A model generated the notes under the pieces. The model did no database searches and was not told the origin of the DNA. It saw only the letters and a program-made list of their open reading frames with translations. This document shows, piece by piece, positions 1-64,000 of a stretch of DNA of 64,000 nt (its first letter is position 1; every line of letters starts with the position of its first letter). The stretch spans positions 143,456 through 207,455 of the forward strand of contig SCUM01000001.1 in the NCBI GenBank assembly GCA_004297215.1. The letters are read 5' to 3'. The stretch comes from Patescibacteria group bacterium (lineage in GTDB: Bacteria > Patescibacteriota > Patescibacteriia > UBA9934 > GWF2-40-263). A program made the position numbers and the translations under genes.

Positions 1-786
1 CAGCGCCTGCCCCGGCGTGACGGACGCCAGGAAGGATTCCTCTTCGCCAAGCAGGGCATACCCGTCGCCCGAGCGCGCAAGGTCGTGGTAGATGCCAGCG
101 TCGCGGATCGAGAGCGGGATGGGCGGGATCATGTTGAGGAAATACAGCCCGTCCATGGCCGCGACGATGAACAGCGCGGCGCCGGTGAGCTGCAGGTCGA
201 AACGGCGGACGGCGGGCGAGAACCGGGCGATGAGCGAGATGAGCGAAAGCACCGCCACCGTGCTCGCCGCGCCCGCGAGGAGGAACGCCCAGGACTCGAG
301 CGTGTTGAACACGAACGGGAACAGGAGCGAGAAGTATGAGAGCAGCACGAACGCGAACACCACGATTTGCATGCGCGGGCGCAAGAACACGTGGCGTAGC
401 GCCTCGTTCGACGTCATGAGGGCCACGAAGAACGCCATCAACGGCCAGCTGGCCGAAAGCGATCCGCTGTACCAGTAAAACAGGAACGACGAGCTCAAGA
501 GCGCGCCGAACGCGAAGGAAATGGCGAGCGGGCAAGCAAGCCGCGCCGCGCTCCACACGCGCCCCTTGGGCGGTGCCGGCCGCGCGTCGTAGGCGTTCGC
601 GTACGCGATGGCCGCGGCTGCCGCGAGCGCATACGCGCCCAGCACCGAGAGCGTGGTCGTCACCTGCAGCGTGCGAAACGTCACCACGTCCACGAAGAAC
701 CCCGCCACCAGCAGGCCTGGGACCAGAGCGCGTTCGTAACGCTCGAACCAGGAGCGCAGCGTCAAAACAGGAGAAAAGAGGATCAT
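1..786 (-). CDS. Hypothetical polytopic membrane protein. The start codon is at 786 (ATG) and the ORF runs off the window's left edge, so it is partial.
   Basis: Reverse-strand translation from 786 reads MILFSPVLTLRSWFERYERALVPGLLVAGFF... continuously to position 1 with many hydrophobic stretches. It is absent from the ORF track only because no stop lies in the window. Confidence 0.4.
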   Translation of the reverse strand, partial: MILFSPVLTLRSWFERYERALVPGLLVAGFFVDVVTFRTLQVTTTLSVLGAYALAAAAAIAYANAYDARPAPPKGRVWSAARLACPLAISFAFGALLSSSFLFYWYSGSLSASWPLMAFFVALMTSNEALRHVFLRPRMQIVVFAFVLLSYFSLLFPFVFNTLESWAFLLAGAASTVAVLSLISLIARFSPAVRRFDLQLTGAALFIVAAMDGLYFLNMIPPIPLSIRDAGIYHDLARSGDGYALLGEEESFLASVTPGQAL

Positions 787-793
787 GCGCGGA

Positions 794-1354
794 TCATTCG
801 AGGATCTCGGTGTCCTTGAGGCGCGCGCGGATGGCCTCGAGGTCCGGTCGTGACACGTCGTTGCCGCGCAGGTCGAGCAGGCGCAAGTTCGGCAGGTTCC
901 CGAGTTCCATCGGAAGGCCCGTAAGTTCGTTGTCCGACAGGACAAGCGTTTCAAGCAAAGAAAGCTGGCCGATCTCGGCCGGCACGCCCGTCATCGCGTT
1001 GCCGCCCGCGTCGAGGACGCGAAGGTTCCGCAGGTGCCGGATCTCTCCCGGCAGCGCGCCGGTGAGTCGGTTGTCGGACAGGTCCAGTTCAACCAGTCTG
1101 ATGCGGTCGAACACGGACGCGGGGACGCGTTCGAGGCCCTGTCCGCTCAAGTCGAGACGCGTGGCCGATGCCGGTGCGTAGATGCCTTGCGTGTTCGCGG
1201 GGCCCGGGACGGGAACGGAGCACCCGGCGCCAAGCAGCACGATCGCCAAGGCCGGAACGAATGCGTGTGTCTTTTTCATACCCTCAAAGGGTAGCACACC
1301 CGCCCCATCACCGAATCTTGCGGCAACCCTGACGTTTTGATACACTCGCGCCAC
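794..1354 (-). CDS. Leucine-rich-repeat lipoprotein
   Basis: Signal peptide with lipobox (LLGAGC), followed by tandem LxxLxLxxNxL repeats (LDLSGQGLERVP, LDLSDNRLTGALP, LVLSDNELTGLP, LDLRGN). Confidence 0.6.
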   Translation of the reverse strand: MARVYQNVRVAARFGDGAGVLPFEGMKKTHAFVPALAIVLLGAGCSVPVPGPANTQGIYAPASATRLDLSGQGLERVPASVFDRIRLVELDLSDNRLTGALPGEIRHLRNLRVLDAGGNAMTGVPAEIGQLSLLETLVLSDNELTGLPMELGNLPNLRLLDLRGNDVSRPDLEAIRARLKDTEILE

Positions 1355-1358
1355 CTTA

Positions 1359-1410
1359 TTCCGGGGTAGTCTCCGACCCGACGGGTCGTAGACCCGGAGG
1401 GCTCAGCGGC
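1359..1410 (+). repeat. 52-nt repeat copy 1: tRNA-Asn 5'-end mimic (TTCCGGGGTA..GCTCAGCGGC) split by a 32-nt hairpin insert
   Basis: Near-identical to 1665-1716 with 1 mismatch. Its outer parts match tRNA-Asn positions -5 to +19 at 1742-1765. Confidence 0.6.
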
Positions 1411-1420
1411 TGCGCGATGT

Positions 1421-1675
1421 ATGTACTTTGTCTACTTGCTGCAAAGTGAGAAAGACCATCAATATTACATCGGTCAGACGCAGGATCTCTCCATTCGCCT
1501 GGAACAACACAACGCCGGTACCGTACGCTCTACACGACATCGGACCCCTTTTCGCCTGGTCGGTCATGAGACTCATCCGACACGAGCAGAGGCCCGTTGG
1601 CGTGAGTACACTCTGAAACGGAGTGCACACCAACGGAAAAAGTTCATCGAGAAATTAACGCACATTCCGGGGTAG
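1421..1675 (+). CDS. GIY-YIG nuclease family protein (YhbQ/UPF0213-like), 84 aa
   Basis: N-terminal YFVYLLQSEKDHQYYIGQTQDLSIRLEQHN fits the GIY-x10-YIG ... R ... HN pattern of small free-standing GIY-YIG proteins. Confidence 0.75.
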   Translation: MYFVYLLQSEKDHQYYIGQTQDLSIRLEQHNAGTVRSTRHRTPFRLVGHETHPTRAEARWREYTLKRSAHQRKKFIEKLTHIPG

Positions 1676-1716
1676 TCTCCGACCCGACGGATCGTAGACC
1701 CGGAGGGCTCAGCGGC
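1665..1716 (+). repeat. 52-nt repeat copy 2 (tRNA-Asn 5'-end mimic with hairpin insert). It overlaps the last codons and the stop codon of the GIY-YIG ORF.
   Basis: Direct repeat of 1359-1410. The ORF ends ..HIPG-TAG, using the repeat's GGTAG. Confidence 0.6.
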
Positions 1717-1746
1717 ATCGCTGTGTCTCGCACGTGCAAATTACAT

Positions 1747-1821
1747 TCCGGGGTAGCTCAGCGGCAGAGCAGTGGACTGTTAATCCATTGGTCGTGGGTT
1801 CGAATCCCACCCCCGGAGCCA
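1747..1821 (+). tRNA. tRNA-Asn (anticodon GTT), CCA encoded
   Basis: Manual cloverleaf: acceptor TCCGGGG/CCCCGGA; D-arm GCTC-AGCGGC-AGAGC; anticodon stem GTGGA/TCCAT with loop CTGTTAA; T-arm GTGGG-TTCGAAT-CCCAC; discriminator G then CCA. Confidence 0.9.
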
Positions 1822-1954
1822 TGAGCGACTGTGTCTGGCGACCCAGACACGGTCGGTCAATAGAGCATCAAGAAATTGGTGTGCTGCTGACCGATAGAGG
1901 CGACTTCACCGTAAGTAGGGAGAAGGTCATTTAAAAGGAGGTGCCGGAACTTTC

Positions 1955-2545
1955 TTGAATATGGCCAGAAAATGTTTCATCTCGTTTAAGACAGAGGACA
2001 TCGCTTACAAGGAAGCGATACAAAATGACCCCAACATAGACATGATTGATAAGTCTCTGAATGAGGCTATAGATTCAGACGACGAGGATTACATTATGCG
2101 CGCGATCCGTGACCAGTACCTGTCGGACTCCACGGTGACGATTCACTTGATTGGGAACAAAAGTTCCGAGGTCCTCGGTTACGAGGAACAGAAATTCATC
2201 AAGCGAGAACTCCAGGCTTCTCTGTATAACGGAGAGAATAACGCAAGAAGTGGTATTCTCGGCGTCGTGCTTCCGTCCATGTACGAAAGTATCTTTAAGG
2301 GGCCTTTCGAATGTACCACCTGTCGTGAGAGTCATAATTGGGTGATCGTCGGGGACGGGACGACGGTTTCGGAGTTCCATCGCAACTACTACATACAACA
2401 CGACAAGTGCCATCACGCGGAGGATGATCGCTATTGCGTGCTTGTGAAGTGGGACGACTTTCGTCTCAATCCCAACACGTATATCGAACAGGCGTTTCTG
2501 AAGCGAGATCACGCCATCGCGGAAAAGGTGAAGGTGCGCCCCTAA
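1955..2545 (+). CDS. ThsB-like TIR-domain protein (DUF1863-type TIR). The ATG at 1961 may be the true start.
   Basis: N-terminal RKCFISFKTEDIAY resembles the (K)RVFFSFHYQD motif of Thoeris ThsB. The central VTIHLIGNKSSEVLGYEEQKFIKREL...GILGV resembles ThsB VLIGSQTFNRRWCRYEI...GNKIIGI. SD-like AAGGAGGTG lies upstream. Confidence 0.6.
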   Translation: MNMARKCFISFKTEDIAYKEAIQNDPNIDMIDKSLNEAIDSDDEDYIMRAIRDQYLSDSTVTIHLIGNKSSEVLGYEEQKFIKRELQASLYNGENNARSGILGVVLPSMYESIFKGPFECTTCRESHNWVIVGDGTTVSEFHRNYYIQHDKCHHAEDDRYCVLVKWDDFRLNPNTYIEQAFLKRDHAIAEKVKVRP

Positions 2546-2550
2546 TCAAT

Positions 2551-3039
2551 ATGTTCAGACTAAAGAAACGAGAAGCTATGGCAGTTCCCGGCAATACCGA
2601 ACAAGAACCTGATTCCGGGTACGCACGGCTAGAACAGCAAATCAGGTGGTATGACACGAAGTCGCAAAGCGCTCAGCATTATTACAAATGGGCGAAGATC
2701 CTGGAATTCAGTTTTGCGGGACTCATTCCTTTTTTAGCGAGCACATCTTCGTGCATCACTGCTGCATTAGGAATTCTGATTATCGTCCTCGAGGGTTTGC
2801 AACACGTAAACCAATGGTCGCACAATTGGATCACATATCGCTCCACATGCGAGGCACTCCGACATGAGAAGTACCTGTACATTGGCCGTTCAGTTGTTTA
2901 TGCGGGAATGAGCGATGAGGAGGCGAAAAAAGTGCTCGTTGAACGAGTTGAATCTTTGATTTCAACCGAGCACGCAAAATGGATTTCCCAGCAAGATCTG
3001 ACAACAAAAGCCCCCCACAGTGCGAAGAAAGAAGAATAA
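2551..3039 (+). CDS. DUF4231/SLATT-family two-TM protein, a putative membrane effector
   Basis: LEQQIRWYDTKSQSAQHYYKWAKILEFSFAGLIPFLAS...LGILIIVLEGLQHVNQWSHNWITYRSTCEALRHEKYLY is a W..Y...Y..W + 2TM + EKYLY architecture typical of SLATT/DUF4231. The start is 6 nt after the TIR gene stop. Confidence 0.55.
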   Translation: MFRLKKREAMAVPGNTEQEPDSGYARLEQQIRWYDTKSQSAQHYYKWAKILEFSFAGLIPFLASTSSCITAALGILIIVLEGLQHVNQWSHNWITYRSTCEALRHEKYLYIGRSVVYAGMSDEEAKKVLVERVESLISTEHAKWISQQDLTTKAPHSAKKEE

Positions 3040-3064
3040 AGCGTCTGCCCTTGAGTCCTGCTAC

Positions 3065-3250
3065 CTAGACCGCCGGTTCCACCGTTCCATCAGAGATCCT
3101 CATGGTTGATTTGATGTGAGACAGAAGATCTCGTTTCTCCTCCCGGGTCCCTTCCTTCAGAATATATTTTGCGCACGCGTACACATTGATGTCCGGCATG
3201 ATCTCGGCAATCTTTGCGGTCGTGGCGTGGTCGCCAAGGCTGGAGATCAT
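3065..3250 (-). CDS. Small hypothetical ORF (61 aa) between the SLATT gene and mod. It may be non-coding.
   Basis: ORF only. Weak RBS, no recognisable motif. Confidence 0.2.
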   Translation of the reverse strand: MISSLGDHATTAKIAEIMPDINVYACAKYILKEGTREEKRDLLSHIKSTMRISDGTVEPAV

Positions 3251-3332
3251 TTTTTTCTACCCTTTTTACCCACAATCAGGCCTCTCTTTTTTACCTTAAC
3301 TACTGTAAACTTAGGGGGTTCGAAAAACCGCT

Positions 3333-4994
3333 ATGTCTAGACACCAGAAGTACAAAAAATGGGACAAGGAGAAGCTGATCTCGGAGATCTGCCGACTTGA
3401 GGACTGCAAGAAATACGGTTTGGTTTGGGAGGATAAGCCTGAGGATGTGGCGGAGCAATGCAGGGAGCAGTTACCGGTTTTAGAGGAGGTGCCAGAAAGA
3501 GCGCATCTCAAAGATGGATTGCTTGGGACCAATATTTTGATAGAAGGAGATAATTACCACGCACTTTCCGTTTTAAATTACACGCATAAGGGCGCGATTG
3601 ATGTCGTTTATATTGATCCGCCCTATAACACAGGAGCTAGGGACTGGAAATATAACAATGACTACGTCGATATTAACGACGTTTTCAGGCACAGCAAGTG
3701 GCTCTCGATGATGCAGAGACGGCTCCTTCTCTCGAAAGATTTATTAAAGGATGATGGCGTACTAATCGTGACGATCGATAAGCATGAGCAGCCGAGAATC
3801 GTAATTTTACTTGAGGAGCTTTTTCCGGATAAGGAAATAGTCACAGTCGTCATTGAGCACAACCCCAAGGGCTCACCGACACGGCACTTTACGTATACAA
3901 ATGAGTTTGCAATTTTCGTAGTACCAAAGGCGACGAATGTGATAGGAAAAGATCCGACCGAAAAAGTGGACACGCGCAATCTTCGCAGAGCTGGTCGTGC
4001 GTCGACTCGAAAAGAAAGGCCGACGATGTTTTATCCAATTTACGTAAGGAGTGGAAAGGTTATAAGGGTTGGTGATACGCCGGACGCCTCATTTCATCCT
4101 AAAAAAAGAAATGTTGTACAAAAAAATGGTGAAATCGCTATTTGGCCCATCGATGACGATGGTCGAGAGAGGCGGTGGCACTTTGGACTGGATTCGATCA
4201 ATGATTATCTAGACCGCATTGAGGTTCGGCAGTCCAAGGGAGAAATACAATTATTCGTGACGGCTTCGCCCGGGCGATACAAGACTGTATGGCGAGGCGG
4301 CGAATTCGACGCTGGTAAATATGGAACCTCCCTGGTCAGGGACCTGATCGGCGTCGAATTTCCTTACCCAAAATCTGTATTTGCGACGGCTAAGTGTCTC
4401 GAGACCGTTGTACACGGGCGGCCCGATGCTTTAATTTTGGACTATTTTGCCGGCTCTGGAACCACGGGGCACGCGACGCTTTACCTCAACAAAAAGTTTG
4501 GTGGTAACCGGCGATTCATACTCTGCACTAACAACGAAAACGACATAGCAGAGGATATTACCTTTCCGCGACTGATTAAAGTAATTGACGGCCACAAGGA
4601 CCATAAGGATACAACAGGCATACCGGTCAATCTGCGCTACTTCAAAACGACCTTCGTAAAAAAATCAGACGTTTCAGATGATACCCGCCGTGAGCTTGTG
4701 AAACGTTCGATGGAGATGATCTGCGTGAAGGAGGGCACCTTCCAAAAAATTGCAGACAATAAGCAGTTCAAGATTTATCGCGACGTGAATCATGTCACCG
4801 GCATCCTCTACAATCTGGATGCAATATCCGAATTCAAGAAGAAGATTTCGGACCTTGGTCTCTCGGCAAGCATCTACGTATTTTCGTTAACGACGGATAC
4901 GTACGATGCCGATTTCGTAGATTTGGAAGTCAAATACACGCTTTGTCCGATCCCGGAAAGCATCCTCGAGGTCTATCGCAAACTGTTCGCGTGA
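3333..4994 (+). CDS. mod: Type III restriction-modification system methyltransferase (Mod, beta-class N6-adenine/N4-cytosine MTase)
   Basis: DPPY motif (VVYIDPPYNTGARDW) lies N-terminal to the FxGxG SAM motif (LDYFAGSGTTGHA), with a variable region between them. This is the beta-class order typical of Mod. Confidence 0.85.
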   Translation: MSRHQKYKKWDKEKLISEICRLEDCKKYGLVWEDKPEDVAEQCREQLPVLEEVPERAHLKDGLLGTNILIEGDNYHALSVLNYTHKGAIDVVYIDPPYNTGARDWKYNNDYVDINDVFRHSKWLSMMQRRLLLSKDLLKDDGVLIVTIDKHEQPRIVILLEELFPDKEIVTVVIEHNPKGSPTRHFTYTNEFAIFVVPKATNVIGKDPTEKVDTRNLRRAGRASTRKERPTMFYPIYVRSGKVIRVGDTPDASFHPKKRNVVQKNGEIAIWPIDDDGRERRWHFGLDSINDYLDRIEVRQSKGEIQLFVTASPGRYKTVWRGGEFDAGKYGTSLVRDLIGVEFPYPKSVFATAKCLETVVHGRPDALILDYFAGSGTTGHATLYLNKKFGGNRRFILCTNNENDIAEDITFPRLIKVIDGHKDHKDTTGIPVNLRYFKTTFVKKSDVSDDTRRELVKRSMEMICVKEGTFQKIADNKQFKIYRDVNHVTGILYNLDAISEFKKKISDLGLSASIYVFSLTTDTYDADFVDLEVKYTLCPIPESILEVYRKLFA

Positions 4995-4995
4995 T

Positions 4996-7278
4996 ATGAA
5001 ACTCAAGGATTATCAGAAAATCGCGGTAGACAAGCTGCTCTCCATAAGCAAGAAGTTGTTGCAGAAAGAGGGTATGCGCATATGCGTCCTGAAGGCGCCG
5101 ACTGGCTCGGGAAAGACCATCATGGTCGCCGACTTCCTTGATCAGCTCGCCCATGCTCACATCGCCGGCGCATATTCTTTTATATGGATCAGCGGTAACA
5201 AACTTCATGAACAGAGCCGGGCAAAGCTTGAAGGATATCTTTCCGAGAGTCGCTATTCGTTCTCGTATCTCGATGAGGCCAGCGCTGGAAGCTTTTCGGA
5301 AAACGAGATTGTCTTTGTGAACTGGCATAGCCTCACGAGGCAGGACAATGAGACCGGCGAGTATACGAACGTCTTCATGAAGGAGAATGAGCAGGACCGT
5401 GACCTGCCGACCTTCATTCGTAACACCAAGGCGGAGGGGCGCGAGGTCATCCTCATCGTGGACGAGAGCCATTATCATTATTGGAGCAAAAAGTCGCAGG
5501 AGCTGGTCCAGTCCGTCATCGGTCCAAAGCTCATCCTTGAAGTCTCAGCGACGCCGACCAACCAGCCGACCCCGGACGAGCTTTCGAGCGGAGACGCTGG
5601 GTACGTCGCAGTGAAGTACGATGACGTGGTCGCGGAAGGAATGATCAAGAATGAGATTGTCATCAACAAGGATGTCGGTAAGTTCAGCGACATCCAGCGA
5701 TCCGCGGACGAGGTCGTCATTGACGCCGCGATAGAGAAGCAGAAGGAGCTCAAGAAACGGTTCGTCAAGATTGATGTCGACATCAATCCGCTCGTGCTCA
5801 TCCAGTTGCCGAGCGAGAGCCAGACGACGTCCGTGCTCGACAAGACCAAGCTTGAATTCGTCGAGGCGTACCTGAAGAAAAAGCACGGCGTCACTGTCGA
5901 GAACGGCAGGCTTGCCGTGTGGCTTTCGAATCGCAAGGACAACGTCGTGAATGTCGAGATGCCGAACGCCAAGGTCGATGTCATGATCTTCAAGCAGGCA
6001 ATCGCGCTCGGTTGGGATTGCCCGAGGGCGCAGATCCTTGTGATGTTTCGTGAGATTCAGAGCCAGGTGTTCGAGATCCAGACGGTCGGGCGCGTGCTCC
6101 GCATGCCCGAAGCGAAGCACTATGAGGATGAGGAGCTCAATCGAGCGTTCGTCTACACGAACCTGCCAGCAATCACCATCGCTGCTGACGACGCGAGTCA
6201 GCGTTTCTTTCAGGTGCATCCAGCGCATCGCATCGAAGGGTACGAGGCGGTAAAGCTTCCGTCGGTCTATATCGGGAGGACCGACTTCGGCGACCTTACG
6301 CTCTCTTTCCGAAAGCTCTTCATCGAGGAGGCGAACAAGCGTTGTGGCATCGGGAAAGACGACATCATGGACAAGGCCTTCAAGAAGGCCGACAAATTGA
6401 TGGAGCTGTATCCTGAGGAACTGACCCATCCCGTGATCTCGGACGCGGTCGTCGGCAATCTCGACGAGGCAAGGGAGATTGCCGGTGAGAAGGCAGAGTT
6501 CGCCATCCCCGAGGACGAGCTGAAGTATCGCTTCGAACAGTTTGCCAAGATCGCGTCGCTGCCGTATGCGCCGGTGCGCTCGCATACCAAGGTGCAGCAG
6601 GCTATCTACGACTGGTTCGACGGTTACCTCGGATACGAGAAAAGGAGCCGAATCGAAATTCAGCGAGCCGTCGTTTGTTCCGAGGCGAATCAGAAGCTAT
6701 TCGCAGAGATTATCGAGGCCGCAAAGGCTCGCTTCGCCGATATCCGCCGATCTGAACTCGACGGTAAGAAAAGTGAGCAGGCTTACGAATGGGACGTGCA
6801 GGCGATTGAATACTTCAACGAGCGTCACGAACGAATCGCTGTATCGAATTACGCCATGGATAAGTGTTATGTGCTCACAGATCGCTCCAAGCCGGAGAAG
6901 GATTTTGAGCTCACAGTCGCAGCAGCCAAGGGGGTTTTGTGGTGGTACAAGAACGGTGTGAGCAAGCGGGATTATTTTGCGGTGCCCTATGATGACCCGA
7001 AGACGGGTGCTCGTAGGGCCTTCTACCTGGATTATGTTGTCGTCATGAAGGATGGCTCGGTTAGTATCTTCGACACCAAGTCTGGGGTCACGGCGGACAG
7101 CGCCGAAACCGGCGCGAAGTCCGATGCGCTTCAGGCCTACATCAAGAGAAATACGACGAAGAGTAAGAGGATTTGTGGCGGAATCGTCGTTAGTCGTCAA
7201 GATGGGACTTTTGTTTTCGTAGGATCGAAATATACTTCGGATCCGAGAGATAAGGGTTGGGTGCGGTTAGAACTGTAG
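4996..7278 (+). CDS. res: Type III restriction enzyme Res subunit (SF2 helicase with C-terminal nuclease region)
   Basis: Walker A LKAPTGSGKT, DExH ILIVDESHY, motif III EVSATP, motif VI QTVGRVLR. Start is 2 nt after the mod stop (translationally coupled). Confidence 0.85.
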   Translation: MKLKDYQKIAVDKLLSISKKLLQKEGMRICVLKAPTGSGKTIMVADFLDQLAHAHIAGAYSFIWISGNKLHEQSRAKLEGYLSESRYSFSYLDEASAGSFSENEIVFVNWHSLTRQDNETGEYTNVFMKENEQDRDLPTFIRNTKAEGREVILIVDESHYHYWSKKSQELVQSVIGPKLILEVSATPTNQPTPDELSSGDAGYVAVKYDDVVAEGMIKNEIVINKDVGKFSDIQRSADEVVIDAAIEKQKELKKRFVKIDVDINPLVLIQLPSESQTTSVLDKTKLEFVEAYLKKKHGVTVENGRLAVWLSNRKDNVVNVEMPNAKVDVMIFKQAIALGWDCPRAQILVMFREIQSQVFEIQTVGRVLRMPEAKHYEDEELNRAFVYTNLPAITIAADDASQRFFQVHPAHRIEGYEAVKLPSVYIGRTDFGDLTLSFRKLFIEEANKRCGIGKDDIMDKAFKKADKLMELYPEELTHPVISDAVVGNLDEAREIAGEKAEFAIPEDELKYRFEQFAKIASLPYAPVRSHTKVQQAIYDWFDGYLGYEKRSRIEIQRAVVCSEANQKLFAEIIEAAKARFADIRRSELDGKKSEQAYEWDVQAIEYFNERHERIAVSNYAMDKCYVLTDRSKPEKDFELTVAAAKGVLWWYKNGVSKRDYFAVPYDDPKTGARRAFYLDYVVVMKDGSVSIFDTKSGVTADSAETGAKSDALQAYIKRNTTKSKRICGGIVVSRQDGTFVFVGSKYTSDPRDKGWVRLEL

Positions 7279-7396
7279 CTCAGAACGCTGTCTTTACAGC
7301 CTATAATCTCTGTAACCCACGTGCGTCGTTCGGCCCGACGGAATACCCCTGAAAGGTTGCCCAAAATTGAGGTCTGTACCCGTACGTCGAGCCATG

Positions 7397-7426
7397 AAAA
7401 AAGAACAGACTCATCTGTTCTTTTTT
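7397..7426. terminator. Bidirectional rho-independent terminator
   Basis: AAAAAAGAACAGA-CTCA-TCTGTTCTTTTTT: 13-bp perfect stem flanked by an A-run and a T-run. Confidence 0.6.
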
Positions 7427-7564
7427 CATATCTGGGTGGGATTCGGACGGGGAGGGTTTGGGAACCCTGCCGGCAGGCAGGCGTGAGGTTCCCGCCTCTG
7501 CCGGGGGAGGCCCGCGGAGGGGTGGAAACCACTCTGCTCTGCGAACGCTTGTGAGCGCGTGCAA

Positions 7565-7582
7565 AATTCCACCCCGGAGCCA
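7565..7582 (+). repeat. Imperfect direct repeat of the tRNA-Asn 3' end (attR-like)
   Basis: 17/18 match to 1803-1821, with further weak similarity in the downstream 8 nt. Confidence 0.45.
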
Positions 7583-7676
7583 ACGACTTCTCAGCCTTCG
7601 CTAGGATTTGTTCTTTGCGTGGAGCTGTCTGTAATGGGATTTGAGCTGGTATACTGTTTTTAATCAACCTTCCGCT

Positions 7677-8615
7677 ATGAACATCGTGAAATTGTTCAAT
7701 CGCCTCGTCGAGTCCTATCTGTTCGTCGTCGTGATAGCCTTAGTGGCCGGGTTGGCATTTTCGGAGCGCATTTCCATCCTCACGGCGTACACGACGGTAT
7801 TCCTGCAAATCATTTTTTTCCTTTCAAGCCTGAAGCTGGATCCGAAGGCGATAGTGAAAGAGGCGAAGGACGTCAAACTCATCCTGCTGGTGAACGCCTT
7901 CAAGCTCCTCATCCTTCCCGCCGTCGTCTATCTTGTCGCGGCGCGCCTGTATCCATCGATGGCCGTTCCCCTGTTGCTGCTTTCCGCGGTGCCCAGCGGG
8001 ATGACGACGCCCCTGCTCGTGGAGGTGGTCGGGGGGAAACAGGGGTTGGCGCTCGTCCTCACCGTCACCAGTTCTTTGATCGCGCCGCTCACGATCCCGT
8101 TGGTCATCGGGCATTTCGCCGGCACGGCCGTGACGGTAAACGCCTTCGAGATGTTCCAGAAGCTCGTGCAGGTCATCGTCATTCCATTCCTGATCGCGCA
8201 GGCGGTGCGCGCGTTCCTCGACCGCCGGCTTTCGGCGACCTATTTCACGTTCAAGCCGATTTCCATCGTCATCCTCGGACTGCTGATTGCCGGCGCGGTG
8301 GCAAAGCAGGCCTCCGTCATCCTGTCGCATGTCGACATGACCATGTTGATCCTGTTGTGCGTCCTTTTCCTTTTCGTCGCCCTGATGCTTTCCATCGGGT
8401 ACGCCATGGCATACTGGCGCGATTGCTCGGATCGGCTGACGGTCGCCGTCAGCACGGCGTTCATGAATTTCTCGCTCGCCATCTTCCTCGCGGACGCGTT
8501 CTTTCCGGACCCGAACGTCTTGCTCGCGTCCGTCCTCGTCATCTTTCCCTGGGCGATGATGCTGTTGCCCTTCAAGCACGTCGTTCACAGGTTCATCTGC
8601 AAGACGCCGGCGTGA
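7677..8615 (+). CDS. Bile acid:sodium symporter (BASS/SBF) family transporter
   Basis: About 9 TM helices, BASS-like size and hydropathy pattern. ATG at 7677, in frame with the track ORF starting at 7641. Confidence 0.6.
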   Translation: MNIVKLFNRLVESYLFVVVIALVAGLAFSERISILTAYTTVFLQIIFFLSSLKLDPKAIVKEAKDVKLILLVNAFKLLILPAVVYLVAARLYPSMAVPLLLLSAVPSGMTTPLLVEVVGGKQGLALVLTVTSSLIAPLTIPLVIGHFAGTAVTVNAFEMFQKLVQVIVIPFLIAQAVRAFLDRRLSATYFTFKPISIVILGLLIAGAVAKQASVILSHVDMTMLILLCVLFLFVALMLSIGYAMAYWRDCSDRLTVAVSTAFMNFSLAIFLADAFFPDPNVLLASVLVIFPWAMMLLPFKHVVHRFICKTPA

Positions 8616-8745
8616 GGACGTTTTCAGGATAGGGAGTAAAGGCGACCTTCGTGCGCACAGATAGCGATTCTAACGTCGTCCACGACGCGGGCAAAATTAA
8701 CATGACCGTCTACGGGCGACCGTGTCGAGTGAGGCAGGAGTCCGA

Positions 8746-9363
8746 TTAGCACCCCATGTCGCCGTCGATGGGGCAGGCCTTGGAGGCGGGGTTGGCCTTG
8801 GGCGTGCCGGGGTCGGGGCCGATGGTGATGTAGTCGGCGGCCTTGGTGAGCTTCCACTCGTGCTCGTGGTTCCAGCCGGTCCAGTCGTGCTTCCATTCGT
8901 TCCAGCCGATGCCCAGGTGCTTCACGAAGATCCCGCGCTCGGCGAGCATCTTGCCCACCTTGCGGCCGGTCATGCAGGGGATGGAGTAGCAGTAGACGAT
9001 GACGTCCTTCTCCTTCGGCAACGCGGCGAAGGCCTCGGTGATGCGATCGACCTCGTCGTAGGCGGAGGTGTCCTTGTCCTTGTACGCGGGGATGCTGACG
9101 GCGCCTGTGACGTGGCCGAGCGCGTATTCTTCGGCGCTGCGCAGGTCCACGAGCACGAACGAGTCGTCGCCCTTGTCCATCATCTTGCGCAGGCCATGCG
9201 GGCTCACGTGCACGGCGGATTCGGTGCGGTAGAAGTCGGCGATCAGCTCCGCGTCGCTCGCGTGGCGCGCGGGGAGCAGGGAAACGATGCCCCAGGCGGA
9301 ACCGGCGCCCGCGGCGGCGCCCAGGAGCACGGAGACGACGATGGTGAGGATGGCCTTGTTCAT
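8746..9363 (-). CDS. Rhodanese-domain (sulfurtransferase-like) protein with N-terminal signal/TM
   Basis: Rhodanese fold signature: LVDLRSAEEYALGHVTGAVSIP ... VIVYCYSIPCMTGRK (active-site Cys loop). Confidence 0.7.
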   Translation of the reverse strand: MNKAILTIVVSVLLGAAAGAGSAWGIVSLLPARHASDAELIADFYRTESAVHVSPHGLRKMMDKGDDSFVLVDLRSAEEYALGHVTGAVSIPAYKDKDTSAYDEVDRITEAFAALPKEKDVIVYCYSIPCMTGRKVGKMLAERGIFVKHLGIGWNEWKHDWTGWNHEHEWKLTKAADYITIGPDPGTPKANPASKACPIDGDMGC

Positions 9364-9495
9364 ACGGGCTTTCGGCGATTAGGCGGCTCCAGCATACGCC
9401 GTGAGCCCAAAAATCGCCACAGGGAGGAGGTCGGGTCGTGGATGTTGAATAGGTGAAGAGGGTGTATACTTAGAAAAATCATTAACCTTTGGCGT

Positions 9496-9765
9496 ATGAC
9501 CGTCTCTCCAAAGCGTCTCGCGCTTACGTTTGGCCTGTTCGCGGGCCTCGTGCACCTCGTCTGGTCCGTGCTCGTGGCCGTGGGCCTCGCACAGGGGCTC
9601 GTGGACTTCCTCTATGCGGCGCACTTCATGTCGCAGATGCCCTCGAAGGTCGACCCGTTCTCGCTTGGGAACGCCGCGCTGCTCGTGATCTTCAGCTCCG
9701 CGGTCGGCTACGCGGCCGGATGGGTGGTCGCGACCATCTGGAACAAGACCGCAAACGCGAAGTGA
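9496..9765 (+). CDS. Small two-TM membrane protein, hypothetical
   Basis: ORF with two hydrophobic helices. No motif. Confidence 0.35.
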   Translation: MTVSPKRLALTFGLFAGLVHLVWSVLVAVGLAQGLVDFLYAAHFMSQMPSKVDPFSLGNAALLVIFSSAVGYAAGWVVATIWNKTANAK

Positions 9766-9851
9766 CGCGGATCGTCGGGCGCGCGCCGTGAGGGCGCGGA
9801 TTTTACGTTTCGACTTCCGCACGGTATCGTTAGGCCTGAATCGATGATGGT

Positions 9852-11081
9852 ATGTACGGATACATCGCCCTAAAGCTCCTGTCGGCCGTGGTCGGCGCGA
9901 TCGCCCTGGTCCTCATCCTGAGGGGGCTGTTGCTCATCCGCAAGCGCTCCGAACCGGGGACGCGCCTGGCCATCGACGCCGGGGTCGCGGGTCTCGCGCT
10001 TGCCGCCGTCGCCTACGTGGTCGCGAGCGTCCCGCTCCCGCTGAATTTCGCCATGCCGCCCACCATGCACGCGATGACCATGGACCGGAAGCCGGCCTCG
10101 CTGCCGATCCCCGCCATCCTCGACTTCTTGTCCCACCGGGACCGATTCGCGAAGGTGGCCGACGTCGGGAGGGATCCCAACGACGTTCCGGCCCCGGTCG
10201 GGGCACGGGCGCCGCAGACGGTGAAGATCGACGTGCGCGCCAAGGAGGTGATCTCCGAGGTCGCGCCCGGGATCTTCTTCAACTACTGGACGTACGGCGG
10301 CCAGGTGCCCGGGCCCATGTACCGCGTGCGCGTGGGCGACACGGTCGAGACGACCCTTGCCAACGACCCGACGAGCCTGCACCCGCACAACATCGACCTC
10401 CATGCCGTGACCGGTCCCGGCGGCGGCGCGTCGGTCACCAACGTGCAGCCCGGGGAGACCAAGGCGTTCCGGTGGCTCGCCAAGCATCCGGGGCTGTACG
10501 AGTACCACTGCGCCATGCCCAACGTGAGCACGCACAATTCCCACGGCCAGTACGGGCTCATCCTCGTGGAACCCGAGGGCGGATTCGCACCGGTCGACAA
10601 GGAGTTTTACCTGATGCAGGGGGAGCTCTACACCATGGGCGGGATCGGGAAGAAGGGGCTCATGGCGTTTGACACGCAGGGGCTCATCGACGGGACGCCC
10701 AGCTACGTCACCTTCAACGGCAAGGTGGAGCAAACCCCGCGCATGAAAGCGCGCGTAGGCGACCGCATCCGCCTGTTCGTGGGCAACGGCGGGGTAAACC
10801 TGGTCTCGTCGTTCCACGTGATCGGGGAGGTGTTCGACACGGTGTATCCCGAAGCGGCGATCGGCGAGGGTTCCGCCGTCTTCAAGAACGTGCAGACCAC
10901 GGCCGTGCTACCCGGAGGCGCCGCGATCGTGGAGTTCACGGTCGACGTCCCTGGGAAATACCTGATGGTCGACCACGCGCTCGCGCGCATGAACAAGGGC
11001 GCCTGGGCCGTGCTCGAGGTGGAGGGCGAGGCGAACCCCGCCGTATTCACCGCCCTGGAACCGGAGACTGCGGCCCAGTAA
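9852..11081 (+). CDS. nirK: Copper-containing nitrite reductase NirK (multicopper oxidase type)
   Basis: HNIDLHAVTGPGGGA and YEYHCAMPNVSTHNSHGQYGLILVEP match NirK type-1/type-2 Cu ligand motifs. N-terminal TM anchor. Confidence 0.85.
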   Translation: MYGYIALKLLSAVVGAIALVLILRGLLLIRKRSEPGTRLAIDAGVAGLALAAVAYVVASVPLPLNFAMPPTMHAMTMDRKPASLPIPAILDFLSHRDRFAKVADVGRDPNDVPAPVGARAPQTVKIDVRAKEVISEVAPGIFFNYWTYGGQVPGPMYRVRVGDTVETTLANDPTSLHPHNIDLHAVTGPGGGASVTNVQPGETKAFRWLAKHPGLYEYHCAMPNVSTHNSHGQYGLILVEPEGGFAPVDKEFYLMQGELYTMGGIGKKGLMAFDTQGLIDGTPSYVTFNGKVEQTPRMKARVGDRIRLFVGNGGVNLVSSFHVIGEVFDTVYPEAAIGEGSAVFKNVQTTAVLPGGAAIVEFTVDVPGKYLMVDHALARMNKGAWAVLEVEGEANPAVFTALEPETAAQ

Positions 11082-11103
11082 GGCATTCGTTAGGAACGGA
11101 AAC

Positions 11104-11133
11104 AAAAAAGCCCCGCCGATGGCGGGGCTTTTC
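11104..11133 (+). terminator. Rho-independent terminator after nirK
   Basis: AAAAAAGCCCCGCC-GAT-GGCGGGGCTTTTCT. Confidence 0.7.
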
Positions 11134-11366
11134 TCCGCTTTACGCGGCGGCTTCCGTGGAAGGGGCCGGGGCGGCCGGAGACTCCTCGGTCGGCTTCTGG
11201 GTCTCGTCGGCGGCCGCGGCGGGCATGTTGGTGTCGTCCATAGGAGTCGTTGTTCGCGGATTAGGTGCTAAATATAGCTTAAAAATCGTACCTTGTCAAT
11301 AGAGATACGATTTGGATGGAGGCTCGTTGCCAAAACAAAAGAAATCCGCTATGCTTCGCCAATTCT

Positions 11367-11741
11367 ATGTATAAACCCCATCACGGCAAGCACGGCGGCG
11401 GATTCGGCGGCGGCAAGAAGTTCGGCGGATCTCCGTCGTGGAAGCGCGGCGGCGCCGACGAACGGGGGTTCGTGCGACCGGACCTGCACGACGCCACCTG
11501 CGGCAAATGCGGCGCGCCCTGCAAGGTGCCGTTCCGACCGAACGGATCCCGGCCCATCTACTGCCGCGACTGCTTCAAGAAGGATGACGCGTCGGAGCCG
11601 AAGCGTTTTGAGAAGCGTCCGTTCGGCGACAAGCCGTACCGCTCCACCCCGCATGCGTCAGGCGGGAACATCGAGGCGCGGCTTAAGGCGATCGAGGACA
11701 AGCTGGATGCTATAATCGAGGCGCTCGAGGACGACATGTAA
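11367..11741 (+). CDS. Gly-rich, basic CxxC...CxxC zinc-ribbon protein, hypothetical. The track ORF begins at 11316; the ATG at 11367 is preferred.
   Basis: GKHGGGFGGGKKFGG low-complexity N-terminus, then ATCGKCGAPCKVPFRPNGSRPIYCRDCF zinc ribbon, and a C-terminal helical tail. Confidence 0.5.
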   Translation: MYKPHHGKHGGGFGGGKKFGGSPSWKRGGADERGFVRPDLHDATCGKCGAPCKVPFRPNGSRPIYCRDCFKKDDASEPKRFEKRPFGDKPYRSTPHASGGNIEARLKAIEDKLDAIIEALEDDM

Positions 11742-11752
11742 GACGCGGAAAC

Positions 11753-13204
11753 ATGGACCACGGAAACGTCATCATCCGGTTCGAAGGGGTGACCTTCGGA
11801 TACGACAAGGAAAAGCCCATCCTCAAGGAGGTGGATTTTTCGGTGCGCGACGCGGCCAAGATCACGGTGATGGGGCAAAACGGGGCGGGGAAGTCCACGA
11901 TCTTCAAGCTGCTCACCGGCGAACTCAAGCCCGACAAGGGACAGATTCACATCACGAACGGGTCAACGATCGCCATCGCCACGCAGGTGATGCCAAAGGA
12001 ATGCCTGGAGATGACCCTGCGCGAGTTCTTTGCCCGCGCCTACGCCGAAAAGAGATATGACCTCGACGGCCGCATCAAGGAGGCGCTCGACGCCGTGAAC
12101 CTCGATGCCGAGTACGACCGGATCGTGAAAAGTTTCTCCGGCGGCCAGCAGGCGCGGCTTCTTCTCGCCTACGCCATCATCCAGGACCCCGACATCCTGC
12201 TGCTCGACGAACCGACGAACAATCTCGACGCGGCCGGGATCGAACACCTCACCGGATTCCTGATGTGCTACCTGAAGACGGTGCTGGTCATTTCCCACGA
12301 CGCGGAGTTCCTCAATTCGTTCACGGAAGGGGTGCTCAACCTCGACGTGCACACGGGGAAGGTGGAGCGCTACGAGGGGAACTACTTCAACGTGGTGGAA
12401 GAGATCGCCGCGCGGGTGGAGCGCGACCGCATGCAGAACGCGCGCATGCTGAAGGAGATCCAGGATCGCAAGGACAAGATCAACTTTTTCAGCCACAAGG
12501 GGGGCAAGATGCGCGCCTTGGCGGCCAAGCTCAAGGAACAGGTGATCGAGGCCGAGGAGAACATGGTGGACGTGCGCCGCGAGGACCGCACGATCCGCGA
12601 TTTCGCCATTCCAACGCAGGACTTCACCGAACCCATGGTGACGATCACTTCCATCCGCGTCATCGAGCGCCACGAGCCGCGCCGAGCGCAGGTGAACGTC
12701 CTGTTGCGCAAGCGCCAACGCCTGCTCGTGAGTGGCCCGAACGGCATCGGCAAGAGCACGTTGCTGCGCAGCCTGGCCGAGGGGACCGACGAAGGAAGCT
12801 CCATCACCGCCGGCGTGAAGGTGGGCTATTACCGCCAGGATTTTTCCGGACTGGACTTCGATTCGACGGTGTACAAGTCGCTTGAGGAGATGATGGACGT
12901 GCCTGACAACGAACGGTTGCGCGAAGTGGCCGCGCAATTCCTGCTCACCGGCGAGCTGCTCCTCAACAAGGTCGGGTCGCTCTCGGAAGGGCAGAAGGGG
13001 CTTTTGAGCTTCGCGCGGTTCGTGCTGCAGCAGCCGGGACTGCTCATCCTCGACGAGCCCACCAATCACATCAACTTCCGCCACCTGCCCGTGATCGCCA
13101 AGGCGCTCGACGCCTTCGACGGCGCCATGATCATGGTGAGCCACGCCCCGGATTTCGTGAGCAAGATCAGCTTCACCGAGACGCTCGACCTGGGAGCCCT
13201 CTAG
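11753..13204 (+). CDS. ABC-F family ATPase (tandem ABC domains, no TM), a translation-factor type
   Basis: Two Walker A motifs (GQNGAGKST, GPNGIGKST), two signature motifs (FSGGQQARL, LSEGQKGLL), two Walker B motifs (LLLDEPTN, LILDEPTN) and an inter-domain linker. Confidence 0.8.
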   Translation: MDHGNVIIRFEGVTFGYDKEKPILKEVDFSVRDAAKITVMGQNGAGKSTIFKLLTGELKPDKGQIHITNGSTIAIATQVMPKECLEMTLREFFARAYAEKRYDLDGRIKEALDAVNLDAEYDRIVKSFSGGQQARLLLAYAIIQDPDILLLDEPTNNLDAAGIEHLTGFLMCYLKTVLVISHDAEFLNSFTEGVLNLDVHTGKVERYEGNYFNVVEEIAARVERDRMQNARMLKEIQDRKDKINFFSHKGGKMRALAAKLKEQVIEAEENMVDVRREDRTIRDFAIPTQDFTEPMVTITSIRVIERHEPRRAQVNVLLRKRQRLLVSGPNGIGKSTLLRSLAEGTDEGSSITAGVKVGYYRQDFSGLDFDSTVYKSLEEMMDVPDNERLREVAAQFLLTGELLLNKVGSLSEGQKGLLSFARFVLQQPGLLILDEPTNHINFRHLPVIAKALDAFDGAMIMVSHAPDFVSKISFTETLDLGAL

Positions 13205-13704
13205 CGGACGCTGACGACCCGGACGATTCCCGACGGCCCTTCGACCTCGTCGCCCGCGACGTGTCCCATGAGCGCGGCCCCTAGCGGCGAGAGGTAGGAA
13301 ATGCGACCCCGAGAGGGGTTGCTTTCTTGTGAGCCGAGGATCTCGTACGTGGAAGCCTTGCCGTTCATCTCGACGTCCACCGTCGTCCCGATGCGCACGC
13401 GGCCGTCGTCCGTGCCGCTTTCGATGGGGATAGCGTGCTTCAGGCGTTCTTGCAGCGAGAGGATGCGCCCGTTCACTCGCCGCAGGTGCGCCTTGGCCGC
13501 CTGGTATCCGGCGTTCTCCGAGAAGTCGCCCATCTCGCCGGCGCGGCGCACTTCCGCGGCGGCCTTCCCGCGCTCGTCCTTGATGAGGCGTTCCAGCTCG
13601 TCCTTGAGACGCGATATGGCCTGCGGGGTGAGGAACCGGTCGGGTTCGCCCTGAAGGGCTTCGCGCTGGGTTTCGGATTTTCGCTTCGGGACGCGCATAG
13701 GCAT
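13201..13704 (-). CDS. greA: Transcription elongation factor GreA
   Basis: N-terminal coiled coil (LTPQAISRLKDELERL..) and C-terminal FKBP-like domain (SPLGAALMGHVAGDEVEG..). The stop overlaps the ABC-F stop convergently by 4 nt. Confidence 0.85.
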   Translation of the reverse strand: MPMRVPKRKSETQREALQGEPDRFLTPQAISRLKDELERLIKDERGKAAAEVRRAGEMGDFSENAGYQAAKAHLRRVNGRILSLQERLKHAIPIESGTDDGRVRIGTTVDVEMNGKASTYEILGSQESNPSRGRISYLSPLGAALMGHVAGDEVEGPSGIVRVVSVR

Positions 13705-13722
13705 TTGCTATACTAACGCCAT

Positions 13723-14178
13723 ATGACATTTGCCACCATCGACAAGCGCGTGATCGGTATTGCCCTTCGGTTCCGGGATTCCGCCGGGTTCCTGGCGCTC
13801 GGCATCGTGTACGCCTGGTTTGGGATCCTCAAGGTGCTAGGAATCTCGCCCACGAGCCCGCTCGTTCTGGCGCTCCTCGACAAGACCATGCCTGGAATCT
13901 CGCCCGACACCTTCATGCTCGCGTTCGGCGCGTTCGAAACGGTCATCGGCCTCCTGTTCCTCTTTCCGGTGGCCGTACGCCTCGTGGTGGCTCTCATGGC
14001 CGCCCACATGGCGATGACCGTGCTCCCGCTCGCGCTTTTGCCAGGCATGACCTGGACCGGACCGTTCGTTCCCACCCTCGAAGGGCAGTATATCCTCAAG
14101 AACCTGGTGCTTCTCGCGTTGGCCCTCACCATGGTGGCCGCCACGCCCCCCTTGGCAGAGGGAAAATCGCGGACTTGA
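13723..14178 (+). CDS. Small 4-TM membrane protein (DoxX/DUF417-like), hypothetical
   Basis: Hydropathy and size only. Confidence 0.35.
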   Translation: MTFATIDKRVIGIALRFRDSAGFLALGIVYAWFGILKVLGISPTSPLVLALLDKTMPGISPDTFMLAFGAFETVIGLLFLFPVAVRLVVALMAAHMAMTVLPLALLPGMTWTGPFVPTLEGQYILKNLVLLALALTMVAATPPLAEGKSRT

Positions 14179-14296
14179 CGGCCCCTAAGGGATGCCGTAG
14201 CATCCAGCTTGCAACGTAACGCTCGGCGGGGAGATCAGTCGAATTTCCGCAAAGAGGCCTGACGTGCGGATAATTCAACCGAACGCAATATCCACT

Positions 14297-14494
14297 ATGT
14301 TGGGTACCATCAAGCGCGTGACGGACAAGGGATTCGGGTTCATCACCCCGGACGGCGAGGAGAAGGACGTCTTCTTCCACATGTCTTCCCTGGTCGACGT
14401 GCAATTCGATGAGCTGCGCGTCGGCGACAAGGTCTCCTTCGAGACCGAGGACTCCGACAAGGGTCCTCGCGCCGTCAACGTGACTCGCGCCTAA
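14297..14494 (+). CDS. Cold-shock protein (CspA family). ATG at 14297, inside the track ORF that starts at 14264.
   Basis: GTIKRVTDKGFGFITPDGEEKDVFFHMSSL...GDKVSFE..GPRAVNV is the classic RNP1/RNP2 CSD. Confidence 0.85.
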   Translation: MLGTIKRVTDKGFGFITPDGEEKDVFFHMSSLVDVQFDELRVGDKVSFETEDSDKGPRAVNVTRA

Positions 14495-14503
14495 CGGCGC
14501 ACG

Positions 14504-14530
14504 AAAACCGCCCCGCACGGGGCGGTTTTC
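14504..14530. terminator. Bidirectional rho-independent terminator between csp (+) and the lipoprotein gene (-)
   Basis: AAAACCGCCCC-GCAC-GGGGCGGTTTTC. Confidence 0.7.
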
Positions 14531-14538
14531 TGTTCTCT

Positions 14539-14997
14539 CTAATCCTGCGGGGCCCAGATCACGAGGATCGACGTGAGACCCTCGTCGCCCGGGGACGCGG
14601 TCACCGAGAGGGCAGCGTCGCCCTTCTCGTAGGCGCGCATGTCGGATCCGTTCACGGCGAAATTCCCGGACTTCTCCCAGCCGTCGCCGACGAGCTCCTG
14701 CTCGTACCAGCCGGATGCGGCCGCTACGGCGTCGGGCGTGGTAAGCATGAGCGAGGCGCCCTGCCGGCCTTCCTGGGCGGAGGTCATGGCGGTCACGACC
14801 GTGGCGCCCGGATACATGGGGATGTCGGCGGGGAAATCGGCCGGGATGCTCACGCCGTTGCCAACCTGCACTCGGGTCCCGGCGCCGTCGTCGTAGGTGG
14901 TGGTCCCGGTGAGCGGGTTGGTGGCCGTGCTCGCTCCACAGCCGGCGCCAACGAGGATGAGGGCGGCGAGCGGGAGCGTCGCGACGAGGCGTTTCAT
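14539..14997 (-). CDS. Lipoprotein, hypothetical
   Basis: Signal peptide plus lipobox LVGAGC. No other motif. Confidence 0.5.
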   Translation of the reverse strand: MKRLVATLPLAALILVGAGCGASTATNPLTGTTTYDDGAGTRVQVGNGVSIPADFPADIPMYPGATVVTAMTSAQEGRQGASLMLTTPDAVAAASGWYEQELVGDGWEKSGNFAVNGSDMRAYEKGDAALSVTASPGDEGLTSILVIWAPQD

Positions 14998-15081
14998 ACG
15001 TGGGAAGCGTTATGGATCGGATGCGGACATGGTAACGTATTCCTTGACGCGCGCAAGCAACCGTGGTAGCGATAAGGGACT

Positions 15082-15555
15082 ATGAACATGCAAAAGGACC
15101 GTCTGTTCTACGCGATCATCGGCCTGTTGACCGCCCTTGGCGCCTTCTACGGCTTCTCCGCGTCCCCGGAGGCGGAAACGGCGAAGGATGCCTCCCCGGA
15201 AGCGGTGCCGGCCGTCATCACGGCGCCGGCCGAGCCTGTCGCCGAGCCCGAGAAGGCCGTGGCGAAGCCCCCGGCCGCGCCCGCGACGCTCACCTATGAG
15301 CGCGCGCTTGAGCTGTATGGGAAGTACCGCATCCAGTTCGTGAGCTGCCACGGCAATCCCGGACAGATGACGCTCGGCAAGGGCGCCAAGCTCATGCTCG
15401 ACAACCGCGACAAGAAGGCGCACACGGTGAAGGTGGGATCCGTCTCGTATCGGCTCGCCTCCATGGGGTTCGCCATCGCCACGGTCCGCGAGGTCGGGAC
15501 GCTCAACGTCACCTGCGACGGCGGCGGGGCCGCGACGGTCGAGGTCCAGCCGTGA
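15082..15555 (+). CDS. Secreted/anchored hypothetical protein with a Pro/Ala-rich linker
   Basis: N-terminal TM/signal, PEAETAKDASPEAVPAV...PAAPA linker, globular C-terminus. Confidence 0.45.
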   Translation: MNMQKDRLFYAIIGLLTALGAFYGFSASPEAETAKDASPEAVPAVITAPAEPVAEPEKAVAKPPAAPATLTYERALELYGKYRIQFVSCHGNPGQMTLGKGAKLMLDNRDKKAHTVKVGSVSYRLASMGFAIATVREVGTLNVTCDGGGAATVEVQP

Positions 15556-15621
15556 GTGAAGGACCAAGGTCAGAAGGTTTTGAAAGGACCAAAGGAAACG
15601 TGAAAGGTCGAAGGATGAAGG

Positions 15622-16044
15622 ATGAAGGTTTCAGCCTTGGTTCTTTTGAGCGTTCCGTTTACACTTCCCCTCATGTCCGTCTCCCCATACGCCCCCCAGG
15701 GTCTCGAGCGGTTCAAGCACCGCGCCAGGCACCTCGTCACGTCGCGGCTTTCGCATTTCAACCGGTTCTACGGGTTTGCCTGGAAGCGCGTGTCCATCCG
15801 CGACCAGAAGAGCCGCTGGGGGAGTTGCTCCAGCAGCGGGACGCTTTCGTTCAATTGGCGGCTCGCCGTGCTGCCCGAGCCGCTCGCCGATTACGTGATC
15901 GTGCACGAGCTGTGCCACCTCAAGCACCTCGACCACTCCTGCGCCTTCTGGGACCTCGTCGCCCGCGCCATTCCGGACCATCATCATCACCGCCGTGCCC
16001 TCCGGCTCATCGAACGGCAATTCCAGTATGAGCAGGCTCCCTAA
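15622..16044 (+). CDS. YgjP/DUF45-like (M48-related) zinc metallohydrolase, N-terminally short
   Basis: WGSCSSSGTLSFNWRL...YVIVHELCHLKHLDHSCAFWDLV matches DUF45 (HExxH). In-frame stops lie just upstream, so the protein is shorter than the E. coli homolog. Confidence 0.5.
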   Translation: MKVSALVLLSVPFTLPLMSVSPYAPQGLERFKHRARHLVTSRLSHFNRFYGFAWKRVSIRDQKSRWGSCSSSGTLSFNWRLAVLPEPLADYVIVHELCHLKHLDHSCAFWDLVARAIPDHHHHRRALRLIERQFQYEQAP

Positions 16045-16930
16045 GCCGTTCATCGACCGTCTCGAAGCGCAGTTCGGCAAGCCTGCCACCGACGGGATCC
16101 TCGCCGCGTTCAAGGACCCGCGTCGCCCCACCTTCCGCGCGAACGCGCTGAAGATCGCCGACGACGAGCTGATGCGCCTCCTGCGCGAGGACGGCATCCA
16201 GTTCGAGCGCGTCAAGGACGTGCCGCACGCGTTCGCCGCCAAGAACCGGACCAGCCCCGAGCTGCTCGAGAGCTACCTGGCCGAGCAGGGGAAGATCTAC
16301 CTCCAGGGCATTGCCTCGATGATGCCGGCGCTCGTGCTCGATCCCAAGCCGGGGGAAACGGTGCTCGACCTGTGCGCCGCGCCCGGGAGCAAGGCCACGC
16401 AGATGGCCGCGATGATGGAGGGAAGGGGACGGCTGGTGGCCGTCGAAGAGGATCCAGTGCGGTTCCAAAAGCTGCAGAACACCGTCTGGATACAGGGCGC
16501 GAAGTCCGTGGAAGCGCGCCATGCGGATTCCACCCTGCTCTATCACGAGGAGCCACAGACGTACGACAAGGCGCTCGCCGACGTCCCGTGCTCGGCCGAG
16601 GGGCGCATCACCCTGCGCGACGCGCGAAGCTACTCATTCTGGTCGCAGAAGAACATCACGATCCATGCCAAGCTCCAGCGCCGCCTGCTGCGCTCCGCCG
16701 CGCGTTGCCTTAAACCGGGCGGCACCCTCGTCTATTCCACCTGTACGCTCGCGCCGGAGGAGAACGAGGAACAGGTCGCGTGGTTCCGAACGGAGTTCCC
16801 CGAGTTCGCGCCCGTGGATTTCGACCTTCCCTTGTCTGCGGTGCGCCGCCCCGGCAAGGGGATGGCCGTCGTGTTGCCCACGAAGGAGCACGAGGGATTT
16901 TTCGTCGCCAAGCTCCGCAAGGCCGCGTAG
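16028..16930 (+). CDS. RsmB/RsmF (Nop2/Sun) family rRNA cytosine-C5 methyltransferase
   Basis: SAM motif VLDLCAAPGSKATQ and catalytic DVPCSAEG. ATG at 16028, inside the track ORF that starts at 15995. Confidence 0.8.
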   Translation: MSRLPKPFIDRLEAQFGKPATDGILAAFKDPRRPTFRANALKIADDELMRLLREDGIQFERVKDVPHAFAAKNRTSPELLESYLAEQGKIYLQGIASMMPALVLDPKPGETVLDLCAAPGSKATQMAAMMEGRGRLVAVEEDPVRFQKLQNTVWIQGAKSVEARHADSTLLYHEEPQTYDKALADVPCSAEGRITLRDARSYSFWSQKNITIHAKLQRRLLRSAARCLKPGGTLVYSTCTLAPEENEEQVAWFRTEFPEFAPVDFDLPLSAVRRPGKGMAVVLPTKEHEGFFVAKLRKAA

Positions 16931-16942
16931 ACTGCCTCTCGT

Positions 16943-17929
16943 ATGAACCGCTACGTCGAGCTGAAGGCGAAGGACAATACGGAACTCGGGCACCAGCTCG
17001 GCGAGATCTTTCACGACCGCCTCAAGGCCAAGCTCGAACGAGTGCGCGGGGCGGAGTGGAATCGAAAGCGCAAGATCGCCTTGCCGCATTGGGCGGTCAC
17101 GAAGCGTCATTTTCCCGCCTATGCCGACGAGCTCGTCGCGTACGCGCGCGCGGCCGGCCTCGGGTGGCAGGACCTGTGGACGTTCAACCTGGAAATCGGC
17201 ATGGACGCGGAACGCTGCACCAGCATGGTCACGAATCGCGGGAAGCTCATCGGGCATGTCGAGGATTTCGACCCGTCGAGCGTCGACGACCTGTTCCTGA
17301 TCCGAAAGACCGTCGGGCGGACGACCGTGCTCGACCTGAATTATTTCCATACGCTTGGCGGGAACGCCGCGAGCGTCAACTCCCATGGCTGGGCGCAGCT
17401 CGTCAACACCCTCCACGGCCCGACGCGGCGCGCCGGCATTCCCCGGAACGTGATCGCGCGTTGGCTTTCGGAAAGCCAAGATCCCGAACGCGACGCGCGT
17501 CGGCTTGGCCGCCTGCCGCGCATGGACGGATACGCGCACACGTTCGTCCACGCGGACGGACGCGCCTTCAGCCTCGAGGTCGCCGCCGAGGCCTTTTCGT
17601 TCTCGAAGGCATCCTCGCCGTTCGTCCACGCCAACCATTACCTGTCTTCGCTCGCCGCCCAGGAAACGTTCCGTTCGGCGAGTTCGACCGATCGGTTCGA
17701 GGTGGCGACGTGCAAGCTCAAGCCGCGCATGACCGTGGACGCGATAAAGAAGCTGATGGGCGATCAAAGCCGCGGGAAAGGAAAAAGCATCCTCAACGAT
17801 GACACCATCGGAAAGATGGTCGTCGATTTCAAGCGTCACGAGGCGCAGGCATGGTTCAAGGCCGCGCCGCGCAAGGGATACCTGGCCGTGCCGCTGAATT
17901 TTCTCGATAAAAAGACCGCCTTGTCGTAA
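16943..17929 (+). CDS. Hypothetical protein, possibly a peptidase C45/Ntn-hydrolase (acyltransferase-like) fold
   Basis: A Cys-Thr (ERCTSMV) at the position expected for an autoprocessed nucleophile; overall size. Weak call. Confidence 0.35.
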   Translation: MNRYVELKAKDNTELGHQLGEIFHDRLKAKLERVRGAEWNRKRKIALPHWAVTKRHFPAYADELVAYARAAGLGWQDLWTFNLEIGMDAERCTSMVTNRGKLIGHVEDFDPSSVDDLFLIRKTVGRTTVLDLNYFHTLGGNAASVNSHGWAQLVNTLHGPTRRAGIPRNVIARWLSESQDPERDARRLGRLPRMDGYAHTFVHADGRAFSLEVAAEAFSFSKASSPFVHANHYLSSLAAQETFRSASSTDRFEVATCKLKPRMTVDAIKKLMGDQSRGKGKSILNDDTIGKMVVDFKRHEAQAWFKAAPRKGYLAVPLNFLDKKTALS

Positions 17930-17963
17930 GGCGGTCGGCTTGTCCCGAGACGGCGGCGCGCCA

Positions 17964-18527
17964 TCAGTTGACGTCGTTATCATCGGGATCTTTCGCGTCT
18001 CCATCCACGGCCGTGACGGCGACGGCGAGGAGCACGTGCGCGTATTCCTTGTGGAAATACGCGCCGGTCACGCCTTGGACGAACCCGCTTTCCTCCTGCC
18101 TGATCGTGCGGGCGAAGATGTCCACGAAGCTGCGCGCGACGACGGCGAGGAACGCGCGGGCCGCCCCCGTCTCGTTCCCGCGCACGGTCTCGTCGATGCG
18201 GTGCGCGACCGTGGCGCTGAGGCACGCCTGCAGGCACCCGCAGGCCGAGGCATGCTTGGTGTGCGATTCGAGCACGCCCGTGAGCGCGTGGACGACCTCG
18301 AGGTCCTTGAGTTCGAGGATCGCCTCGGCCAAGGGGCGCGCCTCGGCGCGGAAGCACTCGGTGAGCACCGCGACGAGCTTCTCGGGATCGGTGGGGATCC
18401 CGGAGGCCACGCCCTTGGCGAAGTGCCGGCACAGTTCGTGATGTTCGTCCGGCGTGAGCGCCGTTTTCTTCTTCTCCGTCAAGGTTCGCTGCCTTTCCGG
18501 CCGAGACGTTCGACCGCCGGGCACCAT
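17964..18527 (-). CDS. Hypothetical His-rich protein (possible metal-binding). Start assumed at the internal Met.
   Basis: ORF only: HHELCRHF, HTKHASACGC, YFHKEYAHV motifs. Divergent from rlmN. Confidence 0.3.
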   Translation of the reverse strand: MVPGGRTSRPERQRTLTEKKKTALTPDEHHELCRHFAKGVASGIPTDPEKLVAVLTECFRAEARPLAEAILELKDLEVVHALTGVLESHTKHASACGCLQACLSATVAHRIDETVRGNETGAARAFLAVVARSFVDIFARTIRQEESGFVQGVTGAYFHKEYAHVLLAVAVTAVDGDAKDPDDNDVN

Positions 18528-18622
18528 ACGCGAAAACAGGCCTCCTGTCAATGGGCGTCGGGAAGGGAACGGGCGTTGACCGCGGCCGGATTCGCGCCTA
18601 TCCTGCGCCAAGAACAAGAAGC

Positions 18623-19730
18623 TATGCCCATCGCTTCACGAACCGAACGCCTGAAGGCCGTCCTCGTGGGCGTGCCGGCGTTTCGTGCGACCCAGGTCGA
18701 GGAGGCGCTGTTCCGTCCGGACATTTCCGGATGGGCGGACGTGAAGAATCTCCCGAAGGCGCTGCGCGAGCGGCTCGTGGCGGAGGTGCCGTGGATGACG
18801 CTCGGGGAAGGGCCGATGCTTACGAGCAAGAAGGGGGACACGTTCAAGGCGGCGCTCGAGGTGGAGGGCGGCCCTTCGACAGGCTCAGGACAGGGCAAGC
18901 GCATCGAGACGGTGTTGATGGCGAACGCGCGCGGGCAGTGGACCGTGTGCGTTTCCGCGCAGGTGGGATGCGCCATGCGCTGCGCCTTCTGCGCCACGGG
19001 CAAGATGGGGCTCACGCGCAGCCTCACGGGCGACGAGATCGTTGACCAGTACCGTTTCTGGCGGCGGTTCCTGCACGAGCGCCCCGAGCTCCAGCCGCGC
19101 ATCAGCAACATCGTGTTCATGGGGATGGGCGAGCCGCTCGCCAACTACGAGGAGGTGAAGCGCGCGATCCGCATGATCCTGCGGCACACGGACATCGGCG
19201 AGACGCACATCGTGGTGTCCACCGTGGGCGTGCTCCCGCGATTGAAGCAGATCCTCACCGACAAGGATTTCCCGCCGGTGCGCATCGCGCTGTCGCTGCA
19301 CAGCGCCATCGCTGCGACGCGCAAATCCATCGTCCCCACGTCGTACGATAACTTCCTCCAGACGGTCACGGAGTGGACGCGCCAGTACTTCGAGGCGTTC
19401 CCGGCGCGCCGCCGCCACCTCACCTTCGAGTATGTGATGCTCAAGGGCGTGAACGATGACGACGCGCACGTGGAGGCGCTCACGCGTTACGCCAATGAGG
19501 CGGGCAAGGTGCGCATCAATCTCATCCCGTACAACTTCACGGGCGGCGAGTTTTCCCGCAGCGATGACGACCGCGTGGGCGCGTTCGTGAAAAGCCTTGA
19601 GCGCGCCGGCGTGCTCGTCACCGTGCGCCGCACCATGGGCGACGACATCGCCGCCGCCTGCGGCCAGCTCATCACCGATCCCAAGCCCGCGCCCACGGGA
19701 GGCAAGCCGGAGTACGCGGATGCGGAATAG
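18623..19730 (+). CDS. rlmN: 23S rRNA (A2503-C2) methyltransferase RlmN (radical SAM)
   Basis: CVSAQVGCAMRCAFCATG (CxxxCxxC) plus MGMGEPLANY and a conserved C-terminal region. Confidence 0.9.
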
Positions 19731-19769
19731 GCCGCCTCTGCTATACTCCATGCATTAACGGACAGACCT

Positions 19770-20702
19770 ATGCGCCTCGGATTCGTCGGGCTCGGGAAAA
19801 TGGGCGGGAACATGGTGGAGCGGATGCTCGAGCGCGGGCATCGGCCGGTGATCTTCGCCCGCACCAAGGCGACCGTGCGCCGCTATGTGGAGAAGGGGGC
19901 GAAAGGCGCCGGGTCGCTCGCGGAGATGATGCGATCGCTCGGGACCGGGAAGCGCCTGGTGTGGATCATGGTCCCGCACGCCGCCGTTGACGGGGTGCTC
20001 GACGAGCTCATCCCGCTGCTCAAGCGCGGGGACACCGTGGTGGACGGCGGCAATTCGCCCTGGACGAAATCTGTGGAGCGTTCGGCACGCCTCAAGAAGC
20101 GCGGCATCGCCTTTCTCGACATCGGGGTCTCCGGCGGGCCTGCTGGGGCGCGTGACGGCGCCTGCCTCATGATCGGCGGCCCGGCTCCGACGTATCGCAA
20201 GCTGCACAGGCTGTTCGTGGACCTGTCCGTGAAGGACGGCGAGGCGCATCTGGGCCCCTCGGGCGCCGGACATTTCGCGAAGATGGTGCACAACGGGATC
20301 GAGTACGGGATGATGCAGGCGTTCGCCGAGGGGTTCGACGTGCTGCGCAAGAAAAAAGCGTTCCGCTTCGACCTCCGTCAAGTCGCGGGGCTGTACGGAC
20401 ATGGCAGCGTCGTGACCTCGCGCCTGAACGGCTGGCTGGAGGACGGGTTCAAGACGTTCGGGACCACTCTCAAGGGCGTGTCCGGCTCCGCCGTGGGAAC
20501 TGGCGAAGGGAAGTGGACCGTACAGACCGCGAAAACGCTCGGGGTCAGGACCCCGGTGATCTCCGCGTCCGTCGCGGCGCGCGTGGCAAGCATGAAGAAA
20601 CCGAGCTTCCAGGGGCAGGTGGTGATGGTGATGCGCAACCGGTTCGGCGGTCATGACCCGAACCCGAACCCTTCGACTTCGCTCAGGATCAAGAAGCGCT
20701 GA
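19770..20702 (+). CDS. gnd: 6-phosphogluconate dehydrogenase (decarboxylating), short-chain YqeC-type
   Basis: Rossmann LGFVGLGKMGGNM and GGNSPW...DIGVSGG substrate loop. About 310 aa. Confidence 0.85.
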   Translation: MRLGFVGLGKMGGNMVERMLERGHRPVIFARTKATVRRYVEKGAKGAGSLAEMMRSLGTGKRLVWIMVPHAAVDGVLDELIPLLKRGDTVVDGGNSPWTKSVERSARLKKRGIAFLDIGVSGGPAGARDGACLMIGGPAPTYRKLHRLFVDLSVKDGEAHLGPSGAGHFAKMVHNGIEYGMMQAFAEGFDVLRKKKAFRFDLRQVAGLYGHGSVVTSRLNGWLEDGFKTFGTTLKGVSGSAVGTGEGKWTVQTAKTLGVRTPVISASVAARVASMKKPSFQGQVVMVMRNRFGGHDPNPNPSTSLRIKKR

Positions 20703-20703
20703 T

Positions 20704-21954
20704 ATGGCCGGCATCGCCCTCATCGTGTTCGGAGGCACCGGCGACCTGACCCAGCGCAAGCTCTACCCCTCGCTGTACCATCTCGCGCAGCGCGGCCGGT
20801 TGCCCAAGGGATTCTCGTTGTACGGCGTCTCGCGCAAGACGCTGACGGACAAGGAGTTCCGGCGAAACATCGAGCGGGACATCCGCGCGTTCGCGCATGG
20901 GAAGATCGACGAGAAGGCCGTGGCACGGGTCACGGGCGCCGCGCATTACCTTTCCGCGGACCTGAACCATCGCGAAGGGTACGAGCGTCTCGAGGCGCGC
21001 CTGAAGCCGGGCACGCTCCGGCTGTTCTATCTCGCCCTTCCGCCCCGGCTGTTCACGCCGATCGTGGAACATCTCGACCGGTGCGGCATGGCGCGCGCCC
21101 TGGGAGCGGCGCGCTCGCGGGTGATCGTGGAGAAGCCGTTCGGCTACGATTACGCCTCCGGCAAGAAGCTGGAACGCGTCTTGAGCGCCGCGTTCGACGA
21201 ACCGCAGATCTTCCGCATCGACCATTATCTCGGCAAGCAGGCGGTGCAGGACCTGCTTGCGTACCGCCGCGGGCATCCGGCGTTCGAACGCTCGCTCGAC
21301 GCAGGGCACGTCGCGGCCATCCGCATCGATGCGCTCGAGCCGGGCGGGCTTGAGATGCGCGGACCCTATTACGACGGCGCCGGATCCATCCGCGACATGA
21401 CGCAGAACCACCTGCTCCAGCTTCTGGCGTTCATGACCATGAAGCTGCCGAGGACTTCGTCCGCCGCGACCATCCAGTCCGCGCGCGCGAAGGTGCTGAA
21501 GGCGGTCCGGCCGTTCCGTAATCGCGTAGACCTGTTGATCGGACAATACCGCGGCTATCACTCGGAGCCAGGCGTCGACAAGGACTCGAGGACGGACACG
21601 TACTCGTCGCTCGTCTTCGAGGTGAACGACGCGCGGTGGAAAGGGGTCCCGATCCTCGTCCGCACGGGAAAACGGCTGACGCGCAAGCTCACGGCGGTCA
21701 CGATCGAGTACAAGCCGAAACAGGGGAAGCGTCACGTTTTCCAGCTCGATCCCCATCCACACGTGGCGAACGAGATGGGAGATTACGAACGGCTTCTCCT
21801 CGCCGCTTTCGATGGGGAGCGCGAACTGTTCGTGAGCGCGGCGGAGGTGCTCAATTCCTGGAAAGCCGTGGACCCGTTCCTGAAGGCGGCCAAGCGGACG
21901 AAGCCCATCCTGTACCGCAAGGGTTCGCTCGGCCCCAAAGGAAAAACCGCCTGA
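20704..21954 (+). CDS. zwf: Glucose-6-phosphate 1-dehydrogenase
   Basis: ALIVFGGTGDLTQRKLYPSLY NAD(P) motif and RIDHYLGKQAVQDL active site. ATG at 20704, inside the track ORF that starts at 20653; it abuts the gnd stop. Confidence 0.9.
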   Translation: MAGIALIVFGGTGDLTQRKLYPSLYHLAQRGRLPKGFSLYGVSRKTLTDKEFRRNIERDIRAFAHGKIDEKAVARVTGAAHYLSADLNHREGYERLEARLKPGTLRLFYLALPPRLFTPIVEHLDRCGMARALGAARSRVIVEKPFGYDYASGKKLERVLSAAFDEPQIFRIDHYLGKQAVQDLLAYRRGHPAFERSLDAGHVAAIRIDALEPGGLEMRGPYYDGAGSIRDMTQNHLLQLLAFMTMKLPRTSSAATIQSARAKVLKAVRPFRNRVDLLIGQYRGYHSEPGVDKDSRTDTYSSLVFEVNDARWKGVPILVRTGKRLTRKLTAVTIEYKPKQGKRHVFQLDPHPHVANEMGDYERLLLAAFDGERELFVSAAEVLNSWKAVDPFLKAAKRTKPILYRKGSLGPKGKTA

Positions 21955-21970
21955 CGATCAGGCGGTTTTC
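21942..21970. terminator. Rho-independent terminator after zwf
   Basis: AAAACCGCCTG-ACGAT-CAGGCGGTTTTC. The stem includes the zwf stop codon. Confidence 0.65.
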
Positions 21971-21971
21971 G

Positions 21972-22097
21972 TTACTTCTTCGCGGCGGCCTTCTTGCCGA
22001 GCTTGGTGAGGCGGATGGCCTTCTTGCGGCGGCGCGCAATGATGTTTTCCTTGCGTGCGGCCTTCCACATGGTGCGATGGACTTTGCGGAGACCCAT
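21972..22097 (-). CDS. Small basic 41-aa protein (MGLRKVHRTMWKAARKENIIARRRKKAIRLTKLGKKAAAKK), possibly a ribosome-associated micro-protein
   Basis: Not in the ORF track (under 60 aa). Very Lys/Arg-rich. No good SD. Confidence 0.25.
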   Translation of the reverse strand: MGLRKVHRTMWKAARKENIIARRRKKAIRLTKLGKKAAAKK

Positions 22098-22200
22098 AGG
22101 AGGATTCATTAGCAATGCGCGGAGTTTACCGACAAACCCCGGTTTGGTCAATGTTGCGCGGTTTTTGCGACGGGACTAAGGTTGGCCAAACCATATCCCT

Positions 22201-23688
22201 ATGAACATCACCGTGCGAAAAGGGGCCCTGCCCGAGGAAAAGGTGGACGTGCTCGTGGTAGGCGCCTTCATGCATAAGGACGGTTTCACCGGGGAAGCGG
22301 CCAAGCTCGATGAGGCTTTGGACGGCCTTCTTGCGGCCGAGGCGAAGGACCATGCCTTCAAGGGGAAGGCGGGCGAGACCCTGTCCGTGCGCATCGGGGA
22401 CTCCATGAAGGCGAAGCGGCTCGTCATCGTCGGCCTTGGCGAACCAGAAGCCTGCTCAGAAGAGTCCGTCCGTGAGGCGGCTGCCGCCGGGTTCAATCGT
22501 GCCAGGAACAGCGCGGCCAGGCGCGTCGCCTTCGTGTTGTTGGGAGAGGGGAAGGTGTCGGCGCGAGCTGTCGGAAAAGCAATGGCGGAAGGGATCCGAC
22601 TGGGCTCGTACGCGTTCGAACATTACAAGAGCGAGAAGTCCAAGCTGAAGGTGGACGAGGTGGTCATCCTCACCGGGAATGCTCGCGATGCGAAATCGGC
22701 GGAAGACGGGGTGATGCTTGGCGAAATCTACGCCGCGGCCACTTCCCGCGCGCGCGACCTCGTGAACTCCCCGAGCGCGCACATGTCGCCGAGGGACCTG
22801 CTGCTTGCCGCGCAGGAGGCGGTGAAGGGCCAGAAGGGCGTGCGCATCAGGTCCTACGACAAGGCCGCGCTCGCGAAGATGGGCGCGGGCGGCATCCTGG
22901 GCGTCGGGCAGGGATCCGACCATGATCCGGTTCTCGCGCACATGAGCTACAAGCCCGCCGGGGCGAAGAAGCGCGTCGCGCTCGTGGGCAAGGCGATCAC
23001 CTTCGATTCCGGCGGCCTCTCCCTCAAGTCGGCCGGAAACATGGAGACGATGAAACTTGACATGGCGGGAGCCGCCGCCGTGATCGGGGCGTTCTCCGTG
23101 ATCGCGAAGCTCGGCGTCAAGGCCGAGGTGCACGGGATCTTCGGCGCGTGCGAGAACATGCCAAGCGGCAAGGCGATCCGCCCGGGGGACGTGGTGAAGA
23201 CATTGAACGGCAAGACGATCGAGATCCGCAACACCGACGCCGAAGGGCGCGTGACCCTCGCCGACGCGCTCGCCTACGCCGCAAGGCTCAAGCCCGACCT
23301 CATCGTGGACATCGCCACGCTCACGGGCGCGGCCGTCGTCGCGCTGGGCGATGACATCACGGCGCTCATGACCAACGACGAAAGGGCCGGGGCGAAGGTG
23401 AAGGTCGCCGCCGCGGGCGCCGGCGAATCGGTGTGGGAACTCCCGCTCGAGAAGCGCTACCGCGATGACGTCATCTCCGACATCGCCGACTACAAGAACG
23501 ACGGCCCGCGCTCCGGCGGCGCCATCACCGCCGGGTTGCTGCTCAAGGAATTCGTGAACGACATCCCGTGGGTGCACCTCGACATCGCGGGCCCGGCCTT
23601 CGCCGAAAAGCCGCGCAACGCCTACACGCGCAAAGGCGGCACGGGCCACGGCGTTCGGACGCTGCTGGAATTGCTCCGAAACGCCTGA
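22201..23688 (+). CDS. pepA: Leucyl aminopeptidase (M17)
   Basis: NTDAEGRVTLADAL metal-binding motif, AITFDSGGLSLK, DIAGPAF. Confidence 0.9.
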   Translation: MNITVRKGALPEEKVDVLVVGAFMHKDGFTGEAAKLDEALDGLLAAEAKDHAFKGKAGETLSVRIGDSMKAKRLVIVGLGEPEACSEESVREAAAAGFNRARNSAARRVAFVLLGEGKVSARAVGKAMAEGIRLGSYAFEHYKSEKSKLKVDEVVILTGNARDAKSAEDGVMLGEIYAAATSRARDLVNSPSAHMSPRDLLLAAQEAVKGQKGVRIRSYDKAALAKMGAGGILGVGQGSDHDPVLAHMSYKPAGAKKRVALVGKAITFDSGGLSLKSAGNMETMKLDMAGAAAVIGAFSVIAKLGVKAEVHGIFGACENMPSGKAIRPGDVVKTLNGKTIEIRNTDAEGRVTLADALAYAARLKPDLIVDIATLTGAAVVALGDDITALMTNDERAGAKVKVAAAGAGESVWELPLEKRYRDDVISDIADYKNDGPRSGGAITAGLLLKEFVNDIPWVHLDIAGPAFAEKPRNAYTRKGGTGHGVRTLLELLRNA

Positions 23689-23709
23689 TCCATGTGCCGC
23701 AGGCAGAAT

Positions 23710-23735
23710 GAAAAACGGGCAAGAGCCCGTTTTTC
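23710..23735. terminator. Bidirectional rho-independent terminator between pepA and the peroxiredoxin gene
   Basis: AAAAACGGGC-AAGA-GCCCGTTTTTCG. Confidence 0.7.
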
Positions 23736-23747
23736 GTCGATTTCGTC

Positions 23748-24308
23748 TCAAGCCTTCCCGAGCGTCTTGCCGCCCTTCTTCCAATCCATGGGGCAAAGTT
23801 CGCCCGTCTGAAGCGCCTCGAGGACACGGAGAGTTTCGTCGACGGAGCGGCCCACGCCGAGGTCGTGATAGAGCGCGTAGCGGAGGATCCCTTCGGGGTC
23901 GATGATGAACGTCCCGCGCAGGGCGATGCCCTTGTCCTGGAGCAGTACGCCGTAGTCGCGGCTCACGCTGCGGGTGATGTCGGAAAAGAGGGGATAGTTG
24001 AGGTCACCGAGCTCCTTGAGCCAAGCCCGGTGCGAGTGTACCGAGTCGGTCGACCCGCCGAGCACGACGGCATCCAGTTTTTGAAATGCGTCATGCGCAT
24101 GCGAGAACGCGGTGATTTCGGTGGGGCACACGAAAGTGAAATCGAGCGGGTAGAAGAAGAGCACGACCCACTTGCCTTCGTATTGGTCGAGGTCGATCGT
24201 GACGAACTTCCCACCCTTCTCGACAGCCTCCACCTTGAAGTGCGGAGCACGGCTTCCCACCTGGGCCATCTGTGGGGCGTGCATGTCATCTTGCGTTTCG
24301 TGTGCCAT
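23748..24308 (-). CDS. 2-Cys peroxiredoxin (AhpC/TSA family)
   Basis: GKWVVLFFYPLDFTFVCPTEI peroxidatic Cys motif and a resolving Cys near the C-terminus. The true start may be Met14. Confidence 0.9.
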   Translation of the reverse strand: MAHETQDDMHAPQMAQVGSRAPHFKVEAVEKGGKFVTIDLDQYEGKWVVLFFYPLDFTFVCPTEITAFSHAHDAFQKLDAVVLGGSTDSVHSHRAWLKELGDLNYPLFSDITRSVSRDYGVLLQDKGIALRGTFIIDPEGILRYALYHDLGVGRSVDETLRVLEALQTGELCPMDWKKGGKTLGKA

Positions 24309-24312
24309 AGGA

Positions 24313-24939
24313 TCAGGAAAAGGAAATCTTAGACGCCTTCTCGTACACCTTATTCGCGGCGTCCCAGTTCAAGTTCTTCCAAAAGTCGGCGATGTAGGCC
24401 TTGCGGTCGGCGCCGTAGTCGATGAAATAGGCGTGCTCGTACACGTCGAGCACGATGAGCGGGATCGCGCCCCATACGCCGCCCTGGTTGTGGGCGTCCG
24501 CTCCGTAGATCTTGAGGCGGGCAAGGTGCGTGTCCCAGGCGAGCACCACCCAGCCGCGCATCGCCATGCCCGTGGCGGTAAAGAAGGCGACGAACGTCTC
24601 CATCGACCCCCACTTGGCGACGATGGCGTCCGCCAACGCGCCGGACGGTTTCCCGTCCCCACCGAGCACGTTGAAATAATGCTCGTGCAAATAGACGCCG
24701 TTGGTGGCAAACGTCTCGCCGTCGCGCAGGGCCCGCAGGTCGGAGTAACTCTGGTTTGCGGCTTCAAGCGTCGCGGCGGCGGTCGAAGCGGCTTTCAGCT
24801 TCTCGCCTACCTCTTTCATCTTGTTCACGTACCCCGCGTACAGCTTGTCGTGGTGGATCTGCATCGTCTTCTCGGTAATGCCCGTCAGTTTCGTAGCGAA
24901 CGGGAGAGGTTTCGCTTCGTAGGTTCGCGCGGAAGGCAT
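24313..24939 (-). CDS. Fe/Mn superoxide dismutase
   Basis: HHDKLYAGYVN, DVYEHAYFIDYG metal ligands. Lies 4 nt upstream of the peroxiredoxin gene, so the two are probably an operon. Confidence 0.9.
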   Translation of the reverse strand: MPSARTYEAKPLPFATKLTGITEKTMQIHHDKLYAGYVNKMKEVGEKLKAASTAAATLEAANQSYSDLRALRDGETFATNGVYLHEHYFNVLGGDGKPSGALADAIVAKWGSMETFVAFFTATGMAMRGWVVLAWDTHLARLKIYGADAHNQGGVWGAIPLIVLDVYEHAYFIDYGADRKAYIADFWKNLNWDAANKVYEKASKISFS

Positions 24940-24996
24940 ATGGACGGATGGCGTTAACGCGCTACTATGGTAGCCGTTGTGCGTTGAGCGTCAATC

Positions 24997-26001
24997 ATGC
25001 CTAAAGGAAAGGACATCGGCTGGTGGTCGGCATTGCTCCTCGGGGCGTTCCTCGTGGCGTTTTGGCAATACCGCGCGGCGCGCGTCCCGGGCGATGCGCC
25101 GGCGGCGGCCATGCATCCGAGCGTCACGGTCCCAGGTTCGGCGACGACATCGATCGATGATCCGGAGTACGAATCCGTCGTCTCGGCCGACCAGTACCTG
25201 AAGGACGACGGGGAGGGGTTGGCCCTCGATCTGGACGGCAAACGCCGGTTCTATCCGTTCCAGGTGCTCGTGTGGCACGGGGCAGTCAACGATCCAGCGC
25301 TCCCGGTCCTCGTCACCTATTCGCCGCTTGCCGGCACCTCCGGCGTCTTCGACCCGCGCGTCGACGGGGCCGTGAAGGCGTTCGACGTGACGGACATGCT
25401 GCGCGACAGTTCGCCGATCATCCTCGATCGCGAATCGCATGCCGCCGAAGCCGAGGGACAGCCGCGGATCCCGACCGCGGTGATGACCTGGAAGGCGTGG
25501 CGCACCGCGTTCCCGGACGGACTGGTGCTCGCGCGCCCCGGCGGGACGGACCATGACTACACGCGCGATCCGTTCCTGGAGTATCGCAAGACGGCGGCCC
25601 TGTGGTACCCGGTGGAGCCGAAGGATCCGCGCCTGCCCATGAAGGAACGCGTCGTCGGCATCGCCTCCGCGGGAACGGCCAAGGCCTTTCGGACCAGCGA
25701 CGTCGGGCGGCTGCTGATCATCGAGGACGAGGTCGGCGGCCTCCCCGTGCTCATCCTGTTCGACAAGACGCGGGAGACGATCACGGCGTTCGATCGGCGC
25801 GTCCTGGATGCCACGCTCACGTTCACCCTCGATGACGACCGCGGCATCGTGGATGCACAGAGCGATTCCGTCTGGAGCGCGCGCGGCATCGCCACGCGCG
25901 GTTCGTCGAAAGGGACGCATCTCGCCCCCATCGCGCTGCAACCCGCCTACTGGTTTTATTGGGCGGCAACCCATCCCGGCACCGACCTATGGCAACCTTA
26001 G
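24997..26001 (+). CDS. Membrane-anchored hypothetical protein (DUF3179-like)
   Basis: N-terminal TM, then a globular domain with YSPLAGT... Family assignment is from memory only. Confidence 0.35.
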   Translation: MPKGKDIGWWSALLLGAFLVAFWQYRAARVPGDAPAAAMHPSVTVPGSATTSIDDPEYESVVSADQYLKDDGEGLALDLDGKRRFYPFQVLVWHGAVNDPALPVLVTYSPLAGTSGVFDPRVDGAVKAFDVTDMLRDSSPIILDRESHAAEAEGQPRIPTAVMTWKAWRTAFPDGLVLARPGGTDHDYTRDPFLEYRKTAALWYPVEPKDPRLPMKERVVGIASAGTAKAFRTSDVGRLLIIEDEVGGLPVLILFDKTRETITAFDRRVLDATLTFTLDDDRGIVDAQSDSVWSARGIATRGSSKGTHLAPIALQPAYWFYWAATHPGTDLWQP

Positions 26002-26681
26002 GAACGCTCTACGTCGTGGCCACGCCCATCGGCAACCTGTCCGACCTCTCCGAACGCGCAAAGGCGACGCTCGCTTCGGTTGATGCCATCTTGTGCGAGG
26101 ACACGCGCGTCACGTCCAAATTGCTTTCCGTCATCGGCGTCGCGAAGCCGCTCGTGGCCTTTCACCAACATTCCGACGCGCGCAAGACGCACGACGTCGT
26201 CCGTCGGCTGTCGGCGGGAGAATCCTTCGCGCTGGTCACGGACGCCGGGACGCCGGGCATCTCTGACCCGGGCGGGATGCTGGTCGAGGCCGTCGTGAAG
26301 GAGTTGGGCGACGCGGCGAAAATCGTCCCGATCCCCGGTCCGTCGGCGGTCATCGCGGCGCTGTCCGTGTCGGGTTTCCCGGCCGACCGCTTCACGTTCC
26401 TTGGGTTCCCGCCGCACAAGAAAGGGCGACAGACGTTCTTCAAGGAGCTCGCCTCAACGGAGGGGACGGTCGTGTTTTATGAAAGCACGCATCGGATCAT
26501 GAAGTGCCTGGAGGAGCTTGATGGGCTTGAGGAGCTTAAGGAGCGACGGCTTGTCGTCTGCCGTGAACTCACGAAGCTGCACGAGACGACGTATCGTGGG
26601 ACGGCGGCGGAGGTGACAGAACGGTTGAAAGCGACTAGTATTCGGGGCGAATTCGTGGTCGTCATCGGACCAAGTGCGTAG
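25989..26681 (+). CDS. rsmI: 16S rRNA (C1402-2'-O) methyltransferase RsmI
   Basis: GTLYVVATPIGNLSD...ILCEDTR...TDAGTPGISDPG tetrapyrrole-MTase-fold motifs. Confidence 0.85.
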   Translation: MATLGTLYVVATPIGNLSDLSERAKATLASVDAILCEDTRVTSKLLSVIGVAKPLVAFHQHSDARKTHDVVRRLSAGESFALVTDAGTPGISDPGGMLVEAVVKELGDAAKIVPIPGPSAVIAALSVSGFPADRFTFLGFPPHKKGRQTFFKELASTEGTVVFYESTHRIMKCLEELDGLEELKERRLVVCRELTKLHETTYRGTAAEVTERLKATSIRGEFVVVIGPSA

Positions 26682-26752
26682 TGAGTAGTTGGTAGTACGT
26701 AGATTTTCTACGTTCTATGTCCTACGCACTACCACCTACCAACTACGCACTA
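26679..26752. promoter_or_regulatory. ~74-nt imperfect palindrome / nested hairpin between the rsmI stop and the metG start
   Basis: Left arm TAGTGAGTAGTTGGTAGTACGTAG, inner hairpin ACGTAG-ATTTT-CTACGT, right arm CCTACGCACTACCA(CCTACCA)ACTACGCACTA. Confidence 0.5.
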
Positions 26753-26757
26753 TCGAT

Positions 26758-28275
26758 ATGTCCAAATTCTACCTCACGACGCCGATTTACTACATAAACG
26801 GCGCTCCGCACGTCGGGCACGCCTACACCGGAATCATCGCCGACGCGCTTGCCCGCTACCGCCGCATGCGTGGGGACGAGGTGTTTTTCTTGACGGGCAC
26901 CGACGAGAACAGCCAGAAGAACGTCGAGGCCGCGGAGAAAGCCGGAAAGAAGGATGACATCCAGGGGTATTTGGACACCATGGCGGCCACCTGGCAGGAA
27001 ACGTTCGACGAGCTGGGGTTCACGAACGACCGGTTCATCCGCACCACCGAGGCGGCGCATGCGAAGGCCGTCGAGAAGTTCTGGAAAGCGGTCGAGGCGA
27101 AGGGCGACATCTACGAGGGCGAATACGTCGGCCTCTACTGCAAGGGGTGCGAGGCGTTCTATACGGAAACGGACCTCGTCGACGCGAAATGCCCGCTCCA
27201 TAAGACCGCCCCCGAATCCATCAAGGAGAAGAACTATTTCTTCAGGCTCACCAAGTACCGCGATGCCTTGCTCGAGCATATCGGCAAGAACCCGGATTTC
27301 GTCGTCCCCGCCGCGCGCCGCAACGAGATCATGAGCTACATCCGTGATTTCATGAAGGACGTGTCCATCTCCCGCTCAAGCATGAAGTGGGGGATTCCCG
27401 TGCCCGGCGACGAGACGCAGCGCGTGTACGTGTGGTTCGACGCGCTCATCAACTATCTCACCGGCGTCGGGTACGGCACCGACGAAGCCGCGTTCAAGAA
27501 GTGGTGGCCAGCCGACCTGCACCTGGTGGGGAAGGACATCATCAAGTTCCATTGCGCGCTGTGGCCCGCGATGCTCATGAGCGCCGGGCTGCCGCTGCCC
27601 AAACGCGTGCTTGCGCACGGGTTCTTCACGATCGACGGCGAGAAGATCTCCAAGTCGCTTGGCAACGCCATCGATCCGGTGGCCGTCGCGGGCGAGTACG
27701 GCGTTGACGCGCTGCGGTACTTCCTGTTCCGCGAAATCCGCCTGGGCGAAGACGGCGATTTTTCCCTGACGCGCCTTGCGGCCCGCTACGACGGCGATTT
27801 GGCGAACGAGCTTGGCAATCTCGTGCACCGCGTGCTCACGATGACCGAGAAATACTTCGACGGGTCGGCGCCCCAGCGAGCCGACGGATTCCTCGCCGGC
27901 GCCTGGGACGGCTACCACGCCGCCTGGGAGGAGCTGCGCACACACGACGCGCTTGATGTCGTCTGGAGCCTTGTGCGCCAAAGCAACCAGCTCATCGAGG
28001 AGCGCGCGCCGTGGCAGCTTGCCAAGATGGGCGAGACGAAGCTCCTCGGGGACACGATGTACGCGCTCCTCGAGACGCTCCGGCACATCGCCTGGATGCT
28101 CTACCCCTTCATGCCAGAGACGGCAGAAAAGATGTTCGCGAAGCTCGGTCTCGCCGCCCCCAAGGAGTTTACGCAGCCGTTTGAAACGGCTTGGGCCTGG
28201 GGCGAACTCGTCCCGGGTGCTAGGATTGAGAAGGGAGAACCGTTGTTCCCGCGTAAGGAAAGGAAGGAGGCCTAA
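26758..28275 (+). CDS. metG: Methionyl-tRNA synthetase (short form, no C-terminal tRNA-binding extension)
   Basis: HIGH motif (PHVGHAYT), KMSKS variant (EKISKSLGN), anticodon-binding helical domain. ATG at 26758, inside the track ORF that starts at 26689. Confidence 0.95.
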   Translation: MSKFYLTTPIYYINGAPHVGHAYTGIIADALARYRRMRGDEVFFLTGTDENSQKNVEAAEKAGKKDDIQGYLDTMAATWQETFDELGFTNDRFIRTTEAAHAKAVEKFWKAVEAKGDIYEGEYVGLYCKGCEAFYTETDLVDAKCPLHKTAPESIKEKNYFFRLTKYRDALLEHIGKNPDFVVPAARRNEIMSYIRDFMKDVSISRSSMKWGIPVPGDETQRVYVWFDALINYLTGVGYGTDEAAFKKWWPADLHLVGKDIIKFHCALWPAMLMSAGLPLPKRVLAHGFFTIDGEKISKSLGNAIDPVAVAGEYGVDALRYFLFREIRLGEDGDFSLTRLAARYDGDLANELGNLVHRVLTMTEKYFDGSAPQRADGFLAGAWDGYHAAWEELRTHDALDVVWSLVRQSNQLIEERAPWQLAKMGETKLLGDTMYALLETLRHIAWMLYPFMPETAEKMFAKLGLAAPKEFTQPFETAWAWGELVPGARIEKGEPLFPRKERKEA

Positions 28276-28776
28276 ATGTCCCTCGTAGACGTCATCCTCA
28301 TCTTCATCGTCGGCGGATTCACGATGTTCGGCCTGTTCTTCGGGCTCGTTCGCACGCTCGGCGGGCTCATCGGGACGATCGTCGGCATGGTGGTGGCCTC
28401 GCGACTGGTGGGGCCGGTGTACGACCGGTTCGGTTGGCTCATGGGCGGGGGAGGGACCGGCAAGGTGGTGGCATTCCTGATCGTATTCTTCGTCTTCGGG
28501 CGCATCTTCGGGCTCGGGTTGTGGCTCCTTCGCACCGTGTTCGGCTGGTTCGCCTGGATCCCGCTCGCCGGGCTCGTGGACAGGATCCTCGGCGCCGCGT
28601 TCGGCCTCATCGAAGGGATCGTGTTCGTGAGCGTCGCCTTGTTCTTCGCGCTGCAGTTCCTGCCGGACGACGCCGTGAAGATGGCGCTGTCCGCCTCCAT
28701 CGTGGGGAAGGGGATGCTCGCGATCGTGGCCGCCCTTCAGGTGATCTTCCCATCCAGCCTCAAGGCCGCCGGCTGA
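28276..28776 (+). CDS. cvpA: CvpA family membrane protein
   Basis: 4-TM, Gly-rich, size and pattern of colicin V production protein. Starts 1 nt after the metG stop. Confidence 0.7.
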   Translation: MSLVDVILIFIVGGFTMFGLFFGLVRTLGGLIGTIVGMVVASRLVGPVYDRFGWLMGGGGTGKVVAFLIVFFVFGRIFGLGLWLLRTVFGWFAWIPLAGLVDRILGAAFGLIEGIVFVSVALFFALQFLPDDAVKMALSASIVGKGMLAIVAALQVIFPSSLKAAG

Positions 28777-28777
28777 T

Positions 28778-29683
28778 ATGCTCGTGGATGCGCACTGCCA
28801 CGTGCATTTCCGCGGATATGGGGAGGAGAAGGGCGATGTCGTCCGGCGGGCGCGCGACGCCGGCGTAAAAATGATTACCGTCGGAACGAACCTCGCGACG
28901 AGCCGCGAAGCGTTGGCGTTCGCCGAGGGCCAGGACGACGTCTGGGCGACCGTCGGCCTGCATCCTAACCACACCACCGCTTCGCCACATCACGACGAGG
29001 AGGAGCTCGCGTCCGCGCCCCCCACGGAAGGGGAGCGGTTCGACGCCGACGCGTTCCGCGTCCTCGCGTCGCATCCCAAGTGCGTCGCGATCGGCGAATG
29101 CGGATTGGACTACTATCGGCTCGCAGGGGACGCGTCCGAGGCGAAGGCCCGGCAGACGGCCGCGGTTCGCGCGCAATTCGACCTCGCTACGGAGGCAGGC
29201 AAGCCGGTGGTCATCCACTGCCGCGATGGTTCGACGCCGCTCACCACAGGTGCGCACGCCGACCAGCTTGCGCTCATCAGGGAGTACGTCGCGGACGGGA
29301 AGTTGTCCCGTCGCGGTGTCATCCACTGTTTCACCGGCACATTAGAAGAGGCGCAAGCCTATGTCGCCGCCGGTTTTCTCATTTCGTTCACGGGCATCAT
29401 CACGTTCCCGCCCAAGGCGAGCTATCTCCCCCTTGGTAAGGGGGAGCATGAGGGGGTCGCGCTCTCTGCCTTGCAGCGAGTCGTCCAGGCGCTCCCGCTC
29501 GAATCCATCCTCGTCGAGACGGATTCCCCCTATCTCACCCCGATCCCATTCCGCGGAAAACAAAACGAACCGGCCCATGTCCGTTTTGTCGCAGAAAAGA
29601 TCGGCCAACTGAAAAACCTCCCTTTCGAGGAGGTCGCGCGCGCGACGACGGAAAACGCCCATCACCTCTTCAGTCTATCCTGA
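28778..29683 (+). CDS. tatD: TatD family metal-dependent hydrolase/DNase
   Basis: LVDAHCHVHF, GECGLDYY, HCRDG, HCFTG, ETDSPYL motifs. Confidence 0.85.
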   Translation: MLVDAHCHVHFRGYGEEKGDVVRRARDAGVKMITVGTNLATSREALAFAEGQDDVWATVGLHPNHTTASPHHDEEELASAPPTEGERFDADAFRVLASHPKCVAIGECGLDYYRLAGDASEAKARQTAAVRAQFDLATEAGKPVVIHCRDGSTPLTTGAHADQLALIREYVADGKLSRRGVIHCFTGTLEEAQAYVAAGFLISFTGIITFPPKASYLPLGKGEHEGVALSALQRVVQALPLESILVETDSPYLTPIPFRGKQNEPAHVRFVAEKIGQLKNLPFEEVARATTENAHHLFSLS

Positions 29684-29718
29684 GGGCCTTGTCCGCCTGA
29701 GGCCTTCACGCCTGCGCC
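29684..29718. repeat. Dispersed repeat family copy a (GGCCTTGTCCGCC...TGAGGCCTTCACGCCT)
   Basis: Shares the CCTGAGGCCTTCACGCCT core with copies at 33648, 36139 and 58771. Its first half is the reverse complement of GGCGGACAAGGCC. Confidence 0.6.
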
Positions 29719-29789
29719 GTCCACAATAAAAGAGCCCCCGGTCGCGACAGATGTCGCTTCCAGGGGCCGTGCTGCCTGTGACGTGCTAC

Positions 29790-30986
29790 CTAGTGCACCG
29801 TCGGAGGCTTCTCGGCCTCTGTGACGGGAGGTGCGGACTCGGCACCGTCCCCCGTGTCGAACCCCGCGAGATCGGGATCCACGGCCGGTGACGCAGCCGC
29901 CGCCTCTGCGGCTGCCGGCGCTTCGGGCGGAGCTGCTTCTGCCTTCTGCTTCTTCAGCTTCGCCTCGATCTCGCCGATCAGGGCCTTGAGCGCCTCGTAC
30001 TGGTTCACGAGACGCTCGCGAGGCACCCTCATCCCACGATGCTCGAACTCCTTCCGCCTCTTGCCCGGCTCGTAGCGCGAGAGGTTCTTCATGGCCCGCG
30101 CGAGGACCTCATCGGAAACGCCGTGGCCGATGTCGAGCAGGTCCCGGAGCGCCGGACGCGGGAATGCCTCGCCGCCGGCCCTGATCGCATCCTTCACCTC
30201 GATGGCGTCGGAGGCATCAGGCTGCTTCACGAGCGGCACGATATCGGCGATGATCTCGTGCAGCATCTCGCGATGCAGGAACACCGTCATGACGCCCTTG
30301 CAGTGCAGGTCGGCCTCCTTCACCCGCACGACCTTCCCGAACGGGATGAGCGCCACCGCGTCCCGGATGGGCACGTTCTCCTGACCGTACGTCTGCCCAT
30401 GGAACAGGAGCGTCATCTGCGGCGGGCTCTTCGGGTTGAGGTCCTGGAACTCGCCCCGCGCCCGCGCCTCATGCAGGTTGGCCGGGACGGCATACGCCGT
30501 GCTCCAGCCGCGTTTCCAGGCGACCAGCATCTTGCGCGGCTTGCCGTCGGCGTACGTCTCGCCCTTCATGCGCAACTCGCTGGCAAGCAGCACGACCGTC
30601 GGGCATGGGACCCGTGAAAGCACGTACCCGCCGAGCCGGACCAGGGTCCCCGTCTCGTCGATGCGTTGCCTGGCGGCCGTCTCCGTGGCCTCGATGCCGT
30701 AGCAGTGGTCGTCCTTCCTGATCCCGAACGCCTCGTCGTCCGCCTCGGCGACGAAGGTGACGGCCTCGCGCACCGTCACGGTCTCGACCACCTCCATCTT
30801 GGCCTTCTTGTCGTAGTGCTTGCGCTCTTTTTGCACATCGTGAAACATCTCCTCGTCGACGGTGATGGCCTTGATGTACGTCCTCGAACTGAACACGAGG
30901 GTCATCTCCACGATGTAGTCCGGGTTGGAAAGGCCGACGCTGGCGTAAATCTTCCCTTGCTCTTCGAGCTCGTAGGGGAACTTCAT
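29790..30986 (-). CDS. Hypothetical protein (398 aa) with a C-terminal coiled coil and Ala/Pro-rich tail. No recognisable domain.
   Basis: Long ORF with good codon usage. Divergent from the next gene. Confidence 0.5.
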   Translation of the reverse strand: MKFPYELEEQGKIYASVGLSNPDYIVEMTLVFSSRTYIKAITVDEEMFHDVQKERKHYDKKAKMEVVETVTVREAVTFVAEADDEAFGIRKDDHCYGIEATETAARQRIDETGTLVRLGGYVLSRVPCPTVVLLASELRMKGETYADGKPRKMLVAWKRGWSTAYAVPANLHEARARGEFQDLNPKSPPQMTLLFHGQTYGQENVPIRDAVALIPFGKVVRVKEADLHCKGVMTVFLHREMLHEIIADIVPLVKQPDASDAIEVKDAIRAGGEAFPRPALRDLLDIGHGVSDEVLARAMKNLSRYEPGKRRKEFEHRGMRVPRERLVNQYEALKALIGEIEAKLKKQKAEAAPPEAPAAAEAAAASPAVDPDLAGFDTGDGAESAPPVTEAEKPPTVH

Positions 30987-31184
30987 GGCTCAGGCTCCTT
31001 CGCGTCCGTGATCGAGCGCGGCCACCATGGCACACGCTCGCAAGGACTTCGGAAGGTATCAGAAAAACGCGGTCTTGTCAATCTGAACCGACGGAAGGAA
31101 TTCCGAAGGATATTGACGATTTCGAGATTTTTTGCTACGGTCTTGGGTCTACGTCAACCGGTTTTGACAGAGAGGAGGTCTGCC

Positions 31185-32165
31185 GTGGACGAAATCGAAC
31201 GAATCAGTGCGTGCAAGACGATCATTTACTTGCTGATGGGAAAGCAGGTATCGGACGAGAGGCGAAGCGCTGCCGCCGGGCTGCTTCCGGAGGAGGCGTG
31301 GGTTGATACGCTGCTCCTCAACGAAGTCGCCGACCATGAACAGGCGATGGAGAAGGCGAAACGAGCCATCGCCATCATCGTGTGGGCTGGCAAGCTGAAG
31401 GCGGGCAAGGTCCCGCTCACGCCAAAGAATGTTCAGCTCATCGGCGAGAAGCTGGCCGCGGCGGGGTGCGGGGGGGATCTCGAGGCGTGCGAGATCATGG
31501 CGCTCGAGACCATGCTCGCCGAGCCGCCTTCAAAGGAGCCCACGCTTCCCGCCGACGCCCTGGACGACGAGGACGACGATGAGGACGAGTCGGGCGAGGA
31601 CGAGGACGGAGGCGACGATGCGGGTGACGACGCGGACGAGGATGGATCGGACGAGGGCGACGCCGATGATGCGGATGCCTCGACCGCTGACACGTCGACG
31701 CCGCTCACCCAGGCACCGATCGTCACCGGCCTCGGCCGCCGTCCGTCGTCCAGGCACGACAACGGCGACGAGAAGGAACGCGATCGCGTGAAGGACGTGA
31801 AGCAGGACGCCGACAAGCCGGCGAACGGTCCTGCCTACCGGATCTGCGGCGACCTCACGGTCCCGCCGCCCGTGCCCGGCGACCCGTTCTCGTTCCACGA
31901 CGGCGAGCTGTGCCTGAACGAGCGATGGAAGCACCTGCGTTCCATGATCGTCGCGGCCGTCGAGCTGTTCCAGTCGACGGTCGAAGGGGAGCGCGAGGTC
32001 GGCAGGAAGGCCCTGATCGACCTGCCCGCGAATCTCGACAAGCCCGAGTGGAGCGCCTACTACGGCCCGCGCGTGAGTGAGGCGGGGCGGAAGATGCTCA
32101 AGCACGTCTCATCGTGCTTGGACCTCAACCCCGCCCAGCCGGCAGCAGCCGCCCCTGTCATCTGA
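31185..32165 (+). CDS. Hypothetical protein with a long poly-acidic (D/E-rich) linker. GTG start at 31185 after a GAGGAGG SD.
   Basis: SD AGAGGAGG lies 7 nt before the GTG. Low-complexity DDEDDDEDESGEDEDGGDD region. C-terminal globular part with CGDL...C..ERW. Confidence 0.45.
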   Translation: MDEIERISACKTIIYLLMGKQVSDERRSAAAGLLPEEAWVDTLLLNEVADHEQAMEKAKRAIAIIVWAGKLKAGKVPLTPKNVQLIGEKLAAAGCGGDLEACEIMALETMLAEPPSKEPTLPADALDDEDDDEDESGEDEDGGDDAGDDADEDGSDEGDADDADASTADTSTPLTQAPIVTGLGRRPSSRHDNGDEKERDRVKDVKQDADKPANGPAYRICGDLTVPPPVPGDPFSFHDGELCLNERWKHLRSMIVAAVELFQSTVEGEREVGRKALIDLPANLDKPEWSAYYGPRVSEAGRKMLKHVSSCLDLNPAQPAAAAPVI

Positions 32166-32285
32166 CAGCGGGCGGAAGTTCCTTCGCCGCTGATGCGTCT
32201 CAGGATGACCGAACCCTCTGCGGATTCGGTCATTTTTCATTCCATTGACTCGCGAACGGGTTCCCCATATACTTCCGGCGTCTTT

Positions 32286-32555
32286 ATGACGAACGATCAG
32301 GCCTATATCCGGCTTGCCATGCGGATTTTCGCTGATTTCGGCGTCAGTACCGCGGTGCCTGCCGTATTGGCCGCGCTTGGAGGGAAATGGCTGGACGCCC
32401 GGTACGGGACCGCCCCGAAACTTCTCATCGCCTGCCTGGCCGCCGCCCTCGCCCTGACCGCCCTGACGATCGTCCGCAAGGCCCGCCGATACTCGGCCGA
32501 ATACCAGCGCCTGATCGCTTCCGAATCGAAGGCTCCTCCTTCGCCTGAATCCTGA
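32286..32555 (+). CDS. AtpZ/AtpI-like small membrane protein preceding the atp operon
   Basis: Two TM helices, position upstream of atpB. ATG at 32286, inside the track ORF that starts at 32193. Confidence 0.5.
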   Translation: MTNDQAYIRLAMRIFADFGVSTAVPAVLAALGGKWLDARYGTAPKLLIACLAAALALTALTIVRKARRYSAEYQRLIASESKAPPSPES

Positions 32556-32560
32556 ACCTT

Positions 32561-33364
32561 GTGCTCGTTCCTGCCGCCGCAGAACCCATTTTCCACATCG
32601 GGAGCTTCCCGGTCACCAACGCCCTGATCAACGGGTGGATTGCGGCCGGGTTTTTCGTGGGCCTGGCGTTCATGCTGCGCTCGCGCTCGGCGCTCGTGCC
32701 GACGGGGGTCCAGAACGCGGCGGAGACGGTCGTCGAGGCCGCCCTTGGGGAAGTGCAGAAGGTGACGGGCGACCGGGAACGTGCCCTGCGGTTCCTGCCC
32801 ATCGTCGGGACCCTGTTCGTATTCATCCTGTTCTCCAACTGGATCGGCCTGCTTCCGGGCAGCGGTTCCGTCGGGATGTGGCAGGTGCATGGCGGAGAAA
32901 ACCTGCTCGTCCCGGTGATGCGCGCGGCCACGAGCGACCTCAACTTCACGCTCGCGATCGCCCTGTTCGCCGTGCTCGCCTCGCACCTGTTCGGCCTGCG
33001 CGCGGTAGGGCTCGGCACGCACGTCGGCCGATTCATCCAGATCCCCGGCCTCATCAGGTCGTTCTCGAAGGGACCGATGGCCGTGATGGTGGCGCTTATC
33101 GAGTTCGCCGTCGGCTTGCTCGAGATCGTCTCGGAATTCGCCAAGGTCGTGTCGCTGTCCCTGCGCCTGTTCGGCAACGTGTTCGCGGGCGAGGTGCTGC
33201 TCACGGTGATGCTCGGGATCTTCGCCTATGGCCTGCCTATCCCGTTCCTGTTCCTGGAACTCCTGGTCGGCATCATCCAGGCCACGGTGTTCGCCATGCT
33301 GACCCTCGCGTACCTTACGGTGATGACCACGCCGCCCTCGCATGGGGAAGAGGGCGCGCACTGA
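32561..33364 (+). CDS. atpB: F0F1 ATP synthase subunit a
   Basis: SLSLRLFGNVFAGEVLL with the conserved Arg, 5-6 TM. Confidence 0.9.
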   Translation: MLVPAAAEPIFHIGSFPVTNALINGWIAAGFFVGLAFMLRSRSALVPTGVQNAAETVVEAALGEVQKVTGDRERALRFLPIVGTLFVFILFSNWIGLLPGSGSVGMWQVHGGENLLVPVMRAATSDLNFTLAIALFAVLASHLFGLRAVGLGTHVGRFIQIPGLIRSFSKGPMAVMVALIEFAVGLLEIVSEFAKVVSLSLRLFGNVFAGEVLLTVMLGIFAYGLPIPFLFLELLVGIIQATVFAMLTLAYLTVMTTPPSHGEEGAH

Positions 33365-33417
33365 TTGTCGGTTGCCGCCTCTCAACCGAAAACGGCTGGG
33401 AGGCGCTAACTCGATAA

Positions 33418-33647
<230 letters not shown>

Positions 33648-33648
<1 letters not shown>

Positions 33649-33713
33649 GCCGAAGGCCGCAGGCGGACAAGGCCCCAGGGCTGCCCTGAGGCCTTCACGC
33701 CTGAAGCCTTCCA
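33648..33713. repeat. Dispersed repeat family copy b (GGCGGACAAGGCC-CAGGGCTGCCCTG-AGGCCTTCACGCCT)
   Basis: Immediately after the atpE stop. Contains an internal CAGGGC/GCCCTG hairpin. Confidence 0.6.
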
Positions 33714-33726
33714 TCCAAAACCCATT

Positions 33727-34245
33727 ATGTCTGAACCTACCGGCGGACTCGCGACCTTCGGGATCGACGGCCGCATCCTCCTCGCCCAGCTCATCAACTT
33801 CCTGGTGGTGCTGTTCGTGCTCAAGCGGTTCGCTTGGGGGCCGATCGCGGCGCGTCTGGATGCGAGGTCGAAGAAGATCGAGGAGGGGATGAAGGACGCC
33901 GAAGAGGCGGCGAAGCGGCTGAAGTCGGCCGATGCGGAACGCGCGTCGATGCTTTCCGCGACGAGATCGGAAGCGTCGGCCATCGTCGAGAAGGCGCGCG
34001 CGGACTCCGAGGCCATGCGCGCCGAACTCATCGCCAGGGCGAAGGGCGACGTGGAACGCGTCGTCATGGGCGGCAAGGCGCAGCTGAAGGCCGAGCAAGA
34101 GGCGATGAAGGCCGAGCTCAAGCGCGACGTGGCGGAATTCGCGGTGGAGGCGGCCAGGCGCATCCTGGCCGAAGGCGTCAGCAAGGAATCGTCCGAACGC
34201 CTCTCCTCCGAGATGGTCGTGGCGTGGGCCAGGAAGGAGGTATGA
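33727..34245 (+). CDS. atpF: F0F1 ATP synthase subunit b
   Basis: N-terminal TM plus a long charged helix. Confidence 0.85.
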   Translation: MSEPTGGLATFGIDGRILLAQLINFLVVLFVLKRFAWGPIAARLDARSKKIEEGMKDAEEAAKRLKSADAERASMLSATRSEASAIVEKARADSEAMRAELIARAKGDVERVVMGGKAQLKAEQEAMKAELKRDVAEFAVEAARRILAEGVSKESSERLSSEMVVAWARKEV

Positions 34246-34631
34246 AGGCGAACCCCAAACAGCTGGCCGCCACGCTTCTTACGGCGGCCGAAGGGAAGTC
34301 CGGGGCGGCGCTCGACGAGACGGTCTACGCCTTCCTCGAGATGATGCATGGGCGGGGCGAGCTCCATCGGACGCGGGAGGTGATGCGCGCCGTGGACACG
34401 CAGTGGCGCAAGCGCTATGGGGTGTCACGGGTCTCCGTGGAATCCGCGCATGCGCTCCCGGTGAAGGTCCAGCAGGCCGTGGACAAGCTCGCGAAGGGCG
34501 CGGATGTCTTCTTCTCGATAGACCCCTCGCTCATCGGCGGCGCGCGCGTGCGGGTGGACGACCTGGTGATCGACAACACCGTGCTCGGCAGGGCCGACCG
34601 ACTCAAGCGGCAATTGATGGAACGCATCTGA
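34242..34631 (+). CDS. atpH: F0F1 ATP synthase subunit delta (short)
   Basis: ATG overlaps the atpF stop (ATGA). C-terminal [23 protein letters not shown] is the OSCP/delta signature. Confidence 0.8.
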
Positions 34632-34632
34632 T

Positions 34633-36138
34633 ATGGCAACCAAAGCAGACATCCTGAACAGCCTCAAGGAGCAGCTCGCTTCCTTCCAGTCCGGCATGCA
34701 GGAAAGCCAGGTCGGCACGGTGCTCTCCGTCGGGGACGGCGTGGCGCGCCTTTCGGGCCTTTCCAGGCTCCAGGCTTCCGAGATGATCGAGTTCCCGGGA
34801 GGCATCCTGGGCGTCGCCCTCAACCTTGAGGAAGACACGGTGGGCGCCATCGTGATCGGCGACAGTGCGCGCATCAAGGAGGGCGACACGGTGAAGGCGA
34901 CCGGGCGCATCCTCTCGATCCCGATTTCCGATGCCGTGCTCGGGCGCGTCATCGACCCGCTGGGGAACGCCAAGGACGGCAAGGGCGTCATCCGCGCCGC
35001 GCAGTTTTTCCCGATCGAGAAGATCGCCCCGGGCGTGATGACGCGCCGCAGCGTGGGCGTGCCGCTCGCCACCGGCGTGAAGGCGGTCGACGCGCTCATC
35101 CCGATCGGTCGCGGCCAGCGCGAACTCATCATCGGCGACCGCCAGACCGGCAAGACCGCCATCGCGGTCGACGCCATCATCAACCAGAAGGGGACCGGGG
35201 TGAAATGCATCTACGTCGCGATCGGCCAGAAGGAGTCCAAGGTCGCGAAGATCGTGGCCAAGCTCGAGGAGGCCGGAGCGATGGAATACACCACGGTCGT
35301 GGTGGCCGGCGCGTCCGACCCGGCGGCCTACAGCTTCGTGGCGCCCTACTCCGGTTGCGCCATCGGCGAATACTTCATGGCAAAGGGCGAGGACGCGCTC
35401 GTGGTGTACGACGACCTGTCCAAGCACGCCTGGGCCTACCGCGAGATCTCGCTGCTCTTGCGCCGCCCGCCGGGCCGCGAGGCCTACCCGGGCGACGTGT
35501 TCTACCTCCACTCCCGCCTGCTCGAGCGCGCGGCGCGCCTTGACGAGAAGAACGGCGGCGGCTCGCTCACCGCGCTGCCCATCATCGAGACGCAGGCCGG
35601 CGACGTGTCCGCCTACATCCCGACCAACGTGATTTCCATCACGGACGGGCAGATTTACCTCGAGACAGACCTGTTCTACCGCGGCATCCGCCCGGCGCTG
35701 AACGTCGGGTTGTCCGTGTCGCGCGTGGGCTCGGCCGCGCAGACCAAGGCGATGAAGAAGGTGGCCGGCCGCCTGCGCCTGGACCTCGCGCAGTTCCGCG
35801 AGCTCGAGGCGTTCGCGCAGTTCGCCACGGACCTCGATGAGAAGACGCGCAGCCAGATCGAGCGCGGCCGGCGCCTCACCGAGATCCTCAAGCAGCCGCA
35901 ATACCAGCCGATGCCGTTTGAGGAGCAGGTCGCGGTCATCTACGCCGTCACCAACGGCCATTTCGACGCGATCCCCGTGGCCGACATCGCCGAGACGGAA
36001 AAGAAGTTCCACGCGTTCATGCGCTCCTCCGGCGCCAAGGCGCTCGCGGCCCTGCGGGAAAAGAAGGCCATCGACGACGAGGTCGAGGCGGGCCTCAAGG
36101 CGGCGATCGCGGATTTTATTGAAACGCTAAAGGCATGA
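34633..36138 (+). CDS. atpA: F0F1 ATP synthase subunit alpha
   Basis: [10 protein letters not shown]-loop, full-length conservation. Confidence 0.95.
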
Positions 36139-36205
36139 AGGCCGCAGGCAGACAAGGCCGCAGGGAAGCCCTGAGGCCTTCACGCCTAACGCCTTAACGC
36201 CTCCT
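36139..36205. repeat. Dispersed repeat family copy c (GGCAGACAAGGCC-GCAGGGAAGCCCTG-AGGCCTTCACGCCT)
   Basis: Between atpA and atpG. Confidence 0.6.
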
Positions 36206-37123
36206 ATGGCCGTCCAAACCCGTTCAATCAAGCGTCGCCTCAAGTCGGTGCGCAACACGCGCAAGATCACCAAGGCGATGGAACTCGTGGCCGCGAGCAA
36301 GATGCGCAAGGCCGTGAGTTCGGCGTTGGGCAGCCGTCCGTACGCGAAGATCGCCTGGGAGACCGTGCGCTCGATTTCCGAAGTGGTGGACGTGAGCCTG
36401 CACCCGCTGCTCATGCCGCGCGTGGGGAAGCCGGAAAAGGCGCTGCTCGTGCTCATCACCTCCGACCGCGGGCTCGCCGGCGGGTTCAACAGCAACGCCG
36501 TGAAGCATGCCCTGTCCGAAGTCCGCAAGGCCGGCGTCTCGTCCGTGTCGGCCGTGTGCGTGGGACGGCGCGGGGCCGAGGCCGTGAAGCGGGCGGGGTA
36601 TCCGGTGCTCGCGAGCTTCGTGGACGTCACCAACAAGCCCACGTTCCAGGACATCCTGCCCATCGGCAAAGTGGCCGTGGAGGAATACCTGGCAGGGCGG
36701 TGCGACACCGTACTCATCGCGTACACGGATTTCGTGAGCGCCCTCACGCAAAAACCCGCGGTGCTTGAGCTGTTGCCCTTGGTCGATGAGGCGAGGAAGG
36801 CTCCGGGCGGCAAGGCCGCAGGAGAAGCTGAAGCCTTCACGCGTGAGGCCTCGAGGCCTTCCGACTTCACCTTTGAACCCTCACCGCAGGCCGTGCTCGA
36901 CGCGTTGCTCCCGAGGATCGTCGAGGCGATGACCTACCAGGCCGTGCTCGAGTCGGCCGCGAGCGAACACTCGGCCCGCATGATGGCCATGCGCAGCGCC
37001 ACGGACGCCGCTTCCGAAATGATCGACGACCTGAATTTCACCTTCAACCAGGCACGCCAGGCGGGCATCACGCAGGAGATCGCGGAGATATCAAGCGGCA
37101 AAGCCGCCTTGGAAAGCCAATAG
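36206..37123 (+). CDS. atpG: F0F1 ATP synthase subunit gamma (carries a repeat-derived insertion at 36809-36870)
   Basis: MAVQTRSIKRRLKSVRNTRKITKAMELVAASKMRKA N-terminus and C-terminal QAGITQEIAEI. Confidence 0.9.
   Translation: MAVQTRSIKRRLKSVRNTRKITKAMELVAASKMRKAVSSALGSRPYAKIAWETVRSISEVVDVSLHPLLMPRVGKPEKALLVLITSDRGLAGGFNSNAVKHALSEVRKAGVSSVSAVCVGRRGAEAVKRAGYPVLASFVDVTNKPTFQDILPIGKVAVEEYLAGRCDTVLIAYTDFVSALTQKPAVLELLPLVDEARKAPGGKAAGEAEAFTREASRPSDFTFEPSPQAVLDALLPRIVEAMTYQAVLESAASEHSARMMAMRSATDAASEMIDDLNFTFNQARQAGITQEIAEISSGKAALESQ
36809..36870 (+). repeat. Diverged copy d of the dispersed repeat, located in-frame inside atpG
   Basis: CAAGGCCGCAGG...GAAGCCTTCACGC...GAGGCCTCGAGGCCTTCC. It encodes the extra segment GGKAAGEAEAFTREASRPSD between the conserved LLPL and FEPS blocks of gamma. 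Confidence 0.5.
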
Positions 37124-37125
37124 CC

Positions 37126-37180
37126 GTCAGCCATTAGCCATTAGTAATATTTAGCGACTATCCATAAGCTGACGGCTGAC
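37126..37180. other. Long hairpin between atpG and atpD (10-bp stem AGCCGTCAGC/GCTGACGGCT, 35-nt AT-rich loop)
   Basis: Perfect inverted repeat; the loop TAGCCATTAGTAATATTTAGCGACTA is itself palindromic. Confidence 0.5.
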
Positions 37181-37193
37181 GGCTAGTGGCTAA

Positions 37194-38582
<1,389 letters not shown>

Positions 38583-38589
38583 CCCTTTT

Positions 38590-39033
38590 ATGTCCCTCTC
38601 CCTGAAAATCGTCACGCCCGAACGGGTGGCCTACGAGGCCACCGTGGATTCGATTACCGCGATGACGCAGGACGGGGAAATCACGGTCCTGCCCGGTCAT
38701 GCGCCCCTCGTGAGCGCGCTGCGGCCAGGCGAAGCCAGGGTGAAGGTCGGCGCCGACGAATCGTTCCTCGCGCTCTCCACCGGCTTCCTGCAGGTGCGCC
38801 CCGACAACGAGATCGTGATCATCGCCGACCACGCCGAGCGCATGGAAGAGCTCGAGCTTGAGGCCGTCAAAGCTGCCAAGGAACGCGCCAAGGCGCTCAT
38901 GGAAGAAAAGCGCCACATCGACGACGTCGCGTTCGCGGGCGCCGCCGCGCTCATGGAGCGTGAGCTGGCCCGCGAAAAGGTGGCCCTGCGCCGACATCAC
39001 GCCCGTGGTCCGCACATCGAAAGCCAGCCATAA
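38590..39033 (+). CDS. atpC: F0F1 ATP synthase subunit epsilon
   Basis: N-terminal beta-sandwich (LKIVTPE..) plus a C-terminal helical hairpin. Confidence 0.85.
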   Translation: MSLSLKIVTPERVAYEATVDSITAMTQDGEITVLPGHAPLVSALRPGEARVKVGADESFLALSTGFLQVRPDNEIVIIADHAERMEELELEAVKAAKERAKALMEEKRHIDDVAFAGAAALMERELAREKVALRRHHARGPHIESQP

Positions 39034-39035
39034 AA

Positions 39036-39063
39036 AACGGGGCCGAAAGGCCTCGTTTCGTTT
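39036..39063 (+). terminator. Rho-independent terminator after atpC
   Basis: AACGGGGCC-GAAA-GGCCTCGTTTCGTTT. Confidence 0.6.
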
Positions 39064-39142
39064 GGACTAACGGTTGACAAAATCGCCAAAACATGATATT
39101 TGTTCAACGCTTATGATCCTCTAAACAGGACGGGGTGGCATC

Positions 39143-39562
39143 GTGCCAGCAATCGTTAAACGTACTTCTGGATACGTAGTTGAACGGCTAGATTTGCGTG
39201 CGACGTGGGATACTGCCTCAGAAGTATCCGCGCTCCTCAAACGACTGAGGGGGTTGAAAATCTACAAGAAGTCGCTCGTGTATTGCGGATTCGACGCGTC
39301 CTGGATAAACCGGATTCAGGACAACCATCCTGCAGTGATGTCGAGGCGATCCACCTTCTGTTCGACGGAAAAAGACCTGCTCGATGGCGACGAGTTGGAA
39401 AGCGCGCTCTATTACGCGCACGGACATCCCCGACCTTGCATGGCTGTCTATGACAGCGCAAGGCTACAACAGGATCCAGGACACCGCGCCCTATATTTCT
39501 TCAAAGAGGAGTGTGGCGGCTACCACGGGGCCTTGATCGCGTTATTTGTTCTCGGAGGATAG
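39143..39562 (+). CDS. Hypothetical protein in a lower-GC islet
   Basis: ORF only. Local GC is clearly lower than the flanks. Confidence 0.35.
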   Translation: MPAIVKRTSGYVVERLDLRATWDTASEVSALLKRLRGLKIYKKSLVYCGFDASWINRIQDNHPAVMSRRSTFCSTEKDLLDGDELESALYYAHGHPRPCMAVYDSARLQQDPGHRALYFFKEECGGYHGALIALFVLGG

Positions 39563-39595
39563 CTCGGAGCGGCTCAGCAATGGGCCGCTCTCTTT

Positions 39596-39934
39596 TTATT
39601 CTGCCTCTTCCGGCGGGAGCGTCTTTTCGATGCGTTTCGCGTGTGCGCGGGCGCCGGCCATTTGCTTGCGTTGGTCGGCCTCATGCTTCTTGAGCTTTTT
39701 TCGGACATCATCCTTCACCCGCATGCGCAGGATGGTGTCGTACCCGCTCGCGACATGAGGCTGCAGCTCGGGGGCCGCCTTGGCGATCGCCTCCTCAAGG
39801 GCTTGGGTCTCCCCTGAGCCTGTCGAAGGGTCGCCTTCGGCAGAATTGGCCTTCAGGATGGCCTGCAACGCCATCCAGACGCGCTCGGTATATCCCGCGG
39901 CGCGTCTCTCGAATCCATACTCGGAATCCCACAT
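39596..39934 (-). CDS. Hypothetical helical protein
   Basis: ORF only. Confidence 0.35.
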   Translation of the reverse strand: MWDSEYGFERRAAGYTERVWMALQAILKANSAEGDPSTGSGETQALEEAIAKAAPELQPHVASGYDTILRMRVKDDVRKKLKKHEADQRKQMAGARAHAKRIEKTLPPEEAE

Positions 39935-40032
39935 ACTCCTTCATGGTATCACGGCCGCCCCCCCAGGGGTTGACTTTTTGCCCACAATAGGTTAGGTTGT
40001 CAGCGGATCGGTCAACCTGTCCCCCCCAAGTC

Positions 40033-40049
40033 GGCGGAACGCTTCCGCC
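40033..40049. promoter_or_regulatory. Perfect 7-3-7 inverted repeat GGCGGAA-CGC-TTCCGCC upstream of the UvrD-like helicase gene. Candidate operator.
   Basis: Direct inspection. Lies ~155 nt upstream of the ATG at 40205. Confidence 0.3.
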
Positions 40050-40204
40050 CCGATCCCGCTCCCCGAGCAGGGTGAGCGCGTGCGCACGTGTCGACCCGCT
40101 TCGGCGAAATCTCCCCCCGATTTCGTCGACCGGAAGACGCCTCGCGCACCTGAGAGACCTTGCAATAGGCCTCTCATTTTTATTTGTGCTACCATGCGGC
40201 CGAT

Positions 40205-43198
40205 ATGGGATCCGACCGGCTTTTGCATGGGCTGAACGATGAGCAGGCCAAGGCCGTGCGGCATGGGGAGGGGCCGCTGCTTATCGTAGCCGGGGCCGGG
40301 ACGGGGAAGACCACTGTCATCACCAAGCGCATCGCCTGGCTCATCGAGACGGGAGCGGCAAGGCCCGAGAATATCCTCGCGCTCACGTTCACGGACAAGG
40401 CGGCGGGGGAAATGGAAGAGCGCGTGGACCAGCTGCTGCCGTACGGGTACGTGGACCTGCAGATTTCTACTTTCCATGCGTTCTGCGAAAAGCTGCTGCG
40501 CGACTACGGGACGGAGATGGGATTGCCGCGCGATTTCAAGATGCTCACCGAGATCGATTCCTGGCTGCTTGCCCGCCAGCATTTCGATCGATTTGACCTC
40601 GAACATTATCGGCCGCTGGGGAATCCGACGAAATATCTGCGTGGTCTCCTTTCGCATTTCTCCCGCTGCAAGGATTCAGCCGTCAGCCCGGAGGAGTACC
40701 TCAAGTTCGCCGAGGAGAAGCGGGCGAACCTTGATTCCGCGAATTCGGATGAAGAGGCGACGAACGAGATCCGGCGGATTTCCGAATTGGCCAAGGCATA
40801 TCACACGTACCAACAGATCCTCATCGAGAACGACTCGCTCGATTTCGGCGACCTTATCGCCTATGCGCTTCGCCTTCTCCAAACGCGCCCGAACGTCCTG
40901 AAAGCCGTGCGTGCCAAGTATTCGTTCGTCTTGGTCGACGAGTTCCAGGACACCAACCTCGCGCAGTACGAGCTGGTGAAGCTCATCGCGGCGCCGAAAA
41001 ACAACCTCACGGTGGTGGGCGACGACGACCAGGCGATCTATTCGTTCCGCGGGGCGAGCCTCGAGAACATCCTCACGTTCGAGAGCGATTACCCGAAGGC
41101 GGCGCGCGTGGTGCTCACCGACAACTACCGCTCGGTGCAGACGATCCTCGACCACGCCCACCGGTTCATCCAGGCAAACAACCCGAACCGTCTTGAAGCA
41201 CGCGCCGAAGGGGGGCTGGACAAACGCCTGAAATCCGCACGAACGGACGCGGGGGCGGTCGAACACGTTCATTGCACGACCGTCGAAGAAGAGGTCGGTG
41301 AGGTTGCGCGACGCATCCTGGCCCTCAAGGAAAAGGATCCGGAGCTCAATTGGAACGACGTTGCCATCCTCACGCGCAGCAACGACGCGGCCCTGCCGTT
41401 CATCGCGGCGCTCGATCGTCGCCGGATCCCGTACCTGTTCTACGCGCTGCGCGGGCTGTACGTGAAGCCGGCCGTGCTCGACGTGGTGGCGTTCCTGCGC
41501 GTGCTCGACAACCCGTTCGACAGCCCCAGCTTCTACCGCGTGCTGTCGCATCCGAATTTCGGCATCCCGCATGTGGCGCTCGTCGAACTTTCGCACGCGG
41601 CGAATAGGAAAGGGAAGTCGCTGTACGAGGCGTGCCAGAACGCCCGCGCGTGGAGCGGACTCGATGCGGACGATCTCGGCAAGGTCGACGCGCTGCTGGC
41701 GCTCGTCCTGCGTCTTCGCCCGGAGGCGACAAGACGGAAGGCGTCGGAGCTGTACGTCCTCGTCGCGCGCGAGGCCGGATACGTGGAGCACCTGAACGCG
41801 CTGCCGGACCGTGCCAAGGCCGAGGCGTTCGCATTCCTCGAGCAGTTCTACCGGCGCATGAAGGCGTTCGAGGAGCGGCACGAGAACCCGGTGCTCAAGC
41901 ACTTCCTCGAGGAGTACAAGCACGAGCGCGACGCCGGCGAGGAAGGGGCGCTCGCGCCGGACGTCGAGAGCGGCCCGGACAACGTGCGCGTGATGACCGT
42001 GCACGGGTCGAAGGGGCTCGAGTTCAAGCATGTGTTCGTGGTGAGCCTCATCGACCGTAAGTTTCCCACGGACGTCCGACGCGACGCGATCCCGCTCCCG
42101 GAGGGACTCGTCCCGGCCACGCACGGGGAAGGGGAGTGGCACCTTGAGGAAGAACGCCGCCTGTTCTATGTCGCGATGACGCGGGCGAAGGAAGGGCTCT
42201 ATCTCACCTCGGCCGACGATTACGGCGGCGCGCGAAAACGCAAGGCGTCCCGTTTCCTGGCCGAGCTCGGCCTTACGCAGACGCAGCCGCGACGGATCGC
42301 CGCGAAGGAGATGTTCGACGCGGACGAGGATGCCGGCGGGGTCGTCCTGTCCGAAACCGCGGTAACGATCCATGTCCCGAAACATTTCTCGTTCTCCCAG
42401 CTCGTCGCGTTCCGTTCATGCCCGCTCCAATACAAGTTCGCGCACATCCTCAAGATTCCCGTGTTCGGCAAAGGGACCTTCTCGTTCGGGAAGACGATGC
42501 ACAACACGTTGCACAAATATCTGCAGGCATGGCTGGAACGGACGAGCGTGAAGCAGGAGTCGCTCTTCGCGACGAACGCAAGCTATCCCTCTCCTTTCGA
42601 AGGAGAGGGCATGGGTGAGGTAGGCGTGCCGTCCGTGCCCGTTCCGTTCGAAGAGATGATGGCGATGTACGAGGAGTCCTGGATCGATGACTGGTATCGT
42701 GACGACGCTGAACGTGAAAAATACCGAAAGGAGGGTAAGGCCTCACTCAAGACCATCTTCGGGCAGTTCGAAGCGCGACGGCCGTTGCCGCACATGTTAG
42801 AACAGGCGTTCACCCTGAAGGTAGGTGACATCACCCTTAAGGGTCGCATCGACCGCATCGACGCGCTTCCCGAAGGCGGCTACGAGATCATCGACTACAA
42901 GACCGGCACGCCGAAGACGGAAGAGAAGATGGACAAGGGCGACCGCGAACAGCTGTATCTCTATCAGCTCGCCGCGCAAGAGTTGCTCGGGCTCGAGGTG
43001 AAGAGGCTGACCTATCACTATCTCAAGGACCACTCCCAAGTGTCGTTCCTCGGCACCGCGGACGACCTGCTCACCCTGCGCGAAGACATCGTGGACCGGG
43101 TGAACCGCATCAAGGCGAGCGCGTTCACGGCGACGCCGAACCAGTTCACCTGCGCCACCTGCGACTTCCGCGACATCTGCGAATTTTCTCAAGCGTGA
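40205..43198 (+). CDS. UvrD/PcrA-type SF1 helicase fused to a C-terminal RecB/Cas4-like PD-(D/E)xK nuclease with Cys cluster
   Basis: Walker A GAGTGKTT, motif II VLVDEFQDTN, motif VI VAMTRAK. The C-terminus has CPLQY...IDYKTG...Y..QL.LY...C.TCDFRDIC (AddB/Cas4-like 4-Cys). Confidence 0.8.
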   Translation: MGSDRLLHGLNDEQAKAVRHGEGPLLIVAGAGTGKTTVITKRIAWLIETGAARPENILALTFTDKAAGEMEERVDQLLPYGYVDLQISTFHAFCEKLLRDYGTEMGLPRDFKMLTEIDSWLLARQHFDRFDLEHYRPLGNPTKYLRGLLSHFSRCKDSAVSPEEYLKFAEEKRANLDSANSDEEATNEIRRISELAKAYHTYQQILIENDSLDFGDLIAYALRLLQTRPNVLKAVRAKYSFVLVDEFQDTNLAQYELVKLIAAPKNNLTVVGDDDQAIYSFRGASLENILTFESDYPKAARVVLTDNYRSVQTILDHAHRFIQANNPNRLEARAEGGLDKRLKSARTDAGAVEHVHCTTVEEEVGEVARRILALKEKDPELNWNDVAILTRSNDAALPFIAALDRRRIPYLFYALRGLYVKPAVLDVVAFLRVLDNPFDSPSFYRVLSHPNFGIPHVALVELSHAANRKGKSLYEACQNARAWSGLDADDLGKVDALLALVLRLRPEATRRKASELYVLVAREAGYVEHLNALPDRAKAEAFAFLEQFYRRMKAFEERHENPVLKHFLEEYKHERDAGEEGALAPDVESGPDNVRVMTVHGSKGLEFKHVFVVSLIDRKFPTDVRRDAIPLPEGLVPATHGEGEWHLEEERRLFYVAMTRAKEGLYLTSADDYGGARKRKASRFLAELGLTQTQPRRIAAKEMFDADEDAGGVVLSETAVTIHVPKHFSFSQLVAFRSCPLQYKFAHILKIPVFGKGTFSFGKTMHNTLHKYLQAWLERTSVKQESLFATNASYPSPFEGEGMGEVGVPSVPVPFEEMMAMYEESWIDDWYRDDAEREKYRKEGKASLKTIFGQFEARRPLPHMLEQAFTLKVGDITLKGRIDRIDALPEGGYEIIDYKTGTPKTEEKMDKGDREQLYLYQLAAQELLGLEVKRLTYHYLKDHSQVSFLGTADDLLTLREDIVDRVNRIKASAFTATPNQFTCATCDFRDICEFSQA

Positions 43199-43202
43199 AC
43201 GT

Positions 43203-43535
43203 ATGGCATTCGATGCGTTGAAGGATCTCCTCCCGGGCGCGATGAACCGCGGGCATATCGCCGAGCAGGTCGCGATCGCGCGGGCGCTTGAAGGGGCGAA
43301 CCGCGCGATTGCCGCGGCGCTTCCGGCCGGGCGCGACGGGGACGCCCGCGCCCTGTCGCTTCGCGACGGGGTGGTCATGATCGCCTGCCTGAACGCGCCG
43401 GCGATGCGGCTCATCTCGCGCATCGAGCGCGACGTGGTGGCCGGGGCGCTGAAGGAAGCGCCCAAAAGCGACATCCACGGCATCCGCGTCCGTCTCGTGC
43501 AACGGATCTCCGCCTCCGGAGATATGATAGGATGA
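43203..43535 (+). CDS. DUF721/DciA-like protein (possible replicative-helicase operator)
   Basis: Size ~110 aa, LSLRDGVVMIACLNAPAMRLISRIERDVVAGALK..IRVRL pattern. Confidence 0.45.
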   Translation: MAFDALKDLLPGAMNRGHIAEQVAIARALEGANRAIAAALPAGRDGDARALSLRDGVVMIACLNAPAMRLISRIERDVVAGALKEAPKSDIHGIRVRLVQRISASGDMIG

Positions 43536-43542
43536 GTGCCGT

Positions 43543-43926
43543 ATGACCTTACGCGGCTACCTCGCCGTCATGGCGCTCGCCTCGGTCGCGGCGTGGCTCT
43601 CGTGGATCATCGTGCTCGTGGCCATCGACCCGTCGCAGGCGGGCACGCTCGGATTCGTGTTCTTTTACCTCACCCTTGCGGCCGCGCTCATCGGTTCCAT
43701 CGCCACGCTCGGCGCGGCCGTCCGCGTGTGGGCGAGGCGCGAGGAGCTTGCCGCCCGGCACGTGTCGAAGTCGCTCCGGCACGGGCTGTTCGTCACGGCG
43801 CTCGTCATGCTGTCGCTTCTCCTGCTTCCGAAAGGGTTCCTCACCTGGTGGACCGCCACCTTGCTCATCATCTTCTTTTCCTTGCTCGAACTCGCGTTCG
43901 TTTCGGCCCAAAAGGGGAGGGGATAA
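43543..43926 (+). CDS. Small 3-4 TM membrane protein, hypothetical
   Basis: Hydropathy only. Confidence 0.35.
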   Translation: MTLRGYLAVMALASVAAWLSWIIVLVAIDPSQAGTLGFVFFYLTLAAALIGSIATLGAAVRVWARREELAARHVSKSLRHGLFVTALVMLSLLLLPKGFLTWWTATLLIIFFSLLELAFVSAQKGRG

Positions 43927-43984
43927 CGGGTGCATACGCGCCCTTGTGCCTAACCCCGGGCTTGGCTAAGCTTCGGGCGGGATT

Positions 43985-45037
43985 ATGCTGAACCGGTTGC
44001 TCGGACGCTTCTCCAAGGACCTCGGGATCGACCTCGGCACGTCGAATACGTTGGTGTACTCGCAGGAGCGCGGCATCGTCATCAACGAGCCGTCGATCGT
44101 GGCCGTGAACGTCCGATCGAACCAGATCCTCGCGGTCGGGCGCGACGCCAAGGACATGCTCGGCAAGACCCCGCCGCACATCTCCATCACTAAGCCGCTT
44201 TCCAAAGGGGTCATTTCCGATTTCGAGGTCACGGAAAAGATGCTCAAGTACTTCATCGACCAGGTGCACAAGGAATCCTTCACCATCGTCCCGAGGCCGC
44301 GCGTGGTGATCGGCGTGCCGCTCGAAACCACCGAGGTGGAACGCAAGGCGATCGAGGACGCGGCGCTCTCGGCCGGCGCGCGCGCGGTGTTCATGGTGGA
44401 AAACCCGCTCTTGGCCGCCATCGGCGCGCGCCTCCCCATCACCGATTCGGTCGGGACCATGGTGGTGGACGTGGGCGGCGGCACCACGGAGATCGCCGTC
44501 ATGTCGCTTTCCGGCATCGTGACCTGGAAGTCCCTTCCCGTGGCCGGCGAGGAGATGAACAAGAACATCATCCAGTACGCCCGTGACGTCTTCAGCCTGC
44601 TCCTGGGGGAGCGCAACGCCGAGCAGGTCAAGATCCGCGTGGGCACCGCCATCCCGCCCGCCGACGGGCCGCTCACGCTCGAGATGCGCGGCCGCGACCT
44701 GGTGACCGGCCTCCCGAAGGAGATCCTCGTGAACGACGGGCAGGTCCGCGAGGCGCTTCGCCGCAGCATCTCCACCATCATCGAGAACGTGAAGGCGACG
44801 CTTGAGGTGACCCCGCCCGAACTGGTGTCGGACATCTATGAGCGCGGCATCGTGCTCACGGGAGGCGGCGCGCTCCTGCGAGGGCTGGACGTCCTGTTGA
44901 GCCGCGAGGCCGCCATCCCCGTGCGCGTGGCGGAGGACCCCCTGACCTGCGTGGTGCGCGGGGCAGGGGCGTTGCTTGACGACGAGACGCTCCTCAAGGA
45001 CATCGCCATGCCGTCGAGCCAAGGTCCGGTGAGCTGA
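43985..45037 (+). CDS. mreB: Rod shape-determining protein MreB
   Basis: Actin-fold motifs DLGTSNTLVY, MVVDVGGGTTEIAV, IVLTGGGALLRGLD. Confidence 0.95.
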   Translation: MLNRLLGRFSKDLGIDLGTSNTLVYSQERGIVINEPSIVAVNVRSNQILAVGRDAKDMLGKTPPHISITKPLSKGVISDFEVTEKMLKYFIDQVHKESFTIVPRPRVVIGVPLETTEVERKAIEDAALSAGARAVFMVENPLLAAIGARLPITDSVGTMVVDVGGGTTEIAVMSLSGIVTWKSLPVAGEEMNKNIIQYARDVFSLLLGERNAEQVKIRVGTAIPPADGPLTLEMRGRDLVTGLPKEILVNDGQVREALRRSISTIIENVKATLEVTPPELVSDIYERGIVLTGGGALLRGLDVLLSREAAIPVRVAEDPLTCVVRGAGALLDDETLLKDIAMPSSQGPVS

Positions 45038-45042
45038 TCCCT

Positions 45043-45798
45043 GTGAGACGTGAAACGTCGCGCCTCATCCGCTACGCGTTCGTCGCCGCCGCCCTGGGAG
45101 CGGCCGCGATCTGGTTCCGGACCCCGCTGGAACGGATGGCCTCGGCGGCCGTCGCCCCGCTCGCCCGCTCGGGGCGCTGGATCTCCGGGTCGATCGAGGA
45201 GGACGAGATCGGGAAGCTCGAGGCTCGGGTCGCGTCGTTATCGACCGACCGCGCCGAGCTGGAACTCCTGCGCGACGAGAACCTCCGGCTGCGCGACCGC
45301 CTCGCCTTTCAGGAACGCACGCGATTCAACGCGGTCCAGGCCACCATCGTCCTGCGAGACGCCTCCCGGCCTACGCGCCGGTTCGTCTTGGATCGCGGGG
45401 CGGATGACGGGGTGGCCCCGGGCGCGGCCGTGGTCGCGGGCAACGGCCAATACGTGGGCAAGGTCGTAGGGGTCACGGCCGCCACCGCGACGGTGGCGGA
45501 GGCGACGGCGCCTGGGGAAAAGACCGCGACCACCCTCCTCAACCTCACCCGGACGATCGGGCTTTCGGAGGGGGACGGCTCGTCATTGCTCACCATGCGC
45601 TTCATCCCGCACGACCAGGCCATCGCCGTGAACGACCTGGTGGTCACCTCCGGGCTCGAGGACCACGTGCCCGCCGGGCTGGTGGTGGGGGTGGTGAACG
45701 CGGTCACGGACGATCCCACCTCGCCGTTCCAGGACGCGGTCGTCGAGCCGATCGTCGACCTCAGGCGCGAGACGTCGCTCGCCATCCTCGTCGACTAG
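45043..45798 (+). CDS. mreC: Rod shape-determining protein MreC
   Basis: N-terminal TM plus coiled coil (LRDENLRLRDRL) plus beta domains. Position after mreB. Confidence 0.8.
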   Translation: MRRETSRLIRYAFVAAALGAAAIWFRTPLERMASAAVAPLARSGRWISGSIEEDEIGKLEARVASLSTDRAELELLRDENLRLRDRLAFQERTRFNAVQATIVLRDASRPTRRFVLDRGADDGVAPGAAVVAGNGQYVGKVVGVTAATATVAEATAPGEKTATTLLNLTRTIGLSEGDGSSLLTMRFIPHDQAIAVNDLVVTSGLEDHVPAGLVVGVVNAVTDDPTSPFQDAVVEPIVDLRRETSLAILVD

Positions 45799-45802
45799 GC
45801 CT

Positions 45803-46318
45803 GTGCCGCGCATCGTGCTCTCGGCGGCCATCGCGACCCTCCTCTTCCTCGTCGAACGTTCGCTGTTCGGCGCGCTTCCGGATCCCTTCCCGCGCACCCC
45901 GCTCGTGCTTGCCTGCGGGACGTACCTCGTCCAGCACCTGGACCTGCGCGACGGAGCCGCCTGGATCATCCTCTCCGGACTCCTCAGCGACGTCATCGGA
46001 CTCACCGCGCCGGGGGCCGTCCTTGCAGGCGCGGTGGCGGCCGCCACCTGCCTGACGTTGTCCCGATCGGTATTCACCAATCGTTCCTTGTACGGCATCG
46101 TCGCCTGCGGCGCCTGCACGATGATCGCCTGGGCCGTCACGTACGCGTCCCTCCTGGCGATCCAGGGAGCGCTTGCCCATGCCCCAAGCGGCTGGGCCGA
46201 CCCGATCCTCGGCCTTCCGAGCACGCTCGTGCTCGGGACGGTCATCCTCGCCTTCCTCTTCCGCCTAGCCAAGCGCCTTCGCGGAGCCCTTTCCTCCGCC
46301 ATCATGCTGAATCGATGA
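45803..46318 (+). CDS. mreD: Rod shape-determining protein MreD
   Basis: Polytopic, ~170 aa, gene order. Confidence 0.65.
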   Translation: MPRIVLSAAIATLLFLVERSLFGALPDPFPRTPLVLACGTYLVQHLDLRDGAAWIILSGLLSDVIGLTAPGAVLAGAVAAATCLTLSRSVFTNRSLYGIVACGACTMIAWAVTYASLLAIQGALAHAPSGWADPILGLPSTLVLGTVILAFLFRLAKRLRGALSSAIMLNR

Positions 46319-46331
46319 CTTCACGCATGCT

Positions 46332-48278
46332 ATGGTCCCGACGTCCCTGCGTAACGATGACCCGTCCCACCCGTTCCGCCTCCAGGAGGACGGCCGGTTT
46401 GGGCGGGTCGGCGCGGCCGAAGGGATCGGGCAGGACGCCGGCATCCTCCTCGAGCACGCCACGGCCGGGGAGGGAATCTCGCGCGTCGGCACGTCGATCC
46501 CGTCGCGACGCTATGTCGGCGCCGCGACAGGCGCATCCATCCTGCTGATCGGCCTGCTCGCCCGATGCGTGGACCTGCAAGTGGTGCGGGCCGCCGCCTA
46601 CCGCGCGCTGGCCGAGGGCAACCGGGTCCAGGAACGCGTCACCGACGCCCCGCGCGGCATCGTGGCCGACCGCCACGGGAACGTCCTCATCCGGAACGTG
46701 TCATCGTTCATGCTCACCCTCACCGCCTCGGCGCTCCCGACCGACGAGGCGCAGCGCGACCTGGTGCTGTCCCGCGCCGCGGAGCTTGCCGGGGTAACGA
46801 GGACGGACATCGACCTGCTCCTTTCGGACGCCTCGCGCACGGACCTCCCCGTGCCCGTGCGTCGCGGCATCCCTTACGAGTCCGCCATGCGCCTTGCGGT
46901 GGAAACGTCGCGCCTTCCCGGCTTCGCGCTCGACACCTCGATCTCCCGCCAATACGACACCGACGCAAGCTCGCTCTCCCATGTCCTCGGGTATGTCGGA
47001 CGGATGGACCAGGGAGAGCTTGACGCGCACCCCGGATATCGCCGGACCGACGACATCGGCAAGGCCGGGATCGAACGCGGGGCCGAGGCGCTGCTGCGCG
47101 GCCTCCCGGGCCGCCAAGTCGTGGAGGTGGACGCGCTTGGCAACGAGCTGACCCTCGTTTCCGACGTGCCAAGCGTCCCGGGAGCCAACCTCATCCTCGC
47201 GATCGACGCGGATCTCCAGTCCCTCATAGAACGGCGCCTGGAAGAGACCTTCGCGCGCAGCGGCACGTCCCGGGCGTCGGTGGTCGCGCTCGATCCGCGT
47301 TCCGGCGCCGTTCGCGCGCTCGTGAGCCTCCCTGCCTACGACAGCAACAGCTTCGCGCTTGGCATCAGCCACGCCGAATATGAGCGCCTCGTCACGGACG
47401 AGGACCAGCCGCTGTTCCCGCGCGCGGTTTCCGGAGAATTCCCGAGCGGGTCCGTGTTCAAGCCGTTCGTCTCGTACGCGGCGCTGAAAGAAGGGGTGGT
47501 GGACGAACGCACGAGTTTCCTGTCCACCGGCGGGATTTCCATCGGGCCGTGGTACTTTCCGGACTGGAAGGCCGGCGGACACGGCACGACCGACGTCCGC
47601 AAGGCGATCGCGGACTCCGTCAACACGTTCTTTTACGTCGTCGGCGGCGGGCTCGACCAAGTGACGGGGCTTGGCGTGGAACGCATCACCGATTACGCCA
47701 GGATGTTCGGATTCGGCAAACGGACGGGCATCGAGCTGCCCGGCGAGGCGGACGGGTTCCTCCCGACGAAGGAGTGGAAGCTGGAAACCAAGGGGGAACG
47801 ATGGTTCGTCGGAGACACCTACCACCTCTCGATCGGACAGGGCGACCTGCTCGCCACCCCGCTTCAGGTCGCCGCGGCGACGGCGGCGATCGCCAATGGC
47901 GGACGGACGGTGCGTCCGCATCTCATCGAAGGCGTCGACGGTCCGACCGTCCCCGGGCAGGCGATCTTCGCCTCCCGCGTGCCGTCGCAGACATTCGATC
48001 CGGCCCTGGTGCGCGTGGTCCAGGAAGGGATGCGCCAAGGGGTCACCAAAGGCAGCTCGAGGGGCCTCGCGGGCATGTCCATCGCGCTTGCGGGAAAGAC
48101 CGGGACGGCCCAGACGCCGGGAGACAACCCCACGCATGCCTGGTGGACCGGTTACGGCCCGTACGGCAGCCCCACGCTCGCGGTCACGATCCTCATCGAG
48201 CATGGAGGGGAGGGGTCGAGCGCGGCGATCCCGATCGCCCGGGACATTTTCGACTGGTGGAGCGTGAACGGGGAGTGA
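46332..48278 (+). CDS. mrdA: Penicillin-binding protein 2 (class B transpeptidase)
   Basis: SxxK (SGSVFKP), SxN, KTG (AGKTGTAQ) motifs. Position after mreCD. Confidence 0.85.
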   Translation: MVPTSLRNDDPSHPFRLQEDGRFGRVGAAEGIGQDAGILLEHATAGEGISRVGTSIPSRRYVGAATGASILLIGLLARCVDLQVVRAAAYRALAEGNRVQERVTDAPRGIVADRHGNVLIRNVSSFMLTLTASALPTDEAQRDLVLSRAAELAGVTRTDIDLLLSDASRTDLPVPVRRGIPYESAMRLAVETSRLPGFALDTSISRQYDTDASSLSHVLGYVGRMDQGELDAHPGYRRTDDIGKAGIERGAEALLRGLPGRQVVEVDALGNELTLVSDVPSVPGANLILAIDADLQSLIERRLEETFARSGTSRASVVALDPRSGAVRALVSLPAYDSNSFALGISHAEYERLVTDEDQPLFPRAVSGEFPSGSVFKPFVSYAALKEGVVDERTSFLSTGGISIGPWYFPDWKAGGHGTTDVRKAIADSVNTFFYVVGGGLDQVTGLGVERITDYARMFGFGKRTGIELPGEADGFLPTKEWKLETKGERWFVGDTYHLSIGQGDLLATPLQVAAATAAIANGGRTVRPHLIEGVDGPTVPGQAIFASRVPSQTFDPALVRVVQEGMRQGVTKGSSRGLAGMSIALAGKTGTAQTPGDNPTHAWWTGYGPYGSPTLAVTILIEHGGEGSSAAIPIARDIFDWWSVNGE

Positions 48279-49097
48279 TCAGGAACCTCGGACGCGGCCG
48301 ACGATCGCGCAGGCCGCGAACAGTCCGGAGGCCGCGAGCACGATGGGGGCGCCGGAAGGCAGGTCGAATCGGATGGAGGCGAACAGGCCGAGGATCATCG
48401 CGAGTTCCGAGAGGAGGACGGTCATGATGAGCGTCCCGCGGAAGGTGCGCGCCACCTGCCTCGCGGCGGCGGACGGGATGATGAGGAGCGCCGACACGAG
48501 GATGAGGCCGACGAGCTTCACGCCGAACACGATCGCGGCGGCGAGGGACAGGTAGAGGAGCAGCGTGTGCAGCCGGACGTTGACCCCGCTGACCGCGGCG
48601 GATTCCTGCGAAAGGGAGAGGAACGTGAGGGAGCGGCGCGCATGGATGACCCAGGCGCCGATTCCCAACGCGGCAAGCGCGGTGAGGGCGAGGTCGCCGC
48701 CGCCCACGGACAGGATGCTGCCAAACAGCGCTTCCTCAAGCGCCTCGAAGTCCTGCGCGCCGCCCAGCGCGCCGAAGAGCACGATGCCGACGGCCATGCT
48801 CGTCGTGAATAGGATCGCGAGGATCGTATCTGACGGGAGCCTCGTCGAACGTTCGAGGCGGTACATCGCATAGGCGATGCACAGTCCCCAGGCAAGGGCG
48901 ACGGGAAGCGCTGACACGCCGCCGATGACCGCGACCGCTACCCCGGCAAGGGACGCGTGGCCGATCCCTTCGCCAAACAGCGCCATGCGCTTCAACGCGG
49001 CGAACACCCCGAGCGTGCCGATGAGCGGCGCGATGATCATGCCTGCGGCGAACGCGCGGGAGACCGGGTCGGCGAGGACGAAGGAAAGCGGTTCCAT
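48279..49097 (-). CDS. znuB: Metal (Zn/Mn) ABC transporter permease (ABC-3 family)
   Basis: 8-TM ABC-3 pattern, conserved HA(S/A)LAG. Confidence 0.75.
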   Translation of the reverse strand: MEPLSFVLADPVSRAFAAGMIIAPLIGTLGVFAALKRMALFGEGIGHASLAGVAVAVIGGVSALPVALAWGLCIAYAMYRLERSTRLPSDTILAILFTTSMAVGIVLFGALGGAQDFEALEEALFGSILSVGGGDLALTALAALGIGAWVIHARRSLTFLSLSQESAAVSGVNVRLHTLLLYLSLAAAIVFGVKLVGLILVSALLIIPSAAARQVARTFRGTLIMTVLLSELAMILGLFASIRFDLPSGAPIVLAASGLFAACAIVGRVRGS

Positions 49098-49100
49098 AGG

Positions 49101-49868
49101 TCATGAGCCTCCGTGATGCGGATGGCGCTGATGTTCGTAGACGTCGGTATCCTGGCCGAACAGCTCGCCGACGTTCTTGCGCGTGAGGACCTCTTTCGGG
49201 GGACCGGCGCACAGCAGCCGCCGGTTGAGGCACAGGACGTCGTCGACGATGCGGGCGATCACGGAGATATCGTGGCTCACGATGAGCACCGTCGTCTTGT
49301 GCTCCTTGTTCAGGTGCCGGATCACGTCGTAGAACGCCGATTCGCCGGCCGCGTCGACCCCGGTGGACGGCTCATCGAGGATGAGCAGTGGCGGGTTGTT
49401 GAGGATCGCCTGGGCGATGAGCACGCGCTGGAGCTGCCCGCCGGAAAGCGAGCCCAGACGCGCGTCGAGGACGGAGAACGGGAGCCCGACGTCCGCGATC
49501 GCCTGGTCCGCCGAGCAGCTCGTACAGGCGGGCTGGCGGGAGAGCGCCATGAATTCGCGCACGGTGATCGGAAATTCGATGTCGAACGCGAAGCGCTGGG
49601 GGACATATCCGATATCCCCGTGCATGTCATGGGGATGGCGGCCGAAGACGGCGATGGACCCCTTGGTAACGGGCTGCAACCCGAGGATGGCGCGCAGCAT
49701 CGTGGTCTTTCCGGAGCCGTTGGGGCCGATGAGCGCCGTGATGACGCCTTCGCGCACCTCGAAGGAGACGTCTTCCACGGCAGGGGTGCTCCCGAAGGAT
49801 ATACTCACGCGTTCCGCCTTGATGGCCGGCACGTGCCTATGCGAGCGGCTGTGCGAGTGGATGGACAT
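49101..49868 (-). CDS. znuC: Metal ABC transporter ATP-binding protein with a His-rich N-terminus (HSHSRSHRH)
   Basis: Walker A GPNGSGKTT, signature LSGGQLQRV, Walker B LILDEPS. The ORF could extend to 49907. Confidence 0.75.
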   Translation of the reverse strand: MSIHSHSRSHRHVPAIKAERVSISFGSTPAVEDVSFEVREGVITALIGPNGSGKTTMLRAILGLQPVTKGSIAVFGRHPHDMHGDIGYVPQRFAFDIEFPITVREFMALSRQPACTSCSADQAIADVGLPFSVLDARLGSLSGGQLQRVLIAQAILNNPPLLILDEPSTGVDAAGESAFYDVIRHLNKEHKTTVLIVSHDISVIARIVDDVLCLNRRLLCAGPPKEVLTRKNVGELFGQDTDVYEHQRHPHHGGS

Positions 49869-49946
49869 AGTCCGGTCCATTATCGGCAAACATCCGCCTC
49901 TGGTCAATCTTCCGCGTCCCGCTGGCGGATGCTATCATCAACGCCC

Positions 49947-51065
49947 ATGAGGCGCCTTCCCGTCATCTTCCTGCTTTGCCTGTCCTGTATCGCCCTCTCG
50001 CGCGCCGTCTTGGCGCAGCAGGACGGCACGCCGCCGGAAAGCCGCGACACGCAAGCCACGGTCACGCGGATCCTCGACGACAAGGTCGTGGACGGCAACC
50101 GTCAGATGAGATTCGAGGCGCAGGACGCCGGCGGGGCGTCGTACGAGGTTGACACCTCCTCGTCGTACACCGAAGGGCTTCGCTACGACGTCCGACCCGG
50201 CGACCGCGTGTTGCTGGTGCTGCTCCCCAACGAGGGAGGCGGATACGACGCCCAGCTTGCCGACGTGATACGGACGCGCGGCCTCCTGATGATCGTGGCG
50301 CTTTTCGCGCTGCTGACCGTGGCCGTGGGGCTCATGCGCGGATTCACGTCCCTCGTGGGCCTGGCGGTCACCATCGGCATCCTGTTCGGCCTCGTGCTCC
50401 CGCGCATCCTCTCCGGCGGCGACCCGGTCCTTACCACGGCGCTCGGCGGGGCGGGGATCCTCGCCGTCAACATGCATCTCTCGCACGGGTTCAGCCGCCG
50501 CACGTTCGTCGCCTTCCTCTCGACCGTCCTCTCGCTCGGCTTGGCCGTGGTCTTTGCCCGCCTGTTCACGGCCTGGGGACGGCTTTCCGGGATGGGATCC
50601 GAGGAGGCGGCATTCTTATCCTGGCAGATGGGCGCGGGGTGGGACGCGCATGGGATCCTCCTTGCCGGCATGATCCTCGGCGCCGTCGGGGTCCTCGACG
50701 ACATCGCCGTCACCCAGACGGAGGCGGTGGCCGAAATCGCGCAGGCGAATCCGTCGCTTTCGCCGCGCGAGCTGTACGTGCGCGCGATGCGCGTCGGCCG
50801 TCATCACATCGCCTCCACCGTGAACACCCTCGTGCTCGCGTATGCGGGCGCTTCGCTGCCGCTCCTGCTCCTGTTCCTCAATTCTTCCGTGAGCTACTCG
50901 CTGTTCGCCAATACCGAAGTCGTGGCCGAACAGGTGGTCCAGACGCTGGCCGGCACCGCGGCCTTGGTCCTTTCCGTCCCGATTTCGACCTTCCTCGCGA
51001 GCCGTCTTGCGGCCTCAAATGACGGTGTGCATAAGGAACTTGACGGCCACCGCCACGCCGGGTAG
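49947..51065 (+). CDS. YibE/F family membrane protein
   Basis: Signal/TM plus an extracytoplasmic domain plus ~7 TM. ATG at 49947, inside the track ORF that starts at 49113. Confidence 0.5.
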   Translation: MRRLPVIFLLCLSCIALSRAVLAQQDGTPPESRDTQATVTRILDDKVVDGNRQMRFEAQDAGGASYEVDTSSSYTEGLRYDVRPGDRVLLVLLPNEGGGYDAQLADVIRTRGLLMIVALFALLTVAVGLMRGFTSLVGLAVTIGILFGLVLPRILSGGDPVLTTALGGAGILAVNMHLSHGFSRRTFVAFLSTVLSLGLAVVFARLFTAWGRLSGMGSEEAAFLSWQMGAGWDAHGILLAGMILGAVGVLDDIAVTQTEAVAEIAQANPSLSPRELYVRAMRVGRHHIASTVNTLVLAYAGASLPLLLLFLNSSVSYSLFANTEVVAEQVVQTLAGTAALVLSVPISTFLASRLAASNDGVHKELDGHRHAG

Positions 51066-51136
51066 TCTTTTCCCAGACAGAGAAAGACCAATGGCTCGTG
51101 GCCGATTTTCGGCCGCGAGTTGTTTTCACCCCACCT

Positions 51137-51589
51137 ATGCCCACCTACCTCTCCAAGGAAAAACTGAAGGAAATGGAAACCGAGCTCGAAACGCGTCGGA
51201 TGGTCACGCGTAAGGAGATCGCCTCCCGGTTGGAAGCGGCCAAGGAGCTTGGCGACCTGTCCGAGAATTTCGAATACCATGAGGCAAAGGACCAGCAGGC
51301 GCTCAACGAGACGCGCATCGTGGACCTTGAGGGAATGGTCAAGGACGCCGTGCTAGTGGAGCAGAAGTCCGGCGGAGAAATCGAGCTCGGATCCAGGTTC
51401 GTGGCGGAAGTCGCCGGCAAGGGCCGGGAATTCGAGATCGTCGGCAGCAACGAGGCCGATCCCATGGCCGGGAAGATCAGCAACGAATCGCCGCTCGGCC
51501 AGGCATTCATCGGGCGCGGGGCGGGGGAGGAGGTCGAGGTCGCGGTCCCGTCCGGCACCATCTCGTATCGCATCGTCGACGTCCGTTGA
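51137..51589 (+). CDS. GreA/GreB family transcription elongation factor (second paralog)
   Basis: LSKEKLKEMETELE..LGDLSENFEYHEAKDQQ.. plus C-terminal SPLGQAFIGRGAGEEVEV. Confidence 0.85.
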   Translation: MPTYLSKEKLKEMETELETRRMVTRKEIASRLEAAKELGDLSENFEYHEAKDQQALNETRIVDLEGMVKDAVLVEQKSGGEIELGSRFVAEVAGKGREFEIVGSNEADPMAGKISNESPLGQAFIGRGAGEEVEVAVPSGTISYRIVDVR

Positions 51590-51595
51590 TTCGCG

Positions 51596-51624
51596 TTGAC
51601 AACGCAAGGCGTGAACGATAAAAT
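51596..51624 (+). promoter_or_regulatory. Sigma70-like promoter for lysS (TTGACA-17-TAAAAT)
   Basis: -35 TTGACA 51596-51601; 17-nt spacer; -10 TAAAAT 51619-51624. Followed by leader hairpin AATACGGC-GAGATTGA-GCCGTATTTT. Confidence 0.55.
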
Positions 51625-51651
51625 ACGGCGAGATTGAGCCGTATTTTCCGT

Positions 51652-53118
51652 ATGATCGAAGAAGAAGCCGTCCGGCGCGAACGCCTCAAGGTCCTGCGTG
51701 AGGCGGGCGAGGATCCCTATCCGCCCCGCGTCACGCGCACGCATGAGATCGCCTCCTATCTCGCGCGATTCGCGTCGTTCGAGGCGTCTCGTGAACGCGT
51801 CACGCTGGTCGGCCGCATGAAGACCATCCGCAAGCATGGCGGACTCACGTTCGCGCAGCTGGAAGACGGCAGCGGCATCGTGCAGGTGGCGCTGCGCCGC
51901 GACGTGGTCGGGGAAGCGCGCTACGCGTTTTTCCACCAGGTGGCCGACATGGGGGATTTCCTCGAAGCTGCCGGGACGGCATTCGTCACGAGGAAGGGGG
52001 AGAAGTCGCTCGACGTGACCGCCTGGCGCATCATCAGCAAGAGCCTCCTGCCCATGCCGGAAAAATGGCACGGGCTTTCCGACGTCGAGATCCGCTATCG
52101 CAAGCGATACCTCGACCTCATCGCCAATCCGCACGTCCGATCGATCTTCAAGACCCGCGCCACCGTCGTGAAGGCGATGCGCGACTATCTGGACCGACAC
52201 GGGTTCCTCGAAGTGGAGACGCCGGTTCTTCAGGCGGTCCCGGGCGGAGCCGCGGCGCGGCCGTTCGTCACGCACCACCACGCGCTTGACATCGACATGT
52301 ACCTGCGCATCGCGCCGGAGCTCTATCTCAAGCGGCTCGTCACGGGCGGGTACGAACGCGTGTACGAGGTCGCCCGCTGCTTTCGGAACGAGGGGATCGA
52401 CCACGCCCACAATCCCGAGTTCACCCAGATCGAGGCGTACGCGGCGTACATGGATTACGTGGAACTCATGGCGTTCGTGGAAGGGATGGTGTTCGACGTC
52501 GTGAAGGCGTGCGGATTGGATCCGGCTGCCGTCCCGTTCCAAGGGAACGTCCTTGACTTCACTCCGCCCTGGCCGCGCCTCACCTTCCGCGACGCGCTCC
52601 GGCAATTCGCGGACCTCGACATCGAGGCGTTTCCCACGCGCGAGGCGATCGCCAAGGAGGCGCTGCGCCTTGGCGTGCCGGTCGCGACCGCCGACGGCCA
52701 CGCCACCATCATCGACAACGTCTACAAGCACCATGTGCGCACCAAGATCGTCCAGCCGACGTTCCTGATCGATTATCCGGTCGAGATCTCGCCGCTGGCC
52801 AAACGCAAGCCCGAGGATCCGCGATACGTGGAGATGTTCCAGCTTGTCTACGGCCCGGGCGTGGAGAACGTGAAGGCGTTCACTGAGCTCAACGACCCGC
52901 TCGACCAGGAGGAGCGGTTCCGGCAGCAGGACGAGGCGCGCGCGAAGGGTGACGCCGAGGCCCAGCACGGGGACAGCGATTTCGTGGAGGCGCTCAAGCA
53001 CGGCATGCCGCCGACGGCCGGATTCGGCATCGGGATCGACCGCCTCACGGCGACCCTCGCCGACGCGCACGCCCTGAAGGAGGTAATCCTGTTCCCGACC
53101 ATGCGGCCGGAGCATTGA
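51652..53118 (+). CDS. lysS: Lysyl-tRNA synthetase (class II)
   Basis: N-terminal OB domain, class II motifs 1/2/3 (FRNEG, GFGIGIDRL). Confidence 0.9.
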   Translation: MIEEEAVRRERLKVLREAGEDPYPPRVTRTHEIASYLARFASFEASRERVTLVGRMKTIRKHGGLTFAQLEDGSGIVQVALRRDVVGEARYAFFHQVADMGDFLEAAGTAFVTRKGEKSLDVTAWRIISKSLLPMPEKWHGLSDVEIRYRKRYLDLIANPHVRSIFKTRATVVKAMRDYLDRHGFLEVETPVLQAVPGGAAARPFVTHHHALDIDMYLRIAPELYLKRLVTGGYERVYEVARCFRNEGIDHAHNPEFTQIEAYAAYMDYVELMAFVEGMVFDVVKACGLDPAAVPFQGNVLDFTPPWPRLTFRDALRQFADLDIEAFPTREAIAKEALRLGVPVATADGHATIIDNVYKHHVRTKIVQPTFLIDYPVEISPLAKRKPEDPRYVEMFQLVYGPGVENVKAFTELNDPLDQEERFRQQDEARAKGDAEAQHGDSDFVEALKHGMPPTAGFGIGIDRLTATLADAHALKEVILFPTMRPEH

Positions 53119-53124
53119 CCGCCT

Positions 53125-53982
53125 ATGCGCAGCCGGAGGATCAGGTTGTCCGACCGCCTGTCTCGCGACCGTTTCCGGTCGCGACGGTTCGAGAACCCGT
53201 ATTTCCGGCGCACGAAACGGGGAGACCGAAAGGGATGGCTGGTCGGCCTCTGCGTCCTCCTGGCCGTCATGGGCATCCTCGGCGCCGCCGGATACGTGTT
53301 CGCCTCGTCACGGTTCGATATCGGTGACGTTTCCGTCGAAGGATGCAGGACGATCCCGACGGACGCCGTCTCGGCCATCGTGCGGTCGCACATGGATGAG
53401 CGGGTGCTGCTCGTGCTGCACCGGCGTAACCGGTTCCTGTTCGATCCGGCCGTCGTCCGGACCGACATCCAGGCGGCGTTCGACCTGGCATCCCTCGAGA
53501 TCTCGAGGGATGGGGGCCACGTGACGGTCCGGCTCGAGGAAAAGGTGTCCCGGCTCGTCTGGAAAAGCGCGGATGCCCGTTTCCTCGTGGATCGCCAAGG
53601 GACCGTGATCCGCCCGATTGCCGACGGGGAAGACCCATCCGCCGGAGCGGACCGGCCGCTGCCGATGCTCCTGGACGTGAACCGGGGCGCGGCGACCGTC
53701 GGGACGGCCGTGCTGACCCCAGACGAGGTGGACGGGATTTTCGCGTTCCACGAGCAACTCACGCGGTCCGGCATCCTGTTTGGCACCACGCGCGTGGACC
53801 GCCTGGCGGGGAAGTGGGTGAGCGTGGACACCGCGGACGGGTACGGGATCCTGTTCGACCCGCTTTCGGACATCCAGGCGCAGACGGACAACCTCAACGC
53901 GGTCCTGCGCGACCAGGTGAAGGATCCGTCAAAGCTCCAATACATCGACCTGCGATTCGAAGATCACGTCTACTTTAAGTGA
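53125..53982 (+). CDS. ftsQ: FtsQ/DivIB-like cell-division protein (TM plus POTRA)
   Basis: Basic N-terminus, single TM, POTRA-like domain. Confidence 0.5.
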   Translation: MRSRRIRLSDRLSRDRFRSRRFENPYFRRTKRGDRKGWLVGLCVLLAVMGILGAAGYVFASSRFDIGDVSVEGCRTIPTDAVSAIVRSHMDERVLLVLHRRNRFLFDPAVVRTDIQAAFDLASLEISRDGGHVTVRLEEKVSRLVWKSADARFLVDRQGTVIRPIADGEDPSAGADRPLPMLLDVNRGAATVGTAVLTPDEVDGIFAFHEQLTRSGILFGTTRVDRLAGKWVSVDTADGYGILFDPLSDIQAQTDNLNAVLRDQVKDPSKLQYIDLRFEDHVYFK

Positions 53983-53983
53983 T

Positions 53984-55279
53984 ATGGACTACCTTCGATA
54001 CGACGATGGCAACATGTTCTCTTCCGCCAGCGGGGAAGGAGGGGTGCGAACGCACGAGGTGGGCGAACTGCACGATCGGCTTATGGCCGCGCACGCGAGG
54101 CTCGAGGGCCTGCGACGCGACGCGACGCAGGGGTTCATGGACCTGCCGGGCGCCACCGACGGCCTACGGGCGTCGCAAGAGGCGGCGCATCGCGTGACGC
54201 GCGACTTCTCCTGCCTGCTCGTGATCGGCATCGGCGGATCCGACCTCGGCGGGCGCACGCTGGTGCAGGCGCTGGGCGATCGGGAGAAGGGCGTCCCGGT
54301 CAAATTCCTCGCCTCGCCGGATCCTGACGCCGTCGCCCCGATCCTCGACGATCCGGATTTTCTCCGAGACGCCGCCATAAGCGTCGTGTCCAAGTCCGGC
54401 TCCACGCTTGAGACCGCAGCCGTCTTCTTCGCCGTGCGCGACGCGCTCATCCGCGCCGTGGGCGAAAAAAACCACGCTCGGCACGTCTTCGTGACGACGG
54501 ACCCCACGGACGGTCCGCTGCATCGCCTCGCGAAGGAACGAGGATATGGAATCCTCCCGCACCCGCTCAACGTCGGGGGACGGTTCTCCCTGTTCTCCCC
54601 GGTCGGACTGTTTCCGGCCCTGTGCGCCGGAGCGGACGGCAACGGCGTGCTGGAGGGCGCCCGCTGGCTCGAGGATCATCGGCGCGAGAAGGGGCCGGAT
54701 TCGATGCCGGCGCGGTTCGCGGCGCTGCAGTATCTCGCCATGACCGCAAGGTCGCAGCCGATTCACGTGCTCATGCCGTATGCGGCCCGCCTCCAGGCGT
54801 TCGCCTCATGGTACAGGCAGCTGTGGGCGGAATCCCTCGGCAAGCGCAAGGGGAACCGCGGCGTCGGTCCCACCCCGGTCGCTGCCCAGGGACCGGTCGA
54901 CCAGCATTCCCAGGTCCAGCTGTATGCAGAGGGGCCCAGGGACAAGACGGTCACGTTCATCGAGACGGGACGGTTCCGCCGCGACGTGCGCGTGCCGGCG
55001 GATCTCCCGGACCCCTTCGGCTACCTTTCGGGAAAACCCTTCGACGAATTGCTGAGAGCAGAGCGTGGAGGGACGGCCGAGTCACTCGCGCACGCCGGAC
55101 GGCCGAACGGGACCTTGCACATCCCGTCGATAGAGGCAGGTCCGGTCGGAGCCCTCGCCCAGTTCTTCATGACCGCGACGGCCTATATGGGCGAACTGAT
55201 GGGCGTGGACGCGTATGACCAGCCGGGCGTAGAAGCGGGCAAGATGGCCGCACGTCACATCATCGAAGGGATCCTATGA
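53984..55279 (+). CDS. pgi: Glucose-6-phosphate isomerase
   Basis: SIS motifs VIGIGGSDLG, SKSGSTLET. Bacterial/archaeal short PGI. Confidence 0.85.
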   Translation: MDYLRYDDGNMFSSASGEGGVRTHEVGELHDRLMAAHARLEGLRRDATQGFMDLPGATDGLRASQEAAHRVTRDFSCLLVIGIGGSDLGGRTLVQALGDREKGVPVKFLASPDPDAVAPILDDPDFLRDAAISVVSKSGSTLETAAVFFAVRDALIRAVGEKNHARHVFVTTDPTDGPLHRLAKERGYGILPHPLNVGGRFSLFSPVGLFPALCAGADGNGVLEGARWLEDHRREKGPDSMPARFAALQYLAMTARSQPIHVLMPYAARLQAFASWYRQLWAESLGKRKGNRGVGPTPVAAQGPVDQHSQVQLYAEGPRDKTVTFIETGRFRRDVRVPADLPDPFGYLSGKPFDELLRAERGGTAESLAHAGRPNGTLHIPSIEAGPVGALAQFFMTATAYMGELMGVDAYDQPGVEAGKMAARHIIEGIL

Positions 55280-55692
55280 GATTGACCGTCTTTCGCTCCG
55301 CGGCCGTGATGGCAGGCGTATTCCTGATCCACTTGCTCCTTTCCAGGGCATTTGACATGTACGATCGATTTCCGAATTTCGACATCCCCATGCATTTCAT
55401 CGGCGGATTCGTGGCCGGCATGGTTGGAATCGCCCTGCACGTCAGGCTCTCGGGAAGGGGACACGCGCGAAACGCGTCCTATCCCGTGGCGTACCACGCG
55501 CTGTTCGTCCTTGGCATCGTGATGGCGATCGCCGTCGGTTGGGAATTCCACGAGTTCGTCCTTGACTGGTACAACCGTGAAGACGTCAGTTGGCGCCTGA
55601 CGCAGCCGTCAATCGCCGATACGATGCTCGACCTGCTGATGGGCGCCATCGGGGGACTCATGAGCGTCCTCGCGTTCAGGAAACAACTATAG
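55276..55692 (+). CDS. Hypothetical 4-TM membrane protein
   Basis: ORF plus hydropathy. Confidence 0.4.
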   Translation: MRLTVFRSAAVMAGVFLIHLLLSRAFDMYDRFPNFDIPMHFIGGFVAGMVGIALHVRLSGRGHARNASYPVAYHALFVLGIVMAIAVGWEFHEFVLDWYNREDVSWRLTQPSIADTMLDLLMGAIGGLMSVLAFRKQL

Positions 55693-55763
55693 CGGAGAAC
55701 GGCGGGTTCAGAATCCCTAATGCGTCGTATAAGATATATTGTACGACACATCATCCCTTCCGA

Positions 55764-55979
55764 TCAAAGGGCGGCCAGCAGACTCGTCCCGTACGCAAGC
55801 GCCAGCATCCCTGCCCCGATGAGGAAGACGGAACTGAACACGAACACGAGGACTTGGACCAAGGAATCCTCTTTCGCGACCCCGATGAACATGGTCGCGC
55901 TGATGAACAGGAACAGTCCCAACGGCACGGCGACGAAGAGCCAGCCGACGATTTTCACGATCAAACTGATGGATGGCAT
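55764..55979 (-). CDS. Small 2-TM membrane protein
   Basis: ORF plus hydropathy. Confidence 0.35.
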   Translation of the reverse strand: MPSISLIVKIVGWLFVAVPLGLFLFISATMFIGVAKEDSLVQVLVFVFSSVFLIGAGMLALAYGTSLLAAL

Positions 55980-56028
55980 AACGCCACATTCAAATCGTAA
56001 GGAGGCTTCGTTGTCAAGACGCCCTTCC

Positions 56029-57297
56029 CTACGGTTTCGAGATCATGAAAGGCATCGGGTCCACGGGAATTCCCCCCTTACGGACTTCGAAATGCAGGTG
56101 CGGGCCAGTGGACAGCCCGGCTCCTGACGTCCCCGGCATCCCTCCGGACAGGCCGATCGTCTCTCCGCGAGCCACGAATTGGTCCGCCTTCACCTTCACC
56201 TTGGAAAGGTGGGCGTACAGCGTTGCCAGGCCGTTCCTGTGGATGACCATCACGTAGTTGCCGTACATGCTCCCCACGCGCGTCCAGGCCACATAGCCGG
56301 GAGAAGCGGCCCCGACGGGGGTCCCCTGGGGCTGCGGGATGTCCAGGCCGGAGTGCTCGAATAAACGTCGGAACGGATAGGTCGGGTCATGGAACAGCGT
56401 GGAAATGCCCCGATACCCCGCATCGACGGGCCAGGACATCACGGAACTGTCCCCGACGATATCGGTCGCATCGAGCTTTTCCTGGATATCGCCCTGCAAG
56501 GCGGCGATCTGCTGGGCCACGTACGCCTCTTCCTCGCGCAGGCTTGCGACGATGGCGCGGAATTGCGCTTCCGAGGCCTGGCTTTCGGCCAACAAAGATT
56601 CTTTCGCCCCTTTTTCGAGCTCGAGCTGCCTTCGATTGGCAAGCAGCGTCTCTTGGATCGACGCGAGCCGGGCCCTCTTCCCCTCTTGATCCGTCCGGGC
56701 GACCAGGAGCTGGTCCCGTTCGGCGCGGGCGCGCTCCAGGGCGGAAGCGAGCTCCTCATTCACGTCCGCGAGCTGCTGCAGCCGGTCGAACAGGTCGGCG
56801 ACCGACTCGCTCGAAAAGAGCGCCTGCAGCAACACGTCCCCGTCGGACGAATCCATGGAACGGATCAGTTCGGCCATCAGGAGCTTTTGGCGCTCCAGCT
56901 GGGATTCGTGCGCCCTGACCTGCTTGTCGAGGACCTGCACCTGCGCCGCGACCAGGTCCAGCTCGACCATGTTCCCCTCGATATCGAGTTCGGTCTTCGC
57001 CGCCCGATTCTCAAGAAGGCCGATCTGGTCGTCCAGGCTGGCGGCTTCCGACTCCTTCTTGGCGATTTCCGCCTTATACGCGCTGATCCTGTCGTGCAGG
57101 CCGTCGACGGACGCCTGTTTGTCCTTGATTTGCCCGTTCAGTTGGTTGATTTCGGCCGCGACCGTCGGATCGTCTACCGTGGACGTCTCAAACGTCGCCG
57201 ACCGACCGGTTCCGATACGCAAACACGCGGCGAACGCGAGCGCCGCGAAGACGGATAATCCCGTGAGCTTGATGGAATCCCTCCTGTGACCTGTCAT
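56029..57297 (-). CDS. Coiled-coil M23 (LytM) family peptidase (EnvC-like)
   Basis: Long N-terminal coiled coil plus C-terminal M23 motifs (HxxxD ... GPHLHFEV). Confidence 0.8.
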   Translation of the reverse strand: MTGHRRDSIKLTGLSVFAALAFAACLRIGTGRSATFETSTVDDPTVAAEINQLNGQIKDKQASVDGLHDRISAYKAEIAKKESEAASLDDQIGLLENRAAKTELDIEGNMVELDLVAAQVQVLDKQVRAHESQLERQKLLMAELIRSMDSSDGDVLLQALFSSESVADLFDRLQQLADVNEELASALERARAERDQLLVARTDQEGKRARLASIQETLLANRRQLELEKGAKESLLAESQASEAQFRAIVASLREEEAYVAQQIAALQGDIQEKLDATDIVGDSSVMSWPVDAGYRGISTLFHDPTYPFRRLFEHSGLDIPQPQGTPVGAASPGYVAWTRVGSMYGNYVMVIHRNGLATLYAHLSKVKVKADQFVARGETIGLSGGMPGTSGAGLSTGPHLHFEVRKGGIPVDPMPFMISKP

Positions 57298-58769
57298 GCG
57301 GAAAGTAGGTCAATGGCTTTTTTCAGACGCTGGAGCGTTTCCGCCTTCCCAAGCACCCAGGCGTACTCAAACGGGCTTGGCGACGCGCTGCGGCCGCTCA
57401 GGGCCACGCGCATGGGCCAGAGCATGTTGCCGTTCGACAATCCTTTATCCGCAATATACCGCTTTACGGCCGTTTCTATCAACGCGACGGAAGAGAACTC
57501 GGATTCGGGAAGCGATTCGATGAGCGTTCGCGCCGCGGTCAGGTTTATCAAAGCGTCGGCCTGATCCGCCTTCTTCCAGACGAGCATTCCCGGGTCATAC
57601 GCCGGAAGCTTCGCAAAAGATTCGACGGCGTCGACAATCCCGGCGAGCGTCACGAGTCGATTACGCTCGACCGCGCAGATCTTGAGGAGGGTGTTCGCAT
57701 CAGTCCCCTTCCCTGCGGCGATCAGGAAAGGCAGGCAAAGCGCCATGAGTTCCTCCGGCGACTTGCGACGGATGTATTGGCCATTCATCCAGTCCAGCTT
57801 TTCGGGATTGAAGACGCCTCCTGACGAATTGACCTTCTCCAGTTCAAACCCCGCCTTGAGTTCCTCGATTGAATACAATTCTTGTTCGCCGCTCGGGTTG
57901 AACCCGATGAGCGCCACAAAATTCAGGAGCGCTTGCGGCAAATAACCCTTCGCAAGATAGTCCTCGACCGCGACGTCGCCCTGTCGCTTTGAAAGTTTTG
58001 ATCGGTCAGCGTTCAGGATGAGCGGGAGATGCGCGAACGTCGGCACTGTCCAGCCGAACGCCTTGTAAAGCATCACATGCTTGGGCACGCTTGAAATCCA
58101 TTCCTCGCCACGGATCACATGCGTGACGCCCATCATGTGGTCATCCACGACGTTGGCGAGATGATACGTGGGAAATCCGTCGCTCTTCACGAGCACTTGG
58201 TCGTCCACTTCCCTGTTATCGATCTCGATACGGCCGCGGATGGCATCGTCGATGACTGTCGTCCCTTCGGGGATTTTCAGACGGATCACGAACGGTTCGC
58301 TTGCAGACATCTTTTGCTCAACCTCTTCCTTCGACAGGGAGAGGCAATGCCGATCGTACTTCGTGGTGAGTTTTGCGAGCTCCTGCTGCTTGCGTAGCGA
58401 ATCCAGACGGTCCTTCGAGCAAAAGCAGCGGTAGGCGACCCCCTTTTCGACCAGGATCCGGGCATGGTCATCGTGAATCGCCTTGCGCTCGCTCTGGATA
58501 TACGGCCCGTTTTGTCCCTTCTCGACCACCTTCCCGGACGCATCGAGTACCGGACCTTCGTCATAATCCAATCCTACGGCGGCCATCGTCTTGATAAGGG
58601 CCTCGACCGCGCCAGGAACAAGGCGTTCGCGGTCCGTGTCTTCGATGCGCAGGACGAACTTCCCGCCATGTTTGCGGGCAAACAGCCAGTTATAGAGCGC
58701 CGTGCGCAAGCCGCCGACATGCAGGTAGCCGGTGGGCGACGGCGGAAAGCGGGTGACGATGATCGGCAT
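57294..58769 (-). CDS. gltX: Glutamyl-tRNA synthetase
   Basis: PSPTGYLHVGG (HIGH), KLSKR (KMSKS). Start 4 nt inside the M23 gene end. Confidence 0.9.
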   Translation of the reverse strand: MPIIVTRFPPSPTGYLHVGGLRTALYNWLFARKHGGKFVLRIEDTDRERLVPGAVEALIKTMAAVGLDYDEGPVLDASGKVVEKGQNGPYIQSERKAIHDDHARILVEKGVAYRCFCSKDRLDSLRKQQELAKLTTKYDRHCLSLSKEEVEQKMSASEPFVIRLKIPEGTTVIDDAIRGRIEIDNREVDDQVLVKSDGFPTYHLANVVDDHMMGVTHVIRGEEWISSVPKHVMLYKAFGWTVPTFAHLPLILNADRSKLSKRQGDVAVEDYLAKGYLPQALLNFVALIGFNPSGEQELYSIEELKAGFELEKVNSSGGVFNPEKLDWMNGQYIRRKSPEELMALCLPFLIAAGKGTDANTLLKICAVERNRLVTLAGIVDAVESFAKLPAYDPGMLVWKKADQADALINLTAARTLIESLPESEFSSVALIETAVKRYIADKGLSNGNMLWPMRVALSGRSASPSPFEYAWVLGKAETLQRLKKAIDLLSA

Positions 58770-58770
58770 A

Positions 58771-58836
58771 GGCGGACAAGGCGTTCAGGCATTGACAGGC
58801 CTCGAGGCCTAGGGGCCTGAGGGCCTTTCACGCCAG
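58771..58836. repeat. Dispersed repeat family copy e (GGCGGACAAGGC...GGCCTCGAGGCC...CCTGAGGGCCTTTCACGCC)
   Basis: Between gltX and the WecB-like gene. Confidence 0.55.
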
Positions 58837-59582
58837 AGAATCCTATCCCAAATCACGAGGACCGGGAAGACGACGACGGCACGCAAAATCCGACCGATCC
58901 GACGCGGTTCCTGGATGAGCCGCCATGCCCATTCCATGCCCAGGCGACGCATCCAGGCCGGAGCTCGTCGGATGCGTCCTGAAAGGAACGCGAACGTGCC
59001 GCCGACTCCGATCGCGACTCGGACGGAGGGCAGCTTCGACAGGTGATCCGCAATCCATCGCTCTTGCTTCCCGTGGCCGAACGCCACGGCGAGGACGGCA
59101 GGCGCGAATGCCTGCACCCGTTCGACGAGATCAGCCGGTTGTCGCCAGGCCCCGTCCGCATCCCGGATGACCTGTCCGGGGTCGAGGGATATGACATCTG
59201 CGCCAGGAAACCGTCGAAGGGCCGCCTGGGCCGCGCGTTCACCCTCTTGAGGACCGCCCCCGAGGAACACCACTTTGAGCCGGCGCTCCGATGCGGCCGA
59301 CAATAGGGCCTCAAGCGCGTCCACGCCGGTCATCCGGGTCACGGAGTGACCCAGAAGCCAGGAGGCCGCCCACTGCACCCCTGCCCCATCGGCAAGGATG
59401 ATCGCGGAGCGGCTGATAAGGTCGCCTAGTGACCGTTCGGTCCGCGCCGCAAGCGCCATTTCCGGGTTGAGCGTCACCGCCTGCGATGGGTGGTCGCCAT
59501 CAAGAAGGCGGAGCAAGTCGCCTTTGGGATCCTTGACGGATAGCCGTAAGAGGTCGATGCCGAACCATCTCATGCCCGACAT
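58809..59582 (-). CDS. WecB/TagA/CpsF family glycosyltransferase
   Basis: MRWFGIDLL..AVTLNPEMAL...LADGAGVQWAS..KVVFLGGGP pattern. Confidence 0.75.
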   Translation of the reverse strand: MSGMRWFGIDLLRLSVKDPKGDLLRLLDGDHPSQAVTLNPEMALAARTERSLGDLISRSAIILADGAGVQWAASWLLGHSVTRMTGVDALEALLSAASERRLKVVFLGGGPQEGERAAQAALRRFPGADVISLDPGQVIRDADGAWRQPADLVERVQAFAPAVLAVAFGHGKQERWIADHLSKLPSVRVAIGVGGTFAFLSGRIRRAPAWMRRLGMEWAWRLIQEPRRIGRILRAVVVFPVLVIWDRILWRERPSGP

Positions 59583-59596
59583 CTTACAGGTTCCGA

Positions 59597-59636
59597 TTGA
59601 CAAGGCGAATTAGCACTCTATAATGGTGAGTGCTAA
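59597..59636 (+). promoter_or_regulatory. clpB promoter (TTGACA-16-TATAAT) overlapped by a perfect CIRCE element (TTAGCACTC-N9-GAGTGCTAA, 59610-59636), the HrcA operator
   Basis: -35 at 59597-59602, -10 at 59619-59624. 9-bp perfect inverted repeat with 9-nt spacer, ending 2 nt before the clpB ATG. Confidence 0.8.
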
Positions 59637-59637
59637 T

Positions 59638-62286
59638 ATGCTTCCCAATAATTTCACCCTCAAGTCCCAAGAAGCGCTCCAGGCCGCCCACCGCATCGCG
59701 GTGGAAAACGGGCAGCAGGCTCTCGAACCGCTCCATGTCCTTGCGGCATTGCTCGCGCAGGACGACGGCGTGGTCCCGGCGATCGTCAATAAGGTGGCCG
59801 GAGACCGGGCGGCGCTGCGTGCCCACGTGGATGATGCGATCGATGCCCTGCCGAAATCCAAGGGGCAGCGCATGCAGGCGAACGGGCAGCCCCAGGTATT
59901 CCTCACCCCGGAAACGGCCGAATGCCTGTCAGGCGCCGCGAACAAGGCAAAGCAATTCAAGGACGAGTTCATTTCCACCGAACATCTCCTGCTCGGCCTG
60001 ATGACGTCGAAGAGCGCCGGTCCCCTTCTCGCCCAAGCGGGGATTTCGGAGGAAGGCGTGATGCGCGCGCTCAAGGACATCCGCGGGAGCCAGCGGGTCG
60101 ATTCGGCGGAGCCTGAAGCCAAATACCAGGCGCTCAAGAAATACAGCCGCAACCTCACCGATGCCGCGCGCGCCGGCGAGCTTGATCCCATCATCGGCCG
60201 CGACGCGGAAATCCGCCGCGTGATGCAGGTGCTGTGCCGGCGCACCAAGAACAACCCGGTACTCATCGGCGAAGCGGGCGTCGGCAAGACGGCCGTCGTG
60301 GAGGGCCTCGCGCAGCGCATCGTAAGCGGCGACGTGCCGGAGCTCCTGAAGGACAAGGAGGTGGTGTCGCTCGACATCGGTTCCATGGTGGCCGGGACGA
60401 AATACCGCGGCGAGTTCGAGGACCGCCTCAAGGCGGTCACGAAGGAGATCGAGGAGAGCGGCGGGAAGATCGTGCTGTTCATCGACGAGCTGCACACGCT
60501 GGTTGGCGCCGGTACGACCGAGGGCGGCAGCCTCGACGCGAGCAACCTACTCAAGCCGGCGCTCGCCCGCGGCAAGCTGCGCGCGATCGGCGCGACGACC
60601 ACGAAGGAATACCAGCGCCATATCGAGAAGGACCCGGCGCTCGAACGGCGCTTCCAGCCGGTGGCCGTCGACGAGCCCTCGGTGGAAGATACGATCGCCA
60701 TCCTGCGCGGCATCAAGGAAAAATACGAGATCCACCACGGCATCCGCGTGAGCGACCCTGCCATCGTGTCCGCGGCCACGCTTTCGGACCGCTACATCAC
60801 CGACCGCCGCCTTCCGGACAAGGCGATCGACCTCATCGACGAGGCAGGCTCGGCGCTGCGCATGCAGATCGATTCCATGCCCGAGGAGCTCGACGTGGTG
60901 AAGCGCGACCTGATGCGCCTGGAAATCGAACGCAAGGCGCTTGAGAAGGAAGAAGACAAGGAATCCAAGGCGCGTCTGTCCGAAATCGAACGCCAGATCG
61001 CGGACATCCGTGAGAAGGCTGACGCGCTTGAGGGCCGTTGGAGGAACGAGAAGGATAAGATCGGCGAGATGCGCACGGTCAAGGAAGAACTCGAGTCCTT
61101 GAAGCTCGCGGCCGATGCGGCTGAACGCAAGGGGGCTCTCGATGTGGTGGCTGCCATCCGCTACGGCCAGATCCCCGACGCGGAGCGCCGCCTGAAGCTG
61201 GCCGAGGACCAGCTGCACGCGCTCCAGGCCGAACGCGGCATGCTCAAGCAGACGGTCACGGAGGAGGAGGTCGCGTCCGTCGTGTCGCGCTGGACGCACG
61301 TGCCCGTGTCCAAGATGCTCGAATCCGAGCTTACCAAGCTGGCGCGCATGGAGGAGGAGCTGCGCAAGCGCGTGGTCGGCCAAGAAGAAGCCGTCACCGC
61401 GGTCGCGAATGCCCTGCGCCGCTCCCGGGCCGGCATCGCCGAGGAGAACCGCCCGATCGGCAGCTTCATTTTCCTGGGTCCGACCGGGGTGGGAAAGACG
61501 GAATTGGCCCGTGCGCTCGCCGCGTTCATGTTCAACGACGAGTCCGCTCTCGTGCGTCTCGACATGTCCGAGTACATGGAGCGCCATGCCGCGAGCAAGA
61601 TCATCGGTTCCCCGCCCGGATACGTCGGGTACGACGAAGGCGGCCAGCTCACCGAAATCGTCCGCCGGCGCCCCTACTGCGTGATCCTGTTCGACGAGAT
61701 CGAAAAGGCGCACCCGGACACCTTCAACCTGCTCCTGCAGATCCTCGATGACGGGCATCTCACCGATTCCAAGGGTCGCAAGGTGAACTTCAAGAACACC
61801 GTGATCATCATGACCAGCAACCTGGGGTCCGACCTGATCCTGAACGCGGGCAAGGAAGGCGGCGCCATAGGGTTCGCGGACGAACGTCCGGCGGACGGCG
61901 GTGATTCGGCCGAGGTCAAGGAACGGGTCATGGCGCTCCTCAAGGATTCCTTCCGTCCGGAATTCTTGAACCGCGTGGACGAGATCATCATGTTCCATTC
62001 CCTCGCTGAGGAGGAAATCGGGCAGATCGTGGAGCTGCAGCTCGCCCGCGTGTTCGACCGGCTAAAGAAGCAGCGGGATATCGCCCTGACCGTGTCCCCG
62101 GCCGCCAGAAAGCTGCTGGCAGCCAAAGGCTACGACCCGTCGTATGGCGCCCGGCCCCTCAAACGGGTCATCCAGAGCCTTATTCTCGACCCGCTTTCGC
62201 TCATGCTCATCAAAGGCGAGGTGGCCGAAGGAGCGAACCTCACGATCGGGGCGAAAAACGACGAGATTGCCATCAAGAAGGAATAG
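59638..62286 (+). CDS. clpB: Chaperone ClpB (two AAA+ modules with M-domain coiled coil)
   Basis: [10 protein letters not shown] and [10 protein letters not shown] Walker A motifs, long middle coiled coil, C-terminal [10 protein letters not shown]. Confidence 0.95.
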
Positions 62287-62290
62287 CAGG

Positions 62291-62318
62291 GAAAGCGGCC
62301 TTCATCGGCCGCTTTTCG
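62291..62318 (+). terminator. Rho-independent terminator after clpB
   Basis: AAAGCGGCC-TTCATC-GGCCGCTTTTCG. Confidence 0.75.
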
Positions 62319-62366
62319 ATTTTCGATAATTTGGCTGAACACAGCATAAATATCCATCGTCCCCCC

Positions 62367-62395
62367 TTGACAAAATGCCCAAAAAGTGGTATATT
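62367..62395 (+). promoter_or_regulatory. Strong sigma70-like promoter with extended -10 (TTGACA-17-TGgTATATT)
   Basis: -35 at 62367-62372; -10 at 62390-62395 preceded by TG. Confidence 0.65.
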
Positions 62396-62401
62396 CGTTG
62401 C

Positions 62402-62554
62402 GTCGAAAATGATTCGACATTAGAGCGATGGTCCGAAAGGACCCAGGGAGTTCGAAGGCCCTGCCGCTCGCAAACCGAATCTTGAGGAGAGAGATAGGAC
62501 CTGTTTGTAAGAGACCTGTCTCTGCTGTCTAACAAACTGGTTTTTTATATCCCT
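62402..62554 (+). promoter_or_regulatory. ~150-nt structured leader ending in an intrinsic terminator (GTTTGT..ACAAAC plus T6 at 62503-62546) 9 nt before the start codon. Riboswitch/attenuator candidate.
   Basis: Hairpins GTCGAA-AATGAT-TCGAC, GGTCC-GAAA-GGACC, CAGGG-AGTTCGAAGG-CCCTG, then a terminator hairpin with a U-run. The downstream gene has no SD. Confidence 0.45.
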
Positions 62555-63064
62555 ATGACGATCTTCTCCACCATTCTCGCGACCCTCGTCTTCATCGGCG
62601 TTTCGGCTTCCCCGGTCCCCTTGGACCAGGCCCCTGCCCGCCAAAGCCTCGGCGACGGCGGGGCGACCCCGGCGTTTACGCCGGTGCCCGTGGCGGAGTC
62701 CGCCTCCGAGGTCGGTCCGGACCTGTCCGAGATCGTAAAGCCGGCTCCCAAGCCGAAGGCGATCGGCCGCAAGGTCACCGTCACGGCCTACACCTCGGAG
62801 CCCCGCCAGACCGACTCCACGCCGTGCATCTCCGCGGATAACTCCGACATCTGCGTGAAGTACGCCGCGGGCGAAAAGATCTGTGCCACCAACGACCACC
62901 CCATGCACGCCAAGCTCCATATCGAGGGGTACGGCGAGTGTACGGTGCGTGACCGCATGAACAAGCGCTACACCGGCACCGGCCGCGTGGACATCTACCT
63001 CGGGATGGACACCCCGGCCGCCCGCGTGTGGGGCGCGAAGTTCGTGAACGTGTCTCGGATCTAA
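62555..63064 (+). CDS. 3D-domain (MltA-like/YuiC-like) secreted cell-wall protein
   Basis: N-terminal TM/signal; KVTVTAYTSEPRQTDSTPCISA ... GECTVRDRMNKRYTGTGRVDIYL matches 3D-domain conserved Asp positions. Confidence 0.7.
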   Translation: MTIFSTILATLVFIGVSASPVPLDQAPARQSLGDGGATPAFTPVPVAESASEVGPDLSEIVKPAPKPKAIGRKVTVTAYTSEPRQTDSTPCISADNSDICVKYAAGEKICATNDHPMHAKLHIEGYGECTVRDRMNKRYTGTGRVDIYLGMDTPAARVWGAKFVNVSRI

Positions 63065-63203
63065 CCGGGAACGCCGAGGGCCATCGCTCTCGGCCCTTCC
63101 CTTCGGAGGCGAAGCAAGCGCTTAGCCTCCAAAGACGAAGGTTCGACATCCGCGATTCTTTCCCAATCCAAAAACAACGCAGAAACAGATCCTGGAGGGT
63201 CGC

Positions 63204-64000
63204 ATGGCAGATAAAAAGAGTCCTTCCGTCTCCTTTGGAGACGTGCTCGGAGTGGTCGCCCTCGCGATCGTCTTGTTCGTCGTGGTGGGAAAAGGTTGTT
63301 TCCCGGACACGGCCAGGGCGGCGACCATGACAGAGCAGGCGACGGCTTCGGCGCCTGCTCGTGTGCCGATGCAGTGGCACAACATGTTCTACTCCGTCTC
63401 GGCCTATTCGCCCAGCGAAGACGAGACGGACTCGACACCCTGTGAGTCCGCAGACGGGACGAACCCGTGCGAGCTGTACGCCCTCTACGTCGCGACCGAC
63501 GGCGAGGAGGGCGAGCTCACCTGCGCACAAAATGAACTCCCGTTCGGAACGCCCATGGACATCCCTGGGTATGGTCCCGAACACCTGCAGGAGAACGGGT
63601 TCGGACGATGCGTCGTCCATGACCGCATGAACGAACGGTTCAACGGCAAGTACCACCTCGATGTCTTCTTCCCCACCAAGGAAGAGGCGCTGAAGTGGGG
63701 CAGGCAGACGCGGAGGGCCGTTTACTGGACCCCCGTCTCCAGTGATGACGGCACCGGTTGGGCCTGTCCGACCGAAGAACAAGAAATGACGTCCGGCTGG
63801 GGCATGCGCAAGCTCAAGCAGCGAAAGCATGCCAAATTCCACCTAGGCATGGACCTAGAGGCGGACGCGGGCGACAAGACGTTCGCGGTCACGGCCGGGA
63901 AGGTGACCCATGCCGGAAGCTTCGGCGATTGTGGGCAGACGATCGACGTCACCCATGATGACGGAGTGATGACGCGCTACTGCCACCACGCAAGCCTGAC
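63204..64000 (+). CDS. 3D-domain plus M23-peptidase fusion protein (partial, continues beyond the window)
   Basis: SD GGAGGG 7 nt upstream. YSPSEDETDSTPCESA...GRCVVHDRMNERFNGKYHLDVFF (3D), then TSGWGMRK..HLGMDLEA..THAG (start of M23). Not in the track because no stop lies in the window. Confidence 0.7.
   Translation, partial: MADKKSPSVSFGDVLGVVALAIVLFVVVGKGCFPDTARAATMTEQATASAPARVPMQWHNMFYSVSAYSPSEDETDSTPCESADGTNPCELYALYVATDGEEGELTCAQNELPFGTPMDIPGYGPEHLQENGFGRCVVHDRMNERFNGKYHLDVFFPTKEEALKWGRQTRRAVYWTPVSSDDGTGWACPTEEQEMTSGWGMRKLKQRKHAKFHLGMDLEADAGDKTFAVTAGKVTHAGSFGDCGQTIDVTHDDGVMTRYCHHASL

What the first reader, a model, noticed from the sequence alone, without database searches (positions are those of the whole stretch)
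29684..58836. Dispersed ~60-nt repeat family (5 copies), mostly just after stop codons
Copies at 29684-29718, 33648-33713, 36139-36205, 36809-36870 and 58771-58836 share the modules GGCGGACAAGGCC and CCTGAGGCCTTCACGCCT (copy a has the first module inverted). Several copies carry an internal CAGGG..CCCTG hairpin. Four lie immediately downstream of ORFs (tatD, atpE, atpA, gltX). This resembles a REP/MITE-like or terminator-associated repeat family specific to this genome.
Basis: seen in the sequence. Interest (0 to 1): 0.55.

Follow-up and report, generated by a model that had tools for sequence, protein, structure and literature searches.

The report
Palindromic repeat family at gene junctions
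A small-genome Patescibacteria (Uhrbacteria-like) bacterium carries a family of 60-70-nt hairpin-forming repeats that sit at stop codons between genes, mainly in the ATP synthase operon, with one copy translated inside the gamma subunit gene; it resembles the known REP and Rickettsia palindromic elements but has not, as far as I could find, been described in this phylum.

Summary
The repeat family is real. The 17-mer occurs exactly 3 times. Copies b and c are about 90% identical, and profile and covariance searches recover d and e.

Each full copy is a 20-24-bp imperfect hairpin. Its 5' arm is (NNNNAGG)n and its 3' arm is (CCTNNNN)n, with a period of 7-8 nt. Copy a is a one-armed tract with no hairpin.

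- Copy d lies inside atpG and encodes 15 extra residues in a variable loop.
- Copy e lies upstream of gltX, which is on the minus strand, and supplies the stop codon of a WecG-family gene.

The family is not genome-specific. Related Uhrbacteria carry an orthologous atpE-atpF copy with compensatory changes, and one also has the atpG copy.

Other copies are present in some relatives and absent in others:
- c is absent where atpA and atpG are 3 nt apart.
- e is a clean 62-nt insertion between overlapping genes.
- a is absent in one relative.

None of the copies is terminator-like, none matches Rfam, and no transposase is encoded in the window.

Best reading: this is a REP/REPIN-like dispersed palindrome that is co-transcribed as an intercistronic stem-loop. 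The atpE-atpF copy is probably exapted, either as an mRNA stabiliser or as a translational-coupling switch. The genome-wide copy number could not be measured.

The parts
29679..29714 (+). Copy a. A one-armed tract of direct CCT-type units (CCTGAGGG CCTTGTCCG CCTGAGG CCTTCACG CCTG) with no hairpin. The tatD stop codon TGA (29681-29683) lies inside its first CCTGAGG unit.
   Evidence: E 1.4e-4; not significant as a hairpin. An orthologous tract is present in L177 and absent in L175, where the stop codon abuts the conserved downstream hairpin.
33649..33716 (+). Copy b, in the atpE-atpF spacer. A four-helix hairpin spans 33652-33711. It starts 3 nt after the atpE stop codon (33646-33648) and ends 15 nt before the atpF ATG (33727).
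   Evidence: dG -42.9, z -4.5; 90.7 bits. Orthologous copies are in L174, L176, L179, L177 and L175.
36134..36201 (+). Copy c, in the atpA-atpG spacer. The hairpin spans 36137-36195. It overlaps the atpA stop codon (36136-36138) and ends about 10 nt before the atpG ATG (36206). It is 88-90% identical to b.
   Evidence: z -3.4; 80.3 bits. It is absent in L121 (3-nt spacer). L122 has only a right-arm-like 33 nt, and L177 has a different palindrome family at this site.
36793..36858 (+). Copy d, inside atpG and translated in frame (…KAAGEAEAFTREASRP…). The 45 nt at 36818-36862 are missing from the closest AtpG homologue. In the window the hairpin is partly decayed.
   Evidence: E 8.6e-6; 21.7 bits. 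The same copy in L177 atpG (13056-13121) scores 32.9 bits and folds with dG -44.3, z -4.1. It is 94% identical to window d. AF2 places residues 194-224 in a coil with pLDDT below 50 (a low-confidence model).
58771..58832 (+). Copy e. A 62-nt hairpin with the family's outer stem (GGCGGACAAGGC / GCCTTTCACGCC) and a different, longer apex. It lies between a WecG-family gene and gltX, both on the minus strand. It supplies the last ~8 codons and the TAG stop of the WecG-family gene, and it ends 1 nt before the gltX ATG.
   Evidence: z -4.8 and -4.4; E 0.02; E 1.8e-3. It is a clean insertion relative to L180, where the two genes overlap (ATGA).

Best explanation
This is a lineage-restricted family of REP/REPIN-like palindromic DNA repeats in a clade of Uhrbacteria-like Patescibacteria.

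Anatomy. Each full unit is a 60-70-nt imperfect palindrome. Its 5' arm is built of (NNNNAGG) units and its 3' arm of (CCTNNNN) units, with a period of 7-8 nt.

What is shown:
- Copies are gained and lost at gene junctions.
- They land at or on stop codons, and their CCTGAGG / CCCTAGG motifs can supply the new stop codon.
- They split formerly abutting or overlapping genes.
- One copy sits in frame in a variable loop of the ATP synthase gamma subunit.

What is inferred:
- Spread is by copy-and-paste of the hairpin. This could be through a trans-acting single-strand transposase of the RAYT/IS200 kind encoded elsewhere in the genome, or through template switching or gene conversion between copies.
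- Because the copies lie inside operons, they are transcribed and form stable stem-loops that begin 0-3 nt after a stop codon and end 10-15 nt before the next start codon.
- The atpE-atpF copy has been kept at the same site, with compensatory changes, across genomes about 80% identical in DNA. It has therefore probably been exapted.
- Its likely role is as a 3' stem-loop that protects the atpE (c-subunit) mRNA segment from 3' exonucleases, and/or as a conformational switch in which the terminating ribosome melts the 5' arm and so controls ribosome access to atpF.
For: Repeat and structure:
- The repeat is far beyond chance.
- The copies fold as hairpins with z -3.4 to -4.8.
- On a hand-curated alignment of 9 copies, 95.4% of cells are paired and 6 pairs change on both sides. 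No shuffle of 500 reaches this, and slid controls give 19-50% paired.
- Helix length changes are coordinated on both arms in L179 and L177.

Presence/absence between relatives:
- c is absent in L121, where the atpA-atpG spacer is 3 nt.
- d is absent in L121 and L122 and present in L177.
- a is absent in L175 and present in L177.
- e is a clean 62-nt insertion relative to L180, where the genes overlap.
- L177 has a copy at the metG 3' end that the window and L175 lack.

Orthologous retention of the atpE-atpF copy:
- It is present in L176 (96.7% identical, against atpF CDS 80.3%), L179, L177 and L175.

Supporting context:
- A second palindrome family (GTAG/CTAC type) also occupies different junctions in the window (26673-26751) and in L177 (atpA-atpG), at 82% identity. 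Junctions in this clade are therefore repeatedly colonised by palindromes.
- REPs are reported to lie mostly downstream of coding regions and sometimes inside genes (PMC3733652). They are also reported to affect translation of the upstream gene when fewer than 16 nt from its stop codon (PMC12306157, citing its reference 17).
Against: - No transposase of any kind is encoded in the 64-kb window.
- The genome-wide copy number is unknown. Both collection scans returned only chance matches.
- 4 of the 5 window copies lie within 7.2 kb around the atp operon (simulated P = 0.023). This also fits local duplication rather than transposition.
- The family lacks the GTAG/CGTC tag of classical REPs and is longer than 20-40 bp.
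- Both strands fold equally well, so nothing shows that selection acts on the RNA rather than on the DNA.
- The pair counts rest on an alignment I fitted to the structure. Three of the six double changes come from one sequence (L175) whose register is ambiguous.
- No expression data were available.
Confidence: 0.6

Rival explanations
1. It is a dedicated cis-regulatory RNA structure of the ATP synthase operon, such as an intercistronic stabiliser or coupling hairpin. It arose once downstream of atpE and was occasionally duplicated nearby. It is not a mobile or selfish repeat.
For: - The atpE-atpF copy is orthologous in five lineages with compensatory changes.
- 3 of the 5 window copies are in the atp operon and 4 of 5 lie within 7.2 kb.
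- Every atp spacer of 27 nt or more in the window holds a stable hairpin.
- The distant relative L172 also flanks atpE with long hairpins of unrelated sequence.
Against: - Copies occur at unrelated junctions: tatD 3' end, wecG-gltX, and metG-cvpA in L177.
- One copy is inside a coding sequence.
- Copy c is missing from the closest relatives, so it is not needed for atpA/atpG expression.
- In L177 the atpA-atpG site is occupied by a different palindrome family.
Confidence: 0.2
2. The copies are intrinsic (Rho-independent) terminators or attenuators that mark operon boundaries.
For: They are GC-rich hairpins placed right after stop codons.
Against: - No T-run follows any copy, and none is reported by the terminator scan, which does find a canonical site downstream of atpC at 39566-39591.
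- b, c and d lie between or inside co-oriented atp genes that must be co-expressed.
- tatD already has a separate conserved hairpin (29734-29767) downstream of copy a.
Confidence: 0.05
3. It is a double-stranded DNA motif read by a protein, for example a DNA-uptake sequence, a nucleoid-protein site or a recombinase site. On this reading the hairpin potential is a by-product of inverted pairs of that motif.
For: - The 7-8-nt CCT/AGG periodicity is about three quarters of a helical turn and recurs in one-armed tracts with no hairpin (copy a; the L122 spacer).
- The two strands fold equally well.
Against: - Only 3 exact 17-mers occur in 64 kb, all within 7 kb. Uptake sequences are typically about one per kb and spread through coding DNA (my own knowledge).
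- Compensatory changes and coordinated indels keep the pairing rather than the sequence.
Confidence: 0.07
4. It is a chance resemblance among GC-rich, low-complexity spacers.
For: - The arms are short-period and GC-rich.
- The 17-mer alone has many chance matches in other phyla.
Against: - Shuffle and E-value statistics argue against chance.
- There are 59-nt matches at 90-97% identity.
- The indel boundaries coincide with element ends.
Confidence: 0.02

Closest known systems
REP / BIME / REPIN elements (repetitive extragenic palindromes of Proteobacteria and other phyla, mobilised by RAYT transposases)
   Same: - They are short imperfect palindromes that lie mostly just downstream of coding regions between co-oriented genes, and occasionally inside genes.
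- Several families occur per genome, and some are species-specific while others are shared.
- They are co-transcribed as RNA hairpins (PMC3733652).
- Inverted arms form one long hairpin, as in REPINs (PMC3337134, PMC3116915).
- No target-site duplication is seen at the clean insertion of copy e.
   Different: - There is no unpaired GTAG or CGTC tag.
- The unit is 60-70 nt rather than 20-40 bp.
- The arms are built of 7-8-nt CCT/AGG units and are not themselves palindromic.
- Only 5 copies are seen in 64 kb, and the genome-wide number is unknown.
- No RAYT was found in the window.
- The host is a Patescibacteria genome on an 842-kb contig. The REP surveys I read do not mention this phylum (PMC12306157 holds no occurrence of 'Patescibacteria').
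Rickettsia palindromic elements (RPEs)
   Same: - They are palindromic repeats in a reduced genome that insert in frame into housekeeping genes and add a peptide segment without destroying the gene (PMC10969869).
- Here copy d adds about 15 residues to the AtpG loop, and copies extend or replace the C-termini of TatD, a WecG-family protein and (in L177) MetRS.
   Different: - RPEs are about 100-150 bp and form Rickettsia-specific sequence families with a conserved encoded peptide.
- Here the unit is 45-66 nt, only one fully internal insertion is known, and most copies are intergenic.
Intercistronic mRNA stem-loops that set subunit ratios (Rhodobacter puf operon hairpin; REP in E. coli malEFG; the atpH-atpA mRNA conformational switch of E. 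coli). These are cited from my own knowledge, not from a tool result.
   Same: - The stable hairpin sits immediately 3' of the cistron needed in higher amount (atpE encoding c, atpA encoding alpha) and ahead of a lower-stoichiometry cistron (atpF encoding b, atpG encoding gamma).
- The hairpin base lies within the ribosome footprints of both the stop codon and the next start codon.
   Different: - Function is untested here.
- Hairpins also precede up-steps in stoichiometry (atpB-atpE, atpG-atpD).
- Copy c is dispensable in close relatives.

Membership tests
REP (repetitive extragenic palindrome), as defined in PMC3733652 | Small palindromic unit of 20-40 bp | tested here: not met
   Full copies are 60-70 nt with 20-24 paired positions in four helices. 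The size is closer to a REP dimer or REPIN.
REP (repetitive extragenic palindrome), as defined in PMC3733652 | Unpaired GTAG or CGTC tag at one end | tested here: not met
   b and L179 have GTAG only because a Leu codon (CTG/TTG) precedes the TAG stop. c, d, e and L175 have no such tag, and there is no CGTC.
REP (repetitive extragenic palindrome), as defined in PMC3733652 | High copy number across the genome | not testable with these tools
   Only 64 kb of an 842-kb contig is available. It holds 5 copies, and 20.5 kb of L177 holds 4. Window proteins are not in the contig index.
REP (repetitive extragenic palindrome), as defined in PMC3733652 | Located mainly downstream of coding regions, between co-oriented or convergent genes | tested here: met
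   a, b, c and e start on or within 3 nt of a stop codon. d is intragenic.
REP/REPIN-RAYT system | A RAYT (Y1 / IS200-like) transposase gene in the genome, flanked by the repeats | not testable with these tools
   No transposase domain was found in any of about 60 window ORFs. The rest of the genome could not be read.
REPIN | [quoted passage not shown] | tested here: inconclusive
   The two arms are inverted copies of a ~28-nt tract made of two 15-nt units, with a 3-4-nt loop. However, single arms (copy a, the L122 spacer) are not themselves palindromes.
MITE | Terminal inverted repeats plus a target-site duplication, usually 100-400 bp and derived from an IS | tested here: not met
   At the clean e / L180 junction no duplicated flank is visible. 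The element is 62 nt and is a palindrome throughout.
Rickettsia palindromic elements | In-frame insertion of a palindromic repeat into protein-coding genes | tested here: met
   Copy d is in frame in atpG. Its 45 nt are absent from L121, and the same copy in L177 is an intact hairpin. This shows similar behaviour, not sequence-family membership.
Intrinsic terminator | GC-rich hairpin followed by a T/U run | tested here: not met
   No copy appears among the terminator-like sites. The tails are CATCCAAAAC, AACGCCTCCT and similar.
Any curated RNA family (Rfam 15) | Match at the gathering threshold | tested here: not met
   The only match in the window is a tRNA at 1747-1818.

The most novel reading that the evidence does not exclude
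The hairpins are the visible part of a translation-linked system peculiar to these Patescibacteria, which use few Shine-Dalgarno (SD) sites.

- The 3' arm is a (CCUNNNN)n tract that often runs up to the start codon. It echoes the strongly enriched CCU-AUG start context: 12 of 53 starts against a 1.1% background.
- The 5' arm is a complementary run of SD-like AGG motifs placed directly after the upstream stop codon.
- On this reading the element would be a portable 'stop-insulator-start' module. It brings its own stop codon, couples or uncouples neighbouring cistrons through ribosome-driven melting, and spreads by a mechanism not yet described for this phylum.
Probability: 0.12. Interest if true: 0.7.

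Novelty: new member of a known kind. Interest (0 to 1): 0.4.

Why it matters
Patescibacteria (CPR) genomes are small and streamlined. Their non-coding DNA, gene-expression signals and mobile DNA are poorly described.

A palindromic repeat family that colonises gene junctions in these genomes shows that REP/RPE-like elements operate in this phylum too. The copies rewrite stop codons and C-termini, split overlapping genes, and sit in frame inside an essential ATP synthase subunit.

The orthologously conserved atpE-atpF stem-loop gives a concrete, testable candidate for how subunit stoichiometry is set in an operon that has almost no Shine-Dalgarno sites.

Practically, such repeats can break assemblies and mislead gene callers. 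In this window the 3' ends of tatD and the wecG-family gene lie inside copies, and a different (GTAG-type) palindrome at 26673-26751 obscures the metG start.

Tried and rejected
1. None extends beyond the 17-mer.
It returned 49 loci, all coding-sequence chance matches, with no nhmmer hit.
3. Viral-contig scan with both modules at fixed spacing. It returned 0 hits.
4. Fetching the source contig by exact protein. AtpG, AtpE and P0001 are not in the index. Only a 1.6-kb Logan contig of the same organism was found (L174).
5. Rfam at the gathering threshold. It found only a tRNA.
6. Terminator scan. No copy was flagged.
7. Strand asymmetry through G-U pairs or folding energy. There is none, so RNA-level and DNA-level selection cannot be separated.
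8. Pfam scan of about 60 window ORFs for a transposase. None was found.
9. The plain MAFFT alignment of copies mis-registers the apex of L179 and L177. I replaced it with a hand-curated alignment padded with N.
10. The integron attC idea. The RYYYAAC-like GCCTAAC occurs in copy c only, and the flanking genes are core genes, so I dropped it.
11. The AF2 model of AtpG is of low overall confidence (mean pLDDT 59). I use it only as weak support that the insertion lies in a non-regular loop.

Full report
**Source and context.** The window comes from a Patescibacteria (CPR) MAG. Its AtpG and AtpF are 100% identical to NCBI proteins TAK03707.1 and TAK03704.1, labelled 'Patescibacteria group bacterium', on a contig of 842,311 bp. 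The nearest named relatives are Candidatus Uhrbacteria. The region holding four of the five copies reads metG, cvpA, tatD, two unannotated genes, then the atp operon: atpI-like, atpB, atpE, atpF, atpH, atpA, atpG, atpD, atpC. The fifth copy lies between a WecG-family glycosyltransferase gene and gltX, both on the minus strand.

**Checking the observation.**
- The 17-mer CCTGAGGCCTTCACGCC occurs three times exactly. With up to 3 mismatches there are 8 matches against 0.38 expected.
- Copies b and c are 90% identical over 59 nt.
- An nhmmer profile of b+c recovers d (E 8.6e-6), a (E 1.4e-4) and e (E 0.02).
- A covariance model built from five clear copies gives b 90.7 bits, c 80.3, d 21.7 and e 19.1. 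Copy a is not significant because it has no second arm.
- Two statements about context are wrong. Copy e is upstream of gltX and overlaps the 3' end of the WecG-family gene, and copy d lies inside atpG.

**Anatomy.** A full copy is a long imperfect hairpin of four helices:
- GAAGGC/GCCTTC
- CAGGCG/CGCCTG
- AAGGCC/GGCCTT
- CAGGG/CCCTG

The helices are separated by small internal loops and capped by a 3-4-nt loop. The folding energy is dG -42.9 (z -4.5) for b and -39.4 (z -3.4) for c. The arms are periodic. CCT recurs every 7-8 nt on the 3' arm, and AGG recurs at the same spacing on the 5' arm. A 15-nt double unit, CCTGAGGCCTTCACG, can therefore be read two to three times. Copy a, and the atpA-atpG spacer of relative L122, are one-armed: direct CCT-type units only, with no hairpin. 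Copy e keeps the outer stem but has a longer apex with its own AGGCC/GGCCT hairpin.

**Related genomes.** I fetched neighbourhoods of close homologues of AtpG, AtpF and the WecG-family protein.

The atpE-atpF spacer carries an orthologous copy in several relatives:
- L176 is 96.7% identical to b and differs only in the loop, while the atpF coding sequence is 80% identical.
- L179 is 83% identical and L177 (Ca. Uhrbacteria RIFCSPHIGHO2_01_FULL_63_20) is 82% identical.
- L175 has a shorter variant.

The differences keep the pairing:
- G-C changes to A-U in the apical helix of L175 and to C-G in the L177 atpG copy.
- A-U changes to G-C in L177.
- L179 and L177 have an extra base pair added on both arms of helix 3 and one removed from helix 4.

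On a hand-curated alignment of nine copies, 95.4% of cells pair and 6 pairs change on both sides. None of 500 shuffles reaches this, and sliding the partner columns drops pairing to 19-50%. Two caveats apply. I fitted the alignment to the structure, and three of the double changes come from L175, whose register is ambiguous.

**Gains and losses.**
- Copy c is absent from the closest AtpG relative, L121, where atpA and atpG are 3 nt apart. L122 has only a right-arm-like 33 nt. L177 has a different palindrome at that site.
- Copy d corresponds to 45 nt (15 residues) missing from L121 and L122. It is present, 94% identical and as an intact hairpin (dG -44.3, z -4.1), in the same loop of L177 atpG.
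- Copy a has a counterpart after tatD in L177 but not in L175, where the stop codon abuts the conserved downstream hairpin.
- Copy e is a clean 61-62-nt insertion relative to L180, where the two genes overlap by ATGA. In the window the element supplies the last ~8 codons and the TAG of the WecG-family gene and ends 1 nt before the gltX ATG. No target-site duplication is visible.
- L177 has a further copy at the metG 3' end. MetRS reads into the left arm and stops at the element's TGA. The window and L175 lack this copy.
- The TGA of CCTGAGG serves as the stop codon of tatD (window and L177), metG (L177) and atpA (L122).

**Other palindromes at the same kind of site.** A second family, rich in GTAG/CTAC, lies at 26673-26751 in the window (TP_methylase-metG junction). 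It is 82% identical to the atpA-atpG spacer of L177. Related tracts fill atpG-atpD in L122 and L177, atpH-atpA in L179 and metG-cvpA in L175. In the window every atp spacer of 27 nt or more holds a stable hairpin. The atpB-atpE hairpin is conserved with compensatory changes in L175, L176 and L177. Gene junctions in this clade are therefore repeatedly occupied by short-period palindromes of several families.

**What it is not.**
- No copy matches an Rfam family.
- None is terminator-like, whereas a canonical terminator is found downstream of atpC.
- No transposase domain occurs in about 60 window ORFs.
- The two strands fold equally well, so RNA-level and DNA-level constraint cannot be separated.
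- Scans of the genome, metagenome and viral collections gave only chance matches or nothing. The genome-wide copy number remains unknown. Within the window, 4 of 5 copies fall within 7.2 kb (P = 0.023 by simulation).

**Interpretation.**

Shown:
- The family is a repeated palindrome.
- The copies are gained and lost at gene junctions.
- They overlap and donate stop codons.
- One copy is tolerated in frame in a loop of AtpG. AF2 leaves this loop as low-confidence coil (residues 194-224; the model is poor overall).
- One site, atpE-atpF, is retained with its structure across the clade.

Inferred:
- The family spreads like REP/REPIN elements, either through a trans-acting single-strand transposase encoded elsewhere or through template switching or gene conversion.
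- It is co-transcribed, and the atpE-atpF copy is exapted.
- Two non-exclusive roles fit its position, 3 nt after the atpE stop and 15 nt before the atpF start. The first is a 3' stem-loop protecting the atpE segment. The second is ribosome-driven melting that gates initiation at atpF.
- REPs within 15 nt of a stop codon are reported to affect translation of the upstream gene (PMC12306157, citing its reference 17). REPs are reported downstream of genes, and sometimes inside them, in many phyla (PMC3733652). In-frame palindromic insertions are the hallmark of Rickettsia RPEs (PMC10969869).

**Comparison and novelty.** The element behaves like a REP/REPIN and, for copy d, like an RPE. It fails two defining REP features, size and the GTAG/CGTC tag. 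Copy number and a RAYT gene could not be tested. I therefore file it as a new member of the known kind 'small dispersed palindromic repeats', not as a member of any named family. My literature searches found no description of such elements in CPR/Patescibacteria, but the searches were not exhaustive.

**Verdict.** It is a neat, testable case in an under-studied phylum, but of a familiar kind.

Noticed in passing
window 26673-26751; L177 12403-12464: A second palindrome family built of GTAG/CTAC units (AGTGCGTAGTGAGTAGTTGGTAGTACGTAG / CTACGCACTACCACCTACCAACTACGCACT) sits at the TP_methylase-metG junction. It is 82% identical to the atpA-atpG spacer of relative L177. Related tracts are in L122 atpG-atpD, L177 atpG-atpD, L179 atpH-atpA and L175 metG-cvpA. 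The real metG start is probably near 26755, not 26689.
   Followed up: partly
window 33365-33417: The atpB-atpE spacer holds a different hairpin (GGTTGCCGCCTCTCA…TGGGAGGCGCTAACT). It is conserved at the same site in L175, L176 and L177 with compensatory changes (CCTCTCA/TGGGAGG to CGTCTCA/TGGGACG). It is a candidate conserved RNA structure with no Rfam match.
   Followed up: partly
window 37124-37208: The atpG-atpD spacer is a third palindrome type (GCCGTCAGCCATTAGCC … GGCTGACGGCTGACGGC), with z -4.3. The same spacer is 4 nt in L121 and holds a GTAG-type palindrome in L122.
   Followed up: partly
window, predicted gene starts (e.g. 22201, 33430, 36206, 45043, 53125, 58769(-), 62555): 12 of 53 predicted start codons are directly preceded by CCT, against 1.1% of all ATG/GTG (binomial p about 8e-13). 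Few genes have a recognisable Shine-Dalgarno site; the clearest are at cvpA (28276) and at 1955. The same CCT-ATG context is seen in relatives L121 and L122. Starts were taken as the first in-frame start codon, so the count is approximate.
   Followed up: partly
window 1358-1420 and 1664-1726; tRNA 1747-1818: Two copies of a 63-nt, 92% identical, partly palindromic repeat lie just upstream of the only tRNA gene in the window. The tRNA is next to the low-GC island.
   Followed up: no
window 1955-7278: A low-GC island (0.48-0.55, against about 0.64 elsewhere) encodes a ThsB-like TIR protein, an N6/N4 DNA methylase and a ResIII-type helicase/restriction subunit. It is probably an acquired defence/restriction island beside the tRNA.
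   Followed up: partly
window 29734-29767: A hairpin (GCCCCCGGTCGCGACAGATGTCGCTTCCAGGGGC) lies between convergent tatD and the downstream minus-strand ORF. It is conserved almost base for base in L175 and is preceded by an A-run. It is a likely bidirectional terminator and is distinct from copy a.
   Followed up: partly
window 32166-32192: A 27-nt near-perfect palindrome (CAGCGGGCGGAAGTTCCTTCGCCGCTG) fills the spacer just upstream of the atpI-like gene.
   Followed up: no
window 30666-32165 (incl. 31550-31632): A 499-aa ORF with no Pfam match contains an acidic GAC/GAG-rich repeat stretch. It overlaps the 5' part of the 398-aa minus-strand ORF 29790-30986, so one of the two gene models must be shorter. 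Syntenic unannotated genes exist in L172, L175 and L177.
   Followed up: no
L172 6960-7075 and 7295-7508: In a more distant Uhrbacteria relative (AtpG 64% identical), atpE is flanked by very long hairpins of unrelated sequence: 116 nt (dG -61.9) and 214 nt (dG -105). Hairpins on both sides of atpE may be a wider feature of the group.
   Followed up: partly

Follow-up and report, generated by a model that had tools for sequence, protein, structure and literature searches.

YuiC-type genes are a classic target class of the ydaO-yuiC riboswitch, which exerts its control in Firmicutes and Actinobacteria. Comparative genomics has yielded orphan leader motifs of cell-wall genes, lysM and NLPC_P60 among them, reportedly described by Weinberg et al. 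in 2017. Riboswitches of the ydaO class are located ahead of cell-wall genes, which they control by means of terminators (PMC9960051). Their fold is reported to be internally pseudo-dimeric with two symmetry-related ligand pockets (Jones & Ferre-D'Amare 2014, Ren & Patel 2014, via PMC9960051). Atilho et al. (2019, PMC6478431) describe the HMP-PP riboswitch, or thiS motif, as a "terminator-embedded aptamer". It was identified as a riboswitch by its conserved terminator loop, by an alternative pairing that involves the 5' flank, and by its restriction to one gene class (PMC6478431), hallmarks that the leader described below shares.

The leader analyzed here lies ahead of a YuiC-type gene of a Patescibacteria group bacterium, in a stretch of 64,000 nucleotides that we call the window. 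It occupies positions 62400-62554, i.e., about 150 nt between the promoter and the ATG. Patescibacteria are ultra-small and often host-dependent; to our knowledge, very little work exists on their gene regulation, and the literature searched contained no structured cis-regulatory RNA from this group. Since its fold is conserved in relatives and matches no known Rfam family, the leader is probably a new riboswitch-like control element. On balance, we favor the reading that it is an undescribed attenuating leader restricted to a clade of Uhrbacteria-like Patescibacteria, in which a factor acting on a conserved loop and on a helix named S1 would shift the balance between S1 and the terminator T.

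Transcription Unit and Downstream Genes

The clpB gene upstream ends with its own intrinsic terminator, which makes the leader a separate transcription unit (Table 1). The near-consensus extended -10 promoter pointed out in the preliminary description of this DNA is present (TTGACA-17-TATATT), scores 11/12 in addition to its TG extension, and is the sole such site within 62000-64000. We infer that transcription starts at about 62400-62402. In all 13 related leaders the promoter is kept and its distance to the leader is fixed. Two other promoters of this class occur in the 64-kb window, both followed by SD leaders without a terminator, and the arrangement of promoter, leader and terminator is unique to this locus in the window. 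These ordinary SD leaders rule out a mere habit of the genome as an explanation of the leader.

Table 1. Features of the leader and of its surroundings (positions in the window).
Feature	Position	Strand	Details
clpB, upstream neighbor	59623-62286		ClpB domains found
clpB intrinsic terminator	62290..62317	+	11-bp stem, 7 GC pairs, then T-rich tail
Sigma-70-type extended -10 promoter	62367..62395	+	TTGACA (62367-62372), 17-nt spacer, TGgTATATT; TG 62387-62388, TATATT 62390-62395
P0 hairpin	62402..62418	+	GUCGAA/UUCGAC, loop AAUGA; helix 1 97% paired
Three-way junction P1/P1a/P1b	62423..62469	+	P1 = 62423-62427 with 62465-62469, enclosing P1a and P1b
P1a hairpin	62430-62443		GGUCC-GAAA-GGACC
P1b hairpin	62444-62463		CAGGG-AGUUCGAAGG-CCCUG
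P1b 10-nt loop	62449..62458	+	AGUUCGAAGG; family consensus AGUUCGAAGR
A-rich linker	62470..62483	+	GCAAACCGAAUCUU
Purine tract	62484..62498	+	GAGGAGAGAGAUAGG; S1 5' strand = 62490-62498
Helix S1	62490-62498 with 62515-62523		9 bp; T 5' strand enclosed in 16-nt loop
Intrinsic terminator T (predicted)	62496..62546	+	CCUGUUUGU (62500-62508) pairs with ACAAACUGG (62532-62540); U6 62541-62546
Pyrimidine tract	62515..62523	+	CCUGUCUCU; terminator apical loop; S1 3' strand
Post-terminator pyrimidine tract and start codon	62547..62557	+	AUAUCCCU, then ATG at 62555, without SD
YuiC-type 3D-domain gene	62555..63064	+	169 aa, N-terminal signal or TM segment
Second gene, presumed operon	63204..64000	+	3D-like plus M23-peptidase protein; continues past the window end

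The assignment of the first gene to the 3D-domain/YuiC type, also made earlier, is borne out at the level of its family. The window protein itself has no Pfam match at E<=0.01; PF06725 is matched by 12 of the 38 family members, three Asp residues are invariant, and the family profile matches the YuiC structures 4WLK/4WJT/4WLI only (E = 5.6e-5). The second gene encodes Peptidase_M23 (1.8e-9) and 3D (0.0049) domains, and the leader probably serves the mRNA of this M23 peptidase gene as well. The region between both genes (63065-63203), proposed as a second leader for comparison, is not a copy of the first and gave no CM match; this region is conserved and structured in its own right.

No SD precedes the ATG at 62555, as had been noticed, and the next gene has GGAGGG before 63204. 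The U-run is separated from this ATG by 8 nt (AUAUCCCU), one fewer than previously counted. Neither a promoter nor an SD lies between the terminator and the ATG, so that the gene would be expressed by read-through only. Several other views of the start region were discarded. Public gene calls place the start codon inside the terminator in L164 and L165, but N-terminal conservation puts the true start downstream. Bridging of GGAG to the ATG in an "SD-hairpin-AUG" manner conflicts with a spacing after the U-run that varies from 8 to 25 nt. As for a leader peptide or uORF, the AUG of the P0 loop opens reading frames of 4 to >50 codons that encode no conserved peptide, the SD-like GGAG is followed by a variable start-like codon (AUA, AUG, CUG, GAG), and the 34-aa ORF at 62428-62532 is absent from L001.

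Structure and Conservation of the Leader

The family comprises nine full homologues plus four variants that are reduced or divergent, and each of these 13 leaders immediately precedes the same gene, in the same orientation. The motif was found nowhere else in 171 loci plus the 64-kb window. With a nucleotide identity of 0.79 vs. 0.75 for the coding sequence, the leader is at least as conserved as the gene that follows it; the spacer 5' of the -35 is unalignable among orthologues. The leader measures about 150 nt, or about 110 nt in the reduced variants, and the gap from U-run to ATG spans 8-25 nt in L165 and the nine full members, widening to as much as approximately 90 nt in the reduced variants.

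The leader fold has a z-score of -2.7 relative to chance. All hairpins of the structured leader announced in the preliminary description are present and belong to a fold supported by covariation in the orthologous leaders; of the two GAAA-type loops attributed to them, only that of P1a is a true GAAA tetraloop. The three-way junction formed by P1 around P1a and P1b is an additional observation, absent from that description. In the hand register of this junction, 40/40, 43/43, and 45/45 cells are paired (128/128 in total), and compensatory changes occur in P1, P1a, and P1b. In P1, A-U alternates with G-C at pair 2, and G-C with C-G at pair 5; L001 shows covariation at three pairs of P1a, whose loop varies from 4 to 9 nt across the leaders. 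In the CM-guided alignment, 90% of the cells are paired vs. at most 50% with the partners slid, and eight pairs change on both sides. The leader hence possesses the conserved, covariation-supported structured domain generally expected of a riboswitch (128/128 cells, eight two-sided changes). Because the nine full members fall into two tight subgroups, with a CM effective sequence number of 1.67, these changes represent few independent events. The junction nucleotides vary across the family, and P1 and P1a are dispensable (L002, L167, L292, and L293). Such traits are atypical of a metabolite pocket, and a protein-binding hairpin fits equally well.

P0 is solid in subgroup 1 only, the AUG in its loop being invariant across the nine full members, and its GAUUCG can instead pair with CGAAUC of the linker (62476-62481). 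The linker of subgroup 1 mimics the 3' strand of the terminator (CAAACCG), and duplexes between linker and T 5' strand, with energies of -4.6 to -11.1 kcal/mol, are subgroup-specific. Neither S1 nor T is joined to the sensor domain by a conserved pairing; the candidates (5' block with linker, linker with T 5' strand, purine tract with the region after the U-run) are each specific to a subgroup. A pairing of the 5' block with the post-terminator tract (GAAGAUGA/UCAUCUUC, -11.1 kcal/mol) was set aside, as it is confined to L164 and L170.

The most conserved element of the leader is the AGUUCGAAGR loop of P1b, which is unchanged in 12 of the 13 loci while the stems under the identical loop covary (CAGGG/CCCUG, CGGGG/CCCCG, CCGG/CCGG, GCGG/CCGC, AAUAAUCGG/CCGAUUAU). 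The one exception is L165, whose loop reads AAUACGAAG. The loop motif occurs a single time in the 64-kb window and is presumed to be a recognition site. We take its UUCGA to be T-loop-like, after the pentaloop module of the tRNA T-arm, as a resemblance only: the L165 variant UACGA retains the U1...G4-A5 pattern, but the P1b loop has 10 nt instead of 7 and lacks the closing G-C of the T-arm. ARAGORN detected no tRNA-like gene in 62300-63250 and the Rfam scan of the leader gave no T-box match, and a tRNA-like element or T-box leader was dismissed on these two results. Other roles of the loop fared no better. The L165 variant UACGA breaks the UUCGAA palindrome, and this UACGAA disfavors kissing-loop dimerization; a pseudoknot between CGAA of the 5' block and UUCG of the loop is broken in L169 (CGUA) and L171 (CGUU). 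A second AGTTCGAAG-like site at position 848 of L001 lies inside the clpB coding sequence and is a chance match. Scanning viral contigs for GGAGTTCGAAGGCC returned 120 scattered matches, 10 of which had at least three further stem pairs vs. about six expected.

Every family of Rfam 15 was scanned, including its protein-binding leader families. No match was obtained in the window at the gathering threshold, none on 62280-63250 at E<=10, and none in 19 related loci at the gathering threshold; across 10 orthologous loci, no weak match recurred. Neither the c-di-GMP-I nor the c-di-GMP-II model matched the leader, and RF00379 gave nothing at E<=10 in the window region or in 10 orthologous loci. The sole GEMM-like match in an orthologue (18.7 bits, for a gathering score of 59) falls in a different intergenic region of L167. 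Membership in Rfam families (ydaO, GEMM, glycine, PyrR, T-box, ribozymes) was rejected on these scans of the window and of related loci. The ydaO-yuiC (RF00379) and c-di-GMP-I classes raised initially thus found no CM match, and the leader has a single three-way junction rather than a pseudo-dimeric fold. An absence of Rfam matches together with an absence of covarying structure had been named as what would speak against a riboswitch or attenuator upstream of the 3D-domain gene; the former is what was found and covarying structure is present, so that this candidate stands, given the covariation-supported orthologous leaders. Overall, the earlier interpretation is partly supported.

Many relatives carry a simpler, type-B arrangement, in which the promoter is followed only by a short hairpin and a U-run, often with AUUCCCU, and then by the same gene. 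As type B illustrates, a terminator ahead of this gene does not alone imply sensing. Types A and B have in common a U-run and a UCCCU tract directly ahead of an ATG without SD. Within the same gene family, at least two other structured leader types (C1 and C2) are likewise unannotated. Homology between types A and C1 was considered on account of shared words (GAGAC/GUCUC, CCUGUUU, UUYGAAGR) and rejected, as these words have different structural roles in the C1 fold.

Terminator and Helix S1

The intrinsic terminator with a U6 run recognized in the preliminary description was recovered, with a predicted energy of -14.2 kcal/mol (RNAfold) and helix 5 paired at 98%; an extension of its base (62496-62499) pairs with the U-run. 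A single U-U mismatch interrupts its stem, and its apical region is unusual at 23 nt, which explains its omission from the list of a consensus scanner limited to loops of 3-8 nt. A predicted terminator thereby separates the sensor from the ORF with no other promoter in between, as is generally asked of a riboswitch.

The RGGRGAGAG of the purine tract is conserved in all members, and the conserved tract (GGAGAGAGA) is complementary to the conserved GUCUCU pyrimidine tract in the terminator loop. This complementarity and the AGUUCGAAGR loop are the most diagnostic features of the leader, both missed in the preliminary description. The resulting helix S1 is present in the prefix folds (modeled nascent transcripts) of all nine full leaders and recurs in all 12 variants compared. 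It is strong in these nine members and in three of the four variants tested, with duplex energies of -10.8 to -16.6 kcal/mol that 2-86 of 1000 shuffles reach. Compensating pairs are seen at its inner end (AUAG/CUGU, AUCG/CGGU, ACG/CGU, GG/CC, GUCAG/CUGAC); its 7-bp core is invariant on both strands, which leaves no formal covariation, and S1 is thus a predicted helix supported by conserved complementarity.

In the window, the S1 and T conformers are nearly isoenergetic, roughly 2-3 kcal/mol apart: S1 reaches -48.2 and T -45.6 up to the U-run, and T -52.8 and S1 -48.9 with the start region included. Their coexistence would leave an L1 of 1 nt only. S1 of L002 shares CUG with a 5-bp terminator stem, and there both helices are mutually exclusive. 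In subgroup 2, loop lengths permit S1 and T to form together as a pseudoknot, so that S1 need not be an antiterminator in those leaders, and S1 (-10.6 to -14.2) is far weaker there than the terminator (-20 to -24). The constant sequences of the family are the P1b loop and both S1 strands; distant variants have unrelated terminator stems. An outer helix between UCCCU and AGG(A)GA of the purine tract can also form; it was not retained as a universal element owing to inconsistent energies across orthologues (-4.0 to -15.4 kcal/mol).

Proposed Mechanism and Alternatives

We propose that during transcription the purine tract would pair first with the pyrimidine tract to form S1. The 5' strand of the terminator would then be trapped in the 16-nt loop of S1, and T could be completed only once S1 opens. 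A factor, be it a protein or a small molecule, would be recognized by the AGUUCGAAGR loop, the purine tract and S1, and would shift the S1/T balance. Because the family keeps the loop and the S1 strands constant but has unrelated terminator stems in its distant variants, the S1-containing fold may be the recognized state, in which case the factor would favor read-through (ON switch), a polarity that we prefer slightly to its opposite. After read-through, T and the outer helix with UCCCU might, more speculatively, mask the SD-less start. Given the kind of gene controlled, the signal is probably an indicator of cell-envelope state. Only tentatively do we extend this proposal to a new CPR-confined riboswitch class sensing a small molecule indicative of the envelope state, whose aptamer would be the AGUUCGAAGR hairpin with S1 half-buried in the terminator loop. 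If this holds and c-di-AMP is the ligand, a second class structurally unrelated to ydaO would have converged on the same YuiC-type target.

An RNA-binding protein that reads the loop, the purine tract, or both, and controls the terminator in the manner of PyrR, TRAP, ANTAR, or LicT, is a serious though rather unlikely alternative to the attenuating leader sensing through loop and S1 as we favor it. The conserved nucleotides map to the loop of a hairpin and to single-stranded sequence rather than to a pocket at the junction, the four loci named above do without P1 and P1a, and the sequence of the expression platform shows an unusual degree of conservation, as is seen more often with recognition by protein or RNA than with riboswitch platforms. 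Nevertheless, no protein-binding leader family of Rfam 15 matches, no candidate gene for an RNA-binding regulator occurs in the neighborhood examined, and very compact riboswitches with loop- or terminator-embedded pockets exist (PMC6478431). The leader could also be a constitutive 5'-UTR devoid of sensing, whose 5' domain stabilizes the mRNA, whose leaky terminator fixes a low output from a strong promoter, and whose hairpin and U-rich/pyrimidine tract serve SD-independent initiation of translation. Type-B relatives, which have no room for a sensor, and the U-run and UCCCU common to types A and B point in that direction; we consider it improbable, as it leaves unexplained the near-invariant 10-nt loop on covarying stems, the complementarity of purine tract and terminator loop, and the near-isoenergetic conformers, in a leader conserved to the same degree as the coding sequence.

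The strong promoter, the compact structured RNA, the intrinsic terminator, and a conserved single-stranded loop as a possible seed would equally suit an independent trans-acting small RNA of about 145 nt, with incidental read-through into the 3D gene. The invariable location upstream of this gene in 13/13 loci, the lack of a separate promoter for the gene, over which the terminator necessarily has control in cis, and the failure to find a second copy elsewhere in the 171 loci and the window make such a small RNA gene very improbable. A divergent ydaO-type (c-di-AMP) or c-di-GMP riboswitch is barely conceivable, even though the gene class is the expected one, the family profile matches YuiC structures only, and ydaO riboswitches use terminators ahead of cell-wall genes (PMC9960051): the RF00379 and GEMM models found nothing at E<=10 in the window, nor did RF00379 in the ten orthologous loci, and one three-way junction plus a terminator contains no internal pseudo-dimer. 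Membership in the ydaO or c-di-GMP families proper is already refuted. The attenuating leader in which a factor would read the loop and S1 remains our preferred reading. An elaborate leader unrelated to ydaO ahead of a YuiC-type lytic enzyme suggests convergent RNA control of peptidoglycan remodeling. Being compact (about 150 nt, or 110 nt when reduced), the leader RNA is directly testable for ligands, and the YuiC-type gene family, with its C1 and C2 leaders, is a promising source of new RNA sensors.

Comparison with Known Systems

The leader shares with ydaO riboswitches, which are found ahead of genes for the cell wall, K+ or osmolytes, the YuiC-type or cell-wall gene downstream and a terminator platform, here with U6. 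Unlike them, it consists of one three-way junction, a 5' hairpin and a terminator, without an internal repeat; it is roughly half as large as the aptamer core and platform of ydaO taken together and is not homologous. The orphan motifs attributed to Weinberg et al. resemble it as clade-restricted structured leaders of peptidoglycan-remodeling genes whose ligands are not known. It differs from them by its patescibacterial hosts and its consensus, and those included in Rfam 15 did not match.

With the HMP-PP riboswitch, the resemblance is architectural only, without similarity in sequence or CM. The genes concerned are thiamin genes there and a cell-wall enzyme here, and the present leader has an extra conserved upstream domain with the AGUUCGAAGR loop. 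In both, however, the terminator loop is abnormally conserved and a single gene class lies downstream. Like the 5'-flank pairing of that riboswitch, S1 would reach into the terminator and hinder closure of its stem, and read-through would likewise be the regulated step.

Locus and downstream genes

The product of the gene at 62555-63064 has the same sequence as EPO34_01030 (100% identity; Patescibacteria group bacterium), and its nearest named relative belongs to a Candidatus Uhrbacteria MAG. This 169-aa protein has no Pfam match at E<=0.01. However, PF06725 (3D domain) is matched by 12 of its 38 aligned homologues, three Asp residues (D87, D133 and D146) are invariant in the family alignment, and the family profile matches, among solved structures, only 4WLK, 4WJT and 4WLI (B. 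subtilis YuiC, E = 5.6e-5), so that the preliminary description of the gene as 3D-domain/YuiC-type was right. The second gene (63204 onward) matches Peptidase_M23 and, weakly, 3D in Pfam, and is preceded by GGAGGG. Just upstream of clpB lie a second M23 peptidase gene and a TagA/WecG-type glycosyltransferase gene, at 56029-57297 (-) and 58809-59603 (-), which makes the neighbourhood rich in envelope functions.

The promoter initially proposed for the leader is present, scores 11/12 with the TG extension, and is the sole such site in 62000-64000. The terminator with U6 and the ATG lacking an SD are also both there, with 8 nt between U-run and ATG (AUAUCCCU) instead of the 9 first counted. The only other extended -10 promoters in the window, found with one mismatch permitted in the -35 hexamer, are divergent and back-to-back at 31081 (-) and 31113 (+, reading TTGACG); downstream of each is a short leader that carries an ordinary SD and lacks a terminator, hence the promoter-leader-terminator layout is specific to this locus. 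The YuiC-like gene can be expressed only via transcripts from the leader promoter, or by clpB read-through, that pass the predicted terminator T.

Positions of the features in the window and of leader types C1 and C2
Feature	Position	Description	Basis
tRNA gene	1747-1818 (+)		Rfam gathering threshold
clpB	59623-62286	upstream of leader	domain matches
clpB intrinsic terminator	62290-62317	between clpB and leader promoter	terminator scan
Extended -10 promoter	62367-62372; 62390-62395	-35 TTGACA; 17-nt spacer; -10 TATATT with TG before	consensus scan
P0	62402-62418	leader helix	RNAalifold and CM-guided alignment
P1	62423-62427 with 62465-62469	encloses P1a and P1b	RNAalifold and CM-guided alignment
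P1a	62430-62443	leader helix	RNAalifold and CM-guided alignment
P1b	62444-62463	leader helix	RNAalifold and CM-guided alignment
Purine tract	62484-62498	GAGGAGAGAGAUAGG; just upstream of T; sequence conserved across family	
S1	62490-62498 with 62515-62523	9 bp	
Terminator T	62500-62508 with 62532-62540	CCUGUUUGU with ACAAACUGG; U6 at 62541-62546	
Pyrimidine tract	62515-62523	CCUGUCUCU; inside T loop; sequence conserved across family	
Type C1	e.g. L034:2673-2842	about 170 nt downstream of promoter	
Type C2	e.g. L017:2635-2815	about 180 nt	

Distribution of the leader

Relatives were collected from 160 loci encoding related proteins and 13 loci obtained by exact-protein look-up. Homologous full leaders occur in nine distinct loci, which form two tight subgroups and thus a thin evidence base: subgroup 1 (window, L161, L162, L163 and L001, the last being identical to L081) and subgroup 2 (L164, L169, L170 and L171). 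In the six of nine loci with upstream DNA, the leader lies between clpB or an upstream ORF and the YuiC-like gene, the domains of the upstream gene being reached in the window, L001 and L171, and the upstream ORF being cut at the contig end in L161, L163 and L164. The same promoter precedes the leader at the same spacing in every full-member locus, and the spacer 5' of the -35 is unalignable among orthologues. Conservation of the leader equals or exceeds that of the coding sequence, with nucleotide identities averaging 0.79 and 0.75, respectively.

Three variants (L002, L292 and L293) are reduced to a hairpin bearing the same loop, the purine tract, and a terminator whose loop holds a pyrimidine tract. 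In L167, the hairpin persists and the purine tract has shrunk to a remnant, GAGGAGG; L165/L166 represent a divergent member, whose loop reads AAUACGAAG. A covariance model (R1) built from the nine full members (effective sequence number 1.67) found nothing further in 171 loci and the 64-kb window except a marginal match on L002.

Two gene starts deserve mention. In L164 (862) and L165 (1254), the public 3D-ORF starts fall in the terminator hairpin, within its 3' half; since downstream in-frame ATGs give N-termini (MNMITSLFATL and MSLITTLFATI) resembling that of the window protein (MTIFSTILATL), these public starts are probably wrong and about 13 codons too long. In L001 (2773-3001; Uhrbacteria RIFCSPHIGHO2_01_FULL_63_20), the 3D frame is open across the entire leader from the conserved P0-loop AUG; this is not conserved in the other members, and we take it as chance.

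A conserved hairpin loop in the 5' domain

The leader folds at -50.8 kcal/mol (z = -2.7 versus shuffled sequence), and its structure recurs with covariation in orthologous leaders. The CM alignment, in which P1 and P1a of subgroup 2 are misregistered by one column, has 90% of cells paired, versus 28-50% with the 3' partners slid, and two-sided changes in 8 pairs; the percentage paired and the covariation score were each equalled by 0 of 500 shuffles, and the number of two-sided-change pairs by 1 of 500. In the hand register, 128 of 128 cells of P1, P1a and P1b are paired. In P1, A-U alternates with G-C at pair 2 and G-C with C-G at pair 5, P1b covaries at its second pair, and the P1a stem is ACCCC/GGGGU in L001 versus GGUCC/GGACC elsewhere, with loops of 4-9 nt (GAAA, GCAA, AGGA, AAUAACGCA, ACCCAGC and GUCAGGA).

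The 10-nt P1b loop AGUUCGAAGR, found once in the window, is identical in 12 of 13 loci, and the reduced variants present it on wholly different stems (CCGG/CCGG, GCGG/CCGC and AAUAAUCGG/CCGAUUAU). Because this loop is nearly constant, the nucleotides of the three-way junction vary, and the reduced variants lack P1 and P1a, the recognizable core of the domain is the stem presenting AGUUCGAAGR.

Helix S1 and the terminator

The apical region of T spans 23 nt and exceeds the 3-8-nt loops allowed by a simple scanner, which therefore misses it. The purine and pyrimidine tracts can pair as S1, whose duplex energies span -10.8 to -16.6 kcal/mol over the nine full members and are equalled by 2-86 of 1000 composition-matched apical-region shuffles, and the complementarity is retained in L002, L293, L292 and L165. 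Compensating pairs occur at its inner end (AUAG/CUGU, AUCG/CGGU, ACG/CGU, GG/CC and GUCAG/CUGAC); the 7-bp core is invariant on both strands, which is why the formal count (90% paired) yields no S1 covariation. Three features set this platform apart from a plain terminator: the conserved tracts, the S1 complementarity and the predicted competition with T.

The modelled transcript prefix ending just past the pyrimidine tract folds as the three-way junction plus S1 in each of the nine full members. Of the two window conformers, S1 is the more stable through the last nucleotide of the U-run (-48.2 versus -45.6 kcal/mol for T; mean S1 pair probability 0.99), and T plus an outer helix takes over once the start region is included (-52.8 versus -48.9 kcal/mol). 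A pseudoknot of S1 and T would leave the connecting loop L1 as a single nucleotide in the window, and is permitted by the loop lengths of subgroup 2, where T (-20 to -24) is far stronger than S1 (-10.6 to -14.2). In L002, the 9-bp S1 and the 5-bp terminator stem share CUG and are thus mutually exclusive. No conserved pairing joins the sensor hairpin to S1 or T; each of the three pairings 5' block-linker, linker-T5' and purine-postU is confined to a subgroup.

Other structured leaders

The intercistronic region between the YuiC-like and 3D+M23 genes (63065-63203), suggested earlier for comparison, is unrelated to the leader, as the CM has no match there. It is a separate conserved structure (z = -3.1; two hairpins; two-sided changes at 10 pairs across five orthologues), without a U-run and followed by a normal GGAG SD, and might serve processing or stability, or be another site of regulation.

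Homologous 3D genes of other Patescibacteria carry other arrangements. Type C1 (L025, L029, L030, L032, L034, L035, L036, L118 and L121) is larger, with 43 predicted pairs (two-sided changes in 10) and a closing helix GUCUC/GAGAC adjoining the start codon (CCUGUUUAUG); it has no Rfam match, is a second unannotated riboswitch-like candidate and probably acts on translation. Type C2 (L017, L022, L023, L038, L041, L043 and L047), also without Rfam match, has a conserved 5' block (CCUCAAGAUUUGGAAGA) able to pair with a likewise conserved 3' block (GCGAAGCAUnAUUCCnnUCAUGAGA). In type B loci (L003-L005, L011-L013, L015, L018, L053, L066, L070, L074, L076, L099, L107 and L140), a short GC hairpin with a U-run lies within about 5-45 nt downstream of the same strong extended -10 promoter, frequently with AUUCCCU between the U-run and the 3D gene; in L011 and L015, the SD is a potential pairing partner of UUCCCU (GGAGGGGA).

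Proposed mechanism and alternatives

The leader combines a conserved presented loop with a conserved helix predicted to compete topologically or directly with T. S1 would form first and trap the 5' strand of T in its loop, and a factor recognizing the AGUUCGAAGR loop, the purine tract and S1 would shift the S1/T balance. Since the loop and S1 strands are conserved family-wide and distant variants have terminator stems unrelated in sequence, the S1-containing fold is taken as the recognized state, which would make the factor an activator of read-through, a polarity that we favour slightly over the opposite one. Given the gene class, the signal is probably related to the cell envelope.

A protein-dependent attenuator is the strongest rival, albeit an unlikely one. 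It would suit a junction that is dispensable and conserved positions that fall in a hairpin loop and a single-stranded stretch. Less probable still is a constitutive stabilizer or leaky terminator: type B relatives manage with just a short hairpin and U-run between promoter and gene, but the near-invariant loop and S1 would be left unexplained. An independent trans-acting sRNA is very unlikely because the element is fixed 8-25 nt (up to ~90 nt in reduced variants) upstream of the same gene.

As for known classes, the ydaO-yuiC riboswitch, first suspected with the ligand class left open, is refuted. The Rfam 15 scan of the whole window at gathering threshold returned a single tRNA, and at E<=10 on 62280-63250 nothing overlapping 62400-62554, the nine matches there lying outside the leader and far under gathering. 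Scans found only tRNAs in 19 related loci and, at E<=10, no recurring family across ten orthologous loci, and ARAGORN found no tRNA-like gene. With the leader thus unmatched, ydaO-yuiC, c-di-GMP-I/II and any other curated Rfam 15 family were rejected.

Comparison with known systems

Neither Rfam 15 nor the literature searched contains the element, and the latter holds no account of such a motif in Patescibacteria. In target gene, its closest counterpart is the ydaO riboswitch, an OFF switch working through a terminator, by which analogous genes of Firmicutes and Actinobacteria are placed under c-di-AMP (PMC9960051). In its terminator-embedded architecture, the leader is closest to the HMP-PP riboswitch. 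The authors of that class told it apart from ordinary terminators by three traits, namely conservation of the terminator loop, an alternative pairing that involves the 5' flank, and an exclusive tie to one gene class (PMC6478431); the mechanism proposed here follows the same logic. By the membership tests of either class, the leader falls outside; it is an orphan, clade-restricted structured leader, predicted to act like a terminator-controlling riboswitch or attenuator.
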